DNA of 64,000 bases from Stegostoma tigrinum (Eukaryota), in NCBI RefSeq assembly GCF_030684315.1, contig NC_081380.1, positions 34,808,705 to 34,872,704 on the forward strand, given 5' to 3'. This document shows positions 1-64,000 of this stretch, piece by piece. The notes under the pieces were generated by a model that was given only the letters and a program-made list of their open reading frames with translations, was not told the origin of the DNA and made no database searches. The first letter of the stretch is position 1, and the number at the start of each line of letters is the position of its first letter. The position numbers and the translations under genes were made by a program.

Positions 1-1117
1 GGTGAGCTACTGGCTTGGATTGAGGATTGGCTGTCTGACAGAAGGCAGAGAGTTGGGATAAAAGGCTCTTCTTCGAAATGGCAACCGGTGATGAGTGGTG
101 TCCCGCAGGGTTCAGTGTTGGGGCTGCAGCTGTTCACCTTATACATTGATGATCTGGATGAAGGGACTGGGGGCATTCTGGCAAAGCTTGCCGATGATAC
201 AAAGATAGGTGGACAGGCAGGTAGTGCTGAAGAGGTGGGGAAGCTGCAGAAAGATTTAGACAGTTTAGAAGAGTGGTCCAGGAAATGGCTGATGAAATTC
301 CATGTGAGTAAATGTGAGGTTTTGCACTTTGGAAAAAAGAATACAGGCATGGACTATTTTCTGAATGATGAGAAAATTTGCAAAGCAGAAGTACAAAGGG
401 ATCTGGGAGTGTCGATCCAGGATTCTCTAAAGGTTAACTTGCAGGTAGAGTCCATAATTAAGAAAGCGAATGTAATGTTGTTGTTTATCTCAAAATGGTT
501 GGAATATAAAAGCAGTGATGTGCTTCTGAGGCTTTATAAAGCTCTAGTTAGGCCCCATTTAGAATACTGTGTCCAATTTTGTGCCCCACACCTCAGGAAC
601 GACATACTAGCCCTGGAGCGTGTCCAGCGGAGATTCACACGGATGATCCCTGGAATGGTAGGTTTAACGTATGATGAACGGCTAAGGATCCTGGGATTGT
701 ACTCATTAGAGTTTAGAAGGTTGAGGGGAGATCTAATAGAAACTTACAAGATAATGAATGATTTAGAAGGGGTGGACGCTAGGAAGTTGTTTCCGTTAGG
801 CGGGGAGACTAGAACCCATGGGCACAGCCTTAAAATTAGAGAGGGTAAATTTAAAACTGAAATGAGACGACATTTCTTCAGCCAGAGAGTGGTGGGCTTG
901 TGGAATTCATTGCCACGGACTGCAGTGGAGGCCGGGACATTGGATGCCTTCAAGGCAGAGAACGACAAATTCTTGATCTTGGAAGGAATCAAGCGCTACG
1001 GGGACAGTGCAGGGAAGTGGAGTTGAAATGCCCATCAGCCATAATTTAAATGGCAGAGTGGACTTGATGGGCCAAATGGCCTTACTTCCACTCCTATGTC
1101 TTCTGGTCTTATGGTAT
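1..1117 (+). mobile_element. CR1-clade LINE, 3' end of ORF2 (reverse transcriptase C-terminal half) plus 3' UTR, in a VPS53 intron
   Basis: Frame 1 is open from base 1 to the stop at 1026, with GVPQGSVLG, (F/L)ADDTK, LYKALVRPHLEYC, LERVQRRFTRMI and FFSQRVVGLWNSLP motifs. Typical CR1 3' tail ...cctatgtcttctggtcttatggt. 5' part lies outside the window. Confidence 0.93.
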
Positions 1118-1413
1118 TATAGATGTTTCGTCTGAATTCCTAGAGACATGGTTCTCCACTCAATGCAATCAACAAACACCGAATTGGACTCCATGTACAA
1201 ACCTATACAAAGCAAAACCGGCAACGACACTACTCGCCATAACAGACCAGACGGTATAAATTCCAAGCAGAGTAGAATAACATTGCTTCGTCTGAGGCTC
1301 CACTGATGATGTGACCTAGCACGGTGACAGAACGTCTGAACAAGAACAAGCCAGCTCGGCGAGCAAGTCAACAAGCTCATCCACGTCCCGAGCCACAGAT
1401 CTTTGCCAAAACT
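1118..1413 (+). mobile_element. Penelope-like element 3' fragment (GIY-YIG C-terminus remnant plus degenerate hammerhead motif at ~1303-1336)
   Basis: Decayed EFLETWFS..AINKH.ELDSMYKPI peptide, followed by ctgatga-t-gtgacc-tagcac-ggtgac-agaacgtc. Confidence 0.6.
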
Positions 1414-2029
1414 TTAAAAAATAACCCAATGTTTGTTTCTTCGAGAATTTTGCTGTAGAAGCATACAGACCAAGACAGGTACATGGAGTTAAGATACAGA
1501 TTAACCATGAAACTGAAAGGTATAAAACTAAAGGTGACTGGCCTACTCCTGTTTCTATAGCTTGGAGATTAAAATTGCTAATATTTGTAATTGGCTGACC
1601 TATTGATCCCAGAAATTTGAAAGCTATTAGAACTTCCTGGATTTGCCTATGGACACCAACACTTCACTTTAAAACTGTTGCTCCAGGGCTGAATTAAAAC
1701 AAGCTGGCCCAATCAAATGTGGCTTTATCTTATCGGCAAGCTGTCTTAGCTATGTTAAGCTGGGGGTGGGGGTATGAGGATGTTCTTGTGTTGTGAACCT
1801 AGGTGCAGGTTTGCCAAACAGTCCGCTGCAGTTGGAACAAGGCCTGAGGAATATCAAGTAAATCTCTGCAGAGAAAATGTGCCACAGTTCACCTGACCAT
1901 GAAATAAACAGTGGACCCATTTAATATGTTACAAATTGAGGTGGCCACGGCTGTACAGGATAGTACAATTTCTGGATGTACAATGAAATAGCACTAAATA
2001 AGTATAACACACCCATTCTCAGGATCCAC

Positions 2030-2275
2030 AGTCGGTCATTTTCAGTCTGATTTGAGGAGAAATTTCTTCACCTAAAGTGTGGCGAACCTTTAAACTTCTC
2101 TACAGAAGGCAGTGCACACTAAATCACCGAACATACTTAAGAAATGATTTCTAGAAGCCAATGGTGTCAAGGGGTATGGGACAATATGGCATTGAGATAG
2201 ACGATCAACGCATACACATGCAGAATGGCAGAGCAGGCATGATGGTCCAAATAGCCCAGTCCTATGTTCTTTGAT
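2030..2275 (+). mobile_element. CR1 LINE 3' fragment
   Basis: Decayed gaggagaaatttcttcacc...cctatgttct 3' end. Confidence 0.65.
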
Positions 2276-3243
2276 TCTGAAATGTTGTAAATAAGATATA
2301 TTTATACTGTAAAGTGTTGAAAGTTGTTTGAATCTGATAGAAAATGCTGAGGATACAAAACTAGCCTGTGACTGTGAGAAGAGGAGATTTGTACTTTTCT
2401 TTCTGTTCAGATGCAGATGAAGTGAACCCTTGTTTTATTTCCAGTATTCTAACTTAGTAATTACCTGGCCAGTGTCCTACAATGGCACTGTGTTACTCAG
2501 GCCTGTCTAGGTGACACTGTGCATCTTCTGCCCCAAGAGTCTGAAAAGTTTTTCAAATGTCATGGATTTATGTTGTGTTACATCAAAACAGGATACGGGT
2601 CAGGCTCAATGGCACGTTGCTCTCATTGTTAATTTTTAATCATCCCAGTAAGAAAATCACTATTACAAAGCTCTGTACTTCCATAATTTTAGGCAAAATC
2701 AGTATTGTCCCATGGCAGCGTATCCCAGAACAGTGGAGAAGCTACCATCCACTCACTATCTTTTCCTTCAGACGAAAGCAAGGACACCAACAATAGTGAA
2801 AGGGAGGAAAAGGTAGTAAGCTGGTTGTTTGAAGATGGCCGTAAAGAACATGATGTGCCTCAGGGAATTGAGGGAATAGGTTGAATTGGTACATCATATG
2901 CTCCTGCTGACACCTTTATCCAGCTTGTGGGTATTTAAAATGAACAGTACGTGGGCCACAATTCTTTGTTTGACCCAAGCTAGATTACTTCTGCATTGAT
3001 TTCATTTTTGTTCATGGGATCTTGTTGGCTGCAAAATTATTTGCATTTTAATTTTGATGAGACAAAATATAAATCACGTTATGTTAATGGCATAAATGAA
3101 ACATTGTATTTGAAGGCTTTGTGAGATGTGATTATGGTCTTTTGTAAACAAAGGTATTTTTGGCAAATCAGTGATCAAAATGATGAATAGCCAAACGTTC
3201 CTAAAACATGTCTTAACTATTTACTTTTTCTCAAACTTTATAG

Positions 3244-3348
3244 GTGGTAATGGCACCTCATGAAGCCTCTGTGGTGTTTGTAGATAATTACATCAAACTC
3301 CTGGCTGATTGTAGCACAGACACATTCCAGAAAGTTCTTGACATGAAG
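3244..3348 (+). CDS. VPS53: VPS53 (GARP/EARP complex subunit), penultimate coding exon
   Basis: tag|GTG...AAG|gtgagg; 105 nt, phase 0/0. Translates [35 protein letters not shown], matching the vertebrate VPS53 C-terminal region as I recall it. Confidence 0.95.
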
Positions 3349-3739
3349 GTGAGGTCTTAAAAACATCTTAACTTCCATTATTAATTCCTCAGATTCAATT
3401 TTTATAGGACCAGCACTTGTTTACTATCCTTTCAAAAATGTGTAATTATTGCTTTTTTAAATATCCCTAGTTAGCTTTCTTTTGTATTCTAATTTTACCC
3501 TCCTTATTTATCTTTTGGGTCATTCCTTGCCTTTTTTTAAAATTCTACCCAATTTTCTGATTTGCCATCCTTCTTTGTATGTTTATATACCCTTAAATAT
3601 TTTCCACTGCATTTCAATTGACCTAATTGAAGGATGGAGAAGACATCTGCAGGAAATTGATACAGCATTGTCAAGTAGTTATAATGGGGGACTACAATTA
3701 CCCATAGATCTTGGCGTGCTGGGAACAGCTTTGAGGAGG

Positions 3740-3980
3740 ACAATACACAAGTCCAAAACGACATAGACAAGTTACTGGAGTTGGCAAATGGGTGGCAGAC
3801 GAGAAGCTCAATGCAAAGGAAGTGTGAGATTATGTATTTCGGTAAGAAGGACATTGAAAAAATATAAATTAAGGAGTACAAGTCTAAAGGGATACAGGAA
3901 TAGAGGGATCTAGGTATGTTTGAGCACAGATCATTGAAGGTGGAAGGACAGGTGGAGAAAATAGTTAATAAAACAAAGAG
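3740..3980 (+). mobile_element. CR1 LINE ORF2 internal fragment
   Basis: Decayed DIDKLLELANGWQ..N..KCEIMYFG and RDLG motifs. Confidence 0.65.
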
Positions 3981-4149
3981 CCTCTGATTTTGTATTTTTC
4001 ATTAAATTGTTCTTCATTTTAATTTTACACAATTTTTACAACCTCTAGCCTTTTCTGTTGATTTACTGTTAGACTTGTACTCCCCTTCTCTTAGTGGTAT
4101 AATCTGTTTATCATTTCCCACAGTAATACATTCTCTCTTGCCTTGTTTC

Positions 4150-4835
4150 TACTCTGCTTTACCACACCTTTTTAAATTTGATTGCTTATCCCCTTCATTT
4201 AGTTTTAAAGCTCTATCTACTTCAGTAGTTATGCTAGAATGCTAGTCCCAGTGTTCAAATGTTGACTGTCTCAACAGTACAGTCCTGCTTTCCCTAGTAC
4301 TAATAGCAGTGGCTCTGAACTAGAACTCACTTACACCGCACCTGTCTTTCAGACAGAGATTTAAGATTTGTTGATGTTCTGTTTAAATCAGTGCCTAGAC
4401 CTTTTACGAACTATGGACAACCTCCTTCCTTGTCCTGCCAATGCCATTGATAACTACACGGTCCACAACAACTAGATCCTCTTCCTCCCCCCATTCTTCT
4501 TCAGTGCTGGGTAGATATCCTGAACCCTGGCACCAGGCAGGCAGTAGAGCCTTCTAATCTTGTGCTCTTTGCTGACAATATTATAATTTCCCGTCACTAG
4601 GGTCTCCATACGCAACATTCTCTTTTTGCTCCCTCTACTTGAATAGCTGCCTGCGCCATGGCCTATTAGCTCATCCACTTCGCAGCTCCCACTCTCATTC
4701 AAACAAGCAGAAAGAACCTCAAATCTGTGACGATTGATAAGGCTAGACTCTTCCCCTCCTGCCCACTTACCGGTCTCCCCCACTCTCACCCATATCCTCC
4801 TTTCCCTGGCCAGTGACCAGATCTGCGACATTCCG
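4150..4835 (-). mobile_element. CR1 LINE ORF1 (esterase-like) fragment
   Basis: ORF 4472-4831 contains RFEVL and YCLPGARVQDI, characteristic of the CR1 ORF1 SGNH-esterase region. Confidence 0.65.
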
Positions 4836-4869
4836 CCTGTTGCAGCATCTTTATTGCCTCCTTATGTTT

Positions 4870-5895
4870 ATTGGTATAAAATTGAGTGAGTGGTTATCAA
4901 ACAGAGTATGATCAATGGATAATTTTAAGGTTTGAGGAAAGCTAGTAGTGGAGATCCTCAGGAGTTGATATTGGGGCCCTTGCTTTTCCTAACGTGTGTT
5001 AATGATCTAGATTTGGTGTGCAAGGGGACAATTTCACAATTTGTAGATGACCGCTTGGAAGAATTGTAAACTGTGAGGACAGTGTAGAAGTCCAAAAGGA
5101 CATTGACAAGTTTGTGGAATGGGTGGATGGGTGGCAGATGAGGTTCAACTCTGAAGCATGAGGTAATGCATTTTGATGGAAAAACATTGAAAGGTGATAT
5201 AACACAGGAGGTAAAGCCTAAAGTGGGCCCTGGAGCAGAGCGAGCCATGTGTACATATGCATAGACTATTGAAGGTAGCAGAACAGGTACAGAGAAATAG
5301 AGTCATAGAGTACAAGAGCAGGGAAGTGATGTTGAACTTGTATAAGACACTTGTTAGACCTGAGCTATTGTACACAGTTCTGGGCACCGCCCTATAGGAA
5401 GAATGTGAATGAATTACAGAGAGCGCAGAAACAATTGACAAGCATGATTCCAAGGATGAGGAATTTTGGTTATGAGGAGAAATTCGGACTGATATCTTTG
5501 GAAAGAAGAAGAATAAGAAGACATCTGAGATAATTTGAAAGTCATGGGCAAGGTGGATAGAGTGGAAAAGAAAAACTTGTTTCCGCTGCATAAAGGAACA
5601 AAAACAAGAGGCCATAGATTTAAAGTGACTTGCAGAAGGAACAAATAAGGTATGACAGAAATCCTTTTCTCACAGTGAGTAGTTAGGGTATGGAATGCAT
5701 TGCCTGGAACTGTGGTAGATGCAGCATCAGTTGAAGCATTTAAGGTGGCATCGGACAGTTTTATTTGGATAGAATAATATACAAAGATTTGGGGGAAAAT
5801 GCAGAGATTTAGGACCAAGTGACAGTGCTTATTTGAAGAGCCAGTACAAACTTAGTTGGCTGAATAGCCACCTCATGCGTGGTAATACTTTGTGA
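4870..5895 (+). mobile_element. CR1 LINE 3' ~1 kb, frameshifted
   Basis: Decayed RT motifs (PQ.LILGP, FVDD, YCTQFWAP, VRVWNALP) and 3' tail. Confidence 0.8.
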
Positions 5896-7193
5896 TATTT
5901 AATAATTAACCATAATTAATTAAATTAATGACTCTCCTTACTACCACTCTCTGCACTAACTAAAAACTTAGAATCCAATGTACCCTCCCACTTCAGAAAG
6001 ATATTTGATAAATGTGCACATTAAATTGAAACTTCAGTAATGTGTTGTCCAAGGTAGCATTGAGCAGGAACATGGTCTTAGAATCAATGGCTTGTAATGT
6101 TGAGACAAACAGGAAAAACGTGTTTTAAATTTACTGGAGGCCTGTCCACATCAGGAAGAATGAAACTGTTTGCTTAGTGGTGGGACATTTTATCTGACAT
6201 GGCTCATCCAAATTTACCTTTCTGTCTCAAATGCTGTGCAATTGCAGCCTTCTTCTTTAAGTTTAAGTATCATTTCAGAGGTTCCCCAATCAGAGGGTCA
6301 AGTTGAAAGAACCTGGTACAGTGGCTGCCATATTGGTTTTGCAAAAGGGTGAGACTTCAAATCATTTAAGGGCAAGTTGTAAAACTGGTGAAGAAGCCGT
6401 CAAAAGGCACAAGATAACCCTGAAATTGCTGATAAGCTGTGCTGTGCAAATAGCATGTCACTGCAAGTACAATTGTAGATAGTTGAGAATGCATGATGAA
6501 TAAAAACATGCAGAGGGTCAGTCACAGGAACCAAGATGATTGACAATCATAATGCAGTTATGCTTTCCCCAGCTTCTCAGAAGTTGGCCGCCTCTCAATG
6601 TTGCTCTTCACCTTTGTCCTTGCCAGCATGCCCATGATTGTTAATTGAAGTGGAAAACCACTGGCGAGAATTTGCATTGTATGATTTAATAGTAGTTAAT
6701 GGCACACTGCCCTCTAATTACATCTCCTCAAGTATGCCATACTCCAATAAAAACAATTATATTTGAAATCATAAAATCATGAGTGACTGAAAATTAAACT
6801 CAGCTCTTAATTAGTGAAGTGTATCAAAGAGTACATCTTGTGGCTGAGGTACTATGAGGTGATTGCAGAGGTGCAGTCATTGAGACTGAGATAACTAACC
6901 ACCTTAAATAAGGTGTGAAATAATTACATAGAAGATACAGCACAGAAACTGTACATTCAGCCCAATAGGTCTGCCACTGTTTATGCTCCACATTGTCTCC
7001 TCCCTCCATTCTTTGTCAGCACAATCAATTATTTCATTCCACTTTATCTGCCTCCAGCTTGTTCTGATACTTCGGTACTATTCCTATCAGCTTCTAAATG
7101 TTTTTTTGTCAGAACAAATCTAAGTGTAATTAAATAGTCTACTTGTAAATCTGCTTGTTATTTTGCTACAGTTCCCTGTTTTTGGTGTTGCAG

Positions 7194-7364
7194 GGTCTGA
7201 AGCGCAGCGAACAAAGCAGCATGCTGGAACTATTCCGACAGAGGCTACCCACTCCTCCTTCAGGTGGAGAGAACAATTTAACAACGTCGCTATCTGCTCC
7301 GTCCCCCGAACAAGAATCTTCCAGGATCCGTAAACTGGAAAAACTCATAAAGAAGAGGCTGTAA
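7194..7364 (+). CDS. VPS53: VPS53 final coding exon
   Basis: ttgcag|GGT; [56 protein letters not shown], the recognisable VPS53 C-terminus, in phase with the previous exon. Confidence 0.96.
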
Positions 7365-10300
7365 ATGAAGCTCAAAAGCTGCACAGATCAGGCATTGTGA
7401 GATAACTGCTGTTTCTGGTTGGGAAACTGACATAGGACCTTTTCCCTTCTCCTTGTGTCTCATCCTCGTTACCTTGCACCTCCCCAGCCCAGCCCCCATG
7501 CACCAACTCCTCTTTCCTATTTGTCCTGATCTGTGTCGCAGGGGCAGCAACCATCCTGTTTGTCAAGTTTCTGTTCCTGGAGATGTGAATTCGCCATTGC
7601 AGTTAGGGTAATCTCTCCAGCTGAGGAAATCTCCAACTGACCAGAATAGAGACTATCACCAACTGCTCATTGTCCATCTTATGTTCAATTGTTCTGCGTT
7701 TGAGTCAAAATTTTGAGTAGCCTGAGCAGTTTCATGTTCTGACATTGCACAAGAGGTTCAAAATTCACACAAATGTACATAAAATTACAATTGGTGAGTT
7801 TTACTGTTGCTGGTATTTTGCACAGAGGATAGCTTTGTGCTCCTAATGGGCTGAATGCAGTTACGGAGCTGCAGTGAACCAAGAGTTTGATGCAGTGGAC
7901 CCCCTCAGTAGTTGACTGGAACTATAAAGACAGTGCCCACAGCTCTTCATGAATTAACACAGTCTGTTCTATCAGAATTGCAAAGGCCCCTGCATTCTGA
8001 ATACATGCTTGACCAACTGGAAATTGTGTACATATACTGATCACTGAGGTTCTGAAACCCAAATTGTTTAACTGACCGATGCAATTTCATTTTTTTCCAA
8101 AGGAAAGACTACATTCAACATGTTTGGTGTTTAGGTTCCGTAACATCCTAGAGTGTATTTTCTGAAATGCAGTCCAGAAATTTCCAGGCTGCTACCAGGA
8201 CTCTTGAGTACAGTAACCATTTAAGGGCCAGAATGCAAACTGCCTCCAATGCCATTACTGTCTGTAGTCCAGAAATCCAAAATGGACCACTTATTATAAC
8301 TGTAGTGTAATTACATATATTTTTAACTCCAAAAAGGCAATATTAGGTGCTTACAAAATCCTCAAGCTCTTTAAATGAACTAAAAAGAATTAGGGCAGAA
8401 CAGTAATTCAAGTAGCTGAATGTTTGATTCGCAAGTGGAGAATCAAGAGTTTGTATGCTAACTTAGTCTCTGAATTTAATGTTGAAGTTGATGTCAGTAT
8501 TTGCTTATACAGAAACTAAAATCTCTTACAGAAGGGCATGTGAGAGGACAGTTCAAATGATCTAATTCACAAATAATGCTTATCTAGATGATGCATAAAA
8601 GGACGAAGGGACACTAGAGTGGGAACACTTTTATTTCACTCTGTCTTGGGTTTGATCTTGAGTAATGCTCACATTGAAAGACCTCAGCAACTAGAAGAGT
8701 TGCAAGTGATATAAATTTGTAAGTCTCCAACCAGTTCCAAATAAATAAGTGCCCATAACATAAACTGTCCCACAGCATTAAGCAATAGAAAAATTGTAAT
8801 TCTCATCAGTCTAGTATTGAAGTAGGTCTGAAACTTGCTGTTGGGAGAGAATAGTGAGAACTGTATCTTGTCTAAAATCCATACTCAGTCTGATTTGAGA
8901 AAAACTGTTGTTGATGCTGATGCTGGTTTCAAAATAGTGGATATTTTAAATTTCCTGAGCAGTTCATTCCAATACTTTGAGAGCAGAAGCTGTTAAATAT
9001 ACCATACCCCTACCACCATAACACACATACTTACAAGCAGGACTTTCTGTTATGGGGGGGAAGAAAGGCTGTTTTTGAAATTGCAAGGTTGCATTTTCTA
9101 GCATTTCTGTAAATAAAAAAAAATTCTCCTGTATTCCTCATGGAATGTATAATGCAGTACTGTTGTCAGAACAATTTTACTTGTATTGACATGTATAGGC
9201 TACAATTATTTCAAGTAACTTTATTCAAATTATCTGAGTTCAATGTGTTTGCACTACATTCTAACACTCCACTTGAATTATCTAGTGCACAAAATGGATT
9301 TGAATTTTTAAATAGACTGTAATCCCCTTGGAACTGCTCAGTGTTAAACTTGAACAGTCATTGTCAATTCATGCAATAGATGTTAAAGATATGGGGAATG
9401 ATAATTTTTTTTAAATTGCCATTGCACATTATTTTAAACCTGGAAAAAAATTACCAGTAACTTCTCTCTCCGTTGCACTCTATCACATACCTAATGGGGT
9501 CAACATTGTTTCAAATTTATATGCTACTTTATTCTTTCTCTGTCTTGTGAAGGCACTAATGCTGGTTAGGTACAGTTTCAGAAACATATACAGCCCGTCA
9601 GTACCTCATTCAGGTGTACTGTTGCAAATAGTGAATGTTTGTAGGTTGCTGTACCTTAGGGACCAGTACAGTCCAGCACCTCCCTATCATAATTTTTTTT
9701 TTGTCTTTCGTCTTTCATCTTACATCCAGGAGACACCTGGGTAGCAATGGGGAATGGAACCTTTGAGATGTCTTATTCCTCTCCTCATCTCTCCCCACCT
9801 CCACTTCTGATCTTGTGCCCAGTTATAGTGGCCCAACTGTGAATCTGTTATGCAGAATGAATTCACCTAAATGGAACCCAAATCAAGAAAGCTAAATACG
9901 ATCAGCATAATTCTTCTGCATCAATTGGGGAAAGTACTTCTGTTAAAAAATTCAGATTTTAATAAAATAATTACCAACACAAGAGACTTGAATTAAGTAA
10001 ATTCAGTGATTCACTTCACAAAGTATGCCTTTGGATGCAGACTTCTGGGATGTCAGTAATGAAAGACTAAGGCAGGTTCTTTTTGCTGAACAGATCTGTC
10101 GAACACCTATTGTATGCAGCTTTCAACCATTTGCCTTTGAGACTTGAGTAAAATATTTTTGTTGCTTTGCACAAGAATAAGAAACACGCCACTTTAAAGA
10201 AGTGCATTAAAGCTATGTAGGTGGCCATTTGATATTTGTGAGGAAACCTGACACCATCCACTATAACATTGTGCAAGGCATTGCTGACCAGTACCTGGAA

Positions 10301-12075
10301 ACGCTATGGGATTGCAGGCTATAACCTAAGCTTTGTTTTCACAGCCGGGTCCAAAGCAAAAACATTGGAATTGAGGGAGATATCCACAACCCAAAAGAAG
10401 GCAAAAACCGTGGTAAATCAATGTTTAGAGAGAGCAGTCTTGATACTTGGCTACATTATTATTGTCTTTTACACTGGCTGTGATTGGAGAAACAATGCCC
10501 GTTTTGTTTTGTGTCCCAGTGTGAATGAAAGGACTTACAAACAACAGTTTATTCAGGAATGCCTTTTCTTAATTTTCCTTGGTTTGTGTAGCACTAGGTT
10601 TATTTAAATCTGGGTTCTTCCGCTGGACTTTACATATTTGATTTCAGGATGTAAATTTTCTGTTACTTAATGCTGGTTTATGTCCAGTTTCACGGTTTCT
10701 AACATGGGTATGAAAGTCAGAAATGCAGAACAGTTTAAACTTTGTATGATGCTGTATTGAGCCTGGGATGTATTTCTGGGAGATAACTGCACTGTTGGAA
10801 CTGTTTGCATACTATTTCATCGCGTAGGCCAGTAAAGGTATATTTATCTCATTTTGTCAGTGTTTATTTGTGTTGGTGTGATATTTAGGGTTGTTAATTA
10901 ACTGATTATAATTCATTTTAATTTTAATACAAACAACCTGAAATATAAATAATTGATTTAATGAATTTAATCGACTAAAGCAGCCAATAGGGGGAGAAAA
11001 GGAGTGATTGTACAGTGTTGATTTTTGTCCAGAGCCTGTTGTTGAGAATACTGCCACAAAACACTATCACCTTGAACTTATACCATGTGACACTTGCATG
11101 CAAAGTATTTTATCCAACTGCATTGTGTTTCTTGTTATTTCAATAGTAGGGTCTTATCTGTTCGCTTTAATTGTTAAAGCTTTGTAAGATTGCATGCAAA
11201 TGAATGTCATATGAAGGTCCCTTTCAACTATGGCGTAATGTTATTTTAAGGCTGTTGATCTTTGGTCTATAAATTCGTTGTTGCAGGCCCTTAAGCAAGT
11301 AAACTTTGGGGGATGATTATAATTAATTCCACATGACTGAAACTACATTGAATTATTGGCATTACCCAAATTGTGTTTTGGTTAACTCGTGATTCTAAAA
11401 TAGTGAATGGTTACAGTAGATTGTCCAGCTTGATGACTTTACATAACTTTTACTTTAGAGTTCGGGTTTGTAACTTGATGTAATCTGAATATGCCTGATT
11501 GCTGATACATCGTACAAGCATTCCATGTCAAAAAGGACATATGCCTGATTCTGTATTGACTGGTTGTTGAACTCAACCAAGTCAGCATTTGGGTACAAAT
11601 GTCCAACCATGTAACAGAAAAATCAACCAGAGTGCACACTCCTGATGGCTAGGTACAACCCGCACTGAGAGCTGTGCTTCTGTGTGTGCATGAGAGAATG
11701 TCCAACTCGGGACTGCATCATCTCTGATCAAGATGTTCTGATACTCGCAGCCTAGGCCACTTGGGTGAGGTATCAGAGAGCTGCTGTCACCTATTAAGCT
11801 GTACCACAGCAAAAGTGTGCACCTCCACAAGAAAAGCTTTTTTTTTAAAAAGTTGCAACTTTTATGAAAGGTTTGAATTTATATACAGAAGTTGGGAATA
11901 ACAAATCGGAAAAGATATGATGTATTTATTTTGATTTAATGGATTGTTATTTAATTGTTATTCAGGATAAATGTAAAAAAGAGACTAAAACTTGTGTAAT
12001 ACTGTCTTGTAAATGGACCGCATCTTAGTCAATCTGTTAAATACATTTTAAATAAAAAGACATGGCTATAATATC
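7365..12075 (+). other. VPS53: Probable long VPS53 3' UTR with candidate poly(A) signals at 9112, 9961 and 12051
   Basis: AT-rich and nearly TE-free stretch after the stop, with AATAAA hexamers. Repeats resume after ~12.4 kb. The end point is inferred. Confidence 0.45.
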
Positions 12076-12429
12076 ATAATTCTGTCAACATTTACATTAA
12101 AATAATGAAAATACAGCCAAATCTCCTATTTCACATGAAGTGCCTGTCTAGTGACTATTTAGCTAAATTATCTTTTTTTCTTTGCAAGGTGAAATTCCAG
12201 TTGCTAGTCTGAATTATGGCTGAACACCACTGCTAGTGAGTTCGAACATGAGTTACTGCTAGTTGTTAAATCCGAATCTGCAAAGAAGGAACGGGCACTG
12301 TGAATGTGATGCGAAACACAAAGGCCCATTTCACATAAATATGTGGGTGAGTATATTGAAGGGTTATGGAGAGCAGGCAGGGTTATGAATAGCATCAAAG
12401 ACTAAAGACACCATACTGACAGTAAACAG

Positions 12430-12783
12430 GACTAATATGCTATACAGAATCCCGTGGACAAATGAGGAGGAAATTGATGACCAGGATACATGAACACCAG
12501 CTGGCAATAAAAAGACACGACCAATATTTTGCTTGTCTCAAATATACTCAGACAATGAAGGCCATTAGTTCAACTGGGACAAACGAACAACAGACGTGCA
12601 AGGGTATTTCTGGAGGCCTGGTTCTCAACATGGGACTCCATTAACAAACTCACAGAAATAGACCCTGTAATACAGTCTGCTGCTGAAAAACAGAACTGGA
12701 AGTGACACGACCCGTCACACCAGAGGATCATGTAAATTCGGAATGGAGCAGAACACCAATGCTTCGATTAGAGGTCACACTGG
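12430..12783 (+). mobile_element. Decayed Penelope-like element GIY-YIG endonuclease fragment
   Basis: GQ.RRKLMTRIHEHQLAIKRHD and FLEAWFS remnants; 3' part resembles the 1118-1413 element. Confidence 0.65.
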
Positions 12784-14364
12784 GAACTGCCAATTCTTTC
12801 CAAGACCCATAACGTCCTGATGTGGAAATGTTATAATTCCTTCATGACTGGGTCAAAGTCCTGGAGTTTATTGGCTGTAAAGTATTTTGGGACATCCTGG
12901 GGTTATTTACAATTTAATATTCATCCTAGTCCTTTTTTAAAAGCTAACAGATGCTAGATATGATCATTCAGCATGCTGCAAAATGAAAATGGAATCTGTT
13001 GTACTTTGTTATAAAAAGCCCAGAAATTTATGGGAGAGTTTGTTTTATCTCTGCATAGCTGGCAGTGGCCTAACTTTGTCTGAACTAGCCATAATATTAA
13101 CAATGCGTTTCTCACAAACATTACTATAACAGAACCTCCAATTTCATGGTGCGGCTGTGGGGGTGGGTGTGCGTGGAGGACAGAAAGTGTTAAAGTATGG
13201 TTTTACAAAGGAATGCAGCCAGAAACCATACAAATGCCTGTGAGCTGCAAAAGGAAATATTCTTTTTAATTTGGTTCTGGCAGAAAACCTTCACCTTGGA
13301 GCTACGATTATCCCAGCAGTCAAGGGCAATTTCTGCATTAAAACTCAGCAATAAAATATAGTTTAAATTTAAAAATGGATTAAACATGAAAAGTTCCAAG
13401 TGAATTAGTGTTGTTCTGAAGTGAAATATAAAATTTAAATTCTCTGCGACCCTTTTACTCACTCAGCAGTAAATTTCTTATGAAAAACATTGGCTCTTCA
13501 ATTGGTTAAAGGTGTAACAAACACACAAATTTGTTACCAAGTCCAGCCTAGTGATGGGCAATGGAGATCATCGATATTTTTATGTTGGGTTGGTCCTGAA
13601 TTGGAACTGCCTCCCAATGGGATCTTCAATTCAAGAGCTTTTGGGCTACATTTCTGTTCTTGGGGGCCAAGGATAGGTTTGTCGCCACAACCTCACTTTT
13701 CTGCCTGAAGCCCTCCCACTACCCACCCCCGCTTGTTCTGAGTCTTGGTCTAGTATTGTTCTGTCTACTTAAATGCTACCAGATTATATTAATCTTCAGT
13801 ATTGTCACTGGGTGCAGTGTAAATTAGATTCTTCCATGGCTATCCACCCCTGTGGTAGAAAACATAAAAATACTTCCACTAATGTGTGGGGCTTTGGGTT
13901 ACACTGGAGAACAGCTGGGCACTACTATAAGCCTGTACTTCATCCTGAATGAGCCATTAGGATCACCAAAGTATTCAGTGGAAGATTTAGCACTAACACA
14001 GCTGTATCCACCTCTCTTTGCTTTCATGCTCTTCCCCAACCCCCTTCCAAAATGGTATGAAAAATCCATCATACTTATATTGGGGTAGTAAAACAGACAT
14101 TTTATCTGACTCCAGAGTGTGCTTTTCCTGCTATGTCTCCAAGCAACAAAGACGGTCATTATGGCCTTTCAGAAAATGCTGGCATGACTGGAGCTGTCAG
14201 ACTCAGTCTTTGAGTAAGCCTGGCATTGTGTACACATCATTAAACAACTGTGAAGAGTCATATTTCTGGCGACCTAGTAAACAGGGCCTCAGTGGCACTG
14301 AGACTGTTCCAACTTTTCCACACTTTAATATTATTGACATTGTTTCTGAAAACACACAGATCCT

Positions 14365-14640
14365 AGACTGGAGATCTAGTGTAGTAAGAGATGCTTAAGG
14401 TGAGAGGGGAAAGATTTAAAAGGGGCCTGAGGGGTAACGTTTTCATGCAGAGGGTGTTGCCTGTATGGAATGAGTTGCCAGAGAAGGTGATGGAGACGGG
14501 TATAATAACAACATTTAAAAGGCATCTGGATGGGTGGGAGGAATATGGGCCAAATGCTGGCAAGTGGGACTAGGTGAGTTTAGGATATCTGGTTGGTATG
14601 GATGACTTGGACTGAAGGGTCTGTTTCCATACTGTAGGAG
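14365..14640 (+). mobile_element. CR1 (HER1-like) LINE 3' end
   Basis: LKVRGERFKR.LRGNVFMQRV..VWNELP, with tail gaagggtctgtttccatactgta. Confidence 0.85.
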
Positions 14641-15894
14641 TTTGTGTTGTCCTGGAATGTGTTCAGGGGAACAGAAGTTGCAAAATGGCTTGGGTTACAT
14701 CTGAGTGGGCAATTCAAATAATTATTGGTGAAGTTATGATATGTTCATTTATCCCTGTATTCCAAACACCCTGATGGATTAATTTTTGTATTTATACTTC
14801 TGTCAATAAGAATTTAGGAGATCTGAAGTTTTTGAGGTGTTGACCATACCGAAATGCAGGTAGCCAGAACAGAAAAATTATTTACATGATTCCAGGTTTA
14901 AATATATAATAGACAATTTATATCTAAATGTGCCTAACTGAACTCAATAGAATTTAAATCCCTTTTTCTCCTCCTTTGAAATGTCAAGAGTTCAGGAAAA
15001 CATGACCCCAACAACTAAGCAATTGGGATAGGTTTTGTTCTTTGACGTGGAGGCATCCTCTGTTAAGATTGCACAAAACTGGCAAGATCAGCTCATTATA
15101 GTCATGCATGCCTCATATCTGCTTATGTCTGAGTCCCCCTGCCTGTGGCGAATGCATTCAGTGCATTAAACACATTGAATTCATCATGGTGTGCAATGAA
15201 GCTTCTTTAAAGACTACACAAATACAAGGTCCTCTGAGGAAAACTGATTTATAAACTGATTGTGGGACAGAAGTGGACAGGTAGCAATTCCTGCCATTGA
15301 TTGGAGAGTTGAGTTGGCAGCATCTACACAGTGGGTTTTGTTTATTCCAAATTCTTAACTTGCTCGTGGTGAGATGGAACCCAACTACAAATTGTTATTT
15401 TCCCCTTGGCCCAGAATTCAACTCCTATTTGTCAAAGTAGTCGAAGCATCAGTTCATCACCCGACAGCACCAGTGGCAAACCTGTTAAATCATTCACTCT
15501 GCATTGCCTCTTACTCTCAACTGACCCAGGTCCAATGGGAGAAAGATTGCAAACCAACCCCTATTCGGGCTCTGAAGGATACACTGAGAACACATTTCTG
15601 TATACAATAATGAGGTGTTCTGGTCTATCAGGCATGTGCCACACTAATTGCCTATCTTGCCAGATGAAACCAATTATCATTCTGTTCTCCCAGATGCATA
15701 AACATAATTGTTATTGCCCTCCTTTGGTGCCTGCTCCCATCCCCTTTAATTTAAGAGTAATTTGGTATGGGTTGTGTAACAACAAATTGCTACCTACCCT
15801 GTTTGAAATACTTCCCTCTTGGTTACCATGGGCAATTATAAATCAAAAAAACTCAAATATTTCTAAATGTGCTAACATGTTGAATCGAAAAGTA

Positions 15895-15985
15895 ACAAAG
15901 GTTCTGGGCCCGAAACGTCAGCTTTTGTGCTCCTAAGATGCTGCTTGGCCTGCTGTGTTCATCCAGCTCCACACTTTGTTATTTA
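15895..15985 (+). mobile_element. Short 3' fragment of the young Penelope pLTR family
   Basis: gggcccgaaacgtcagcttttgtgctcct...catccagctccacactttgttat, the same unit as at 27.5, 37.4 and 56.9 kb; starts inside the hammerhead motif. Confidence 0.8.
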
Positions 15986-16039
15986 TAATTGAGATTGGTG
16001 TTTATTTTGGTCTTTAGTGAACAGTCTGTGACATCCATG

Positions 16040-17245
16040 ACAGTAAAACACACGAGCAGAAGTAGGTCATTTGGCCCATCAAGTCTATTCTGCCACTTAA
16101 TGAGCTCATGGCTGATTTGATAATCCTCAATTCCATTTTGCCCAGAACCCTTGATACTCTTATGAATTAAAATTGTCTATCTCAGCCTTGAATACCCTTA
16201 ATGACCCAGCTTGACAACTCTCTGCGATAAAGAATTCCACAGAGTCGCTACCCTCAGAGAAAAAAAAATCCTCATCTGTCTTAGATGTGTGATCCCTTAC
16301 TCAGACTGTGTCCTCTGATCCTAGACTCTCCCATAAGGGGAATCAACCTGATCACATCTACCCCGTCAAGTTTCCTAGGAATCTTGTACGTTTCAAAAAG
16401 GTTGTCTTTCTTTCTTTTAAATTCTAATGAGCACATACCCAGCCAATTCAACCTCTCCTCCTAAGACAGTCTCCCCATATCAGCGAGCAACCTTAGTGAA
16501 CTGCCATCCATTCCTCAGTTAAGGGGACCAAAACTGTTCACAATATTCCAGCTTGATCTGACCAGTGCCTTGTATAGTTTTAGCAAGGCTTCTCAACATT
16601 TATACTGTACATAATTTCTTTTGAAATAAACATTCATTTGCCTTCTCTATTATCTGCTAAACTTGGATGACAGTTTTTGGTGAGTTATGCCCAAATCCTA
16701 CTGTACAACATTTTTTCTACAGTCTTTCCCCGTTTAAATAACATTTAGCTCCTCTATCCTTCCTATTAAAGTGCATAAAGTAATATTTTCCACATTGTAT
16801 TCCATCTACCAAGCTTTCTCGCACTCACTTAACCTATCTATATCTCTCTACAGTCTCTTTGAAACATCCTCACTACTTGCCTTCCAACTATTTTTGTGTC
16901 ATCTGAAAACATGTGATAGAACATTCACTTCTGTCATCCAAGTCATTTATATATTTGTAAATAATCGTGACCGCCAAGCACTGATCCTTGTGGCACTCCA
17001 CCAGTTACATGTTGCCATTCTGAATGCCCCCTTTATCTCAACTCTCTGTCTTCTATTAGCTCGCCTTTCCTCTATCTCTGCTAATATACTGCCTCTAACA
17101 ACAAAAGTAGCCTCATGTACAAAACCTTGTCAAATGCCTTTTGAAGTTTCAAATGTATTAGATCTACTGGTTCCCCTTTATCAATCCTGCGTTTGCCTCC
17201 TTAAAGAACTATAATTAATTTTTCAGACATGATATCCCTTTCATG
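16040..17245 (-). mobile_element. CR1 LINE 3' ~1.2 kb, decayed
   Basis: Antisense CR1 3' tail (gagcagaagtaggtcatttggcccatcaagtct) and RT remnants. Confidence 0.8.
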
Positions 17246-17690
17246 AACGTTCAGAGGAAAAATGGCGGCCAACGCACTCACACCAAGTTGAGGACATTTT
17301 ATTTCTTTTAGTCTGTGGGGCACAGCCTATTAGGCTGGGTCTGAATGGTAGTTAAACATTTGTCATAATGAATCCTTCATTGAGTAAGCAATCCCTTGTT
17401 AAACATATAGGTAAAATTAACTTATGCCTCCAGAGAGGTGCGCACTCATAAATAATCACATACTCTTATACGCAAGGTGGCCATAAGTATGGAACAGGAG
17501 TTCTATTACAAAGATTCGATTACAACGTGTTCATATTACCTTCAGCCTCAGCGATCTCCATAGTAAAGTGCTAAATCTTTACTGCACTCATGGACACAAG
17601 AGTTGAGGATCGCTCGCCATCTGCTGACTAGTCAAGATACTTCTCGGAGATGAGTAATGCCTCACTAACATAACATCCATCCTTCTTGGG
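17245..17690 (-). mobile_element. Possible LTR remnant with adjoining polypurine tract
   Basis: The minus strand reads aagaaggatgga|TGTTATG... with AATAAA near the far end and a CA terminus. No TSD found. Confidence 0.3.
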
Positions 17691-17799
17691 ATGTGGAAAC
17701 AGGCTTGTTAACTTTGACATGGTAGCCATGTAACCAATTCCTGCACCTAAAATGATAGTCAGTTAGAAATCTGACATCTGGAAGTGTAAATGTTAATAG

Positions 17800-19560
17800 T
17801 AGTGTATACAACGATGTGTTACCCATACTAGTAAGTGCAATCAGTGTCTTTTTTTCCTACTTGCCCTGCTACGAGGTGCAGACTGGGCTTTGCAGACAGG
17901 GGGTAGTGAGCATGCTCTGTGGTGTAACCTGTTTGTGGCCAGAGAGTCCAGATATACTGAGAGAATCCTGCCCTGATGCAGGTGCACCATCCTCAATAGC
18001 AATCTCTGCAGGTTTGGAGACCAAAGGCGGGGGGAGGAGGAGGGGAACCTCGAGTGTACTGAGAGGAGACCTCTAGGGGGATTGCTTCTCCAGCTAAGTA
18101 CCGTCTGGCATCACTCTGCCCCCTGAGAGAAAGGGAACCTTGTGGGAGGTCAAGGTCCATCGCATCTCCCTTGCTGTGGCATAGGTGCTGATCACTGATG
18201 ACTAAAGCAATGGAGTGCAGGTTGGCATACATCCCTGGCAGCCGCTGAGTATTCTGCTGGACTGATTATGGATAGCAGCTGGTAATCTGTCCACCAAACG
18301 CAAAGATGATGGAGACAGCACAGTACTGATAACCTCAGTGGATTCCTCTGCCTTCAGTTTACTGAGTGTCTCTGCCCACCCTGTCTGCTGTTCCTGTGAC
18401 CGTCTGTCAAAGTTCTGGATGGCCGACACCAAAGGCTCCTCTCCTGCCTGGGGGTGAACAGGTTCCTGGTCTCTGGCAATCCTCCAAATGCCAGACCCGA
18501 GGCCTCTCTTCCCTTGCCCAGCTGTGGACACACGGCAATGATGTGGTCACGAGAGTGTGCTCCCAAATCTAATCCAGATGGAGATCTCCTGGAGGTGGAA
18601 GTCTCTCACCTGGTGGAGGATGTGGAAGGCTTTTGTCGGTGTGTTCGTGGAAGGATCCGTGGTCTTTTCCTCAGGGGTTGGGGAGCGGCTGATAGTATGA
18701 GGCACTGGCCGCTTCAGGGTGGAAATTGTGTAGGTGACATTAGTGCCTGTTCCATGTTGCATGCTATTGATACTAGAATAAAGGTAGAGGCTTCAGCATC
18801 TAAAGAATGTGTTCACAATGCAGTTCATGCAGGAGCACAAGCTTGGTTGTTTCAACATACAGAACTAAGCAACATCCCCAGTGATCACAGCCTTCTGCAG
18901 CCATTTTGAGGATCTTCTCTTCAGCGGACTTGAGTACACAAATGTCAGCCACAGCCCAAAAATTGCACCACCCCCCGCCAACCCCCCCCAACCCATCTTG
19001 GCCTGCTCTACCTGGTCATGTGACACTTCCTTTTAAGATCAAAGAAAGCATTGAGGGAGGTGAAAGTGCTGCAAGAACTGTTAGAGACAGAACAGGAGCG
19101 GGAGAAGTGGTGAAGTGTCCTGACTGAGTATGTAGGAAGTGCAGAGGGCAGGAAGGGATGTTAGTCTGGGATAGGATTAGGGGAGATGAGGTGGGTGAGA
19201 GCCACTGAGTGGGAATGCTGCACAAAGCAGTGCGTGTTGTAGACCACTGACCTTGGCGGGAGGTGTGTGCAGTAGTGAGTGTAAGATAACAAGCAGAATA
19301 TGATGGCACTTAACTGTCTGGAGTGCAGGTTACCGACCTTCTTGCAGCATTGCTGGGCGTTCCATTTGGTCTATAAGATGTTATTGATGCAGACTGCCAG
19401 TGGGGTTCAGACTTGCCCATGCTGGGTGCCTCCTTTGTTGGTCCACAGGGAAGAGGATGCCCCTCCTTTCTGCCACCCTATCTACTAGCACTTCCAGGTT
19501 CCTTTCCCCAAAACAGGCTGTCAATGCCTCTTCCTGGGACATCTTGGAGACAGAAACGTT
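17800..19560 (-). mobile_element. PIF/Harbinger transposon fossil: Myb/SANT-like DNA-binding ORF2, disrupted
   Basis: Minus strand from ATG 19542: MSQEEALTACFGERNLEVLVDRVAERRGILFP...AW, frameshift, LAVCIN...WNAQQCCKKVGNL; then downstream ADICVLKSAEEKILKMA. Resembles the Harbinger Myb/SANT protein. GC-richer than flanks. Confidence 0.6.
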
Positions 19561-20357
19561 GGGACAACAGCAGACAATGAAGTGCAGTTCCTGATATGCA
19601 GCATTTCAAAGTGGTTAATTGTAACAGTCATCTAATAGTGAACAATTTAGTCAACCCAGATAAATGATACTTACAACATTTGTTAAAAACATTAAATCAG
19701 AGACAGTAAATATGCAAATGTTTGCACCATTATACACTCCTTACAGAATAATGAAGAACATAAACCTCACAGTTAAAACCATTTCAGATTATGTGCAAGG
19801 TCTGCCTGTAGGTTTGAGTCTGGAGAGGGGCCAGGTTATGTGGGAGAAGGAAACGTGGGAGGTCTCCAGTGGTTCGACATAGGCATGTGGAGGTTTTATA
19901 GTATGTTTGTAACATCCTCTGTGTAAATAGAGGTCTGTGTTGTGTTTGTTTAAATAGTTTGAAGCTCCTGCTGATGGAATCGACTGCTAAATGATGCCAA
20001 GTAGTGAGAGCAACTGAGATCAATGCTCTCCCATTCCACACACACACTTTCAGAGTGATCGGCATGGGTTCATGGCTGCGACACAGATCGCAGCTTAGAG
20101 AAGGCAAGTGCCTTTGTGGATAATGCTTGGTCTATTTGATCAACTGAATAGATTTTGATATCATGAGAGGGCTAGAAAGGAATTTTCAAACTGTGTTTTT
20201 CCCTTACTGACCTTGGGCTTTTCCCTTCCGCCAAAAGACTTTAGTTTTTTTCCCTCCACCAGGAGATTCCGTGTTTTGGGGAGGTTTGGAGTTACATACA
20301 GGGGAGGATGGGATTGTTTAGAAAGGATGCTGCTGTTATTACAGTGAAGGACAAGCT

Positions 20358-20675
20358 TGTGGTACACTGCTGTCTCACAGCATCAAGGGCCCAGGTTCAC
20401 TTCCAGCCTTGGGAGACTATCTGTTTGGAGTTTGCATGCTCTTCCTGTATCTACATGGGTTTCTTCTGAGTGCTCTGGTTTCCTCCCACAATCCACAGAT
20501 ATGCATGTCTAGTAGAATGGTCATGCTAAACTGCCCATAGTGACCAGGGATGTGCAGCCTATGTGGATTAGCCACAGGAAATGCAGGGTTACAGGTAGGG
20601 AGGTGGGTCTGGGTGGGATGCTCTTTGGAGGAATCGATGGGCTGAATGACCTGCTTCCACATTGTTGGGATTCTA
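20358..20675 (+). mobile_element. HE1-like V-SINE, diverged copy
   Basis: tRNA-like head, V-domain (ggagtttgca...tgggtttc...ggtttcctcccaca) and CR1-like tail ending gggattcta. Confidence 0.8.
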
Positions 20676-20894
20676 TAATAAGCTAGATGGTCTTTTCTTA
20701 CCTGTCAATTTTTATGTTGGGAATTACTTTTCCAATCATTCTGAGGGGAGATAAATGCAATATGAATGACAGGAAATCAGTGACAAGATGTCAATTCACT
20801 TATCAAAATTAGACACCTCCAAAAAACTAGCTCTTGAATGGAACTGATCAAAATCCAAAATTAACCACGCAGAACCAGTATCCTGCTATTATTA

Positions 20895-21195
20895 GGGGCG
20901 GCACAGTGGCTCAGTGGTTAGCACTGCAACCTCACAACACCAGGAACTCACGTTCATTTCCTTTCTTGGGTGACCATCTGTGTAGAGTTTGCACCCTGTG
21001 ACTGCTTGGGTTTCCTTTGGGTGCTCTGGTTTCCTCCCACAATCCAAAGATGTGCAGGCTAGGTGGATTGACTGTGCTAAATTGCCTGTAGTGTTTAGGG
21101 ATGTGTAGGCTCAGTGGGTTATATGCGAATGCTCCAAGAGTCGGTGTCAATGTGTTGGGCTGAAGGGCCTGTTTCCACAATGTAGGGATTCTATT
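20895..21195 (+). mobile_element. HE1-like V-SINE
   Basis: ggggcggcacagtggctcagtggttagcac A-box head, V-domain, and tail gaagggcctgtttccacaatgtagggattcta shared with the CR1 3' ends. Confidence 0.88.
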
Positions 21196-22024
21196 TTATG
21201 ACGCTTCTCGGTCGTCTCAAATGTCAGCTTGATGCAGTGATAGCACTCTTTGAATCAGAGATTCCTGGAATTCAGTGCGTGTTGTAGCTGAAATTGTAAG
21301 TGCAGAATTGATGGAATGCTGCAATGCTTGAGGATGTTATTTTTGTTTGGGTAAAATCCTCAAGAAAGAGCCTGTCTGGTTGTCACATTGAATGTGGAAC
21401 AATCCCAAAGCTCCCTTTCCCAGAAAGCCAGGACTGTTCTTGTTCTAGCCAACATTTACTCTAAAAGGATTCACAGTTCAGTTAACTCAATTGCTGCCTG
21501 TGAAAATTGGTCTTTGTGTTTGCTTACATAACACTCCTGACTGCAAATCACATGAAATCTACTGTGTAGGATACTTTGAGGATGTGCACTGCTATTAAGA
21601 CACACGTTCCTTTTTAGCAACAGCATGGAGTGTGACAGACACACATATAAAAAAAGTGGGGGAAAATATGTGCTCTTTCTAAGATGCTTTGAAAACATTG
21701 ATTTGTTCACGCAATGTTCCAGTTCACTTTTGGAAGTCAAATAAAATGCATCAGGGTTGGAGAACAATTCAAAATATAACAGCCAGTAAAAGCACTGACA
21801 AGGAGTGACAGATTTATGTTTCTAGCAGAAAGGTTCTGATGTCCTCCAGTGTATGGGTGTCATGTTACTATATTGAGAGAAACCACAAAACTAAGAGCTT
21901 ATTGTTTTAAGTTCCAGTAAATACAGTCAGAAAATTAAAAAAACCGGTTTAATAGGAAGTGCCTTCTTCAGAATGGGAGCTCAGGTAGGCTGCCACTCCT
22001 GTAAAAACAAACTGCCTGGATGCT

Positions 22025-22198
22025 TGAAATCTGAAATAAAACAGAAGGTGCCAGAGAAGCTCAGGAGGTTTGGCAGCATCTCTGGACAGAGAAACAGAGT
22101 ATGAGTCCAAAAGAGTCAAAAACACTAACTTTGTTTTGCTCTCCACAGATGGTGCCAGACCTGCTGAGTTTCTCTAGCACCTTTCTGCATTTATTTTG
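22025..22198. mobile_element. Older foldback (inverted-arm) Penelope-derived element, second family
   Basis: cagaaggtgccagagaagctcaggaggtttggcagcatctctggacagag ... ctctccacagatggtgccagacctgctgagtttctctagcacctttctg are imperfect inverted arms. Related arms at ~27051, 31830, 50200, 53510, 57035 and 58795. Confidence 0.65.
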
Positions 22199-23529
22199 CT
22201 GATGATCTGAAATTAAAATTAACAACACTTAGGACCAGCCTTCCATACTCAATTCTAAGGGGTTTTAGAATGGGAGGCAATCTCATTGAATCACAGAATC
22301 ATTACGGTGCAGAAGGAGTCCATTCGGCTTTACATCTTTGTACTGGCACTCTGAGCAAAAAACAGTGAAATCAAAGAGGGTTTTGTATGCAGTATTGCCC
22401 TCCCTCTCACACCTAGCCACTTCATTTATAAATCCACACTAGCCCCTTTAAAAATGTGAAGAATTCTTTAGCGTTTTCTTACAGCCTAGTAAAATCATCA
22501 CATTGGATGGGATTGGAAAGTTGAAAAATTGCAAGATTGGGTTCAGTCCAAAATTGCATGGTGGGGTTGAAAATGCCTTCTCAGGAGAGAAATGAGTTTG
22601 AGGCTTGACCCCCTGGTTTTCTGACTCAGAACAAAACACTATCATATAATTCAGCATTAACAGTAATAATCTTACCAAGAGAGCTCAGGACAAACAGCTG
22701 AGTGCAATTAAGGACAGAAATGTACAGTGAAGGACGGTTTATTCTGAAAAAAAAGTTCATTTAATATTTTTAACACAGCGTGGGTAGGCAAGGGAATCAA
22801 AGGTCATTGGGTTCAGGGCCCAGGACAAGGGGTATGGGCAGGGCTTTGTCAAGAACCAGAACCTAGCTCTCCAGGGTGAGCCCTGCTATAGTTTGAGTCA
22901 GGGTCTGGGGGACTTGTTCTGGGGTCTGTGACGGGGAGACGGTTTAGATGAGGAACGTGAAATTCGGAACCAAATGGATCAGTCGTGAATGGTGGGCAGG
23001 TTTGAGGGGCCAAACAGCCTACTTGAGTTCCTATTGGCATGCATGTTTATCCCCATCTCAAATACTCAAGCCACAACCTCACAGATCTAACTTGACCTGA
23101 GAGTGTTCGCTGCAAAGTTCGGGGGAAATAAGCCTGAAATCTGACTCCCTTGCTTTCACAGGTTTCAATATGCAACCCTAACCATATCTCCCACCTCCCA
23201 CCTTTCTACTAAAATGAAGACTATGCGGTTTGTGTAGACATGAGAACACACCCCACATTCTCCACCCATAGGCAGATTCCTCCCCCCACCTCCCACCTCC
23301 CACCTCCCACAACACCCCCACCAGACATAACCCGCCTGGGTTTATAAATATTCGTCCGTATTGGCCTTTTAAAATAAAATCATGTTACAAATGCTTGCTC
23401 CTTGGTCTTTGACAGCGAACTGCTAAACTGTGAGAGGGTGAAGGGGCGTTCCTGCCAGCGCTCAGCGGGTTATTGAGACGACTTTGCAAAGTTTTGTTGT
23501 GGGTTGTTCCAAGTTCAAACTTTATTTCT

Positions 23530-23640
23530 CTCCGCCTCCTCCCCGCCCCACTTATGATCCTGAGTCCCAGCCAATGCGCAGCCTCGCGGGCGTTCCCTTC
23601 AGCCTCTCTCTATAATCAGCAGCTTCATAGAAACAATGAA
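23530..23640 (+). promoter_or_regulatory. RFLNB: RFLNB core promoter: GC box (23541), CCAAT (23571), TATA-like (23611)
   Basis: ccccgcccc, ccaat and tataat in canonical order and spacing, in a CpG-richer segment ~380 nt upstream of the ATG. Confidence 0.6.
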
Positions 23641-23997
23641 ATCTTTGAGCTGGGAAGATCTTTGACTGCGGTGAGGCTCCTCTGGCACTTACACGCCAGC
23701 ATTCAGGTCTCTCTGTGTGTCTGTGTGAGAGAGAGAGAGAGAGGAAAGACACCACACCACACAGGCACAGAGACAGAGCTGGCGGGGTAGAACACGGTAG
23801 AGTGTATTACTGCCAGGTTACTTTGTAAAACATTTATTTTAATATAAAAGGAATTGCAGGTCACTGGATTTTTAAGCTTTTGCGGTATTAATTTTGCACG
23901 TTTCCTTTTTATTTGAAACGTTTGTACATTTACACACAGAGACACACACACACATATACGAGAGGTCTTTTGGAGCGAAATCATCGAAAAAGCAACG

Positions 23998-24213
23998 ATG
24001 GTGGGCAGCCTGAACCTGCAGGAGGTGACGGGTCCTCTAGTAGAGCCCAAGCGGCTGGGGGAGCGGGTCCTGGATAGCCCCGACTCTGGGCTTCCCCCCA
24101 GCCCCAGCCCCACGCCCAGCGCCTGGTTGCCGTCCCCAGGAGGTGCAGAGAACCGGCTGGCTGAGCAGGAAGACGCCGGCTTCCCACAGAGGAGGGGACA
24201 GTCGCTACAAACG
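23998..24213 (+). CDS. RFLNB: Refilin-B (FAM101B) coding exon 1
   Basis: MVGSLNLQEV...VLDSPDSGLPPSPSP (refilin PEST/DSG degron); donor ACG|gtaggt, phase 0. Confidence 0.93.
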
Positions 24214-24424
24214 GTAGGTACATGCAGTGGACACTGGTGTGCTTAGGGAGATGGGCTGAATTCAGTATGGATTTCAGCAATTTGCTCCCGCGTCGTGTTT
24301 GATTGATGGGCTGAATCAGCCGTGCACTGCGGGCTGAAAATTAATTTGCATCGATTTTTCAAATGTCGATTAATGCCTTCATTATTAATGTTAATGCAAC
24401 ACCGTGGAATTGTTCGAGGACAAA

Positions 24425-25030
24425 TGAGTCAGTTTCATTATGTAGATTTCACAAGATATGAATGTTTAGGAGAAGCTTTGAAGTGGAGAACAAGGTGACT
24501 CGTAGATTTAACGTTTACGAAATAGCGATTTGAACATTTTGAGAGGTATTGAGATGAGGTGGTGTTGCACCTTTTATAGATGCCTTTCCTCAGCATTCGT
24601 GTGGATGGGGGATAGTTGGTGTTAATGGTGACTCAGTTAATTGAAGAGTATGTTTTGAGGGAAGTGGGATATGTCCTGGTGGATAATGGGTGCAGGGTAC
24701 GTGCGTTATTCCTCCTCACCAACAGCACACGTGTCACTTTTACCAGTTTATCAATGCATTGGACCTTGTCTCGAACATTAGGCATCGCGCCAAGTCGCAG
24801 CTGAATTAGCAATCGAGGCGGCTGACGTTAAATGATACGTTTTGAGCCACGCCGTGAGTGCTAATGACTCTGTTGGTCACCGGTGAGTTGCACCATGCTG
24901 CTCGTTGCCTCTGCGTGCCTGTCAGTCATGAGTCAGTGATCTGCTTTCATCTCCTGGCCTCTCCCTTCATCGGTTGTGAAAAACACCCTTCTTCACCAAC
25001 CTATTTGGTCTTTTAAAATCGATTGACTCA
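24425..25030. promoter_or_regulatory. AP-1 motif cluster, candidate intronic enhancer
   Basis: Perfect TGA(G/C)TCA at 24425, 24629, 24929 and 25024, plus CRE-like tgacgtta at ~24823. Confidence 0.45.
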
Positions 25031-25144
25031 CAGGCTGCCTTCCTCGCTAGGCTTTGGGACTTAGGACAGCTGAAGTTGTTGATTTGAAAGATCTCCCACC
25101 ACTCTGACTCCATTACGAGAGCCTACATGTCAAGGTACATTTTG

Positions 25145-25345
25145 CCAGAATCTTAGCAGACCATAGGGCTGGTCTCTCAGGGAAACAGACAGGTGGTGGT
25201 TTAACCCAAGGGCCACATGCCTCAGGCTAAGGGAGAGGTTGGGGAGAGTCCTTTTGTGGTGACTTCAGCAATGTGGGATTTAATCCCACGCTTTTGTCAT
25301 TGCTCTAGTTAAAATAAACCACCAGGCAACTAAGAAACTGACTCC
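25145..25345 (-). mobile_element. tRNA-derived SINE, diverged
   Basis: Minus-strand tRNA-like head followed by a SINE-like body; family not identified. Confidence 0.45.
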
Positions 25346-25794
25346 ATTCTCCCCTCCCAAATCACCCCATGAGATGACCTCAAGTGCTGTCAATCTTGAG
25401 TGTGGGTCTGTGTTATGAAGCTACTTTCAAAAGGCCGTTCTTCCCCAGGGAATGGCTGGTGTGGGAAAAGCCAAATTGGTGGCTTTTGGAGGCAAGAGAC
25501 ATTGAGGGGTTTTTTTGTGTCCTGATGCCTTGTCCCCATTGGAGGCTACGTATCCCAAAGTATTGCTTATCTTTCAATCTGTATGTGATACTTCACCCCA
25601 GTTTGGTGAAGTTCGGAGTGCAGCACGATAAACAAATTGCATTCTCCATTTCTGTCTCGTCCCTTTTATGTACAGCCCAGATTGAGTTGAGCTAGCTGAA
25701 AACACTCCCTTCAATTTTCTTAAGTCCCACTGAAAATGTTCGACCAGTCTAAACCTGTTTCCAGGTGGATCTCAACCTTCAGTACAGTCAACCT

Positions 25795-26170
25795 TCGTAA
25801 GAGCCGAAGAAATAGGATGAGAGGAGTGGGCTAGTCAGATCTCAAGCCTGCCCTGCTGTTCAGCAAGGTCCAAGCTAAGCTACCCTACGCCTCACTCTTT
25901 TTGATCTGTCTCCTCAAACCCCAAACTCCTCAATTTTAAAAATACACAATCTACCTGCTCTTTAGACGCTACCACTGCTCTAGTCTTTACACTCTGAGTA
26001 GAGAATTCCAAACATTCACTATCCTTGGGGGATAAAATTCCTTCACATATTGGTTTTAAATGAGTGTCCCCTTATTTTGTAACTACATCCCTCTAGTTCG
26101 AGAGTTTCCCCACTTAGTGGAAACATGTTTCCAACATCTAGCCATTGAGCCCCCTCGGAATCCTGTATGT
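25795..26170 (-). mobile_element. CR1 LINE 3' fragment
   Basis: Antisense CR1 tail (gaaataggatgagaggagtggg...) and remnant of the WNSLP region. Confidence 0.65.
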
Positions 26171-27422
26171 TTTTTAAAAAATCCTTAATTTTTTAAAATG
26201 TCATCTTTACCATTGTGGAGATTGGAGGAATTCTCACACAGTTTGTGAAGGATTACCCTCTGCAGTAGAATAGAACACTTTGTTGTCTGGTAATGTTGAT
26301 GCACCTGACCTTGAAATTTGTGATGGAGTAAGTGTTTCATTTCTTCGCTGTGAAATCCTTCACCATTTTGTGTCCTTTGTGGATGAAGTGGTTTTACCTG
26401 GAGAGATCTGGTAACAGGAATCTCACTGAGATTTTCAGAAAATATCCATCTCTACCATGGAGTATGAGCAGTATTTCCTCACTGTCCCTAAGAGGCGCCC
26501 TTGGCTGATCTTATGGGAATATTTTGTGGTTTTACACGGAATACTGAGGTTCCACAGATGCAAGACTTTTTTTCCTCTCTCTGCTGCCCCCGGCACAAAA
26601 TAAAAAGGTGTTTCAAACCTCTCAGTCAGCTGGTGGATGGAAGCTGTTGATGTCTTCAAAGGCTGCGTTCAGCGTACATGCTTTCTAATATGGGTGCCAA
26701 TTGGAAACTGTCTGGACTTGATGGCATGTTATTGTGACACTGAATTGGTAAATGGTAATGTCCTGATGTGTTTAAGACTTAGGGATCAATGATAAACTAA
26801 CAATTCTGACTCTTTCTATTCCCTCCTCAACACGTTGACATCTTCCCTCCTAACAGGGTCAGTTATCTCTGTTATGATCCACTGTTGTCAGCAGCTTCCC
26901 AAGAATCTGGTTCAAGTGGCCGTTTTCTGTGGGCTGAGACAGTGACCATTGGCTAACTGAGTTAAGGCTGTCATAGCCAAATCCAATCCACAGTCCAACA
27001 GGAATCACTGGACAGTAATAGTAAGCAAGGGACCTCTTTTTTTATTTTCAGAAACAAAAACAGAAGCTGCTGGCAAGGTTCAACAGGTCTGGCAGCATTG
27101 GTGAAGAGAAATCAGAGTGCATGTTTCAGGGCCCAGTGACCCTTCCTCAGAACTGTTTGTTTTGCTCCCCGTTTTACCTGTGCTAAAAGATATGGTCAAA
27201 TTGTAATAGCTTCCTTACTACTGCCCTTGCTTACTACCAGCTGGAAATTAAATTGTTTGCTTTTGGTTGATGCAGTGTGTCATGGGCATAGTTATTGCAA
27301 CACAGACAATTAGTCTCACATGGACAGTGCTGAAACTTGATGACTTTATCCTGTAGATGTTCCTCTTGTGTCATTGGAAAGCTTCTATTTTTGCAAGCAA
27401 ACAGAACACGTGTGCACCTTGT

Positions 27423-27650
27423 ATCAGAGACAATGGGAACTGCAGATGCTGGAGAATCCAAGATAATAAAGTGTGGAGCTGGATGAACACAGCAGGCCAA
27501 GCAGCATCTCGGGAGCACAAAAGCTGATGTTACGGGCCTAGACCCTTCTTCGGAGAGGGATGATGAAGGGTCTATGCCCGAAACGTCAGCTTTTGTGCTC
27601 CTGAGATGCTACTTGGCCTGCTGTGTTCACCCAGCTCCACACTTTGTTAA
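27423..27650. mobile_element. Foldback Penelope pLTR element with two degenerate hammerhead motifs and TSD
   Basis: Inverted arms; flanking direct repeat gtgtgcac(c/a)ttgt at 27410-27422 and 27652-27664. Confidence 0.85.
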
Positions 27651-29974
27651 TGTGTGCACATTGTGCCTGTTTCAATTTAGCAAATAGGTGACAATTAGTC
27701 TCTGACTAATTTCTCAAGGCATTGCCCTGAGAAGTCAGGGTCAACCAGTCTGATTTAAATATAAACAAAGCTGGATAGTTAACTGTCAGTCACCATCTAA
27801 CTGCATGCCCCATGGCAACAACTCTACCACTTACCAACCAAACAGCAGTTTCTTTCCATACGGTATAAAACTTTATTCCCCTATGCCTTTGTATTCTTGC
27901 AAATGTCTTGTGTGCAAGATTAAAACCTTTGAAAAATTCCCTATTTTGACAGCAGTGCCATTAGATTATATTGCAGTGCTGGCTTCCGGTCCTATGTAAG
28001 CCTGTCCCTAAACACCTTTTGTTTTAAGACACTTCTTTAAAATCCACCTCCTTGATTATACTGTACTAATATCTCCGACTTTGTCAAATTTTGAGTAACT
28101 GCCCTGTGAAGCACCTTGGGGCATTTTAGTCTGCTGCAAGTCTGCTTTGTGCCTTTTCTGCCTCCCTCCATTTATAAAAGTTAACATGATGCACAATACT
28201 TTGCATGCTACTGATAAACCAGGAGCTGGGCCTACACAATAACTTCTGTAGTGGAGTTTTCATTGGGTATGTGTTTTGGTACCTATGTGGAAAAAGTGGT
28301 GAATCAAGGGCATGCTTCCTGAATGATGGACTCAAAATAAAAGAAACTGTATCTTTTGGATTTGAATGTGCTTTTTCAGACTGAAACCCAAGTTGGGGTC
28401 TGCAATATTTTATTGGGCTAATTTCCAGAGCAAAACAAATGGAAGAATTACCTGGATGTCTGATGGCAAACAAAACAAAACTGCGACATCCATCAGTTTT
28501 GGATTGCTTATTTGGATCTGAATATTGACTGTGGCAGCAACCAAAATGTGAAATAACTGCCAGTGAATTGTTATGGAAGTGTAACTTCTTTGACTAGGAG
28601 GGAGTTTTGATCTCCACTTTAGTTGTACCCTTTCCAGAGTCTACAAATGTCCCCTTTGTCTAGTTGTTCGGAAATAGGAATTTGAATATTTACTGATGTT
28701 TGTCTGGATCCGATCTGAGCTGGCTTCAGCTTTTTTGGTGATGTGACCTGGATAGAAAAGTCAATTTTGGTGTTTGTTCACTCAGTGCCCACAAAGCGCT
28801 GGAAGGGGACTGGCTCACTGTCCAGCACCTGATGATACTCGTGATCGTGATCCAAGTGTTGGGTATCACTTGGATGCCACAAGTCAGCAGCAGGACATTG
28901 GGCCGCAGCCCAGTCTATTTTTAATTTAATTTGTTCTTTTTTTTTTTCCCTTTTTAGGGCAGAACCCACCTCCCACCACCATCCTGCCTTTTATTAAACT
29001 CCTGGCAATCCTTCTTCCTTGTTGACATTTCTTTCTTGTGTAATCTAAAAAGGTTGTATATTGACAGATATTGGGGCAGAATGGATAAGATGAAAGGTAT
29101 TGCTCATCCTGTAGCACTGAATCTGTAATAAAGGGGAAGAGAAATTTTACCGCTGCCTTTGTAAAGACCTATTTATCTAATTTTTAACACACTTATAATC
29201 AATTCTGTTTAAACTGTTATTTGGAATTTTGTCAAGAACCCTGTGGTGTGCTGTAGTACGAGCCATGTCATACAGTCAGGTTTTGTTTCAACCCACTTCA
29301 CTTTGTTTCTACTGAATCTCTCAGACCCATCTTCATTCAGCATTCTGTGTGCTATTTTGAATTTTGTTGAACTGGATCCGTTAACTCATACTGTCAAACA
29401 GTCATGATTGTTCATCTGAGGAACTTTCTTTCTGCCTGTTGAAACCGTTCTGTGTATCTTTATCTTTAATCCTCCCACGCAGTCTTGAAAATGTTGCTTT
29501 TAAACTTGCTGAACACATGTGCCTTTAAAAGTTGTTATCAAGCACTTCTTACAAAGCTTCAGGAACACTCCCTGTACGATGGAATGCAAACGCCCAGGTA
29601 TTTAAAGAGGGTGGGGATGTTTTGCCACTTCTTTGCAAGAAAAACTCCAACCTTGATCTAAAGTGAAATTATTCTGCCAGTTCCAATCTGTTCAAGGCAG
29701 TGGAATTTAACTTTTGATTGCTTGGCTCTGCCACTGTTCAAGTTTTTTAAAAGAATAATTGTGAATCTCACTGGAGTGTTAAATGTTGAGTTTATTTATG
29801 TTACATAAAAATCAAAGGGATGATTTAGAAAAAAATCTTGTGAATAAAGCACCTGCTACAATCTCAGAATTGTAGGTTTTATCAGTCCATCATTAAAAAT
29901 TGCCATTCAGCCCATTTGGTTAATACTGGCTCTCTGCCTGGGGTCTTAATCTACCTAGGAGACTTAATCATAAG

Positions 29975-30115
29975 GTGACACCTCTGACAGACAAGCACTC
30001 CCTCAGCACTCCATTGGAATGTCATCCTGATTTTTGTAATCAAGTCTCTAGACTGGGAACTTGAGCCCGCAAGTTTCTGACTCGGAGGGAAGTGTGTTAA
30101 CAATGAGGCCACAGT
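29975..30115 (-). mobile_element. Deu-domain SINE 5' fragment
   Basis: Antisense tRNA-like head similar to the 36145 copy. Confidence 0.55.
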
Positions 30116-30660
30116 TCACTCCCAGAGAGAGAAAAGCGTATTAAATGTTGGTTAAGTCTTGCCAGTTTCAGTAACTGATACACCACGACAGGAACGCTGA
30201 CAAAAAATAGAAGTTTGGACCCACACCAGATTTAGTAAGTTTAAGAGTTGTCTAAACAAACACAAAGTAAGTTGCTTGTATGGTATTTAATGATTGATTC
30301 TAAGAGGTAACCTTGCTATTTCAACTGACCGTTTTGCTGTCGTTGAACTAATCATGAAACATGTCACCTTCCTGCAAACAACCTTACTGAGGTGGGTCAT
30401 TGGTATCATTCCAGTCTGCGCTAGTCTGTTGGGAACAATCCAGGAGCTTGGAATACAGGGAATCTTTGTATATAATTTCTAATATTCCATTCTTATGGAG
30501 CTCACTTGCCTAGCAAATTAGACCTATTAACTTGGTGAGTAATGCCTAGTATTTCTTGATGCCCCCCACCCCTTTCCTTTCCAAATGAATAGGACTTTGG
30601 AAGGTTAATTTGACTTTACTTTGGCTTTCCAATTCCTTTTCTGGGTCAGTTTAGAAGTAA

Positions 30661-31266
30661 GATAATAAAATGTGAGGCTGGATGAACACAGCAGGCCCAG
30701 CAGCATCTCAGGAGCACAAAAGCTGACGTTTTGGGCCTAGACCCTTCATCAGAGAGGGGGATGGGGTGAGGGTTCTGGAATAAATAAGGAGAGAGGGGGA
30801 GGCGGACCGAAGATGGAGAGAAAAGAAGATAGGTGGAGAGGAGAGTATAGGTGGGGAGGTAGGGAGGGGATAGGTCAGTCCAGGGAAGACGGACAGGTCA
30901 AGGAGGTGGGATGAGGTTAGTAGGTAGGAGATGGAGGTGCGGCTTGGGGTGGGAGGAAGGGATGGGTGAGAGGAAGAACAGGTTAGGGAGGCAGAGACAG
31001 GTTGGACTGGTTTTGGGATGCAGTGGGTGGAGGGGAAGAGCTGGGCTGGTTGTGTGGTGCAGTGGGGGGAGGGGACGAACTGGGCTGGTTTTGGGATGCG
31101 GTGGGGGAAGGGGAGATTTTGAAGCTGGTGAAGTCCACATTGATACCATTGGGCTGCAGGGTTCCCAAGCGGAATATGAGTTGCTGTTCCTGCAACCTTC
31201 GGGTGGCATCACTGTGGCACTGCAGGAGTCCCATGATGCTGTTCCTGCAACCTTCGGGTGGCATCA
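30661..31266 (-). mobile_element. 5'-truncated Penelope-like element (GIY-YIG C-terminus plus pLTR)
   Basis: ORF 30983-31267 GLLQCHSDATRRLQEQQLIFRLGTLQPNGINVDF; hammerhead motif with GAAA changed to AAAA; TSD tttagaag(t/c)aag at 30650-30661 and 31267-31278. Confidence 0.9.
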
Positions 31267-34200
31267 TTTAGAAGCAAGCTTGGTTGAGTCAAAACTTGAA
31301 AATTCAAGCTTGACTCAAGACTCCAGCCCATCAAGATGATGTAGGGCTGAAATGTTGTTCTCTGGATTGGGTATTAAACAGAGGTCATTCAAATCCATCC
31401 GGGACACAGGTTCTACAGCAATCTTTGGAGAAGAGCAAGGATTTCACTTGATTTCCTGGCCAACATCTGTCCCTTGAGCAAAACTAGTTGATCGCCATGC
31501 TGCAGTTTTTGGGGGCTTGCCATGTGTAACTTCCCTCTGTTTCACAAATAATGAAATAGTTTTGAGGAGAAGTCACTAATTTTTGGTTGTTGTGTGATCC
31601 AAGGTACAGAGATGCCACCCCAGTTGCTTGATAGATGATAAGGCTCCTTCTTTTGCTTAATTTTGCATTGTCCTTTGAAAGTTAAAACACCAGTCATTAG
31701 GAGGTGCCAAACATCAATTCATCTTGCCTCAGTAAAGCACTGTGTTTTAGCACCTTCAGCCATTATATATAGTTATAGTTGTAAAAATACTCCTCTAATA
31801 ATTTTGGCCAAAACTTTCAAAATTGAGGGAAGGTCACTGGTGCGAAATGTTAACCCTGTTTTAACTGTGTCGATGCTGCAGACCTCTTGAGTTTTTCCAG
31901 AAATTTTTTTTATATATTTCTGATTTTCAGCATGCATAGCTCTTTAGTTTTTCTTTATATTTCAAACTTTCAAAACTTGCCAAACTTGATTTGGTGAGAG
32001 GTCTGGCAGCTGCTGAACCCCAAGCTTTTGAGTGCTCCAGTGGGTGTCAAACGTTACTTAGTAGCTAAGTGTTTTCTAATTTTTAAATGCCTGTATTTTT
32101 TTCATTACTTACTAACTGAGAAGGTGGAATGGCCCACTAGAGTGGGCTATGGAAGCCACACGTCAAGGTTAAAATAGTTTCTAGTTTCCCCGTAACAAAA
32201 TCTCTTATTTCCCCTGCCCTTGATAAATGGGAAGTCTAATTTTTCCTCTGCAGTGAGATGTGATGGTAATTCAGAACGAGTTACAGGTTTGAAACTGTTT
32301 GCTGATGGTGCTCTGACATTGAGTTGGGGATGGAAAGGACCTGAACGTCTCAGAAGTTTTAAGACTGATCTCAATGCCCGTACTTGCCCTCCTTTTCTCT
32401 TGGCGCTTTTTTTAAACAAAAAAAAAAATCTGAACGTGAATGGCCCAAACTGTTCGACCTCAACAGGGAGGGACCATAGCAGGAACCAAGCCATATGGGT
32501 GGTGATGGTGTTGCAATAATGGTTAAAAGGAATTCCATTTGAATTATTTACCTAGAGCTAAGTGACAGTCCTCCAAATATCTATGCAATGTTTAGACAAA
32601 ATGGAGCAGATACAGGTACTGTTTTGTGCACTGTCTGTGTGAGTAGATAGTTACAGTTGCTGTTAAATGTTACTTTTGTGGTTGGAGGGAGTTGCTCCCA
32701 TGAATTGAATGTAAGACTTGTTCACGGCTCTGGCACTGACTTTAAAACCAGGTAGTGGCTTCTTGATTGCAGACACTCTGCTTAACTTTGGAAAGTGGAT
32801 AATCATTGTACTGATTTTGCATTTTCATAACTTCCACCTTGGCCTCTCTTGAGCTGAGGAGTTACCAACCAAAGAAAGATTGACCCTGCAATTTAGGGAT
32901 GGGAGAAGTTCCATAGGAGGTGGTAGCCTGTGCGTTTGTAAGGCCAAGAATAAATTTTGGGTTGCCTTGTAATTCCATGTTTGCAGTCCTAACTAGGAAC
33001 GGGTTTTTGTGTAAATGTTGACCTGACTGCTAGTGAGTGTTATCTGTTATCTAATTCTGATGTATGATATTTTAAGATTGTACTTTACATGACAAATTTT
33101 GTTTTGGAGGCTTTTATGAAATTTAATTATTCATGGAACGTATTCAAATCGTGCTTCTATTTCCTGATAAATTTGCATTGACACAGATGGATTCATTTGT
33201 GTGGTTGCTGCATCAAAATAGCACTCTGGGATTGGTGGCATAACAGATACTATGTTTTGATTTCATTACAGCTACTGAGAATTTACATTTTGCTTTGTAG
33301 CTTGGTCACATGTTTTTAAAAAGGGCTACGTGCCAAGTTTATTTTAAGTGGTTATGGATGTTATGTGTTGGTTGGTTCGTGAAGTTAGCTGATCTGAAAC
33401 TAATTTCTTCTAGCTTTTGATTCATATATCTTATCTTATTATTAACTGAGGAGGTCTTTATGATCTTAATGCTGCTCCTGCAGTGAGAATTGTAATCAAC
33501 ATTGTGTTTAAGTGGACTCCCTTATTGAAGGGAGTCAGACTGCATTGGAGCTGGAGAAACTCTTGAGGGAAGGGGTGCTAAGTGTTATCAAGGAGCCTGA
33601 TGACACAATCTGATTCTGTTTTGTCAAACAGCCATAGGCTCACGATTTTACAGAGGTGACCGGAAAGCACTCAGCAATTATAATGCCTGGCTGACTCTTG
33701 TTGTTTATCATATGCAAAAATGATGGGGCTATTTGAATCTATAGCTGAGTCACCCAAGGTTCCTCTGCTGCTTGGTCTGCTGTCTTCATCCCACTAAATG
33801 TGAGGGCATGTTTTATAAGGTGTGAGGTCACGAGTTTCCTCGTGCTCTATATTTTTCCAATCTCTCGAGCCACTCCACTTTCTAACGAATGTTCTTGAAG
33901 GGAGTGAACACTTTATTGGGATATTTATAGAACAAATACAATCCATGAGACAAAAATAATAGTGCATAGGCACCTACTGTACTGTGCCATGAAGTCGTAC
34001 AGTATGGGAGCAGCATGCTGATTCTCATTAAGACTGGAAGAGATTTTGCAGAGACAGAGTCTAGCTCCTTTTCTTCACTCGTAAAGAGGCAGGGTGGAAA
34101 AATAGAACTAGAGCTTCTTTTAAAAGTTTCATCACAAATTCTTTGAACAGAAAGTAAACAAATAACTGGAACGGAAGCTCTGGGCAAGCAGTTCTGGGAC

Positions 34201-36144
34201 AATGTTGCAGTTGGCCATTGTGTTTCAACATGCAGTTGCCCTAGTCAGTTAATAGTGTGGGTTACTTGTAAAGAATTCTGATAGGAAGAGGGGAAGGTTT
34301 TAAATACAGGCAAGTTTTTTTCATTAAAACAACCATTTTGGAATTGAGTGCAATACTACAGTCATCTTGGAAAAGTTCAAATGTTGGGTGCCTCGGATGG
34401 CCTTCAGCTGATGGATCACTAATTGCCACATAAGTGGAAATTTGTGCGCAAGATTGTGGTTGAGTTGCCTAATTTCCTGACATCTTTGACCGTCACATAT
34501 AGGAAAGCCAATCGTAACCTGTCTGTACCATCTTCCTACCCCCATTAAATGGATGCAAGGATTTGAATTGCGTTTCGCCAATTTGAATAATTTCTCCATC
34601 AGCTCCCACTTGGTCTTTCTACCATCAAGGTTTGCTGAAGTTGTTCTCTGGATTTACCTTTTCTGTTCTGTTTAGTCTGTTCGCTGAACAGGTTTCCACA
34701 GTGTCACTTCCTTTTCATAAATGCAGAACCTAAATATCTCCAATCTTCCCTTTTGTGTAGGGAGACAAAAAAATGCCAATTTGTACATTGTGCAGAATAT
34801 GTAAAAAATGAACTATGAAAGCCATTTGGAGCTGATATATTTGAGATTATTTTCTCATCACCCTTACAAAGTGAACATGTACCAGAAACTGCATGCGGTC
34901 CTGGCAGAGATCTTCAGTTCCAGTTACCTGTTTTCACTCCCTTTTTTTTTGTCAAAAGGACGTGTATAAACAAATCTTGAATTCTAGCTCTTTCTCTTTG
35001 TTTTCCCCCCTCTCTCCTTTACTGGGATCGGTATTTATAAATTTAAGTGGACACCCTTTTGCCTAGAAAGCTGCATGTCTACTTGACACCTGAAGAACAT
35101 ATCATAGGCCCTTGGAAGGCATCACTGAGCCACATTCTGTTATGGACAGCATGTGTGTATTCTGGTAACTCTAACATTTTCTGCACTTCGCAGAATATTA
35201 GCAAGTGTGGAAACTCTCTTGCTGAGTTTCCTATTGGTCCAAAGTATGGTGAGATGTAACCCTATTTGTCTTTTGAAGAGGGGTAGAAAGCACCACTTAT
35301 TTCGTTATTAACTTTAGAAACAGTCAGCAAAGTGGTTTGCATGGATCCCTGTGGAGGTGACTTGACGGTTCTGCACACAATTGAATACTGGAGCTTAGTA
35401 ATTAAGTAGAAATTCAAGGATAGCTTTTTTTGTCTTGAGAAACTGCTTTTGAATTATGATAATAGTGTATTGTCAGTAACTGAATACAGAGGGAAAGGAT
35501 GGAAAACTATATGGACTGGCAATTATCTTCCCAGCCAGACAGTCCTTAAAAGGCAACCTGCCTTGTGCAACCGATTTTACTTTTGAGTGTGGATTAATGT
35601 TCTTATAGCCTGTGAAAATTTAGAGTGGTTAAAAAGAGTTTTTGGCACTAATTGCTTGGATCTCTTTATTAAACAAGGGGAATGGCAGACATGGGAAATT
35701 AAACAAGAAAATGCTGGCATTTCAGACCTGCTCTGACAAATCTGTACAATCTGCCTATTGTGGACTTGACACACTTATTTAATTACCTACTTCAGTGACA
35801 GCCAAACTCTTGGAAATGTGGGCTGTACGCTTGGGACAAAAACAGGGGTGGAGTTGTGATTGCTCAATAGAAATGGAAAATGGAAACCTCCGTACAAGAA
35901 CATTGTGGGACGCCCATGAAAGAGCAAGAAAGCAGGGCCGTTCATACTCGGGGGGTGGGGGTGGGGGGGGGGGGGAAATCCTGTGTTCCCTCTTCAAATA
36001 CAACACCAAGCAGTTTATCTGTCTTTCCCAGACTTTTCTCACTCAATGTACCCTGATGCTTCAAAACCTCACTCTCCAACTGATAAACATTTAGGGCTGA
36101 AGAAAGTTGTAAATGTCTCTTCCCTGGCTTGAGTTTAGACCACT

Positions 36145-36535
36145 GTCTGATGTGGCTCAGTTGGTAGCACTCCCACTCCCCCTCTGAATTAGAATGTTGT
36201 GGGTTCAAGCCCCATTCCAGTTAACTTGAGCACAAAAATCAACATTGATAGTCCAGTGCAGCACTGCAGGGATGCTGCACTGTTGTGAGTGCTTTCTTTT
36301 GGATAAAATGTTAAAGTCAAGACCCTGTCTGACCTCTGGTGGTAAAGGATCCCATGACTCCATTTCAAAGGCAAGCAGGTGAGTTCTTGGAAGTGTTTCG
36401 TCTAAAGTTCATCTCCCAATCAACATCGCAAAAAAAAATTATCTAGTCATTATCACATTACTGTTTGATGTGTCCAAATTGATGGTCATGTTTCCTACAT
36501 TACAGTAGTGGCCACTTGCTTATTTAGCTTTAGTG
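36145..36535 (+). mobile_element. Deu-domain SINE (SacSINE1-like), near full length
   Basis: A box gtggctcagttgg, B box gggttcaagccc, and central ggataaaatgttaaagtcaagaccctgtc...ggatcccatg resembling the Deu core shared with AmnSINE1. Confidence 0.7.
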
Positions 36536-37052
36536 CTTCAGAACAGATCCCAGCTGGGTACACATGTGGCCCTGCACATGCTGTAGGCTTGTAGTAAGTG
36601 CAATCTCAGCAACAATAAATCACAGGAAACCATTGTCAAGATGAGTTGAGTCGGGACTAAAAAAATCTGCTCATTCATCAGAATAAACACTTGTAAATTC
36701 CAGAATCCCAACTGTAAACAGGATTTTCAAAGGGTGACGAGTCCTAGGTCATCCTTGGTGACATTCCAGCCTTAGTGCTAGTACAGTTTCTGGTACTTGG
36801 GTCCTGTTACCCTCTTGAGCACACAAGATGTTAACACCTTTTAAATTAATTCTAGTTGATGCAAATTTTGTTTCATAGCCAGCAATTTGAAGTTAAATGA
36901 AAAGAACTCATTAATGTAATTTACTCTTGGGTGGGTGGTGGGGAGACACTCTAAATCTACAAAACTGATCTGCTTCTCAAGATGATTGATTTAAAACTTC
37001 ACTGTCAGTCTGCATTTAACTCTGTTAGTGAAACCTGGCCACCTGCTTATCA

Positions 37053-37462
37053 GAGATAATGGGAACTGCAGATGCTGGAGATTCCAAGATAATAAAATGT
37101 GAGGCTGGATGAACACAGCAGGCCAAGCAGCATCTCAGGAGCACAAAAGCTGACGTTTCGGGCCTAGACCCTTCATCAGAGAGGGGGATGGGGGGAGGGA
37201 ACTGGAATAAATAGGGAGAGAGGGGGAGGCGGACCGAAGACCCTGGACTGACCTATCCCCTCCCTACCTCCCCACCTACACTCTCTCCACCTATCTTCTT
37301 TACTCTCCATCTTCGGTCCGCCTCCCCCTCTCTCCCTATTTATTCCAGTTCCCTCCCCCCATCCCCCTCTCTGATGAAGGGTCTAGGCCCGAAATGTCAG
37401 CTTTTGTGCTCCTGAGATGCTGCTTGGCCTGCTGTGTTCATCCAGCCTCACATTTTATTATC
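37053..37462. mobile_element. Very young foldback Penelope pLTR element with two hammerhead motifs
   Basis: Inverted arms 37088-37240 and 37310-37462 (153 bp, one mismatch); TSD cacctgcttatca at 37040-37052 and 37462-37474. Confidence 0.92.
37148..37184 (-). ncRNA. Minimal type I hammerhead ribozyme motif (intact core)
   Basis: Minus strand ctct-CTGATGA-a-gggt-ctag-gccc-GAAA-cGTC-ag: conserved CUGANGA and GAAA boxes, stem II, palindromic ACGU stem III and a GUC cleavage triplet. Confidence 0.75.
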
Positions 37463-38267
37463 ACCTGCTTATCACTTGTCTGATCAAGGCTATCCACCTG
37501 AAATGGTAAACTTTTTTGTTTTTCTGTCTACTGCTACTGTCTCACCTGTTGAGTGTTTGGATATCAGTTTTGCAGCATTTGATTTTTTTATTCACTAACC
37601 TGTCCTTGGAGGCATGTATGTGGTCACATTTGATTGCCTCTGGCTAATGTCATCTCTTTTTTTCTCCTGGAGCTTGTAACTGAACCATGGGGTTCTGTTC
37701 CATGTGAGCATTGGAGCGAGAGTGGAATTTTTTTTTGAATACAGCATTTAAAATACATGACTGTTGGTTCAGCTGAACCAGCAATAGGATTGAGTGGCAT
37801 TGACTACACACTACATCTCTTTTCTGCTATCAACTACTAATGTGTTAGTTCAGAAGGTTGTCATTATGGTTGGCCACACTCCTCCTTTTCCTTGATGGAG
37901 GCAAAACTCAAGTTCCAAGGCACTTCTCTTCTTGGAACTCAAATGACTAGTTATGTTTTGATGTCATCTGGTTGTAAACTACAGCTGTTTGCCTCTTAAA
38001 GGAGGTGCTTGATTTGGTGGGGGTGGGGGGATAAATTGGCAGCTGTATCACTGACTTACCACACCACTTGTACTCCAGATCACGTTTAAGGTTCAGCAAA
38101 TTTGAAATTTTTATCCCCCTCCTTGATTGGAATTTGCTGTCTTTCAGATACTGATGAGTTTCACTCGAGTCAGTTAAACTCTGCTTCTGGAGTTAAGATG
38201 CACAGGGCCACATTGTCCACGTTGAACCTCTTAATGCTTACATCTTTGTTTTTATTTTCTGTTTCAG

Positions 38268-38377
38268 GATGCTCCAGTTACTTCCTCTTTCCTAATCACA
38301 GGGTTTGGGCCAAGGCTGCATCCACTGTCATTTGGAGAAGGTGTTGAAGTGGACCCTTTGCCACCAAAGGCGATTAG
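38268..38377 (+). CDS. RFLNB: Refilin-B coding exon 2
   Basis: tttcag|GAT...ATTAG|gtaaat; DAPVTSSFLITGFGPRLHPLSFGEGVEVDPLPPKAI(R); phase 0/2. Confidence 0.94.
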
Positions 38378-38714
38378 GTAAATAGTATCACACCCTGTGC
38401 TGGAATTGCAGGATGTTTTGGGTTCTTTTTCTTTTCCAGTGGTGAAATGGGAAAAGATTTATAATTGAGCAAGACAAATTTTGCTTACTGTTGATTTTAT
38501 ATATAATCCATGTGCAGGTAATATCGATTTTACTGATGAACAGGGCTAGCAACATAACTCGAGTAAGTTCTACACGTTCCATTTAGGCACCATACCTGAC
38601 ATTACAAACTGAGCATTTTCTAGATATTTTCATTAAATCAGTGTGACTAGCTGCATGTTCTCAAAACCAGATAACTTCTTTTTCTTTTTTATTTAACCTA
38701 TTTTTCTAATCAAC

Positions 38715-38818
38715 CTGTTCAGAGATGTTATGACACAACTTTGGAGCAGGTGGGACTTGAACCTGGGTTTCTCCATTCAGGGGTAGGGACACTACTACAA
38801 TGCCATAAGGGGGCCCCC
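38715..38818 (-). mobile_element. Short tRNA-derived SINE
   Basis: Minus strand tggcattgtagtagtgtcc (A-box-like) and ggttcaagtccc (B box). Confidence 0.55.
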
Positions 38819-39676
38819 ACCTCCTGGCAGTGGTGGGCTGCCTTGCAACTAAGACTTTATTGTTTGTTATCTTGTAATAAAATGTGGCAAGCTGTTCCTG
38901 TTACATTGCTAAATGTAAAACCTTCTCCAGGTGTTTTGGTTATCTCCATTTTAAAAGGAATAAACATGCTCCTGCTATGTTTCCCCTTTTAGGTGTTTTG
39001 CAACTGACTTAAATCAAGTGATATTTTTCCCCCCCCCCTTTTTTCCTTTAGCTGGTCAATCAGCCAGCAGCTTGACTTTTAACCCCCTCACACCTTTATA
39101 AGTTGGTTATGTCGGGCTGACAAATTGGTTGCTGCATTTCCTCGAGTGTGAATGCCTTGAGACTAACCGCTCCTTAAGTCACGAACGGGGTATTCCAGTA
39201 CCGAATGTGCTTATTTGCTGGATATTTTTAATGATTGCCATTGTCCTGCAATGGATAGATGCATCCTTTGAACTCTAATCTGCTTTTAAGCACCAGGGCT
39301 TGGAAAAAATGTTAACTACAAAGTCAAATTTTAATGCAAATCATACTAAGATATTTCTGTTCAGGACATTTTGTTAAATTTGGAATGACTGTAAGCTCGC
39401 CTTGCAAGTTCTATCCAAGCTGTCAAAAATGCATTTTCTGATAGACTTGCCATCCTTGGGTCACTGAATTTAAACAAATCCCCACTGTGCCCTGGACAGC
39501 TTTGTTACAAATGGAAAGAAGCATGTTTGATTCCACAGTAGTTGAGTTTCCAGGTAGTAACATTTCTAGCTTCTTGTTCTTCCTAGCTTACTATCCAGTG
39601 TAAGGCTCTTGTGTTTGGCATGCTGTAGGAAAATTTTATGCTTTGAATAAAATGCTCCTTGTCTGTATATCCCCAG

Positions 39677-40010
39677 GTACACCTCCTCTGTGAAGTATGA
39701 TTCAGACCGACACTATGTCAATAATATACTCCTGCAGCACACACTGGGTGTTGACTCCTGCAGCCAGACAGTCATCTGCGTTCCCAATTGCACATGGCGG
39801 AACTACAAGACGGAGCTGAGATTTGAGCCGCAACACAAACCGTGGAGGTTCCGCAGCACTATCATTGTGTACCCAAAGTATGCAAAGACAGTCTATACTA
39901 CCACTGTGGATTACAACTGCAGAAAAGCAGCACGGAAATTCTTGTCCAGTGTGGAACTTGAAGCTACAGATTACAATGGCAGTGAAATGGTGTTCCAGGA
40001 TAGCCAGTGA
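39677..40010 (+). CDS. RFLNB: Refilin-B coding exon 3 (filamin-binding region) to stop
   Basis: ccccag|G TAC ACC; YTSSVKYDSDRHY...CSQTVICVPNCTWRNYKTELRFEP...STIIVYPKY...DYNCRK...FLSSVELE. Spliced protein is 219 aa. Confidence 0.95.
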
Positions 40011-43000
40011 CTTATCTACGGCCTGCTTTTTCTTTCTTTTTGAAAGAGGATTTTTAAAAAATCCAATCTTTCGACTGTCTGAGAGCTTCTTAACTATGGT
40101 GGTCTCTGAATCTGTTCAATACTGCCTTTCTTTTGCTCCTTGCAACATAGTCTACATTGTGTTTCTTTTTTTTAATCACAATAAAGTTTAGGAATTTCCT
40201 CTGAGATTTTATTGCCATTAATATGTGTAATACAGGAATAGATTAAGGAAGCAAAGCACAACGAACTAGTTGTGATATTAATTATTCTAACATGCGTGGT
40301 CTGGAGATGGGTGTTGAGGTGCAATGTCTCAGCTGTTGCCCACTTACTGGGAGCATGTTTGTCTCTGGCAGAATGGGCGCATGGTTCCTGAGGCTGTTGG
40401 GAGGGAGTCAAGCTTGGCTGCGCCTGGCCATGAGCAGCCTATGCAGAGACTGCAGGTGCTGAGGGCTTTGCTTTCAGTTTGGGTATGACACTGGGTTGCA
40501 GGCAAAATACTCCATGTGACTGAGGAAATCTCACTGAATGCATCAATTTGTTCTAATTGTTACATAGAAATATTTCCTGTGCATTTGAAATGTGTAAATG
40601 GTGAAATTCTGTATTTGAAACATGGATTAATTCATTTGAAGTACAATTAGCAGTGTAAGATTTGGAATAGGTATGCCTGAGATTTATTGAAATGAATTTT
40701 CCCTCCACTGTGATAAATTGAATAATTGAGGTTGGGTTCCAATGTGGGACCTTTTAAATCTTTCCCTAGTTTGTACCGTTGAGTAAGAGCTTGTACATGT
40801 GACCTACACACATAACCACATTTTTGTGAAAATATTACTGTGGGCCTCAGCTCTGAATGAAGAACAATTCCTCTATGGCCCAACTGAAATTAAAGGTAAT
40901 GGGACTTTGTTTCGAAACATACTTGTTGCCTGGTAAATGGTAACATAATTGCTTATCTTGAAAACAGTTTCATTTTATCTTTACTATGGTGGGGTGGGTG
41001 TGGTAAAGGGTTGCTATTATCTATTGTTTCTTAGGAAACATTACCAGATGGTTCGAGAGCCACTTCAGTTGCTTTCATCAAAACCAGTTCTTAATAGGTG
41101 TGAAACTACATGGCTGTTGTATGACTAAAGGAGATATTCTCCTGATTATAGACAAACCAGATGGATGCAGATGAGGAGAGCAAGCTCTCTCCCTGCAAGA
41201 CATCTGCTTGCTCCTTGAATGAGTCTTGCTTACACTGGACCATTACTGACCTGCACCATTCATTTGAGCACTGTCTTGTGAACAACTTTCTGACCTGCTA
41301 GAATTTACCTTTCACTGACATCAAGCATGTTTTCCTATCGTTGTGGTTTATTCTCATTTTGAGTAAAAAGGAATCAAATTATGTTAAAGCAGCCAATTTA
41401 CTTTGCAAAACTGAACATGATGAAATCTCTGAAGAGAAATAGCTTGGGTGGTTGATCATCAGTTGCTGATCATTGAAGCTATCCAATCCAATTAGATCTG
41501 ATTCCATTTTTTTTAAAAAAAACAATCAACACATCAGTGCTGGTGAAATGAGTGACAGATTATAAAAGGTTGCATGAATACAAAGGACTGTTCCTTTAAG
41601 ACACTTTGGATATTAGCATTGAGGGAACATCACGTTCTTTCACAGGTTCTTTCAACTAAAGTTGGAGGATAGGGTATTTGGCATATTTCACAGCCAGTTT
41701 TTGTTTAGGGAAGTGGGGTAAGAAGGGAAAACTGGGGAGGGTTCAGCCACTATAAAACTGCGCAAGCACTTGTAATATTTAGAAGGGTACTAATGAGAGT
41801 GCTTCCTTTTTTCTTGAGGGGTTAAAAATACCAAAGATGGAAGATTTCTCTAACACACTTGTTTAGAATGTGGTTCAACAAGTGTTTGCACAAATACCCT
41901 GGGTTAGTCCAAGCAGTTTTAAGAAACAATCTGTAGAGGTCTTGCTTTTTTTAAATACATAGCTGGCTCAATAAATGTGGAATATTTTAATATATCGGCA
42001 TTTGTGTGATTATTAAGGTTACGATGTTAAGATTGCCAGACACCACTGACCTTTGTTTTAAAAGGTAACTTTTCCAGGCCTCTGTATGGAGTTGAACGTG
42101 ACACTGCTTTTGAGCTGGCACTGAAAAGGTCAATTTAACCCAATTGAACAGTTAGAAAGATGAACAGCGTCTGACGAACTGTAATCATTTCAAGTTTGCA
42201 CACGTACTTGACAAATGTGTTGCATTCTGAATACCTGACACCTGACTCGGCTTTGCGGCAGTGATTTAAGTGGGTGGGGGAAGACCTGATTCTGGCATCT
42301 TCGCGAAATGTGACACTTGTCCTGAAATAGTTCAGATAATCCGTGAAATAGATCAGCTCTGCTGATGCATGTTTGGTAATTGAAATGGACTAGCCACGCT
42401 AACCCAGATTTAAGAGGGCGTGGTCATTTAACACTGAATTCAGTAGTCTGCTCCACATGTCGAGTTCTAAATAGATATTATTTTTATTTAAAAACTTCAG
42501 ATAAACCCAGCATTAGAACTGGAAATGTTTGATTTTAATTGGACTTTGGACCAGTAGAAATATGTACAACTTCCAAACCAGCATGACGTAGAGCTTTGGA
42601 CTCAAATTTACACTGAAATTTTGGAAGTAACATTTCCTAAACCTACTGCATCCACTTTAATTTTTAAAAGTCATTATTAGAATGAAATCCCAAATATGTG
42701 GGTTATAATGTGTTGAGCAACAGAAATAACATTTTACAATCTATATCCAATGACTGTGTGCCACTTTTCTAAACTTTTGTAGCTGGACCAGTTGCAAAGT
42801 GAGAACCCACAAAAACGTTTCAATTCCATTTTTGTTTTGGCCAACACTCCTTAATGCACATCAAGGCTTAATTTCCTTTGCCCAACTCAACCCTCTTGAT
42901 TTGTAAATATTTGAGTTTACAATCGTTTTATATTTGGCAGTTTTATGCCATTGGCTCTCTGGAATTGACTTCCCTTTTCATCAGTCTTCAGATTGTGGCT

Positions 43001-44420
43001 CTGAACCCATGTTGAGGATGTGATTTTGCAACTTCTGCAAAACTTCATTTTAATTTGTTCATAAATATGTTTTTTTTGGCAGATTTTTGATAGAGGTTTA
43101 CTGGGATGGTTATTTTGAATGTGGTAGATGAGGAAAGGATGAGTGGACATAGTCTTAGGATTCTGAGCAAGATAGGTGGGTGGAATAAACTGTTTATGCC
43201 ATGATTGTGAATGACCTGTGGTTTGTGCTGATGACAGGTGGTAGAAGGGTCAGTGCTTGAGGGGAAATAACCCTGCAAAGCTACTGAGGTACAGTAGGGT
43301 AACAGGACTAGTTGGATTGCTCTAGAGGGCCAGAATGGACTTGTTGGGCCAAATGGCTCCCTGTGCTGACTTGACTCTGACATCTTTGGCAGGTGGGACA
43401 TGTTGCAATGTTACTCCAAGTAATCAATTGTTTTCTGCCATGTTTTACATTTGGCCAAAAGTACATTTCTACCCAAAGATACATATGTCTAGTATCAGAC
43501 TACCCTTTTTTTAAATTGAAATATATTGCATGATCTTTAGTAGCCCAGATTTGGCAGAAAATGGGTCTAAGATTGCTTCAATGTGCAGATTTAAGCAGAG
43601 GAAGAACATTAAAATGAGAACTTGATTTTGGCTCAGTAATTGCAATAAACTACACTTTTCTAACAGATGAAACTGTTGTAATAGTCATGCAAGTTCTTTC
43701 TCTGCACAACCCAATGTGACGCACTTTATAGGTGGAGTTTTGAAAGTGTGCTACACACCCTCTCTATAAACATTAAATGGATAGTTATAGAATGGCTTCA
43801 TTGTATTGCAGTTTGGATTAAAGTGCAAATTCTGTGAAAGCCGTGTGCCAGGAATAGCATTCCAGAGCATGAGGAATTCAGAGAGGCTGAGAGATTTGGT
43901 AATAAAGTTTTTTGCATTCTTTTATTCCATTCTCAATTTTTCTTGATCCTAAAGGTTAAAAAATTGACTGACTGTAGCTAAAACACAATAATCCCTTTTC
44001 ATTGAATATGATTAGAGCTGATGATTGGGAGGTGTTTTTCCTGCTACAGAACTGTTCAGTTATCTGTCACTTGTTTACTCTTGTATGATATCAGAACATT
44101 GTTTAACCTGACACGGATCTATTTTGATAAGTTCCTTTTTTTTAAAGAAAAAAAAATTTGTATTGTTGAACTTGGATTTGAAAAGGGTGTGAATAACAAA
44201 TTAAAAACAAAATGGCTCATACCATAAATGTTTGTATTAATGTGCTGATTATTTTATATTTTGTATTTAATTGCCCTCTATTTACTGAAATTATGTCTTT
44301 TGGGGTAGTGTAGCACCATAATATGGTTTGGTGTGGGTGTGAATCTGCAAAGCTGTACAAACTATTCCAGATCTTGGCTGTGTCATCAGAATTTAATAAA
44401 GCATACAAGAAGTTAAATTG
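40011..44420 (+). other. RFLNB: Probable RFLNB 3' UTR with candidate poly(A) signals at 43901 and 44395
   Basis: AT-rich and largely TE-free except a short CR1 tail at ~43.3 kb; AATAAA hexamers present. End point is inferred. Confidence 0.45.
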
Positions 44421-44624
44421 GGCATAAAATTAGTTTGAGACCACCCGTGTTCCTACCAAGAGCTAGCCAATACTGTTGCTTGGCTAGAGGATGACGAAAT
44501 AATGGAGTAAATAAATGGAAATTTTATAACTGAGGAGTTGAGCACATGATGCTGGCAGTTGGGCATTATTTAAAAAAAACATACAGCTGTCACTCAAGCT
44601 CTGCTTTTTACAGCTAGCCATGCC

Positions 44625-45055
44625 ATAAGACCATAAGAAATAGGAACATGAGGAGGCTGTTTGGCCCTGAACCTACTCCATCATTCATTAGGATAATGGC
44701 TGATCTGATCTTCCTGCTTTTTTCCCCAAACCTTTGTTTTCCTGTCCTGATCAAGGATTTACCTAACTCAGCCTTAAATTTACGCAAGCTCCCTGTGACG
44801 CTCAACCTCCTGACAGAAGAAATTCCTTCTTCTCTGTCTTAGATTTGCACACCCCCATCTTTCCCCCGACTATGCCCTCTCATCCTCGGCTTTCCTGTGA
44901 GAGGAAACATCATCTCGGCATTTACTCAAACATCTTAAGAATCCTATACATTTCAATAAGATCACCTCATTCTTCTTAATCTCCAGAGAATACAATCCTG
45001 TCCTTTTTGTAGTCTTTGTTCATAAGACAATTCACCAAGCTGGGAATCATCCTGG
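44625..45055 (-). mobile_element. CR1 LINE 3' fragment
   Basis: Antisense tail cataagaccataagaaataggaac, matching the tail of the 1-1117 element. Confidence 0.75.
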
Positions 45056-47149
45056 TGTAAAATTATGGGAGCTCCTGCAATTTTACAGCAGGAAATCTGG
45101 ACCTCAATCTAACATTTGGGTCCTGCAAAGAACACTTGCAACAGTCCAGCTTTCTCTCAGTACTGTAGTGAAATTCAACCTCAGCTAGGTACTTAAATCT
45201 GTAATGGGGCTTGAATCCACACGTCCTTCTGATTCAGAGGTAACAATACCCATATGAGCCACAAGCAATAAACTATGGACCCTTTGATTAAAAGTCTGAT
45301 GGTCTGGTAAATGAGCTACCCAGACTCCCAATGATGTCAGTGCAGCTTTTTCAGCCCTTGCACTTAAACAGTTGCTGCATTAGTACCTCCATTGAAATTA
45401 CAACACCACAACAAAACTTTGGACCAAGCCAGATTAATTTACTGCAAACCTTTAACAACAATAAAGAAAGCCAGACACAACTTCTAGGAAAAAATAATTT
45501 TAATAATTCAACATGTATTTATCTAAAGCATTGAATACAACAAACTGTTGAAAAAAATTCTTGAGGAATACTTAAGTTCTAAAGCAGTCAGACCACGTGT
45601 GGGTTTTTTTTGTAAATGTATCAAATTCAGAAGATGGATTTTAAACTTGAATTCTATTATAGTAAAGGTTTATTTTTTAAATCAATGAATTTGTGCCATC
45701 TTCATACCCTTCGGAGTCTTTTTTTTAACCCATAAATGGTTTAAAAAAAATTAAATGTAACACGTATATGCTTAAAGATTGTATAAAGTTCTTTCTGTGA
45801 GGGAGAAATTTTACACTTATGGTTACCAGTTGGAGTCCAGGTGCTGGTTAGTAACTCCACTTGTCACCAGTGGAGTGACCTTCCACTCATTGTTTGCCAG
45901 ACTACAGAGTCTTACTGTTGCCCATCTCTGAACTAATGTGGGACCACATTTATATTGACTGACTATAAATTTATAGAGGATAGAAACTAACCTGTGCTGG
46001 GGTCTGTGATTAAAGGTCCTACAAAACTGATGAATGTATGAATAATGAGTGAGTGACTGGTAAAAAGACCTCAGATCTGTTGATAGCAATACCTCGTACT
46101 GTACATCCCTACATCTATACAAATTCACATCCCACTTAAAGTGTAACATCCTGATGAAACAAAAAGCAATATTTAAGAAATGGGCCGTTTTTGGTGGGGC
46201 TGGGGAGCAGAAAAATGCCTGAATAACTCAACTAGTCTCTGCTGCAATCAGAGGTTGTATGGTTCTCATTTTGATGGAACTCGACCAGTTAGCATGCACT
46301 GCGTGAGATCAGAACTTGTCCCACAGATTCACTGTTCTCTGGGAAAAGAATTTCCTGAGACTCAACCTAAATGCAATCTAAGGCAATCCTAATCCTTTCT
46401 ACCCCATTTAGCAGGACCAAATTATGATCTAGAACACCATTAATTTCTTCCATTTATTTTTCAAATTTCAAATTAATTCATGACCATAAATTTTACAGTC
46501 CTAACTCTCTCAGCCTTCCTTAATAACTAAGATGCTTTATAACAGGGCTTCCCTCAGTGAGAATTGGGACTCCTACTGGGGTAGTGAAGCATTCTCTCTT
46601 CCTCATTACTCATGACAAATTTCAATCCTGAAATGGGGTCACAGGGAAAATATTTGGGAAGTTCTGCTTTGTACTGTGAATGAGACCAGTTGGCATCACT
46701 GGCACTTTTCCCAAAGCTTTGGTATTCTCTCTTGGTCAAGAACAGAATTAAAATTGTTTAAACTGTAGTTGAAATATAGGTTACGCTTTAGAATCATTCA
46801 CAGTACATTGGAGCACACAGTGCTATCAGTTGAGGTAATCCATGCTTTTGCTCTTTGCCCTGGATTGCCTATGATTTGGTTTCACGTTAATGTGATTATT
46901 GGTGTCTTCTGTTTAATTGAGGCAGTGTATGCATGTTATACTCTGCTCAATAGGGCCACTCATTCTCTTCTTGTTTTTTGATTGTGTCTCTACTCTGCAC
47001 TTAATCCATGGCGATCTGTAATGTAACTTGCTTCTGGGTTTCTGCCAATGCATCTTGGAAGCTGGTTATTAGTGGGTGTGCAAGAGAATCTAAAGAGAAT
47101 TAAACAGAAGCAAGTAAAATGAAATAACTTACTAGCTACATAAAAAAGG

Positions 47150-47850
47150 TAGTTATTACTCATCTCATTTGAATCAAGGTGATTGCTGATCCAGTGTTTC
47201 ATTGCGGTTAGCTACCACTGACTCTCTGGCTTGCTAGCCTGCTCAAGCATCCAATGACACTACAACATTTGTTGAGAAACCCTTTTTTATTGGCGGTAAA
47301 ATGTTCAAAAGTGATTGTCACAGACCAGCTAAGACTTAAAGATGATCCTAAAGGACGGAAAAGTGAAGAGACAGAAAATTACCAGAATTTAAGACAGCTG
47401 AAGATACTATGGTTAATGGTGTGGCAAATAGAATTGCAGTGCACAGGAGACCAGAGTTACAGGAATGCAAAATCATGGATGGTAGTATGTCTTGGGGAAG
47501 GTTATAGAGAAAGGGAGATAAAAATCCACTGAAGGATTTGAGCATAATGCAAATCGCAGACAATGCAGACTTACATGTATTAGGATGACGGCAAAGCAGG
47601 ATTTGGTGAGGCTTGGAATTCAAGCAACAGAGACTTGGATCATCTCAAGTTTATGCAGGGAGGAAGATAAAAAGCCAGCTATGAAAGTATTATAATAATT
47701 GAATCTGGAAGTAATAAAATAAAGGTTTCAGTAACTGTTTAATTGAAACTCAGAGAAAGGCAATATTATGGAGGTGGAGTAGGTGATCTTGATGATGGAG
47801 TGGAAAAGATGTTGGACGCTTAACAGGACAGCACGTTGAGCATAGTAGCT
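47150..47850 (-). mobile_element. L2-clade LINE 3' fragment, old
   Basis: Antisense similarity to the 60500-61020 L2 fragment (KSFSG...LYNLPQ). Confidence 0.5.
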
Positions 47851-49661
47851 CTATCTAGATATAATGTCTCATGAATACAAATAATGTCCTTTCATGTGCT
47901 CTTTGAAGGCTGGTATACTTTGGTCCTGAGAAGCATGGTTTGCTTTCTTTTGTCACAAGGAGTGACATCCATGATTGCACAGGCAGAAAATTGGATCGCT
48001 TAATGTAAAATTTTTCGATTAGATAAATGGCTTGAAAGTTGTATTTTAAAATGTAGTCCACTGCATCCCTTTGAATCAATGACAGCTCTGTGTGTGAGCA
48101 ACATAGCACAGAACCTGTGATAATCCATACCAACTGAACAGTGAACTGACTTATCAAATCCTTGACTAAATGCACCATGGGGCAAATTTAAAATCAGGAA
48201 CGCTGGTATGTAGAATAATTTAGAAAAAATATTTGAGGCTGACAGCAATTTCTTGTAAAGGTATTTTGAAAGCATTTGCGTAATCAAAAATGTGAATATA
48301 CAATTTTAAACGTGTTAAATTTAAATGTACAAATATAGCAAAATTGGTTTTGACAATTGATTTTAGTATACTTTGGTATAATATATTTTTGATGTAAATA
48401 ATTTTACTTAAGCATTTTTACAACTAAAAGCAGTGTCAATTTTCTATCTCAAAACTCTGCAGCCTATCATATATGTTGGAAGTATAGAAAATATTTTGAA
48501 GCTGGATATTTAACATAGATAAACCTGAGGCTGAACCTAAAAGTCAGATGTACAATCAGGCAAGATCTTCATGGACTGAACAATTCCTGCTGAAAGTGCA
48601 GACATATTTGCCTCACTGAAACAAAACTATGCAATAATTTGTGCTCAAAACTAACCATGGCTTTTTAAAATAGCTCTGTTTTACAATCCGTTCTTTAAAT
48701 CACTGGTAGCCAAAATGAGGTTTTTGATGCACTAATCATGCTGACAGTTAGTGCAACATTACAAATTCTCCCTTTGCATCTTTGAGTACATATCAGTGAC
48801 TTGTGAATTTATCAATTTTTAAAATTTCATTATGTATATTAATACAACTGGTCACAATTTCATCAACTTAAATAAATAACACATCATCTCAGCATATGGT
48901 TAGTGACCCAGTTCAGAGTACTGCCAACATGAAACCTGGAATGGCTATTCAAAGATGTGTGGGAGAAGCCAGAACTGGCTCAACAGTAATTTCTCACCTC
49001 TAAGGCTGCTCACTCCATTCAAGAGAGATTGCAGGAGTGGAACAGTGTGTTACTAATCACTGTACCTTGCTTGAAAATCAAAATAGCAGCATCTTATCAG
49101 AACAACAAACCTCATAATGAAAAAAAATGACACTTTGGTCTTCTAGGTTATAACTTACACAGGCAGAATTTGTTCAAACACCTAAACAAGCAATTTGAAT
49201 GAGGGAAGAAACCATTAGTCTGAGCAGTTGTAGGTTTAAATGCCTACTGATTTTACCTAATAATAACTGGAATCCAATTAGCCCATTAAGATGCAACGAT
49301 TTTGGCTATTTCCCCCCTGAAAAAAGGAAACACAAATTGGATTCAAAACCCTAATTTCTTCACTGAGCTCAAAATGTGTTGTCTTTACAGAATTCTGCAG
49401 TGCTTAAACAGATAGACAATGTTCACTTAATAATTTCTGTCAATATTCTGACTCCAAACTGAAGAGGTTTGAGATGCAACAGCCTTCCTTTGTCCTAGTT
49501 GTTCAGTCTAAGATCTTCTGTCAAAACATTTGAGAAACCATATAAAAAAGGGAATTTAAACCACTTTCATATCTGTATCCAGAGCTTTATAACTGCAAGT
49601 AACATTGTGCTTACAGGAGTATGAACTGGGACTCTGGCTCGGGCAAAAATGTAATTTGGCT

Positions 49662-50650
<989 letters not shown>

Positions 50651-50839
50651 TTTTTGTTATGTTTTAGACAGTTTATTGGAAGCATATTGCAGCAACTCAG
50701 ACTGCCGTGACATGGAACTACTAATGGTTGTTCGGGTTTGAAGATTCGTTATCATTGAAAGAATTATAATTTTTTTTGCAATATCACTATCCCTTTACTT
50801 AACTGTCTCAGGCAGAGAGAGACACTGTCCAGTCTTGTC

Positions 50840-51380
50840 ACAGCTGTACAGTCACTTTTGAAATATTGTGTACAATTCTGGTCTCCCTACTATAGGAAGG
50901 ATGTTGTGAAACTCGAAAGGATTCCAAAAAGATTTACAAAGATGTTGCCAAGGTTGGAGGGTTTGAGCTACGGGGATAGGCTGGGGTATTTTCCCTGGAG
51001 TATCTGGGGCTGAGAGGTGATGTTATTGAGGTTTATAACGTCATGAAGGGCATGGATAAGGTAAATAGGCAAGGTCTTTTTCCCAAAGAGGGGGGAGTCC
51101 AAAATTAGAGGGCATAGGTTTAAGGTGAGGGGGCAAGATATAAAATGGACCAAAGGAGCAACTTTTTTTATGCAGAGGAGGTCCATGAAAGAAATGAGCT
51201 GCCAGGGGAAGTGGTGGAAGCTGGTATGATTACAACATTTAAAAGGCAACTGAATAGGTATATGAAATACAAATGGTTTAGAGGGATGTAGGCCTAGATT
51301 TGTGCAGGATATCTGCTTGTCATGGACAAGTTGGACCGAAGGGTCTGTTTCTGTGCTGTACGTCTCTTATAACTCTATGA
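50840..51380 (+). mobile_element. CR1 (HER1-like) LINE 3' end
   Basis: EYCVQFWSPYYRKDVVKLERI remnant and tail ggaccgaagggtctgtttctgtgctgta. Confidence 0.85.
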
Positions 51381-52064
51381 TGGTGATATAGAGTATGATG
51401 ACTGCTGAATATTTTGTATTTGCTGTACTTAGCTTTTGCTCAGCGAACCATTGTAACACACACATCACACTGAGATCAGAAAGAAGTGCAGAATCACTAG
51501 ATGAGTTTGCAACTTTCTGTCATTTATCTCATTAGTCACAATCGCCTCCTTGATTTCTTTCCAGATTATAAAATATCTTTTCCATATCCTGATAGGAATG
51601 GAAATAAAAAATCTGCTTAGGGTGTCTGCTAATGCTACTCTGAATTATTTAAAAGTATTGAAGAATGGTGATTTGAACTCCCTTTTGAAAAAAATGATAA
51701 GGCCACCAGATTTCTCTAGTTATATTGTGCATAAACTGACATAAAAAATTGCAGGCGTGACTACTATAAAGTTGCACTCTGCACTCATAATATAATAAAA
51801 CAGCTAATTTGTAATGATAATAAAACATAATTCTATTTGGAGAAAGTCAGCAGTTGAAATTCAGTCTGGTGATTCAGCAACCATTTACGAAACATTTTAG
51901 CATGCAGTGCCACATGAACCCTGTGATTCTGTAAATATTCTACATCATTCCCAGGCACCTATTTATTCCGTAACTTAGTAAGGGGAGCATTCGCATCAGG
52001 ATTAAGCAATAATATTCCAGGTATGCAAACTCATGCTTGTTCTGTTACAACTTGTAATCACAGG

Positions 52065-52078
52065 ATGCCATCTACTGG
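52065..52078 (-). promoter_or_regulatory. Candidate CTCF site in LIAT1 intron
   Basis: Minus strand CCAGTAGATGGCAT matches the CCASYAGRKGGCR core, in non-repeat sequence. Confidence 0.4.
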
Positions 52079-52629
52079 AATCCATACAATTTGCAATAAA
52101 ATAATCCTACCGTAAGAATTTGGCAGTATTCCTATTATAGTAACGTTCTGCCATGTGGGTGATGCTGTTTTAATTATACAGTTAATGAGAAGCAATTAAG
52201 ACTTGATTATACAGATTGCACGGATTCAGATTAAATCTGAGCTCTGCTGAGCTTTGGGTAGCTTTCTACAGCAAACTTCCAGCTCTGGTCCACGATGGTA
52301 ACTGGGAAACAGTCCAAATACATTTGTATATATTCACTGCCATTTGCTTCATTTCTCCATGGAAAATTATACGATATTAGGGGGAAGGTAAATTACCTTT
52401 AAATTAACAAACTTGGGACTTTTAAAATGATTCTTTTGTCCAGCATCTTGAGGAAGTACGCTTGGAAGTAAACTGGGTTTAGTTAACAATTTGTTTGTTT
52501 GTAAGATGAAAAACAACTCAAATGCCAGAAAAAAATGACAAACTTTACTATGAAGTTGACTTCAGTCAGAAAAATCATATCTTGCAATTGTTAAATATCA
52601 CACTTCCGTGGTTGCGAAAGATGTGAATA

Positions 52630-53030
52630 CTTTTGAGCAAGTACAGAAGAAATTTATCAGATTGCTTCCAGGGATTCACAATTATGTGAATAGACTGCAG
52701 AAACTGAGGTTGTTCTATTAAGAGCAGAGAAAGCAAGGTTTAAAGTAATGAAGGCTTTAGATAATTGAAAAAAGAAAATGTTTGTGATGGTTGAAAGGAT
52801 GACACAACAGAGCATAAATTTAAAGGTGACTGGTAAAAGAAGTAGCAAAGGGGCTAAGCTTTTATATGCAACAAATGGTTAGGATTTGAAATGTTTTGTC
52901 TTATCAGGTGATGGGAACAGATTCAATATCCTAGAAAAGGGAATTGGATAAATTTTTGGTGGAAAAAAAATTTCAAGGAAATAAAGAAAAAGCAGATGAG
53001 TTCTTTAAAAGAGCTGGTGGAGACTTCCTT
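52630..53030 (+). mobile_element. CR1 LINE 3' fragment, old
   Basis: Decayed EQVQKKFIRLLPG...HKFK...WN region. Confidence 0.6.
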
Positions 53031-53039
53031 TAAGGGACA

Positions 53040-53410
53040 AGCACATCATTGACAAGACCAGCATTTGTTGCCCATCCCTAATTCACTCGAACAGAGTTGC
53101 TTGCTAATGCCACTTTTAACAGTAGTTTAGGATCAACCACAATGCTCTGTGTCAGGAGCCAACCACGGCCACACTAGGCAAGAAAGGCAGACTTCCCTCC
53201 CTCTCAGGACATTAGTGAACCGGATGGATTTTTATGACAGTCAGTGATAGTTTTCATGGTCACGATCAACGAGACTAGCTTTCAATTCCAGATTTATTGG
53301 TTGAATTTAAATTCCATCAGCTGCCGTTGCTGGAATTTGAACCTGTATCACCATTAGCCTGGGTTGTTGCATTACTAGATCAGTGACATGAAAACTATGT
53401 CATCGTCTCC
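53040..53410 (-). mobile_element. tRNA-derived SINE with LINE-like tail
   Basis: Antisense copy of the family also seen at ~57665-57880 and ~58060-58595. Confidence 0.65.
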
Positions 53411-54270
53411 TTCTTAAATGAGCAGGCTATATTATGTCATCATTCTGTGATACAGAGGAGTAAAGCATGTCCTCTTATTTTCTTGTGAAGTAAAGTATTA
53501 CACATGCTGCAGATTTGAAATAAAAACAGAAGGTGCAAGAGAAACTCAGCAGGTCTGGCAACATCTATGGAGAAAGCAGCAAAGTTAACATTTTAAGTCC
53601 AATATGATTCTCCTTTGGACTCTTCTGCTTCCAGTGCTTATTATTTAAATTCCTCTTTGTTTCTGTCTAGGTCATTAAAACATTGCTTGGATAAAATAAA
53701 ATGGAGTTAACATTCATATTAGCAAGATATTAAAGCACAACTGGAAACAAAAGCAGATTGGATGGGAGATGAGTCGGTGCAGAATTCAGGCTCTTCACTA
53801 GAAAAGAAGTTTAATGTGTGGGAAGGCAGTACCTGACCTGATGACCAGCTCTGTATCATTTTAAGGCTTAGTGGTCCACTGTTTACTTCTCATTTCAAAC
53901 TTTTACCAAGATTTTCAACTTTCCAATTGTTTCCCCTTTGCTTTAGTCTTCCTACTGAGCTATTCACTTCGTAAAAATATATTTAATTTGGCTGAACACC
54001 AATAGATAATTCCCTTGCCATTTTCCCTGTGTTGTCTTTTTATATCTATAGTTTTTCTCCCTCCAATTCACTTTCTGATGCCAGTATACTTCTTTATTCC
54101 TGAATAAGTGCACGAGTCCAAAATGCTATCTCCTGTCAAAAGGTGCTGACAGACCAGTCACTTTTCTTGCGGCTTTGTATGGTTACTTTTACTAAAGGCA
54201 GTGTATTCCTTGTTTTCCATGTATTTCACAATCTTAGATTTTAATAATCCAAATTTGAAACGTGCCCTAC

Positions 54271-54484
54271 CCAGAACTGTCTCATCTGAAGTCGATGGAG
54301 TACTGGAAGAATTTCTTCTTGTCTTACAGGGTTTCTTCTTTTCCTTATCTCTCTTCTTAATTTTCTTCTTTTCTGCTGATTCAACACTCAGACTTGTGGT
54401 TGACTTAATCCTACATTTGCTGGTAGGTATTTTATCCTCCATTCCGAGATAACGATTGATCTTGCTTAACCTGCAATTTTGCAT
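54271..54484 (-). CDS. LIAT1: LIAT1 first coding exon (lysine-rich tract)
   Basis: ATG at 54484 (in-frame TAG directly upstream; alternative ATG 54442). EKKKIKKRDKEKKKPCK corresponds to the LIAT1 poly-K tract. Donor CTG G|gtaggg gives phase 1, matching the exon at 50104. Confidence 0.7.
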
Positions 54485-54899
54485 CTAATTTCATAAATTT
54501 TCTCTTTTCCTTTTTTTCATGTCAAAGAATCTTTTGTTTCATTTTCTTAAAATTACTGGCCAGTTTTACAGGGCAAGGATTTTCAAAAGAATATTTTTAT
54601 ATGCGCGAATCCTTGGCTCTCAAAACCACATTCGGCAGCAGAATTTAAGTACGAAACTATTTCCAACGCTTTCCTCCTCCTCCAAACTGTCCCGGATTTT
54701 AATTTGTAGTCATTCCCTCCAGTTCTTTATCGTTAAAAGTATTCTTTTTTATTACATTACTATATCGTTTGATCTTTTGCTTTGAAGCATCTGCTCTCAC
54801 CTAGAGCGAACAGGCCAAACTGTACTTCATGCTTACTCAGACAGCTTCCTGTTTAATCTATCACTTTTTCTTTTTGTTGTTCTTCGCATTCTTTCCCCC

Positions 54900-55454
54900 G
54901 TCGAAGTTAGTTGATTTATCTCCCCCTCCCTCTCACTGTTTTAAACTAGAAATCCTACTTATCCAGCGTGCACTCTGTTGTGCTATAGTCACCCTTAGGA
55001 GCCAAACGACTCGTCACCATGGAAATGCCTCTTCCCTTTCCCTTGATACATCCGCCAAAGAACATAGTCCCAATAAAAATAACCGCAGTACCAATTAAAA
55101 CAAAAAACAAACTGAAATCGTCAAGGACACTCCAGGAATTTTAAGCTAACAACATCTAATGGTCGTGAATCTGTTTCGCTTCGCGGTTTCCTAATCACCC
55201 AAGGTTTATGTATCATTCCGCCGCCGTCCCACTTTGCGCCTGGTCTGAGCTGAGCTGCGGCTACAAAATGCCGGGCGGCTTTCTGGTTTTCCGTTCCCAG
55301 TTTAAGACCCGTGATGTTTTCAGCTGTGCTCGGGGGTGGTGGAAGCAATGAGGCTTGATCGGCTTTGGAATCTAAGAGTAGTTTCAGTGTGGCTGAAGTA
55401 TGAACTCGGAGACGGAACCGACCTTCGAAGTCACTAGTGGGGCGGCTCACGGGG
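54900..55454. promoter_or_regulatory. Bidirectional CpG-rich promoter between LIAT1 and EXO5, with an RFX X-box-like motif at 55013-55026
   Basis: Divergent start codons 970 bp apart; local CpG enrichment; GTCACCATGGAAAT. Confidence 0.6.
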
Positions 55455-55599
55455 ATGGACAATCACAGGCCAGAAGGTGTTGGAGGGATGGTTGATGCGG
55501 ACGGACAAACGTGCCGGAAGTCGAGTGGAACGATGCAGCCGGAGCTTAGTGACGCGGAGCTCCTCGCATTGGAATTGGATTTGTTCTGCGGCGAATGTG
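55455..55599 (+). CDS. EXO5: Exonuclease V coding exon 1
   Basis: gggATGg Kozak; ...PELSDAELLALELDL resembles the EXO5 N-terminal SDLSDSEFLEFLDL motif; donor G|gtactt, phase 1. Start could be 55455, 55488 or 55533. Confidence 0.7.
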
Positions 55600-55659
55600 G
55601 TACTTGGTTCATTAATACTTGTAGATGAAGCATTACAGTGAAGCTGATCCTGTCTGTTA

Positions 55660-57610
55660 TCGAGCATACAGCACGGAAACAGACCCTTCGGTCCAACTCG
55701 ATCATGCCGAACAAATTTCCCGAATTACTAAACATGTCCCATTTGCCTGCATTTGGACCATATCCCTCTAACCCCTTCCGATTCACGTACCTGTTCAGGT
55801 GTTTTTAAAAACGTCTTAATGCATCTACCACCTCCTCCGGCAGATCATTTCCACTACGAGATAACAAAGTGTGGAGCTGGATGAACACAGCAGGCCAAGC
55901 AGCATCTTAGGAGCACAACCGCCCAAAGAGGATCCCCCTCGTTCTCACACACCACCCCACCAACCTCCGGATACAACGCATCATCTTCCACCATCTACAA
56001 TCCGACCCCACCACCCAAGACATTTTTCCATCCCCACCCTTCTCTGCTTTCCGGAGAGACCACTCTCTCCGTGACTCCCTTGTTCGCTCCACACTGCCCT
56101 CCAACCCCACCACACCCGGCAACTTCCCCTGCAACCGCAGGAAATGCTACACTTTTCCCCCACACCCCCTTCCCTCACCCCTATCCTAGGCCCCAAGATG
56201 ACTTTCCATATTAAGCAGAGGTTCACCTGCACATGTGCCAATGTGGTATACTGTATCCATTGTACCCGGTGTGGCTTTCTCCACATTGGGGAAACCAAGC
56301 GGAGGCTTGGGGACCGCTTTGCAGAACACCTCCGCTTGGTTCGCAACAAACAACTGCACCTCCCAGTCGCAAACCATTTCCACTCCCCCTCCCATTCTTT
56401 AGATGACATGTCCATCATGGGCCTCCTGCAGTGTCACAATGATGCCACCCGAAGGTTGCAGGAACAGCAACTCGTATTCCGCTTGAGAACCCTGCAGCCC
56501 AATGGTATCAATGTGGACTTCACCAGCTTCAAAATCTCCCCTTCCTCCACCGCATCCCAAAACCAGCCCAGTTTGTCTCCTCCCCCCACTGCACCACACA
56601 ACCAGCCCAGCTCTTCCCAGGCACCCACTGCATGCCAAAACCAGTCCAGCCTGTCTCTGCCTCCCTAACCTGTTCTACCTCTCACCCATCCCTTCCACCC
56701 CAAGCCACACCTCCATCTCCTACCTACTAACCTCATTCCACCTCCTTGACCTGTCCCCTCCCCACCTCTACTCTCGTCTCCACCTATCTTCTTTTCTCTC
56801 CATCTTTGGTCTGCCTCCCCCTCTCTCCCTATTTATTCCAGAACCCTCACCCCATCCCCCTCTCTGATGAAGGGTCTAGGCCTGAAATGTCAGTTTTTGT
56901 GCTCCTGAGGTGCTGCTTGGCCTGCTGTGTTCATCCAGCCTCACATTTTATTATCTTGGATTCTCCAGCATCTGCAGTTCCCATTGTTTCTGATACATTT
57001 CCACATACAAACAATTCTGTGTGTGGGGAAAAGAAAAACAAAGTTGCTGGAAAAGTTCAGCAGTTCTGGCAGCATCTGTGAAGGAAAATAATCAGAGTGA
57101 ATGTTTCAGGTCCTCTTCCTCCGAACTGCACGTGGAAAAGGTTGTCCCTCAAGGTCCCTTTTAAATCTTTTTTTCTTCTCACCTTAAAGATATGCCACCC
57201 TCAGGAAAAGACTTCTGCTATTCACCTTATCTATGCCCCTCGTGATTTTATAGACTTCTTACAAGGTCACCTCTCAACCTCCTACACTCCAGTGAAAAAG
57301 TCCCAGCCTATCCCTATAACTTCTTCCTTCCTGGTAAATCTTTTCTTAACTTCTCCAACTTAATAATATCCCATCCCTTAGGGTAACTAGAACTGAAGAC
57401 TGTACTCCAAAAGTGACTTCACCAACGTCCTGTACAGTCTCAACATGATATCCCAACTCCTATACTCAGTGGTCTGAGCAATGAAAGCAAGTGTGCTAAA
57501 TGCCTTTTTAACCACTTTGTCTACCTGTGATGCAACTTTCAAAGAATTAGGTACTTGAACCCTCTAGGTCTGTATGTTCAACAACACTACCCAGGGCCCT
57601 ACTGTTAACT
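55660..57610 (-). mobile_element. CR1 LINE 3' fragment interrupted by two Penelope-family insertions
   Basis: Antisense tail catacagcacggaaacagacccttcggtcc at 55665; the CR1 sequence resumes at ~57000 and ~57130. Confidence 0.8.
55858..56995 (+). mobile_element. Penelope-like element, 5'-truncated, with GIY-YIG endonuclease ORF, pLTR/hammerhead and a short inverted 5' arm
   Basis: ORF 56144-56668 FTCTCANVVYCIHCTRCGFLHIGETKRRLGDRFAEHL...PVANHF...EQQLVFRL.TLQPNGIN; ctgatga...gaaa at 56864; TSD catttccac(a)tac at ~55846 and ~56996. Confidence 0.92.
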
Positions 57611-57815
57611 ATTTATTTTCCTTTTCAGGTGGCTGTTTAAAGATTTGTTAGCAGTGGAATCAATAGCCTAATGTTTTTACTACTAGACTATTAATTCAGA
57701 AACCCAATTTCCAATTGGTAATTAAAAGTCTAATGGTGACTATCAATTGTTAGGGAAAAAAATGTGGTTAAATAATGTCTTATTGGAAGGAAACTGCTGC
57801 CTCAGTGTGACTTCA
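57485..57815 (+). repeat. Donor arm of a ~330 bp near-perfect inverted duplication
   Basis: Reverse complement found at 58902-59236. Confidence 0.92.
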
Positions 57816-58179
57816 GATCCATAGAAATGATAATAGATACTTGTCAAAATAGTGGTGCCCACATTCCATGAGCAACTAAAAACACTCCTGTGACTCAGAA
57901 GGGTCTCTGTTCAAGTAGTATCCAGAATTGGAGTTCAGGCTGACCTACCCTTCTGGTGCAGTGCCAAGAGCATAGCACACTTATGAGAAGAGCAGGGAAG
58001 TTACTCCCAATATATTCTTCTGTTCAGTAATTATCCTACAATCAGCAGTTAAGGAGGCTGCAATTTAGTGGTAATATCACTGGATTAGTAATCTAGAGAC
58101 TAACCCTTGGGTTTTAATTTAACCTTGCTAAAAGTCAAATTAATTAATTAATTGAAAAAACCAGGAGTTGAAAACTGGT

Positions 58180-58398
58180 ATAATAATAGGGCATAGAACT
58201 GGATGAACACAGCAGGCCAAGCAGCATCAGAGGAGCAGGAAAGCTGGTGTATCGGGTCTGGACCCTTCTTCAGAAGAAGGGTCCAGATCCAAAACGTCAG
58301 CTTTCCTGCTCCTCTGATGCTGCTTAGCCTGCTGTGTTCATCCAGCTCTACGCCTTGTTATCTCAGATTCTCCAGTATCAGCAGTTCCTGCTATCTCT
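58180..58398. mobile_element. Foldback Penelope pLTR element (related subfamily) inserted into a SINE
   Basis: Inverted arms fused at cccttcttcagaagaaggg; TSD gttgaaaactg at 58167-58177 and 58399-58409. Confidence 0.85.
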
Positions 58399-58901
58399 GT
58401 TGAAAACTGCTGTTGTGAAACTATTGTCAGTTGCTGTAAAAACCTCATACACTTCATTGTCATTCTTACCAACTCTGGCCTATGTGTGACTGAGACCTAC
58501 AGCTGTGTGGTTGACTCCATGTGGTCTGCTAGCCACAATTCAAGGAAGGGAAGGAATGAACAACAATAGGGAGGTCACATTCCACAGCAGAAAATCAAAT
58601 AATTCTCACTTTATTGCTTGTGAGAGCCAATATTACTATAGCAACTACACTTTTTAGATGGCTTAATTTGTTGTGAAGTGCTCTGGGATGTCCTGTGGTT
58701 GTGTAGATGCCAGACTTTCTTTTCGGAGCAGGCAATTTCTTAGTAACCTGACCAACATTCTTTTCAATTAACAAAAAACACAAATTGGCCTAATACAAAA
58801 TGCTGGAGCAAATCAGCACGTCTGACAGATCTGTGGAGAGAGAAACGATAAACATTTCAAGTCTAGTTCAGCTTTGCTGAATGTTATCTGTATTGCTTGT
58901 T

Positions 58902-59236
58902 TGAAGTCACACCGAGGCGGCAGCAGTTTCCTTCCAATAAGACATTATTTAACCACATTTTTTTTCCCTAACAATTGATAGTCACCATTAGACTTTTAAT
59001 TACCAATTGGAAATTGGGTTTCTGAATTAATAGTCTAGTAGTAAAAACATTAGGCTATTGATTCCACTGCTAACAAATCTTTAAACAGCCACCTGAAAAG
59101 GAAAATAAATAGTTAACAGTAGGGCCCTGGGTAGTGTTGTTGAACATACAGACCTAGAGGGTTCAAGTACCTAATTCTTTGAAAGTTGCATCACAGGTAG
59201 ACAAAGTGGTTAAAAAGGCATTTAGCACACTTGCTT
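58902..59236 (-). repeat. Inverted copy of 57485-57815
   Basis: Differences found by eye: a 3-nt indel, one substitution and a 1-nt homopolymer length difference. Confidence 0.92.
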
Positions 59237-59477
59237 GTCTTTCTTCCTACATTTTCTCTTTTTATTTCAGATTTACACCATAGGTGGAATTTGACTTGTG
59301 TGTTTCCAGCATTTCCTATTATTTCAACTGGTCACTTCTCTGATTTCCTGTTTGTGGGATTTTGTTGTGTTCGAATTGGTTCAGATTTGAGTAAACAATA
59401 ATAATTTCAATTTAAAAAGTAATGTAGAATCTGTTTTGAGGTCCTAAGGATAGGCTGTAAATACTGTATTTTCTTTT

Positions 59478-60331
59478 TGTAATTTTGTTTGTGGACTGAA
59501 AAGGGAACAGATGTTTGTTCGTTTTAAAAACCAATGATATTGGAAAGGAATACTACGTGTTTTAAAAGCTACTTTAAACTGCTGTTTGCTCAAGGAGACG
59601 GGAAGTCTAGTTGCAGGCAAACCTGAGCCAAGGGGTGTGTATGAATGGAGCTTTTGTCGGGCAACAGGTAGCTGAGGGACAACTGGTCAGTACCAACCAG
59701 ACCAATAAAAAACACTTGTCAACAACTGTGTAATTGGCTCCCAGGTAACTGACCATCTTGTGGGTGTGAATGTTTCAATAGGAGTCATTGGATGGACCTC
59801 CAGAAAAGGAGGAGTTATCCTCTCTGCAGTAAAAACATTTTGCATCTGAAGAAAGTCTATTTCCCTTCAATTGTTGTAAGCTGTTGTGGTTAACCAATAA
59901 GTGAGATACTTTATTAGTGTGAACCAGTTACCCTGTATCTCCTGCAAGCAATTGACAGTACTTGGAATGTTGAGGAGCAACAAACCAGGGCAAGCTGAGC
60001 CGGGACCATTTAGGCTGTCTCCTTCGGCCTTTGACTCCTGTATTTTATATTTTCTCTGTAGGTGTGTGTATAGGGGAATTTTATCAGTGCTTGGAGTTTC
60101 AACTAGTAGAGTTATACATTGATGGTTCATAGATTTATCTACAGGTAAATAACTATTTATTTGTAATAATAAATATTAATTTTAAGTACAGAAACCTGGT
60201 CCATGATTTCTGTCAACCTGTGTCTGAAAGACAGATAAATTGGGGAATTTTGTGACCTGTTGTTAAATTTTGTGTTGACTGTAGGAATAGCCAAGCTTTA
60301 TTGCTCACATGCTACCCCAGTGAGATGTCAC
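59478..60331 (+). mobile_element. Possible solo LTR
   Basis: TGT...TGTCACA termini with an internal AATAAA at ~60167. No TSD found. Confidence 0.3.
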
Positions 60332-60499
60332 AATGCCAATTTTATGTCCCATTTTTATTTAAACTACTCATCTTTTGATTAATTGTTTGTCACTTCTGTG
60401 GTTTTCCTAAGCTGTCTTTATAGTTCATCACCTGTCTCGCTCATTGAAATAGCTTGAGAGGTTTTTTTCTGTCAACAAATGATAGCCTTTTTTTAAAAG

Positions 60500-61020
60500 G
60501 CATGTTGTCATCTTGCTGAGCTTCCTGAATTCTGTTGCCCTATGTATGATGGCAGTCTGTCATTGATGCTGAAACACTCAGTCATGACGACTATTCCATC
60601 ACATTCCTGTCTGGTCTCTTGTATTCCAACCTCCATTTGCTCAAAGTCTTCCAAAAACATTCCTAACCTTTTTATCAGGTTTTGTTCCCCCATCACTCCT
60701 ATGCTCGCTGACCCACAATCACTTGAAAAATTCTCATCCTTATTCTCAAATCCCTTCATAACGATTCCCTGGGATATGTGTCTCTCTAATTCTGGCCTCC
60801 TGGGCATTCCCATTTTTAACTGTTCCATCATTGATAGATATCCCCTCTGTTGCCTAGACCCCAAGATCCCCACTCTCCCCATCTGTATCTTCCTTTTTAA
60901 GCCATTTTTAAAACCTACTTCTTTGACCAATTGTTCAGTCATCTGACTTAATGTCACCTTTGTGACTGAATATCTCTGTCTCTGTTTTATAACACTCCTG
61001 TGGAGTAACTTAAGTCTTCT
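60500..61020 (+). mobile_element. L2-clade LINE 3' fragment
   Basis: SPITPMLAD remnant of the L2 HITPVL..LHWL motif and an L2-type 3' UTR. Confidence 0.65.
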
Positions 61021-62053
61021 ATTTCATGAGTGTCCTAAGTTCCTGTAGGCTAATGGTGTCCCCTATTTATCTGTATACTTAAATTTTCTTTGTCCAAAAT
61101 TAAGCCTCTGATTTTGTTTCTAGTTATGACCGAATAGACTTGATAAATATTCATTTATCATTTGGTAGAGTTTGGATTTTATATGTGTGCACATGGCATA
61201 TCACCCTGCTTTTATTTTGCCCGCTCTCACCCATGAAAGCACCCACGTCAGATCTTGTTTAGTCAACCTGACTGTACACTTTTTTTATCTTGCTGATATT
61301 CTTCCCACCAGCTCCCGATCACAATGCTGCATGCTGGCCTATGTGTGGTCAGCTGGCTCAAGCCATCTGATGTAGGCTCACATGACAAGAGTACTCGTGG
61401 TAATTGCTGTCCCATGACGTAGTAAGAATGCCTAGAATTGGAAATAAGTACAGGTTGTGTGGAAGCACAAAGACTTGAATTTATGTAGCACCTCAGGAGG
61501 TCTCCAAGCACTTCAAAGCCAATTAAATATTTGTGAAATATTAAAGTAATTTAGGAAAGAATGGCAGCCAATTTACACACACCAAATCCAGCAATGAGAC
61601 AATGACCGACTGTCTATTTCAGTGGTGTGAGTTGAGGGTTAAATGTTGACCAAATAGGCAGATATTGATGCTGGAATTTTTGTTTTTGTGAATAATTTGA
61701 CAGCACAAGAATGCATTTTAAAGTTCTGAAATTATTGATAAATTGCATTATCTTTTGTCATTAAATCTTATGCATCATTTTATCTGTCAACCAGTTTAAC
61801 TTTTTTTGAATGAGCATGCAATTTACTTTAAAGTTCAACAAGCTGAATGTTTCTTAAGTTGTATGAAGTCATAATGTCAGATATACATTTCCTGAAGTAT
61901 TATACTGCATTGTAACTTTTTTGTAACCATTTGGAGGGAAGTATAGGTTTTTAGTTTTAGTATAACTGAAATTTTAAATCAGTTTGAAAAGAGAATGTGT
62001 AAAGTTTACAGCAATATGTATCCTGACTTTTTGTTTAATTTCTGATCTTCTAG

Positions 62054-62150
62054 ACAAACCTGAACTAAATGAGGGAGATGATGGTCACACTTCTAGCAGA
62101 TCTGCTGAATCTTGCTGTACTGGACAAGGGACTGTTGAAGATACTTGTAG
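62054..62150 (+). CDS. EXO5: Exonuclease V coding exon 2 (low-complexity linker)
   Basis: ttctag|AC...TGTAG|gtaatt; (D)KPELNEGDDGHTSSRSAESCCTGQGTVEDTC(S). Phases 1/2 exactly bridge exons 1 and 3. No homology evidence on its own. Confidence 0.7.
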
Positions 62151-62449
62151 GTAATTTTTAAGTATTTAATATCATTTATATATTACTGTGGCTAATCCTT
62201 GTAGTACATTATAATAAGTCTTGGCTTGGAGATGTGGGTTAGATTGCTCATTTATCATTTAAATAGCTGAATGTGTCAATGCTTTTTATCAATTCAGCTA
62301 TTCTAGCAATGTTAAACAAAACATTGTTGGTGCCTTCCTACAAGCTCCAACGCTGGCACTTGCAGTTCTTGTGAAATCCTTTCTTAATACTTTTCGGTGA
62401 AATGAAAGAAGAAACAAAGGTGCAAAACACTAAATGGGTGAAAGCTTAG

Positions 62450-63125
62450 AAAGTGTTGTGTTGAAAGACATCTTTTCTCATAAGTCACTGAAAGCTAGCA
62501 TTTGGGTGCAACAAGCAGTTCTGAAGGCAAATAGTATATTTGCCTTAATTGCAAGAGAAGTCTTGCTTCAATTGTATAGGAACATTGGTGACACCATACC
62601 TCTAATATTGAATGCAGTCTGGTCCCCTTGCCTAAGGAAGGATATACATGCCATAGAGGGAGTACAGTCGAAATTCACCAAATTAAATGCTGGGATTGTT
62701 GGACTGTTCTACGAGATACTTGGCCTGTATTCTCTGTTCAGAATTTCGAAAAGCAAGAGGCAATCTTATAGGAAGTGACACAGTTCTTAAAGGGATAAAC
62801 TGTATATTACAGAAGGGATGCTTATTCTGTCTGCAGTGTGTAGAACCGGGTGATATAGCCTCTTATTCTGAGACTGTCTGGGACCGGGATGAGGAGGAAT
62901 TACTTCACGTGTTGAATCTTTGGAATTCTCTTCCCTGAGATGGCTGAGTAAGCTCGCTCTTTAAGTAAATTCAGGGCAAAAAATTGCTATATTTCCAGTT
63001 ACCAATAACATTGAGGGATTTGAGACAACACGAGCATATAGCATTGAGGTAATTGATGACCCATGATTTAGAATGGCTGTACAGACTTAAAGGACTGAAT
63101 GACCTATTCATGCTCCTATGTTCTA
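62450..63125 (+). mobile_element. CR1 LINE 3' fragment
   Basis: VQQAV.KANS, WSPCLRKDI.AIEGVQ and VLNLWNSLP remnants; tail gctcctatgttc. Confidence 0.8.
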
Positions 63126-63369
63126 ATGATTATTTAGGAGAAGGAAACTGTTCTCTGTTTCAGGTAGAGCAATCTAATAACTAAAATGTCCATAATTGCA
63201 TGCTTTAACATCACACACCACCCCTGGTTTTGATAGCTGGTCGTTAATTGCAAGTATTTCCTATTAAAAGGAGAATTCGATGCTGAGGTGTTCTTTGCTT
63301 GCTTCTGCCCCCATAATTGGCAAGTAAATTTGGGCAATCAATCTTTCTCTTCCCCTCCCCTGACCCCAG

Positions 63370-63626
63370 TAGAAATGAGCAATCCTCTAATCAGTCTGAA
63401 CAGAAAAGCGAAATGCCGCCTGAGGGAAGTAGCACCAAACGGAGAAAGCAGGATGAAAGGATCCCGCTGGAACGCTTTGGCCGAAAATACCTGAATGTCA
63501 CTGACCTGACTAGACAGGTTTGGTGTGAGCAGCAAGTGGTGTATGGACTGGAACTGCCACACATTGAACAACTGCGAGAAGAAGTTCCAGTTGTGAAAGC
63601 AGGTAGCTGTCTACACCTGGCAAGAG
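63370..63626 (+). CDS. EXO5: Exonuclease V coding exon 3 (start of nuclease domain); gene continues beyond the window
   Basis: ccccag|T AGA...GCA AGA G|gtaact; PLERFGRKYLNVTDLTRQVWCEQQVVYGLELP...GSCLHLAR matches EXO5 PMERF..YLYVTDL..Q.WCE.Q..YG.ELP...G..IHLARE, including the first Fe-S cysteine. Confidence 0.92.
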
Positions 63627-63779
63627 GTAACTTTTTTTTTATGCTGAAATGAACATTGTTTGTCCCAGCATCATGGTGTAATAGCTGGAAACCACACAAT
63701 CCTAAGATGCAGACCTTCATCAACAATTCTGTGCTCTTGAAAAACAAAACCTGGCGGATGGTGGGAGGGGTGATTTGAT

Positions 63780-64000
63780 ACCGGTTTTAAAATTAGTAGA
63801 TGCAAAAAGAATGTTGTGGGGGAATAGCCTAACCAGAGGTCACTAATATATAGTGAGAAATCTAGTGGAGAATTCAGAAGAAACCTCTTCATCTAAAAGA
63901 TTGTGGAACCTGGTGCCATTTTGAGTGCTTAAGGTGTATAGAAAGATGCACTTAAGTGGAGACGAGACAAATGTGAGAAAGTGAATAGATGAGGAAAGCC
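63780..64000 (+). mobile_element. CR1 LINE 3' fragment, old
   Basis: ggagaattcagaagaaacctcttcatctaaaagattgtgga remnant. Confidence 0.55.

Follow-up and report, generated by a model that had tools for sequence, protein, structure and literature searches.

We consider it fairly probable that each inverted-arm unit described here is one Penelope-like insertion, in which both ends of a staggered cut likely primed reverse transcription on one RNA. Four such units (A–D) lie within positions 27410..58409 of the window, the whole 64,000-nt stretch of Stegostoma tigrinum DNA that was analysed. The layout, two end positions, the occurrence of a tail on one arm only (the one-tail rule), the target-site duplication (TSD), a symmetric target, and a shared template were observed; the evidence for Penelope palindromes consists of old genomic copies throughout. 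The genome sample comprised 148 stretches of 10 kb picked by position from the same genome (1.48 Mb). Element positions are given in the coordinate c, which counts bases from the hammerhead cut with the C of GUC as 0. TSDs were scored as length minus 3 per mismatch with a threshold of at least 8, and 1500 swapped left/right flanks served as the control.

Inverted-arm units in the window

In units A–D, the arms are arranged head-to-head, one ending at approximately +64 and the other at approximately +100 from the hammerhead GUC, and each unit is enclosed by its own direct repeat of 11–13 bp (TSD scores of 10, 13, 9, and 11, respectively). The inner junctions of the four units all differ from one another. 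Unit A has a tailed pLTR arm on the minus strand (27422..27559, c -33 to +104), which covers a mutated hammerhead, and a short pLTR arm on the plus strand (27561..27649, c -26 to +62). Its TSD copies (27410..27422 and 27652..27664) are 13 bp long with one mismatch. Unit B is composed of a tailed minus-strand arm (37048..37240, c -89 to +104) and a short plus-strand arm (37241..37462, c -158 to +64), which differ at 1 per 153 aligned sites. Its TSD is a perfect 13-bp repeat; the last 5 bases of the left copy (37040..37052) overlap the tail end, and 1 base of the right copy (37462..37474) overlaps the short end.

Unit C is a larger insertion. Its short minus-strand arm (55858..55918, c +6 to +66) lacks the hammerhead core, and its tailed plus-strand arm (about 55914..56995, c about -967 to +104) is a 5'-truncated element containing a C-terminal EN reading-frame piece of the GIY-YIG region (56075..56668, plus strand; Pfam E 0.15). 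The left TSD (55846..55857) is perfect over 9 bp (55846-55854) and extends to 12 bp with a one-base indel; in the right copy (56996..57008), the perfect 9 bp are 56996-57004. Unit D has a short minus-strand arm of an older subfamily (58183..58275, c -29 to +63) and a tailed plus-strand arm (58269..58400, c -29 to +102), with approximately 5 junction bases common to both arms, between perfect 11-bp TSD copies (58167..58177 and 58399..58409). The hammerhead core is intact in both arms of unit B, in the tailed arm of unit C, and in neither arm of units A and D.

Single arms of the same family were also present. One on the minus strand (30647..31278) ends at the short site (+66) within its own 12-bp TSD, in which one base is mismatched; near its 5' end, a short stretch is duplicated internally. 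Another, short and on the plus strand (15898..15982, c -21 to +63), lies outside 27410..58409. Public contigs over 27000-38000 have the same junctions as the window; regarding an empty site, no joint skipping a whole unit in this interval was found among the 15 public-contig joints listed (there were 4423 further joints).

Two end positions and the one-tail rule

The 3' ends of 281 of 328 arms fell into two intervals, +58..75 and +90..108, with peaks approximately 35 bases apart, so that the two defined RNA positions proposed in the earlier note were borne out as non-random. Both sites are internal because the element sequence continues past the tail into the reading frame in other copies. Outward-pointing arms with a tail on only one of them, which had been claimed from the window (4/4 units), proved to be the rule: among the 76 sampled units with both ends in these intervals, 73 paired a tail with a short end (p 2e-18 against 50:50). 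The exceptions were two tail+tail pairs lacking a TSD and one short+short pair, which belongs to a duplicated unit. Exactly one tail was also present in each of 12 selected long units.

Target-site duplications and target sequence

Outside the window, 65 of 89 units had a TSD score of at least 8, against 22/1500 in the control; the search yielded no TSD in the other 24. One of the 65 TSD-positive units is an artefact of a duplicated unit. The maximal repeat measured 8–19 bp with a median of 14 (68 units genome-wide). The units therefore carry their own direct repeats beyond chance, as the earlier note had stated; however, its range of 11–13 bp is on the low side. All 68 TSD sequences were distinct. 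In the seven positions outside the TSD (-8..-2), A accounted for 45% on one side and, read on the opposite strand, for 49% on the other, against a background of 29% (p 1e-13 and 1e-18; 68 units), and for 30–31% in the far flanks. Both sides were A-rich in 40/68 units (7.7 expected), and loose ends of public contigs at arm ends showed a matching A/T bias. No microsatellite targeting was seen in the 68 sites. Among junctions counted after leaving out those with unaligned bases before the TSD (12/42 at the tail and 16/42 at the short end), the TSD overlapped the element by a mean of 1.5 bases at the tail (n=30) and 1.85 at the short end (n=26), where chance would give 0.68 (p 9e-5 and 5e-7). Single arms had a TSD in 30/78 cases and none in 48/78 (control, 7/1500); three of those ending at the short site contain an inverted tail piece of 16–22 bases at their 5' end.

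Template of the two arms and alternative explanations

The same subfamily was found in both arms of 70/71 units, while random pairing would give 42% discordance; unit C, the arms of which belong to different subfamilies, is the sole exception and needs two templates or later conversion. At a site polymorphic 11:8 in the youngest subfamily, the arms were concordant in 19/19 units. In 24 long units, the two arms of a unit had 43 private alleles in common over 16,443 sites; comparisons between units gave 50 over 729,265. Regarding length, both arms were short in 59, both long in 20, and mixed in 8 of 87 units (p 4e-12). These sequence comparisons suggest that both arms were likely copied from one RNA; arm-to-arm gene conversion or a dominant source locus could also lead to shared alleles.

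A unit may alternatively arise by fold-back, in which the cDNA started at the tail site snaps back and copies itself, after which endonuclease or repair cuts the second arm approximately 35 bases short. Self-priming was suggested in PMC3846280 and EN-mediated resolution in PMC8557442. The subfamily and private alleles common to both arms are in line with this scheme, as are the correlation between arm lengths (Spearman 0.49) and the overlapping bases at 27/51 young junctions, some of which are perfect palindromes. However, a fold-back copy cannot exceed its template and a cDNA from the short site cannot provide a tail, yet it is the short arm that extends further towards 5' in 40 of the 85 units (in 8, by more than 100 bases), and in this class each arm has sequence absent from the other. 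The tailed arm reached further in 39 (by more than 100 bases in 9), and the arms were equal in 6. Since the tailed arm is longer in 39 units and shorter in 40, neither of the arms arose by folding back and copying the other. Moreover, the short end, like the tail, overlaps with the target, and both sides show an equal target bias. The simple form of fold-back is thus largely refuted; it survives only if the asymmetry reflects later deletion in the tailed arm, and we regard it as improbable. The symmetric target and the independence of the arms support the view in the earlier note that both target nicks are used.

It is unlikely, if somewhat less so, that the subunits of a dimer each bring their own RNA, both derived from one source locus, with an asymmetric complex assigning the tail and short starts. 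Unit C, with two subfamilies inside one TSD, and the 8 mixed units would be accounted for, and the idea is consistent with PMC4209133, where the minimal hammerheads of PLEs are considered to work as dimers of RNA. Independent RNAs, however, predict approximately 35/87 mixed units and frequent discordance at polymorphic sites (seen in 0/19), and give no simple reason for the one-tail rule. Two successive independent insertions at one spot, the second aimed at the 5' end of the first element, are very improbable: PAc, a Poseidon element of Anolis carolinensis, cuts its own pLTR in vitro (PMC11167929) and the arms of unit C are of two subfamilies, but a single TSD encloses both arms with no inner duplication, and the same-template alleles and the one-tail rule also speak against this explanation. 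We give hardly any credence to a MITE-like or retrozyme-like family, in which small palindromes are copied whole from one or a few hairpin masters. Among the 59 short units, six pairs of 5' ends occur twice, and two units share the same perfect palindromic junction at the cut site; on the other side, 53 distinct pairs occur among the 59, unit size in the sample runs continuously from 133 bp to about 4 kb, the same two ends occur in single arms, and palindromes are found in four or more subfamilies. Together with the distinct TSDs, this diversity of junctions agrees with the earlier proposal that inner junctions formed independently in each insertion.

Proposed mechanism

In the double-priming reading that we prefer, an RT-EN dimer would nick both strands with a stagger of approximately 11–14 bases, in each case immediately 5' of a T-rich stretch on the strand being nicked, so that 3' overhangs result. 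These would each pair by 1–3 bases at one of two internal RNA sites; priming at about +100 would give the tailed arm, and priming approximately 35 bases upstream the arm without a tail. Both cDNAs would grow in the direction of the RNA's 5' end; the free 3' ends, once trimmed, would be joined via short pairing or a few filler bases, and fill-in would yield head-to-head arms with a TSD. Where priming falls in the pLTR that forms the transcript's 5' leader, both cDNAs would reach the end of the RNA at about -30, resulting in palindromes of 130–260 bp; where it falls in a downstream pLTR, both arms would be long. Loss or cutting back of one cDNA would produce a single arm with a TSD. The small palindromes are likely dead products rather than a separately mobile family. 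Points that weigh against this reading are the 8 mixed units, the two subfamilies of unit C, the units and single arms for which the search yielded no TSD, and the in vitro start site of PAc, which does not depend on the strand.

LINE-1 twin priming uses both target nicks as primers on a single RNA, and microhomology between the cDNAs joins them into an inversion; where the second primer anneals upstream varies, and the resulting pieces are consecutive and non-overlapping. In the shark element, by contrast, the two starts have fixed positions separated by 35 bases, and in each of the 94 units one and the same pLTR stretch is covered by both arms. Copying this stretch twice from fixed starts yields a palindrome. 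The description "twin-priming-like" in the earlier note would fit the priming of one RNA by both nicks and not the fixed starts or the overlapping arms.

We speculate more broadly that double priming by a symmetric RT-EN dimer is the standard Penelope reaction, and this may as readily be wrong as right. The stagger would be 11–14 bases, with two cDNAs started 35 bases apart on one RNA; the tail would be a footprint of the RT active-site spacing, and the inverted pLTR a normal product. In this shark, most events would end where the 5' leader does, at about -30, and approximately 190,000 mini-palindromes would result. The latter number is extrapolated genome-wide from approximately 60 inverted-arm units per Mb in the sample. 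Through their number, the dead insertions contribute short palindromes to shark genomes on a large scale.

Relation to known elements

The structure itself is already known, and "under-described system", as the earlier note put it, is not borne out. The inverted pLTR layout with a one-sided tail of 30–40 bp and a TSD of 8–10 bp was reported in PMC3846280 and PMC8557442, and two start sites with two-strand extension in PMC11167929. Pen2a_Av, Pen2_Av, and Pen3a_Av of Adineta vaga (PMC3846280; scheme in PMC8557442, Fig. 2) have the same head-to-head pLTRs, tail on one arm, and single TSD, and likewise show 5' truncation, partial tandems, and GIY-YIG at the C-terminus, as far as described in the sections consulted. 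Their TSDs are shorter than the shark median of 14, most shark units are miniature and noncoding, and the shark units differ in their density and in the lack of microsatellite targeting noted above.

According to the sections of PMC11167929 consulted, the PAc protein, a predicted dimer, nicks and extends both strands in vitro at an AT-rich target, and reverse transcription starts at two internal sites flanking the tail; the start site in vitro is the same with the top strand as with the bottom one. The shark units resemble this in the two internal starts, the AT-rich target, and the use of both strands, and also in a hammerhead that is upstream of the start sites and apparently not the template end. 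However, PAc belongs to another clade, and the shark element, with its CX4CxxC linker, works like PAc at most. The PAc tail is within the ORF, whereas that of the shark element is apparently in the 5' leader. One-tail pairing, TSD length, and arm joining are not part of the account of PAc in these sections.

The hammerhead resembles the minimal type I hammerheads of PLE pLTRs (PMC4209133) and of animal non-LTR retrozymes (bioRxiv 10.64898/2026.07.22.740005) in the core boxes and the bulged base before helix II, and their palindromic helix III and very short helix I are also found in the shark motif. Retrozymes, as described there, form direct tandem arrays, whereas the shark units are inverted and single. 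No published double-priming model for PLEs was found by title or the start of the abstract, and the consulted part of PMC12910113 contains nothing on double priming; older work may contain parts of the counts or model. What the sample adds is the counts on the one-tail rule, symmetric target, single template, and 5' boundary. Together with the independence of the tail from arm length, they speak against simple fold-back and make the double-priming model directly testable in the existing in vitro system. PMC8557442 treats how tandem and inverted PLE insertions form as an open question, and the steps after initiation are left unvalidated in the consulted part of PMC11167929.

Element, 5' boundary, and hammerhead

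Two open frames of the family (810–821 aa) match RVT_1 (E 3e-5 and 8e-6) followed by GIY-YIG (E 0.003 and 0.002), with both matches of both frames below Pfam's curated cut-offs. The translation contains a DKG motif and YIDD, and a CxxC between the GIY and YIG halves with two downstream histidines (window frame and L180) constitutes a CCHH motif. The CX4CxxC linker upstream of EN fits the CX2-5CxxC zinc-finger-like linker of Neptune and Nematis. Judged by these motifs, the element is classified as an EN+ Penelope-like element with RT and GIY-YIG, of the Neptune/Nematis type by its linker. It is not a member of the Penelope/Poseidon clade because that linker is absent there. The Penelope-like origin assigned earlier is supported by the frames with RT and C-terminal GIY-YIG, the pLTR, and the hammerhead motif.

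Among young arms, 42/197 5' ends were in -35..-27 and 9/197 in -129..-36, a 30-fold higher rate per base at risk for the former. A TATA-like motif at -61 lies 30 bases upstream of this pile-up, and 239 public contigs end at c -28. Two other features, the first C-run and the hammerhead's 5' edge, fall at the -30 boundary, and the boundary may be a stall or processing site instead of the transcript 5' end. In the contexts inspected, the -30 ends showed no consistent extra base of the kind expected from a cap-derived G. A splice junction was rejected: the sole acceptor-like AG, at about -49, had no pile-up, and there was no common preceding exon. Ribozyme-cut RNA was also rejected as the template, with no excess of 5' ends at +1 (5/197 young arms, compared with a neighbouring level of about 1.8 per base); 4 of these 5 ends stem from two palindromic junctions.

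Hammerhead core positions are conserved in 129 tailed arms, with helix II pairs kept and one G-U/A-U exchange. By inspection, helix I has only 2 bp; a minimal PLE hammerhead would be expected to cleave itself as a dimer or with the help of a protein. An Rfam scan of the window yielded no hammerhead, only hairpin-shaped miRNA models below cut-offs. The core was intact in both arms of 15/87 units and in one arm of 36/87, and neither arm spans it whole in 23/87. Some units are therefore putative ribozyme-bearing hairpins, as proposed in the earlier note; "routinely" was an overstatement. Whole-arm RNA folding gave no signal (z 0.19). An 8-bp pairing of +17..24 with +75..82 was kept in 77–98% of 123–127 tailed arms with one variable pair, which is too little to count as structure.

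One copy, L205, combines an inverted arm with a direct pLTR that continues through the tail into the ORF, a partial-tandem pLTR structure. Arithmetic on this copy, the 3' end of which lies beyond the sequence covered, gave a repeat unit of about 3.5 kb. The likely ATG is at c +139, which would place the tail in the 5' leader. Short tandem derivatives of 330–360 bp are also present in the shark genome.

Results and Discussion

Mirror-image units and the one-tail rule

Self-comparison of the window recovered four inverted units, A (27410-27664), B (37040-37474), C (55846-57008), and D (58167-58409), at the positions described in the earlier note. Each consists of two copies of one element end (pLTR arms), oriented so that the 5' ends face inward and the 3' ends lie outermost. 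One arm ends ~64 bases past the hammerhead GUC and the other, which carries the tail, ends at ~100-104 bases. Direct repeats (TSDs) surround all four units, with lengths of 13 bp in A and B, 9 bp in C (12 bp if an indel is allowed), and 11 bp in D. Single arms of the same element are present at 15898-15982 and 30659-31268. The 5' end of the latter has a near-duplicate of ~30 bases of element sequence at 31200-31266, which suggests that the template slipped or was primed again at the join.

We then considered a sample of 148 stretches of 10 kb chosen by position from approximately 20 contigs (1.48 Mb), with the window added, and placed 328 arms on one coordinate system, c, counted in bases from the hammerhead cut (C of GUC = 0). 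Random arm end points had been named beforehand as an outcome that would speak against the proposal; however, 281 of the 328 arms end within two narrow intervals, +58..75 or +90..108. Pairing by position and orientation only, with TSDs left aside, yielded 94 head-to-head units and 140 other arms. A tailed arm was combined with a short arm in 73 of the 94 units and with an arm ending before +58 in 13. The other combinations were extended and eroded (3/94), tail and intermediate (2/94), two tails (2/94, both without a TSD), and two short arms (1/94, inside a duplicated unit). The density of 60 units per Mb corresponds to ~190,000 units in this 3.2-Gb genome if the sample is typical. In one sampled stretch (L040:960-1450), two short palindromic units follow one another in tandem, and one 12 bp TSD occurs there three times; since both right arms carry one private variant, this is probably a later tandem duplication.

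Target sites

Direct repeats with a score of at least 8 flanked 65 of the 89 units outside the window versus 22 of 1,500 swapped flanks, and those with a score of at least 12 flanked 48 of 89 versus 1 of 1,500. Flanking repeats are far more common in the units than by chance, and across the window and the sample the mirror-image units are real, non-random, and of a known kind. TSDs were 8-19 bp in length (median 14) in 68 units, window included and the duplicated unit left out; the median was 11 once bases also matching the element were subtracted. Adenine accounted for 45 and 49% of positions -8..-2 outside the repeat on the two sides, read symmetrically, against a background of 29%, and was normal further out. 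Sites A-rich on both sides numbered 40 of 68, versus 7.7 expected. At the arm ends, loose ends of public contigs over 27000-38000 (run X2) were rich in A or T, with 228-447 contigs per place. The overlap between TSD and element averaged 1.5 bases on the tail side (30 usable units among the 42 with a perfect TSD) and 1.85 bases on the short side (26 of these 42), versus 0.68 by chance. This symmetric target and these overlaps would be expected from two equivalent nicks that each served as primer by pairing over 1-3 bases.

TSDs of 9-18 bp were also found in 30 of 78 single arms versus 7 of 1,500 controls, and three single arms ending at the short site had a 16-22 base inverted piece of tail between the TSD and the arm. 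Single arms look like products of the double-arm reaction in which one cDNA was cut back.

Arm order, template, and 5' boundary

If the units arose by fold-back, the second arm would copy the first, and the tailed arm must therefore always reach furthest 5'. Among the 85 units whose arms are separated by no more than 60 bases at the junction, the tailed arm reached furthest in 39, the short arm in 40, and the two were equal in 6, and we reject simple fold-back on these counts. Where the difference exceeded 100 bases, the tailed arm was longer in 9 units and the short arm in 8. In these 8 units, either arm contains sequence that the other lacks, and both arms were thus copied from a template that contained the two stretches. 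At the junction, overlap was seen in 27 of 51 young units, a flush join in 7, and filler in 17.

The subfamily of the two arms matched in 70 of 71 units, while random pairing would give 42% discordance. At a site where the youngest subfamily is divided 11:8, the arms agreed in 19 of 19 cases. Among 24 long units, of which 12 came from the window and the sample and 12 were picked for long frames, alleles private to a unit were common to both of its arms 43 times in 16,443 sites, versus 50 in 729,265 between units, and divergence was 2.4% within units versus 4.3% between them. Gene conversion from arm to arm could add to this allele sharing. Among 87 units, both arms were short in 59, both were long in 20, and 8 were mixed; single arms split 59:55. 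The sole two-subfamily case among the 71 is unit C, which also joins a short and a long arm; either the insertion drew on two templates or conversion followed later.

The 5' ends of 197 young arms fell at -35..-27 in 42 cases (0.041 per base at risk), at -26..+9 in 64 (0.010), and at -129..-36 in 9 (0.0013), with no pile-up at the ribozyme cut. The lack of a pile-up there agrees with PMC11167929, in which cleavage is not required. At window position 37180 (c -28), 239 public contigs (run X4) exit the element, and a TATA-like motif starts at c -61. We infer that the boundary near -30 is the 5' end of the RNA, with trimming downstream of that end. It may instead be a stall at the first C-run; however, this explanation is weakened by the rule that arms are both short or both long. 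The internal promoter of Drosophila virilis Penelope lacks a TATA box according to PMC2377424, and the guess of a TATA-like promoter is thus without support from that case.

We consider double priming on one RNA moderately probable. The mechanism in the earlier note was largely right in spirit, but most of it had already been anticipated in print. PMC3846280 proposes self-priming for an element that has two direct pLTRs, an inverted pLTR next to them, a TSD of 9 bp, and a 31 bp tail on one inverted pLTR. PMC8557442 presents an inverted copy and a one-sided 30-40 bp tail as typical features; it attributes the tail to resolution by the endonuclease (EN) and calls the formation of inverted and tailed structures undefined. 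In PMC11167929, two internal start sites flank the tail, both strands are cleaved and extended, and a dimer is predicted. We found no published statement of double priming on one RNA for Penelope-like elements in the literature searched, whose coverage excludes key older work. The present counts add to this by rejecting fold-back in its simple form and by opening the double-priming model to testing.

The element and its hammerhead

A first look genome-wide with the EN piece gave 226,003 candidates, the best 150 of which were ~96% identical. Two copies with open frames of 810 and 821 aa matched RVT_1 followed by GIY-YIG in Pfam, both below the curated cut-offs, and in the long arm of unit C a frame of 197 codons matches GIY-YIG weakly. 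The translated frames show DKG, YIDD, a CX4CxxC linker, and CxxC within the GIY-YIG motif. Judged from sequence by the definitions in PMC8557442, this is an EN+ Penelope-like element with a C-terminal EN; its type is Neptune or Nematis rather than Penelope/Poseidon.

Copies continuing beyond the tail exist (1,249 candidates, 40 scored). Two of them, L205 and L216, run from pLTR through tail into ORF, L205 also with an inverted arm in front; therefore, both arm ends are internal RNA positions. The repeat unit is calculated at ~3.5 kb. A young 3.9 kb inverted unit with arms 99% identical lies within a satellite array of ~32 bp period (L182:1-10000). Past-tail copies often jump back into the pLTR after 90-150 bases (L200, L203, L209/L210, L215, L219-L224, and L226-L228; ~1300-2200). 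These are direct tandem units of ~230-360 bp with one hammerhead each and break points that vary by copy, and they resemble non-LTR retrozymes derived from the shark Penelope-like element.

In 129 tailed arms the hammerhead core is conserved; helix II is intact, helix I has 2 bp, and the predicted form is like the minimal hammerheads of Penelope-like elements described in PMC4209133. In the 87 units, both cores were intact in 15, one in 36, and neither was spanned in 23. Positions +75..82 in the tail are complementary to +17..24, just past the hammerhead; this is kept in most tailed arms, with one pair occurring as A-U, U-G, and U-A. This pairing possibly forms an RNA helix by which the two start sites are positioned.

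Other features of the window

At 39651-39998 on the + strand lies an exon belonging to the FAM101 (refilin) gene family (Pfam E 4e-47). The open frame at 49662-50252 on the - strand may be similar to the C-terminal part of LIAT1, but Pfam gave no family that matches. Unit D is flanked at ~1.1 kb by two inverted copies, 335 bp long, of another repeat family (57485-57815 and 58902-59236, 98.5% identity).

What the first reader, a model, noticed from the sequence alone, without database searches (positions are those of the whole stretch)
55455..63626. Intron-containing EXO5 inside the VPS53-RFLNB-LIAT1 synteny block: possible ancestral parent locus
Seen: three phase-compatible coding exons (1/2/1) with at least three introns in the N-terminal part of the CDS. 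From recalled knowledge, which needs checking: human EXO5 has its CDS in a single exon on chromosome 1, while human 17p13.3 has VPS53, RFLNB and C17orf97 in this same orientation followed by RPH3AL, with no EXO5. Inference: the shark retains the ancestral spliced gene, and the intronless mammalian EXO5 is a retrocopy that replaced it (an orphan retrogene).
Basis: partly seen in the sequence, partly recalled or inferred. Interest (0 to 1): 0.7.

Follow-up and report, generated by a model that had tools for sequence, protein, structure and literature searches.

The report
Shark spliced parent of placental EXO5
This shark DNA-repair gene (EXO5) has six coding exons with ancient intron positions, while the human gene codes from one exon on another chromosome, so placental mammals likely replaced the original gene with an RNA-derived copy, a known kind of event that was probably listed already.

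Summary
Observation confirmed. The three exons and phases 1/2/1 are as described, and three more exons lie just past the window. Joined, the six give exactly the 414-aa RefSeq zebra shark exonuclease V; transcript-like contigs of relatives join exons 2-6. It is the only EXO5 found in this genome.

The introns are ancestral: two positions recur, with phase, in non-vertebrate loci. The gene tree follows the species tree. Human EXO5 codes from one exon at 1p34.2. The orphan-retrogene reading holds, with corrections. The switch looks placental, not mammalian: wombat and devil gene models break at shark intron sites. RPH3AL is not downstream; EXO5 is followed by a tapasin-like gene and a Rap-GAP gene, and the RPH3AL-like gene lies 11.8 Mb away.

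I recall EXO5 (as DEM1) in the orphan-retrogene table of Carelli 2016 but could not read that table. Possibly unreported: the tapasin-like neighbour resembles a gene reported lost in placentals, so parent and neighbour may have been deleted together. Marsupial synteny was not testable.

The parts
55455..55599 (+). EXO5 coding exon 1 (ATG; 48 codons + 1 nt; phase-1 donor)
   Evidence: RefSeq model P0158 identical; joint to exon 2 not seen among the joints listed
55600..62053 (+). EXO5 intron 1 (6454 nt; holds multi-copy repeats and a 335-bp inverted duplication)
62054..62150 (+). EXO5 coding exon 2 (97 nt, phase 1 to 2)
62151..63369 (+). EXO5 intron 2 (1219 nt, GT..AG)
   Evidence: skipped by contigs of X1, X3, X5
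63370..63626 (+). EXO5 coding exon 3 (257 nt, phase 2 to 1); start of the Exo5 domain, first cluster cysteine
   Evidence: Pfam PF09810, PDB 7LWA
63627..64000 (+). Start of intron 3 (1827 nt). The gene goes on past the window: exon 4 = L005:1454-1558, exon 5 = L005:1954-2126, exon 6 = L005:3546-4013 (G000:C35:34874158-34876717)
54485..55454 (.). 970-bp CpG-rich spacer between the divergent LIAT1 and EXO5 start codons; predicted shared promoter
   Evidence: CpG observed/expected 0.75-1.1 against 0.27 for the window; promoter function inferred
54272..54484 (-). LIAT1 coding exon 1
   Evidence: tblastn of RefSeq LIAT1 P0222
49662..50108 (-). LIAT1 coding exon 2
23998..24246 (+). Refilin (RFLNB by synteny) first coding exon, approximate 3' end
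   Evidence: Pfam FAM101 E 3.7e-13
39651..40010 (+). Refilin last coding exon (open frame that holds it)
   Evidence: Pfam FAM101 E 3.9e-47
7194..7364 (+). Probable last coding exon of VPS53
   Evidence: no Pfam hit of its own; name recalled; Vps53_N exons lie upstream on the same strand at C35:34.646-34.711 Mb

Best explanation
This is the single, six-exon shark EXO5 gene, and it likely marks the ancestral locus whose mRNA was reverse-transcribed in the placental ancestor, inserted among KRAB zinc-finger genes (human 1p34.2) and kept while the spliced parent was lost. The protein would work like human EXO5, a single-strand DNA 5' exonuclease of the PD-(D/E)XK fold with an iron-sulphur cluster. 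It keeps Cys133/385/388/394, His163, Asp224, Glu238 and Lys240; their roles are recalled. Shown here: exon structure, single copy, neighbours, shared intron positions, orthology. Taken from papers: human single coding exon and location. Inferred: marsupials still spliced, timing in the placental stem, RNA-mediated origin, loss of the parent.
For: Six exons equal RefSeq X1; four joints in 3 of 3 putative RNA runs. Pfam and a lynx EXO5 query hit only this locus (3 matches of 4 candidates; 4 of 7). Of 18 metagenome loci, 5 have an intron or acceptor after codon 166 in phase 1, and 2 (L035, L036) also one after codon 259 in phase 0. The 13 loci put in the tree fall outside the vertebrate clade (98/96). 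Eutherians are sister to marsupials (100/100) in a species-like tree of 57 rows. Gene-model variants break at shark intron 5 in wombat and catfish, and near intron 1 in gar, catfish, Rhineura and devil. 0 of 87 listed eutherian records has an internal indel of 5 aa or more. Human CDS is in the final exon (PMC12004521). Human EXO5 lies with SMAP2, ZFP69B, ZFP69 at 1p34.2 (PMC13634856), and a pangolin gene model fuses a KRAB box to EXO5. A gene list for human chr17:0.14-0.84 Mb has VPS53, RPH3AL, C17orf97, FAM101B and no EXO5 (PMC7439336). EXO5 and LIAT1 lie on contigs of equal length in 10 of 10 other sharks and rays with both records.
Against: No genomic DNA of any bony vertebrate could be read. 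Marsupial splicing rests on two gene models (wombat X1, a devil UniRef record); a koala variant breaks at codon 356, where the shark has no intron. Linkage of EXO5 to LIAT1 or the tapasin-like gene outside sharks and rays is not shown; Xenopus accession numbers are 867 apart, which says little. Intron 4 in L035/L036 is phase 0, in the shark phase 1. Nine of the 15 loci that cover codon 166 have no intron there, one has it two codons off, and L028 and L029 are uninterrupted. The chance of two shared introns is 5e-5 under a uniform model but 0.005-0.10 if introns fall only at favoured sites. No poly(A) remnant or target-site duplication was examined. No monotreme, bird, coelacanth, chimaera or lamprey record was among the 120 of 392 hits shown.
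Confidence: 0.8

Rival explanations
1. The spliced gene first moved as DNA to the SMAP2-RIMS3 region in an earlier mammal, then lost all five coding introns in place by recombination with its cDNA in the placental ancestor; no separate retrocopy replaced a parent.
For: The position of marsupial EXO5 was not determined here. The shark adjacency next to LIAT1 differs from the human one, so DNA rearrangement did occur near the gene.
Against: It needs two rare events, where retroposition explains total intron loss and the move at once. Recalled, untested: the devil contig of 464.9 Mb is the chromosome homologous to human 17p, not 1p34.
Confidence: 0.1
2. The retrocopy is older than placentals (therian or mammalian stem), and the marsupial variants that look like splice forms are annotation artefacts.
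For: Only two marsupial models carry the signal, and the koala variant does not fit a shark intron.
Against: The wombat 28-aa insert falls exactly at codon 259, the site of shark intron 5, where catfish variants also break. The devil alternative N-terminus joins near intron 1, as in gar and Rhineura.
Confidence: 0.05
3. The shark gene is a paralog, and a separate intronless ortholog of mammalian EXO5 exists elsewhere in the shark genome.
For: Own-genome searches score only the best candidates, and the assembly may be incomplete.
Against: Two searches found only this locus, and an intronless copy would be the strongest hit. The tree shows one lineage that follows the species tree.
Confidence: 0.03
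4. The introns were gained in cartilaginous fish, and the intronless state is ancestral.
For: L028 and L029 are uninterrupted over codons 113-403; they may be cDNA contigs or intronless genes.
Against: Introns 3 and 5 are shared with phase by non-vertebrate loci, and fish, lizard and marsupial models break at shark intron sites.
Confidence: 0.02

Closest known systems
EXO5 / exonuclease V (DEM1, C1orf176; Pfam PF09810; PDB 7LW7-7LWA)
   Same: Full-length match to the human chain (E 3.6e-101); cysteines and PD-(D/E)XK residues align; already annotated in RefSeq as exonuclease V with three isoforms.
   Different: Six coding exons instead of one; head-to-head with LIAT1 instead of among KRAB zinc-finger genes; longer N-terminus (414 against 373 aa).
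Orphan retrogenes (Ciomborowska 2013, PMC3548309; Carelli 2016, PMC4772013), e.g. TRMT12, ZNF830, LCMT2, MARS2, RNF113A
   Same: Single-exon CDS at a new locus in one lineage, multi-exon ortholog in outgroups, parent apparently gone.
   Different: EXO5/DEM1/C1orf176 does not occur in the text of Ciomborowska 2013, which holds its table. Table 2 of Carelli 2016 and its supplements are not held as text; from memory it lists DEM1 as eutherian.
TAPBP-like gene of Grimholt 2018 (PMC5824609)
   Same: The gene just downstream of EXO5 has IgV and IgC1 exons that resemble, by eye, the frog, turtle, kiwi and opossum sequences printed in the supplement. The paper reports this gene lost in placental mammals.
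   Different: The paper names no shark copy and none of the neighbours searched for. A second tapasin-family gene at G000:C44:27.60 Mb is 41-44% identical, so orthology was not computed. It is not human TAPBPL/TAPBPR.

Membership tests
EXO5 exonucleases | Exo5 domain above the Pfam cut-off | tested here: met
   PF09810 187.8 bits for isoform P0001, cut-off 25
EXO5 exonucleases | Four cluster cysteines (one N-terminal, three C-terminal) and the D...ExK core | tested here: met
   C133, C385, C388, C394, D224, E238, K240 align with the human chain; roles recalled
EXO5 exonucleases | Single-strand DNA exonuclease activity | not testable with these tools
   needs an assay
Parent locus of an orphan retrogene | Outgroup ortholog has introns inside the CDS | tested here: met
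   five coding introns
Parent locus of an orphan retrogene | Introns are ancestral, not lineage-specific gains | tested here: met
   introns 3 and 5 shared with non-vertebrate loci; intron 4 only near; introns 1-2 not alignable to them
Parent locus of an orphan retrogene | Derived copy has an intronless CDS | tested here: met
   human from PMC12004521 (passage); indirect for other eutherians, 0 of 87 records with an internal indel
Parent locus of an orphan retrogene | Derived copy lies at a non-syntenic locus | tested here: met
   human 1p34.2 against the 17p13.3 neighbours; shark neighbours
Parent locus of an orphan retrogene | Copy nests with the parent lineage in the gene tree | tested here: met
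   eutherians sister to marsupials, 100/100
Parent locus of an orphan retrogene | Parent lost in the lineage with the copy | tested here: inconclusive
   no EXO5 in a clinical gene list for chr17:0.14-0.84 Mb and no spliced eutherian record among those listed; placental genomes could not be searched
Parent locus of an orphan retrogene | Nearest outgroup (marsupials) keeps the gene at the parent locus | not testable with these tools
   no marsupial DNA or neighbour records obtained
Parent locus of an orphan retrogene | Poly(A) remnant and target-site duplications at the copy | not testable with these tools
   no placental DNA available; such marks are expected to have decayed
TAPBP-like (Grimholt 2018), for the downstream neighbour | Groups with frog, turtle, bird and opossum TAPBP-like in a tree | not tested
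   by-eye resemblance only; PDB hits to TAPBPR for both shark paralogs

The most novel reading that the evidence does not exclude
The ancestral order was LIAT1-EXO5-TAPBP-like-RAP1GAP2. In the placental ancestor one rearrangement joined LIAT1 to RPH3AL and deleted both genes in between. EXO5 survived through its retrocopy; the third tapasin paralog had no such copy and vanished. Placental mammals would thus have lost a peptide-loading chaperone as a by-product of a deletion that a retrogene made survivable.
Probability: 0.35. Interest if true: 0.55.

Novelty: already known. Interest (0 to 1): 0.28.

Why it matters
The shark gene is an ordinary, annotated EXO5. It matters as the map of what placental mammals lost: five introns, a promoter likely shared with LIAT1, and exon-skipping variants. 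Orphan retrogenes are a known class of a few dozen human genes, and this one was probably listed in 2016 (recalled). If that recall is wrong, it is a new member of a known kind. The added value is the neighbourhood. A tapasin-like gene reported lost in placentals sits next to the lost EXO5 parent, at a point where gene order differs from human. That gives a testable cause for a placental gene loss in antigen presentation, and says where to look for remnants.

Tried and rejected
RPH3AL downstream: rejected. FYVE_2 matches on this contig lie at 23.05-23.07 Mb on the - strand. That copy is less like rabphilin-3A (58 bits) than the C34 copy (71.5 bits), so it is likely RPH3AL. Pfam on 83 of 150 top-ranked downstream frames (of 2879) hit only one Ig C1 exon, so small genes in the 200 kb could be missed.

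Metagenome scan for vertebrate host DNA: 18 loci, none vertebrate. LIAT1 search for marsupial or fish neighbours: 31 hits, the named ones only sharks, rays, birds and anoles. No profile search of cluster representatives could be run, which leaves bony-vertebrate synteny open. Xenopus accession adjacency was uninformative.

No listed run is on record as RNA; X1-X5 are guessed RNA. The exon 1-2 joint was not listed, where repeats filled the tables; this is no evidence either way. Atlas searches did not place L026 taxonomically or name the tapasin-like exon.

Paper searches pairing EXO5/DEM1/C1orf176 with retrogene terms or with the neighbours found no statement of this case; image tables and closed supplements are invisible to them. 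PMC6958779 (one passage) and PMC10751288 (passages; its tapbpl is the gene beside CD4/LAG3) did not help. Three look-ups of earlier findings returned nothing.
Full report
Place. The window is G000:C35:34808705-34872704. A RefSeq protein named exonuclease V of Stegostoma tigrinum, on a contig of the same length (50,098,721), matches it, so this is the zebra shark.

The gene. Past the window lie exons 4-6 (L005:1454-1558, 1954-2126, 3546-4013). Joined, the six give 1245 nt and a 414-aa protein identical to RefSeq isoform X1, with introns after codons 48, 80, 166, 201 and 259 in phases 1, 2, 1, 1, 0. Contigs from 3 of 3 putative RNA runs of related organisms (three studies) skip introns 2-5 at GT..AG, while a DNA-like run covers the stretch without these joints. 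The exon 1-2 joint was not among those listed. The protein matches human EXO5 chains over residues 89-400 (E 3.6e-101) and keeps the four cysteines and the D...ExK residues (roles recalled). It would act as a single-strand DNA exonuclease in repair, as PMC12004521 describes the human enzyme (passages).

Single copy. The Pfam family (3 matches of 4 candidates) and a lynx EXO5 query (4 matches of 7 candidates) hit only this locus. These searches give lower bounds, but an intronless paralog would be the easiest hit.

Neighbours. Vps53_N exons lie upstream on +, refilin exons at 24.0 and 39.7 kb on +, and LIAT1 on -. The LIAT1 and EXO5 start codons are 970 bp apart over a CpG-rich stretch (observed/expected 0.75-1.1 against 0.27), so a shared promoter is likely. 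EXO5 and LIAT1 lie on contigs of equal length in 10 of 10 other sharks and rays that have both records. Whale shark accession numbers are four apart. Next comes a + strand gene with IgV and IgC1 exons (L007). Then comes a Rap-GAP gene on - (C35:34.94-34.96 Mb), RAP1GAP2 by recalled synteny and N-terminus. The RPH3AL-like gene is 11.8 Mb away on the same contig.

The introns are old. A metagenome scan gave 18 loci. I aligned all 18 with a spliced aligner. At codon 166 phase 1: L026, L035 and L036 have the intron, and L027 and L030 have its acceptor. L031 has one two codons off, 9 loci have none and 3 do not cover the site. At codon 259 phase 0: L035 and L036 have it, 14 lack it (the L038 alignment is poor there) and 2 do not cover it. 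L035 and L036 also have an intron after codon 201, but in phase 0 where the shark has phase 1, and one more near codon 320. L028 and L029 are uninterrupted. Two exact coincidences have a chance of 5e-5 if sites are uniform and 0.005-0.10 if limited to favoured sites. The organisms are unnamed; the 13 put in the tree fall outside the vertebrates (five short or near-duplicate loci were left out).

Other vertebrates. No genomic DNA was available, so I used differences between gene models of one species (20 pairs). Breaks fall at codon 259 in wombat (28-aa insert) and in two catfish variants, and near intron 1 in gar, two catfish species, Rhineura and devil. A koala variant breaks at codon 356, which fits no shark intron; the other pairs were uninformative. 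Four sharks have models lacking exactly exon 4. By contrast, 0 of 87 listed eutherian records from ten clusters has an internal indel of 5 aa or more; they differ at the ends only. PMC12004521 states that the human CDS lies within the final exon in all transcripts. PMC13634856 lists EXO5 with SMAP2, ZFP69B and ZFP69 in a 1p34.2 deletion (passage), and a pangolin model fuses a KRAB box to EXO5. PMC7439336 lists VPS53, RPH3AL, C17orf97 and FAM101B, and no EXO5, for chr17:0.14-0.84 Mb (table passage). The tree of 57 proteins follows the species tree apart from the split of amphibians, with eutherians sister to marsupials at 100/100.

Reading. Loss of all five coding introns together with a move is the mark of retroposition. 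A species-like tree, spliced-looking marsupial models and no spliced eutherian record put it in the placental stem, with loss of the parent (0.8). The main rival is a DNA move followed by intron loss in place (0.1). Only marsupial synteny separates the two, and I could not get it.

What is known. Orphan retrogenes are an established class. EXO5 and its synonyms do not occur in Ciomborowska 2013 (passages with most of Table 1). In Carelli 2016 I saw the outline, passages and section 13; Table 2 and the supplements are not held. I recall a DEM1 row for eutherians there, about 70% sure, and my timing agrees with it. Two reviews mention the ten genes without naming them (passages). Searches found no text calling EXO5 a retrogene. 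I therefore score the main claim as probably known.

The boldest reading. [quoted passage not shown] The gene right after shark EXO5 resembles, by eye, the sequences printed in its supplement. A second tapasin-family gene on C44 (41-44% identical) makes orthology unproven. If the order LIAT1-EXO5-TAPBP-like-RAP1GAP2 lasted to the therian ancestor, two adjacent genes vanished on the same branch where LIAT1 gained RPH3AL as neighbour. One deletion, survivable because EXO5 had a retrocopy, would explain all three (0.35). Searches found no paper that links these genes.

Verdict. Interest 0.28.

Noticed in passing
L007:354-2099 (G000:C35:34.893-34.895 Mb), + strand: Tapasin-family gene (IgV + IgC1 exons) directly downstream of EXO5; resembles the TAPBP-like gene that Grimholt 2018 reports lost in placental mammals; the paper names no shark copy.
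   Followed up: partly
L051:4890-8251 (G000:C44:27.60 Mb): Second tapasin-family gene, 44% (IgV) and 41% (IgC1) identical to the first; possibly TAPBPR. A cluster of weaker IgV matches lies at C44:22.7-23.8 Mb.
   Followed up: partly
window 54485-55454: LIAT1 and EXO5 are head-to-head, 970 bp apart, over a CpG-rich stretch; a retrocopy would have left this likely shared promoter behind.
   Followed up: partly
G000:C35:34.94-35.07 Mb (L011-L024), - strand: Rap-GAP gene, likely RAP1GAP2, tail-to-tail with the EXO5 and tapasin-like genes; the RPH3AL-like gene is at C35:23.05-23.07 Mb.
   Followed up: partly
window 63602-63626 and L005:1454-1558: RefSeq isoform X3 uses an earlier donor and drops 8 residues including conserved His163; four other sharks have models that skip the 105-nt, phase 1-1 exon 4 in frame.
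   Followed up: no
window 57485-57815 and 58902-59236: 335-bp inverted duplication, 98.5% identical, inside EXO5 intron 1.
   Followed up: no
window 55914-56985: Multi-copy repeat in intron 1 with a 197-aa open frame (56075-56668) that looks like a retroelement endonuclease end (recalled; not scanned).
   Followed up: no
protein list: No bird EXO5 among the 120 best of 392 hits, although turtles, crocodilians and lizards are there; birds may have a diverged or lost gene.
   Followed up: no
proteins P0267 and P0269: The bat Phyllostomus discolor has two EXO5-like records on one chromosome, a possible local duplication of the placental copy.
   Followed up: no
L028:333-1214, L029:268-1116: Two non-vertebrate loci with uninterrupted EXO5 cores, and several others with few introns: cDNA contigs or independent intron loss.
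   Followed up: partly
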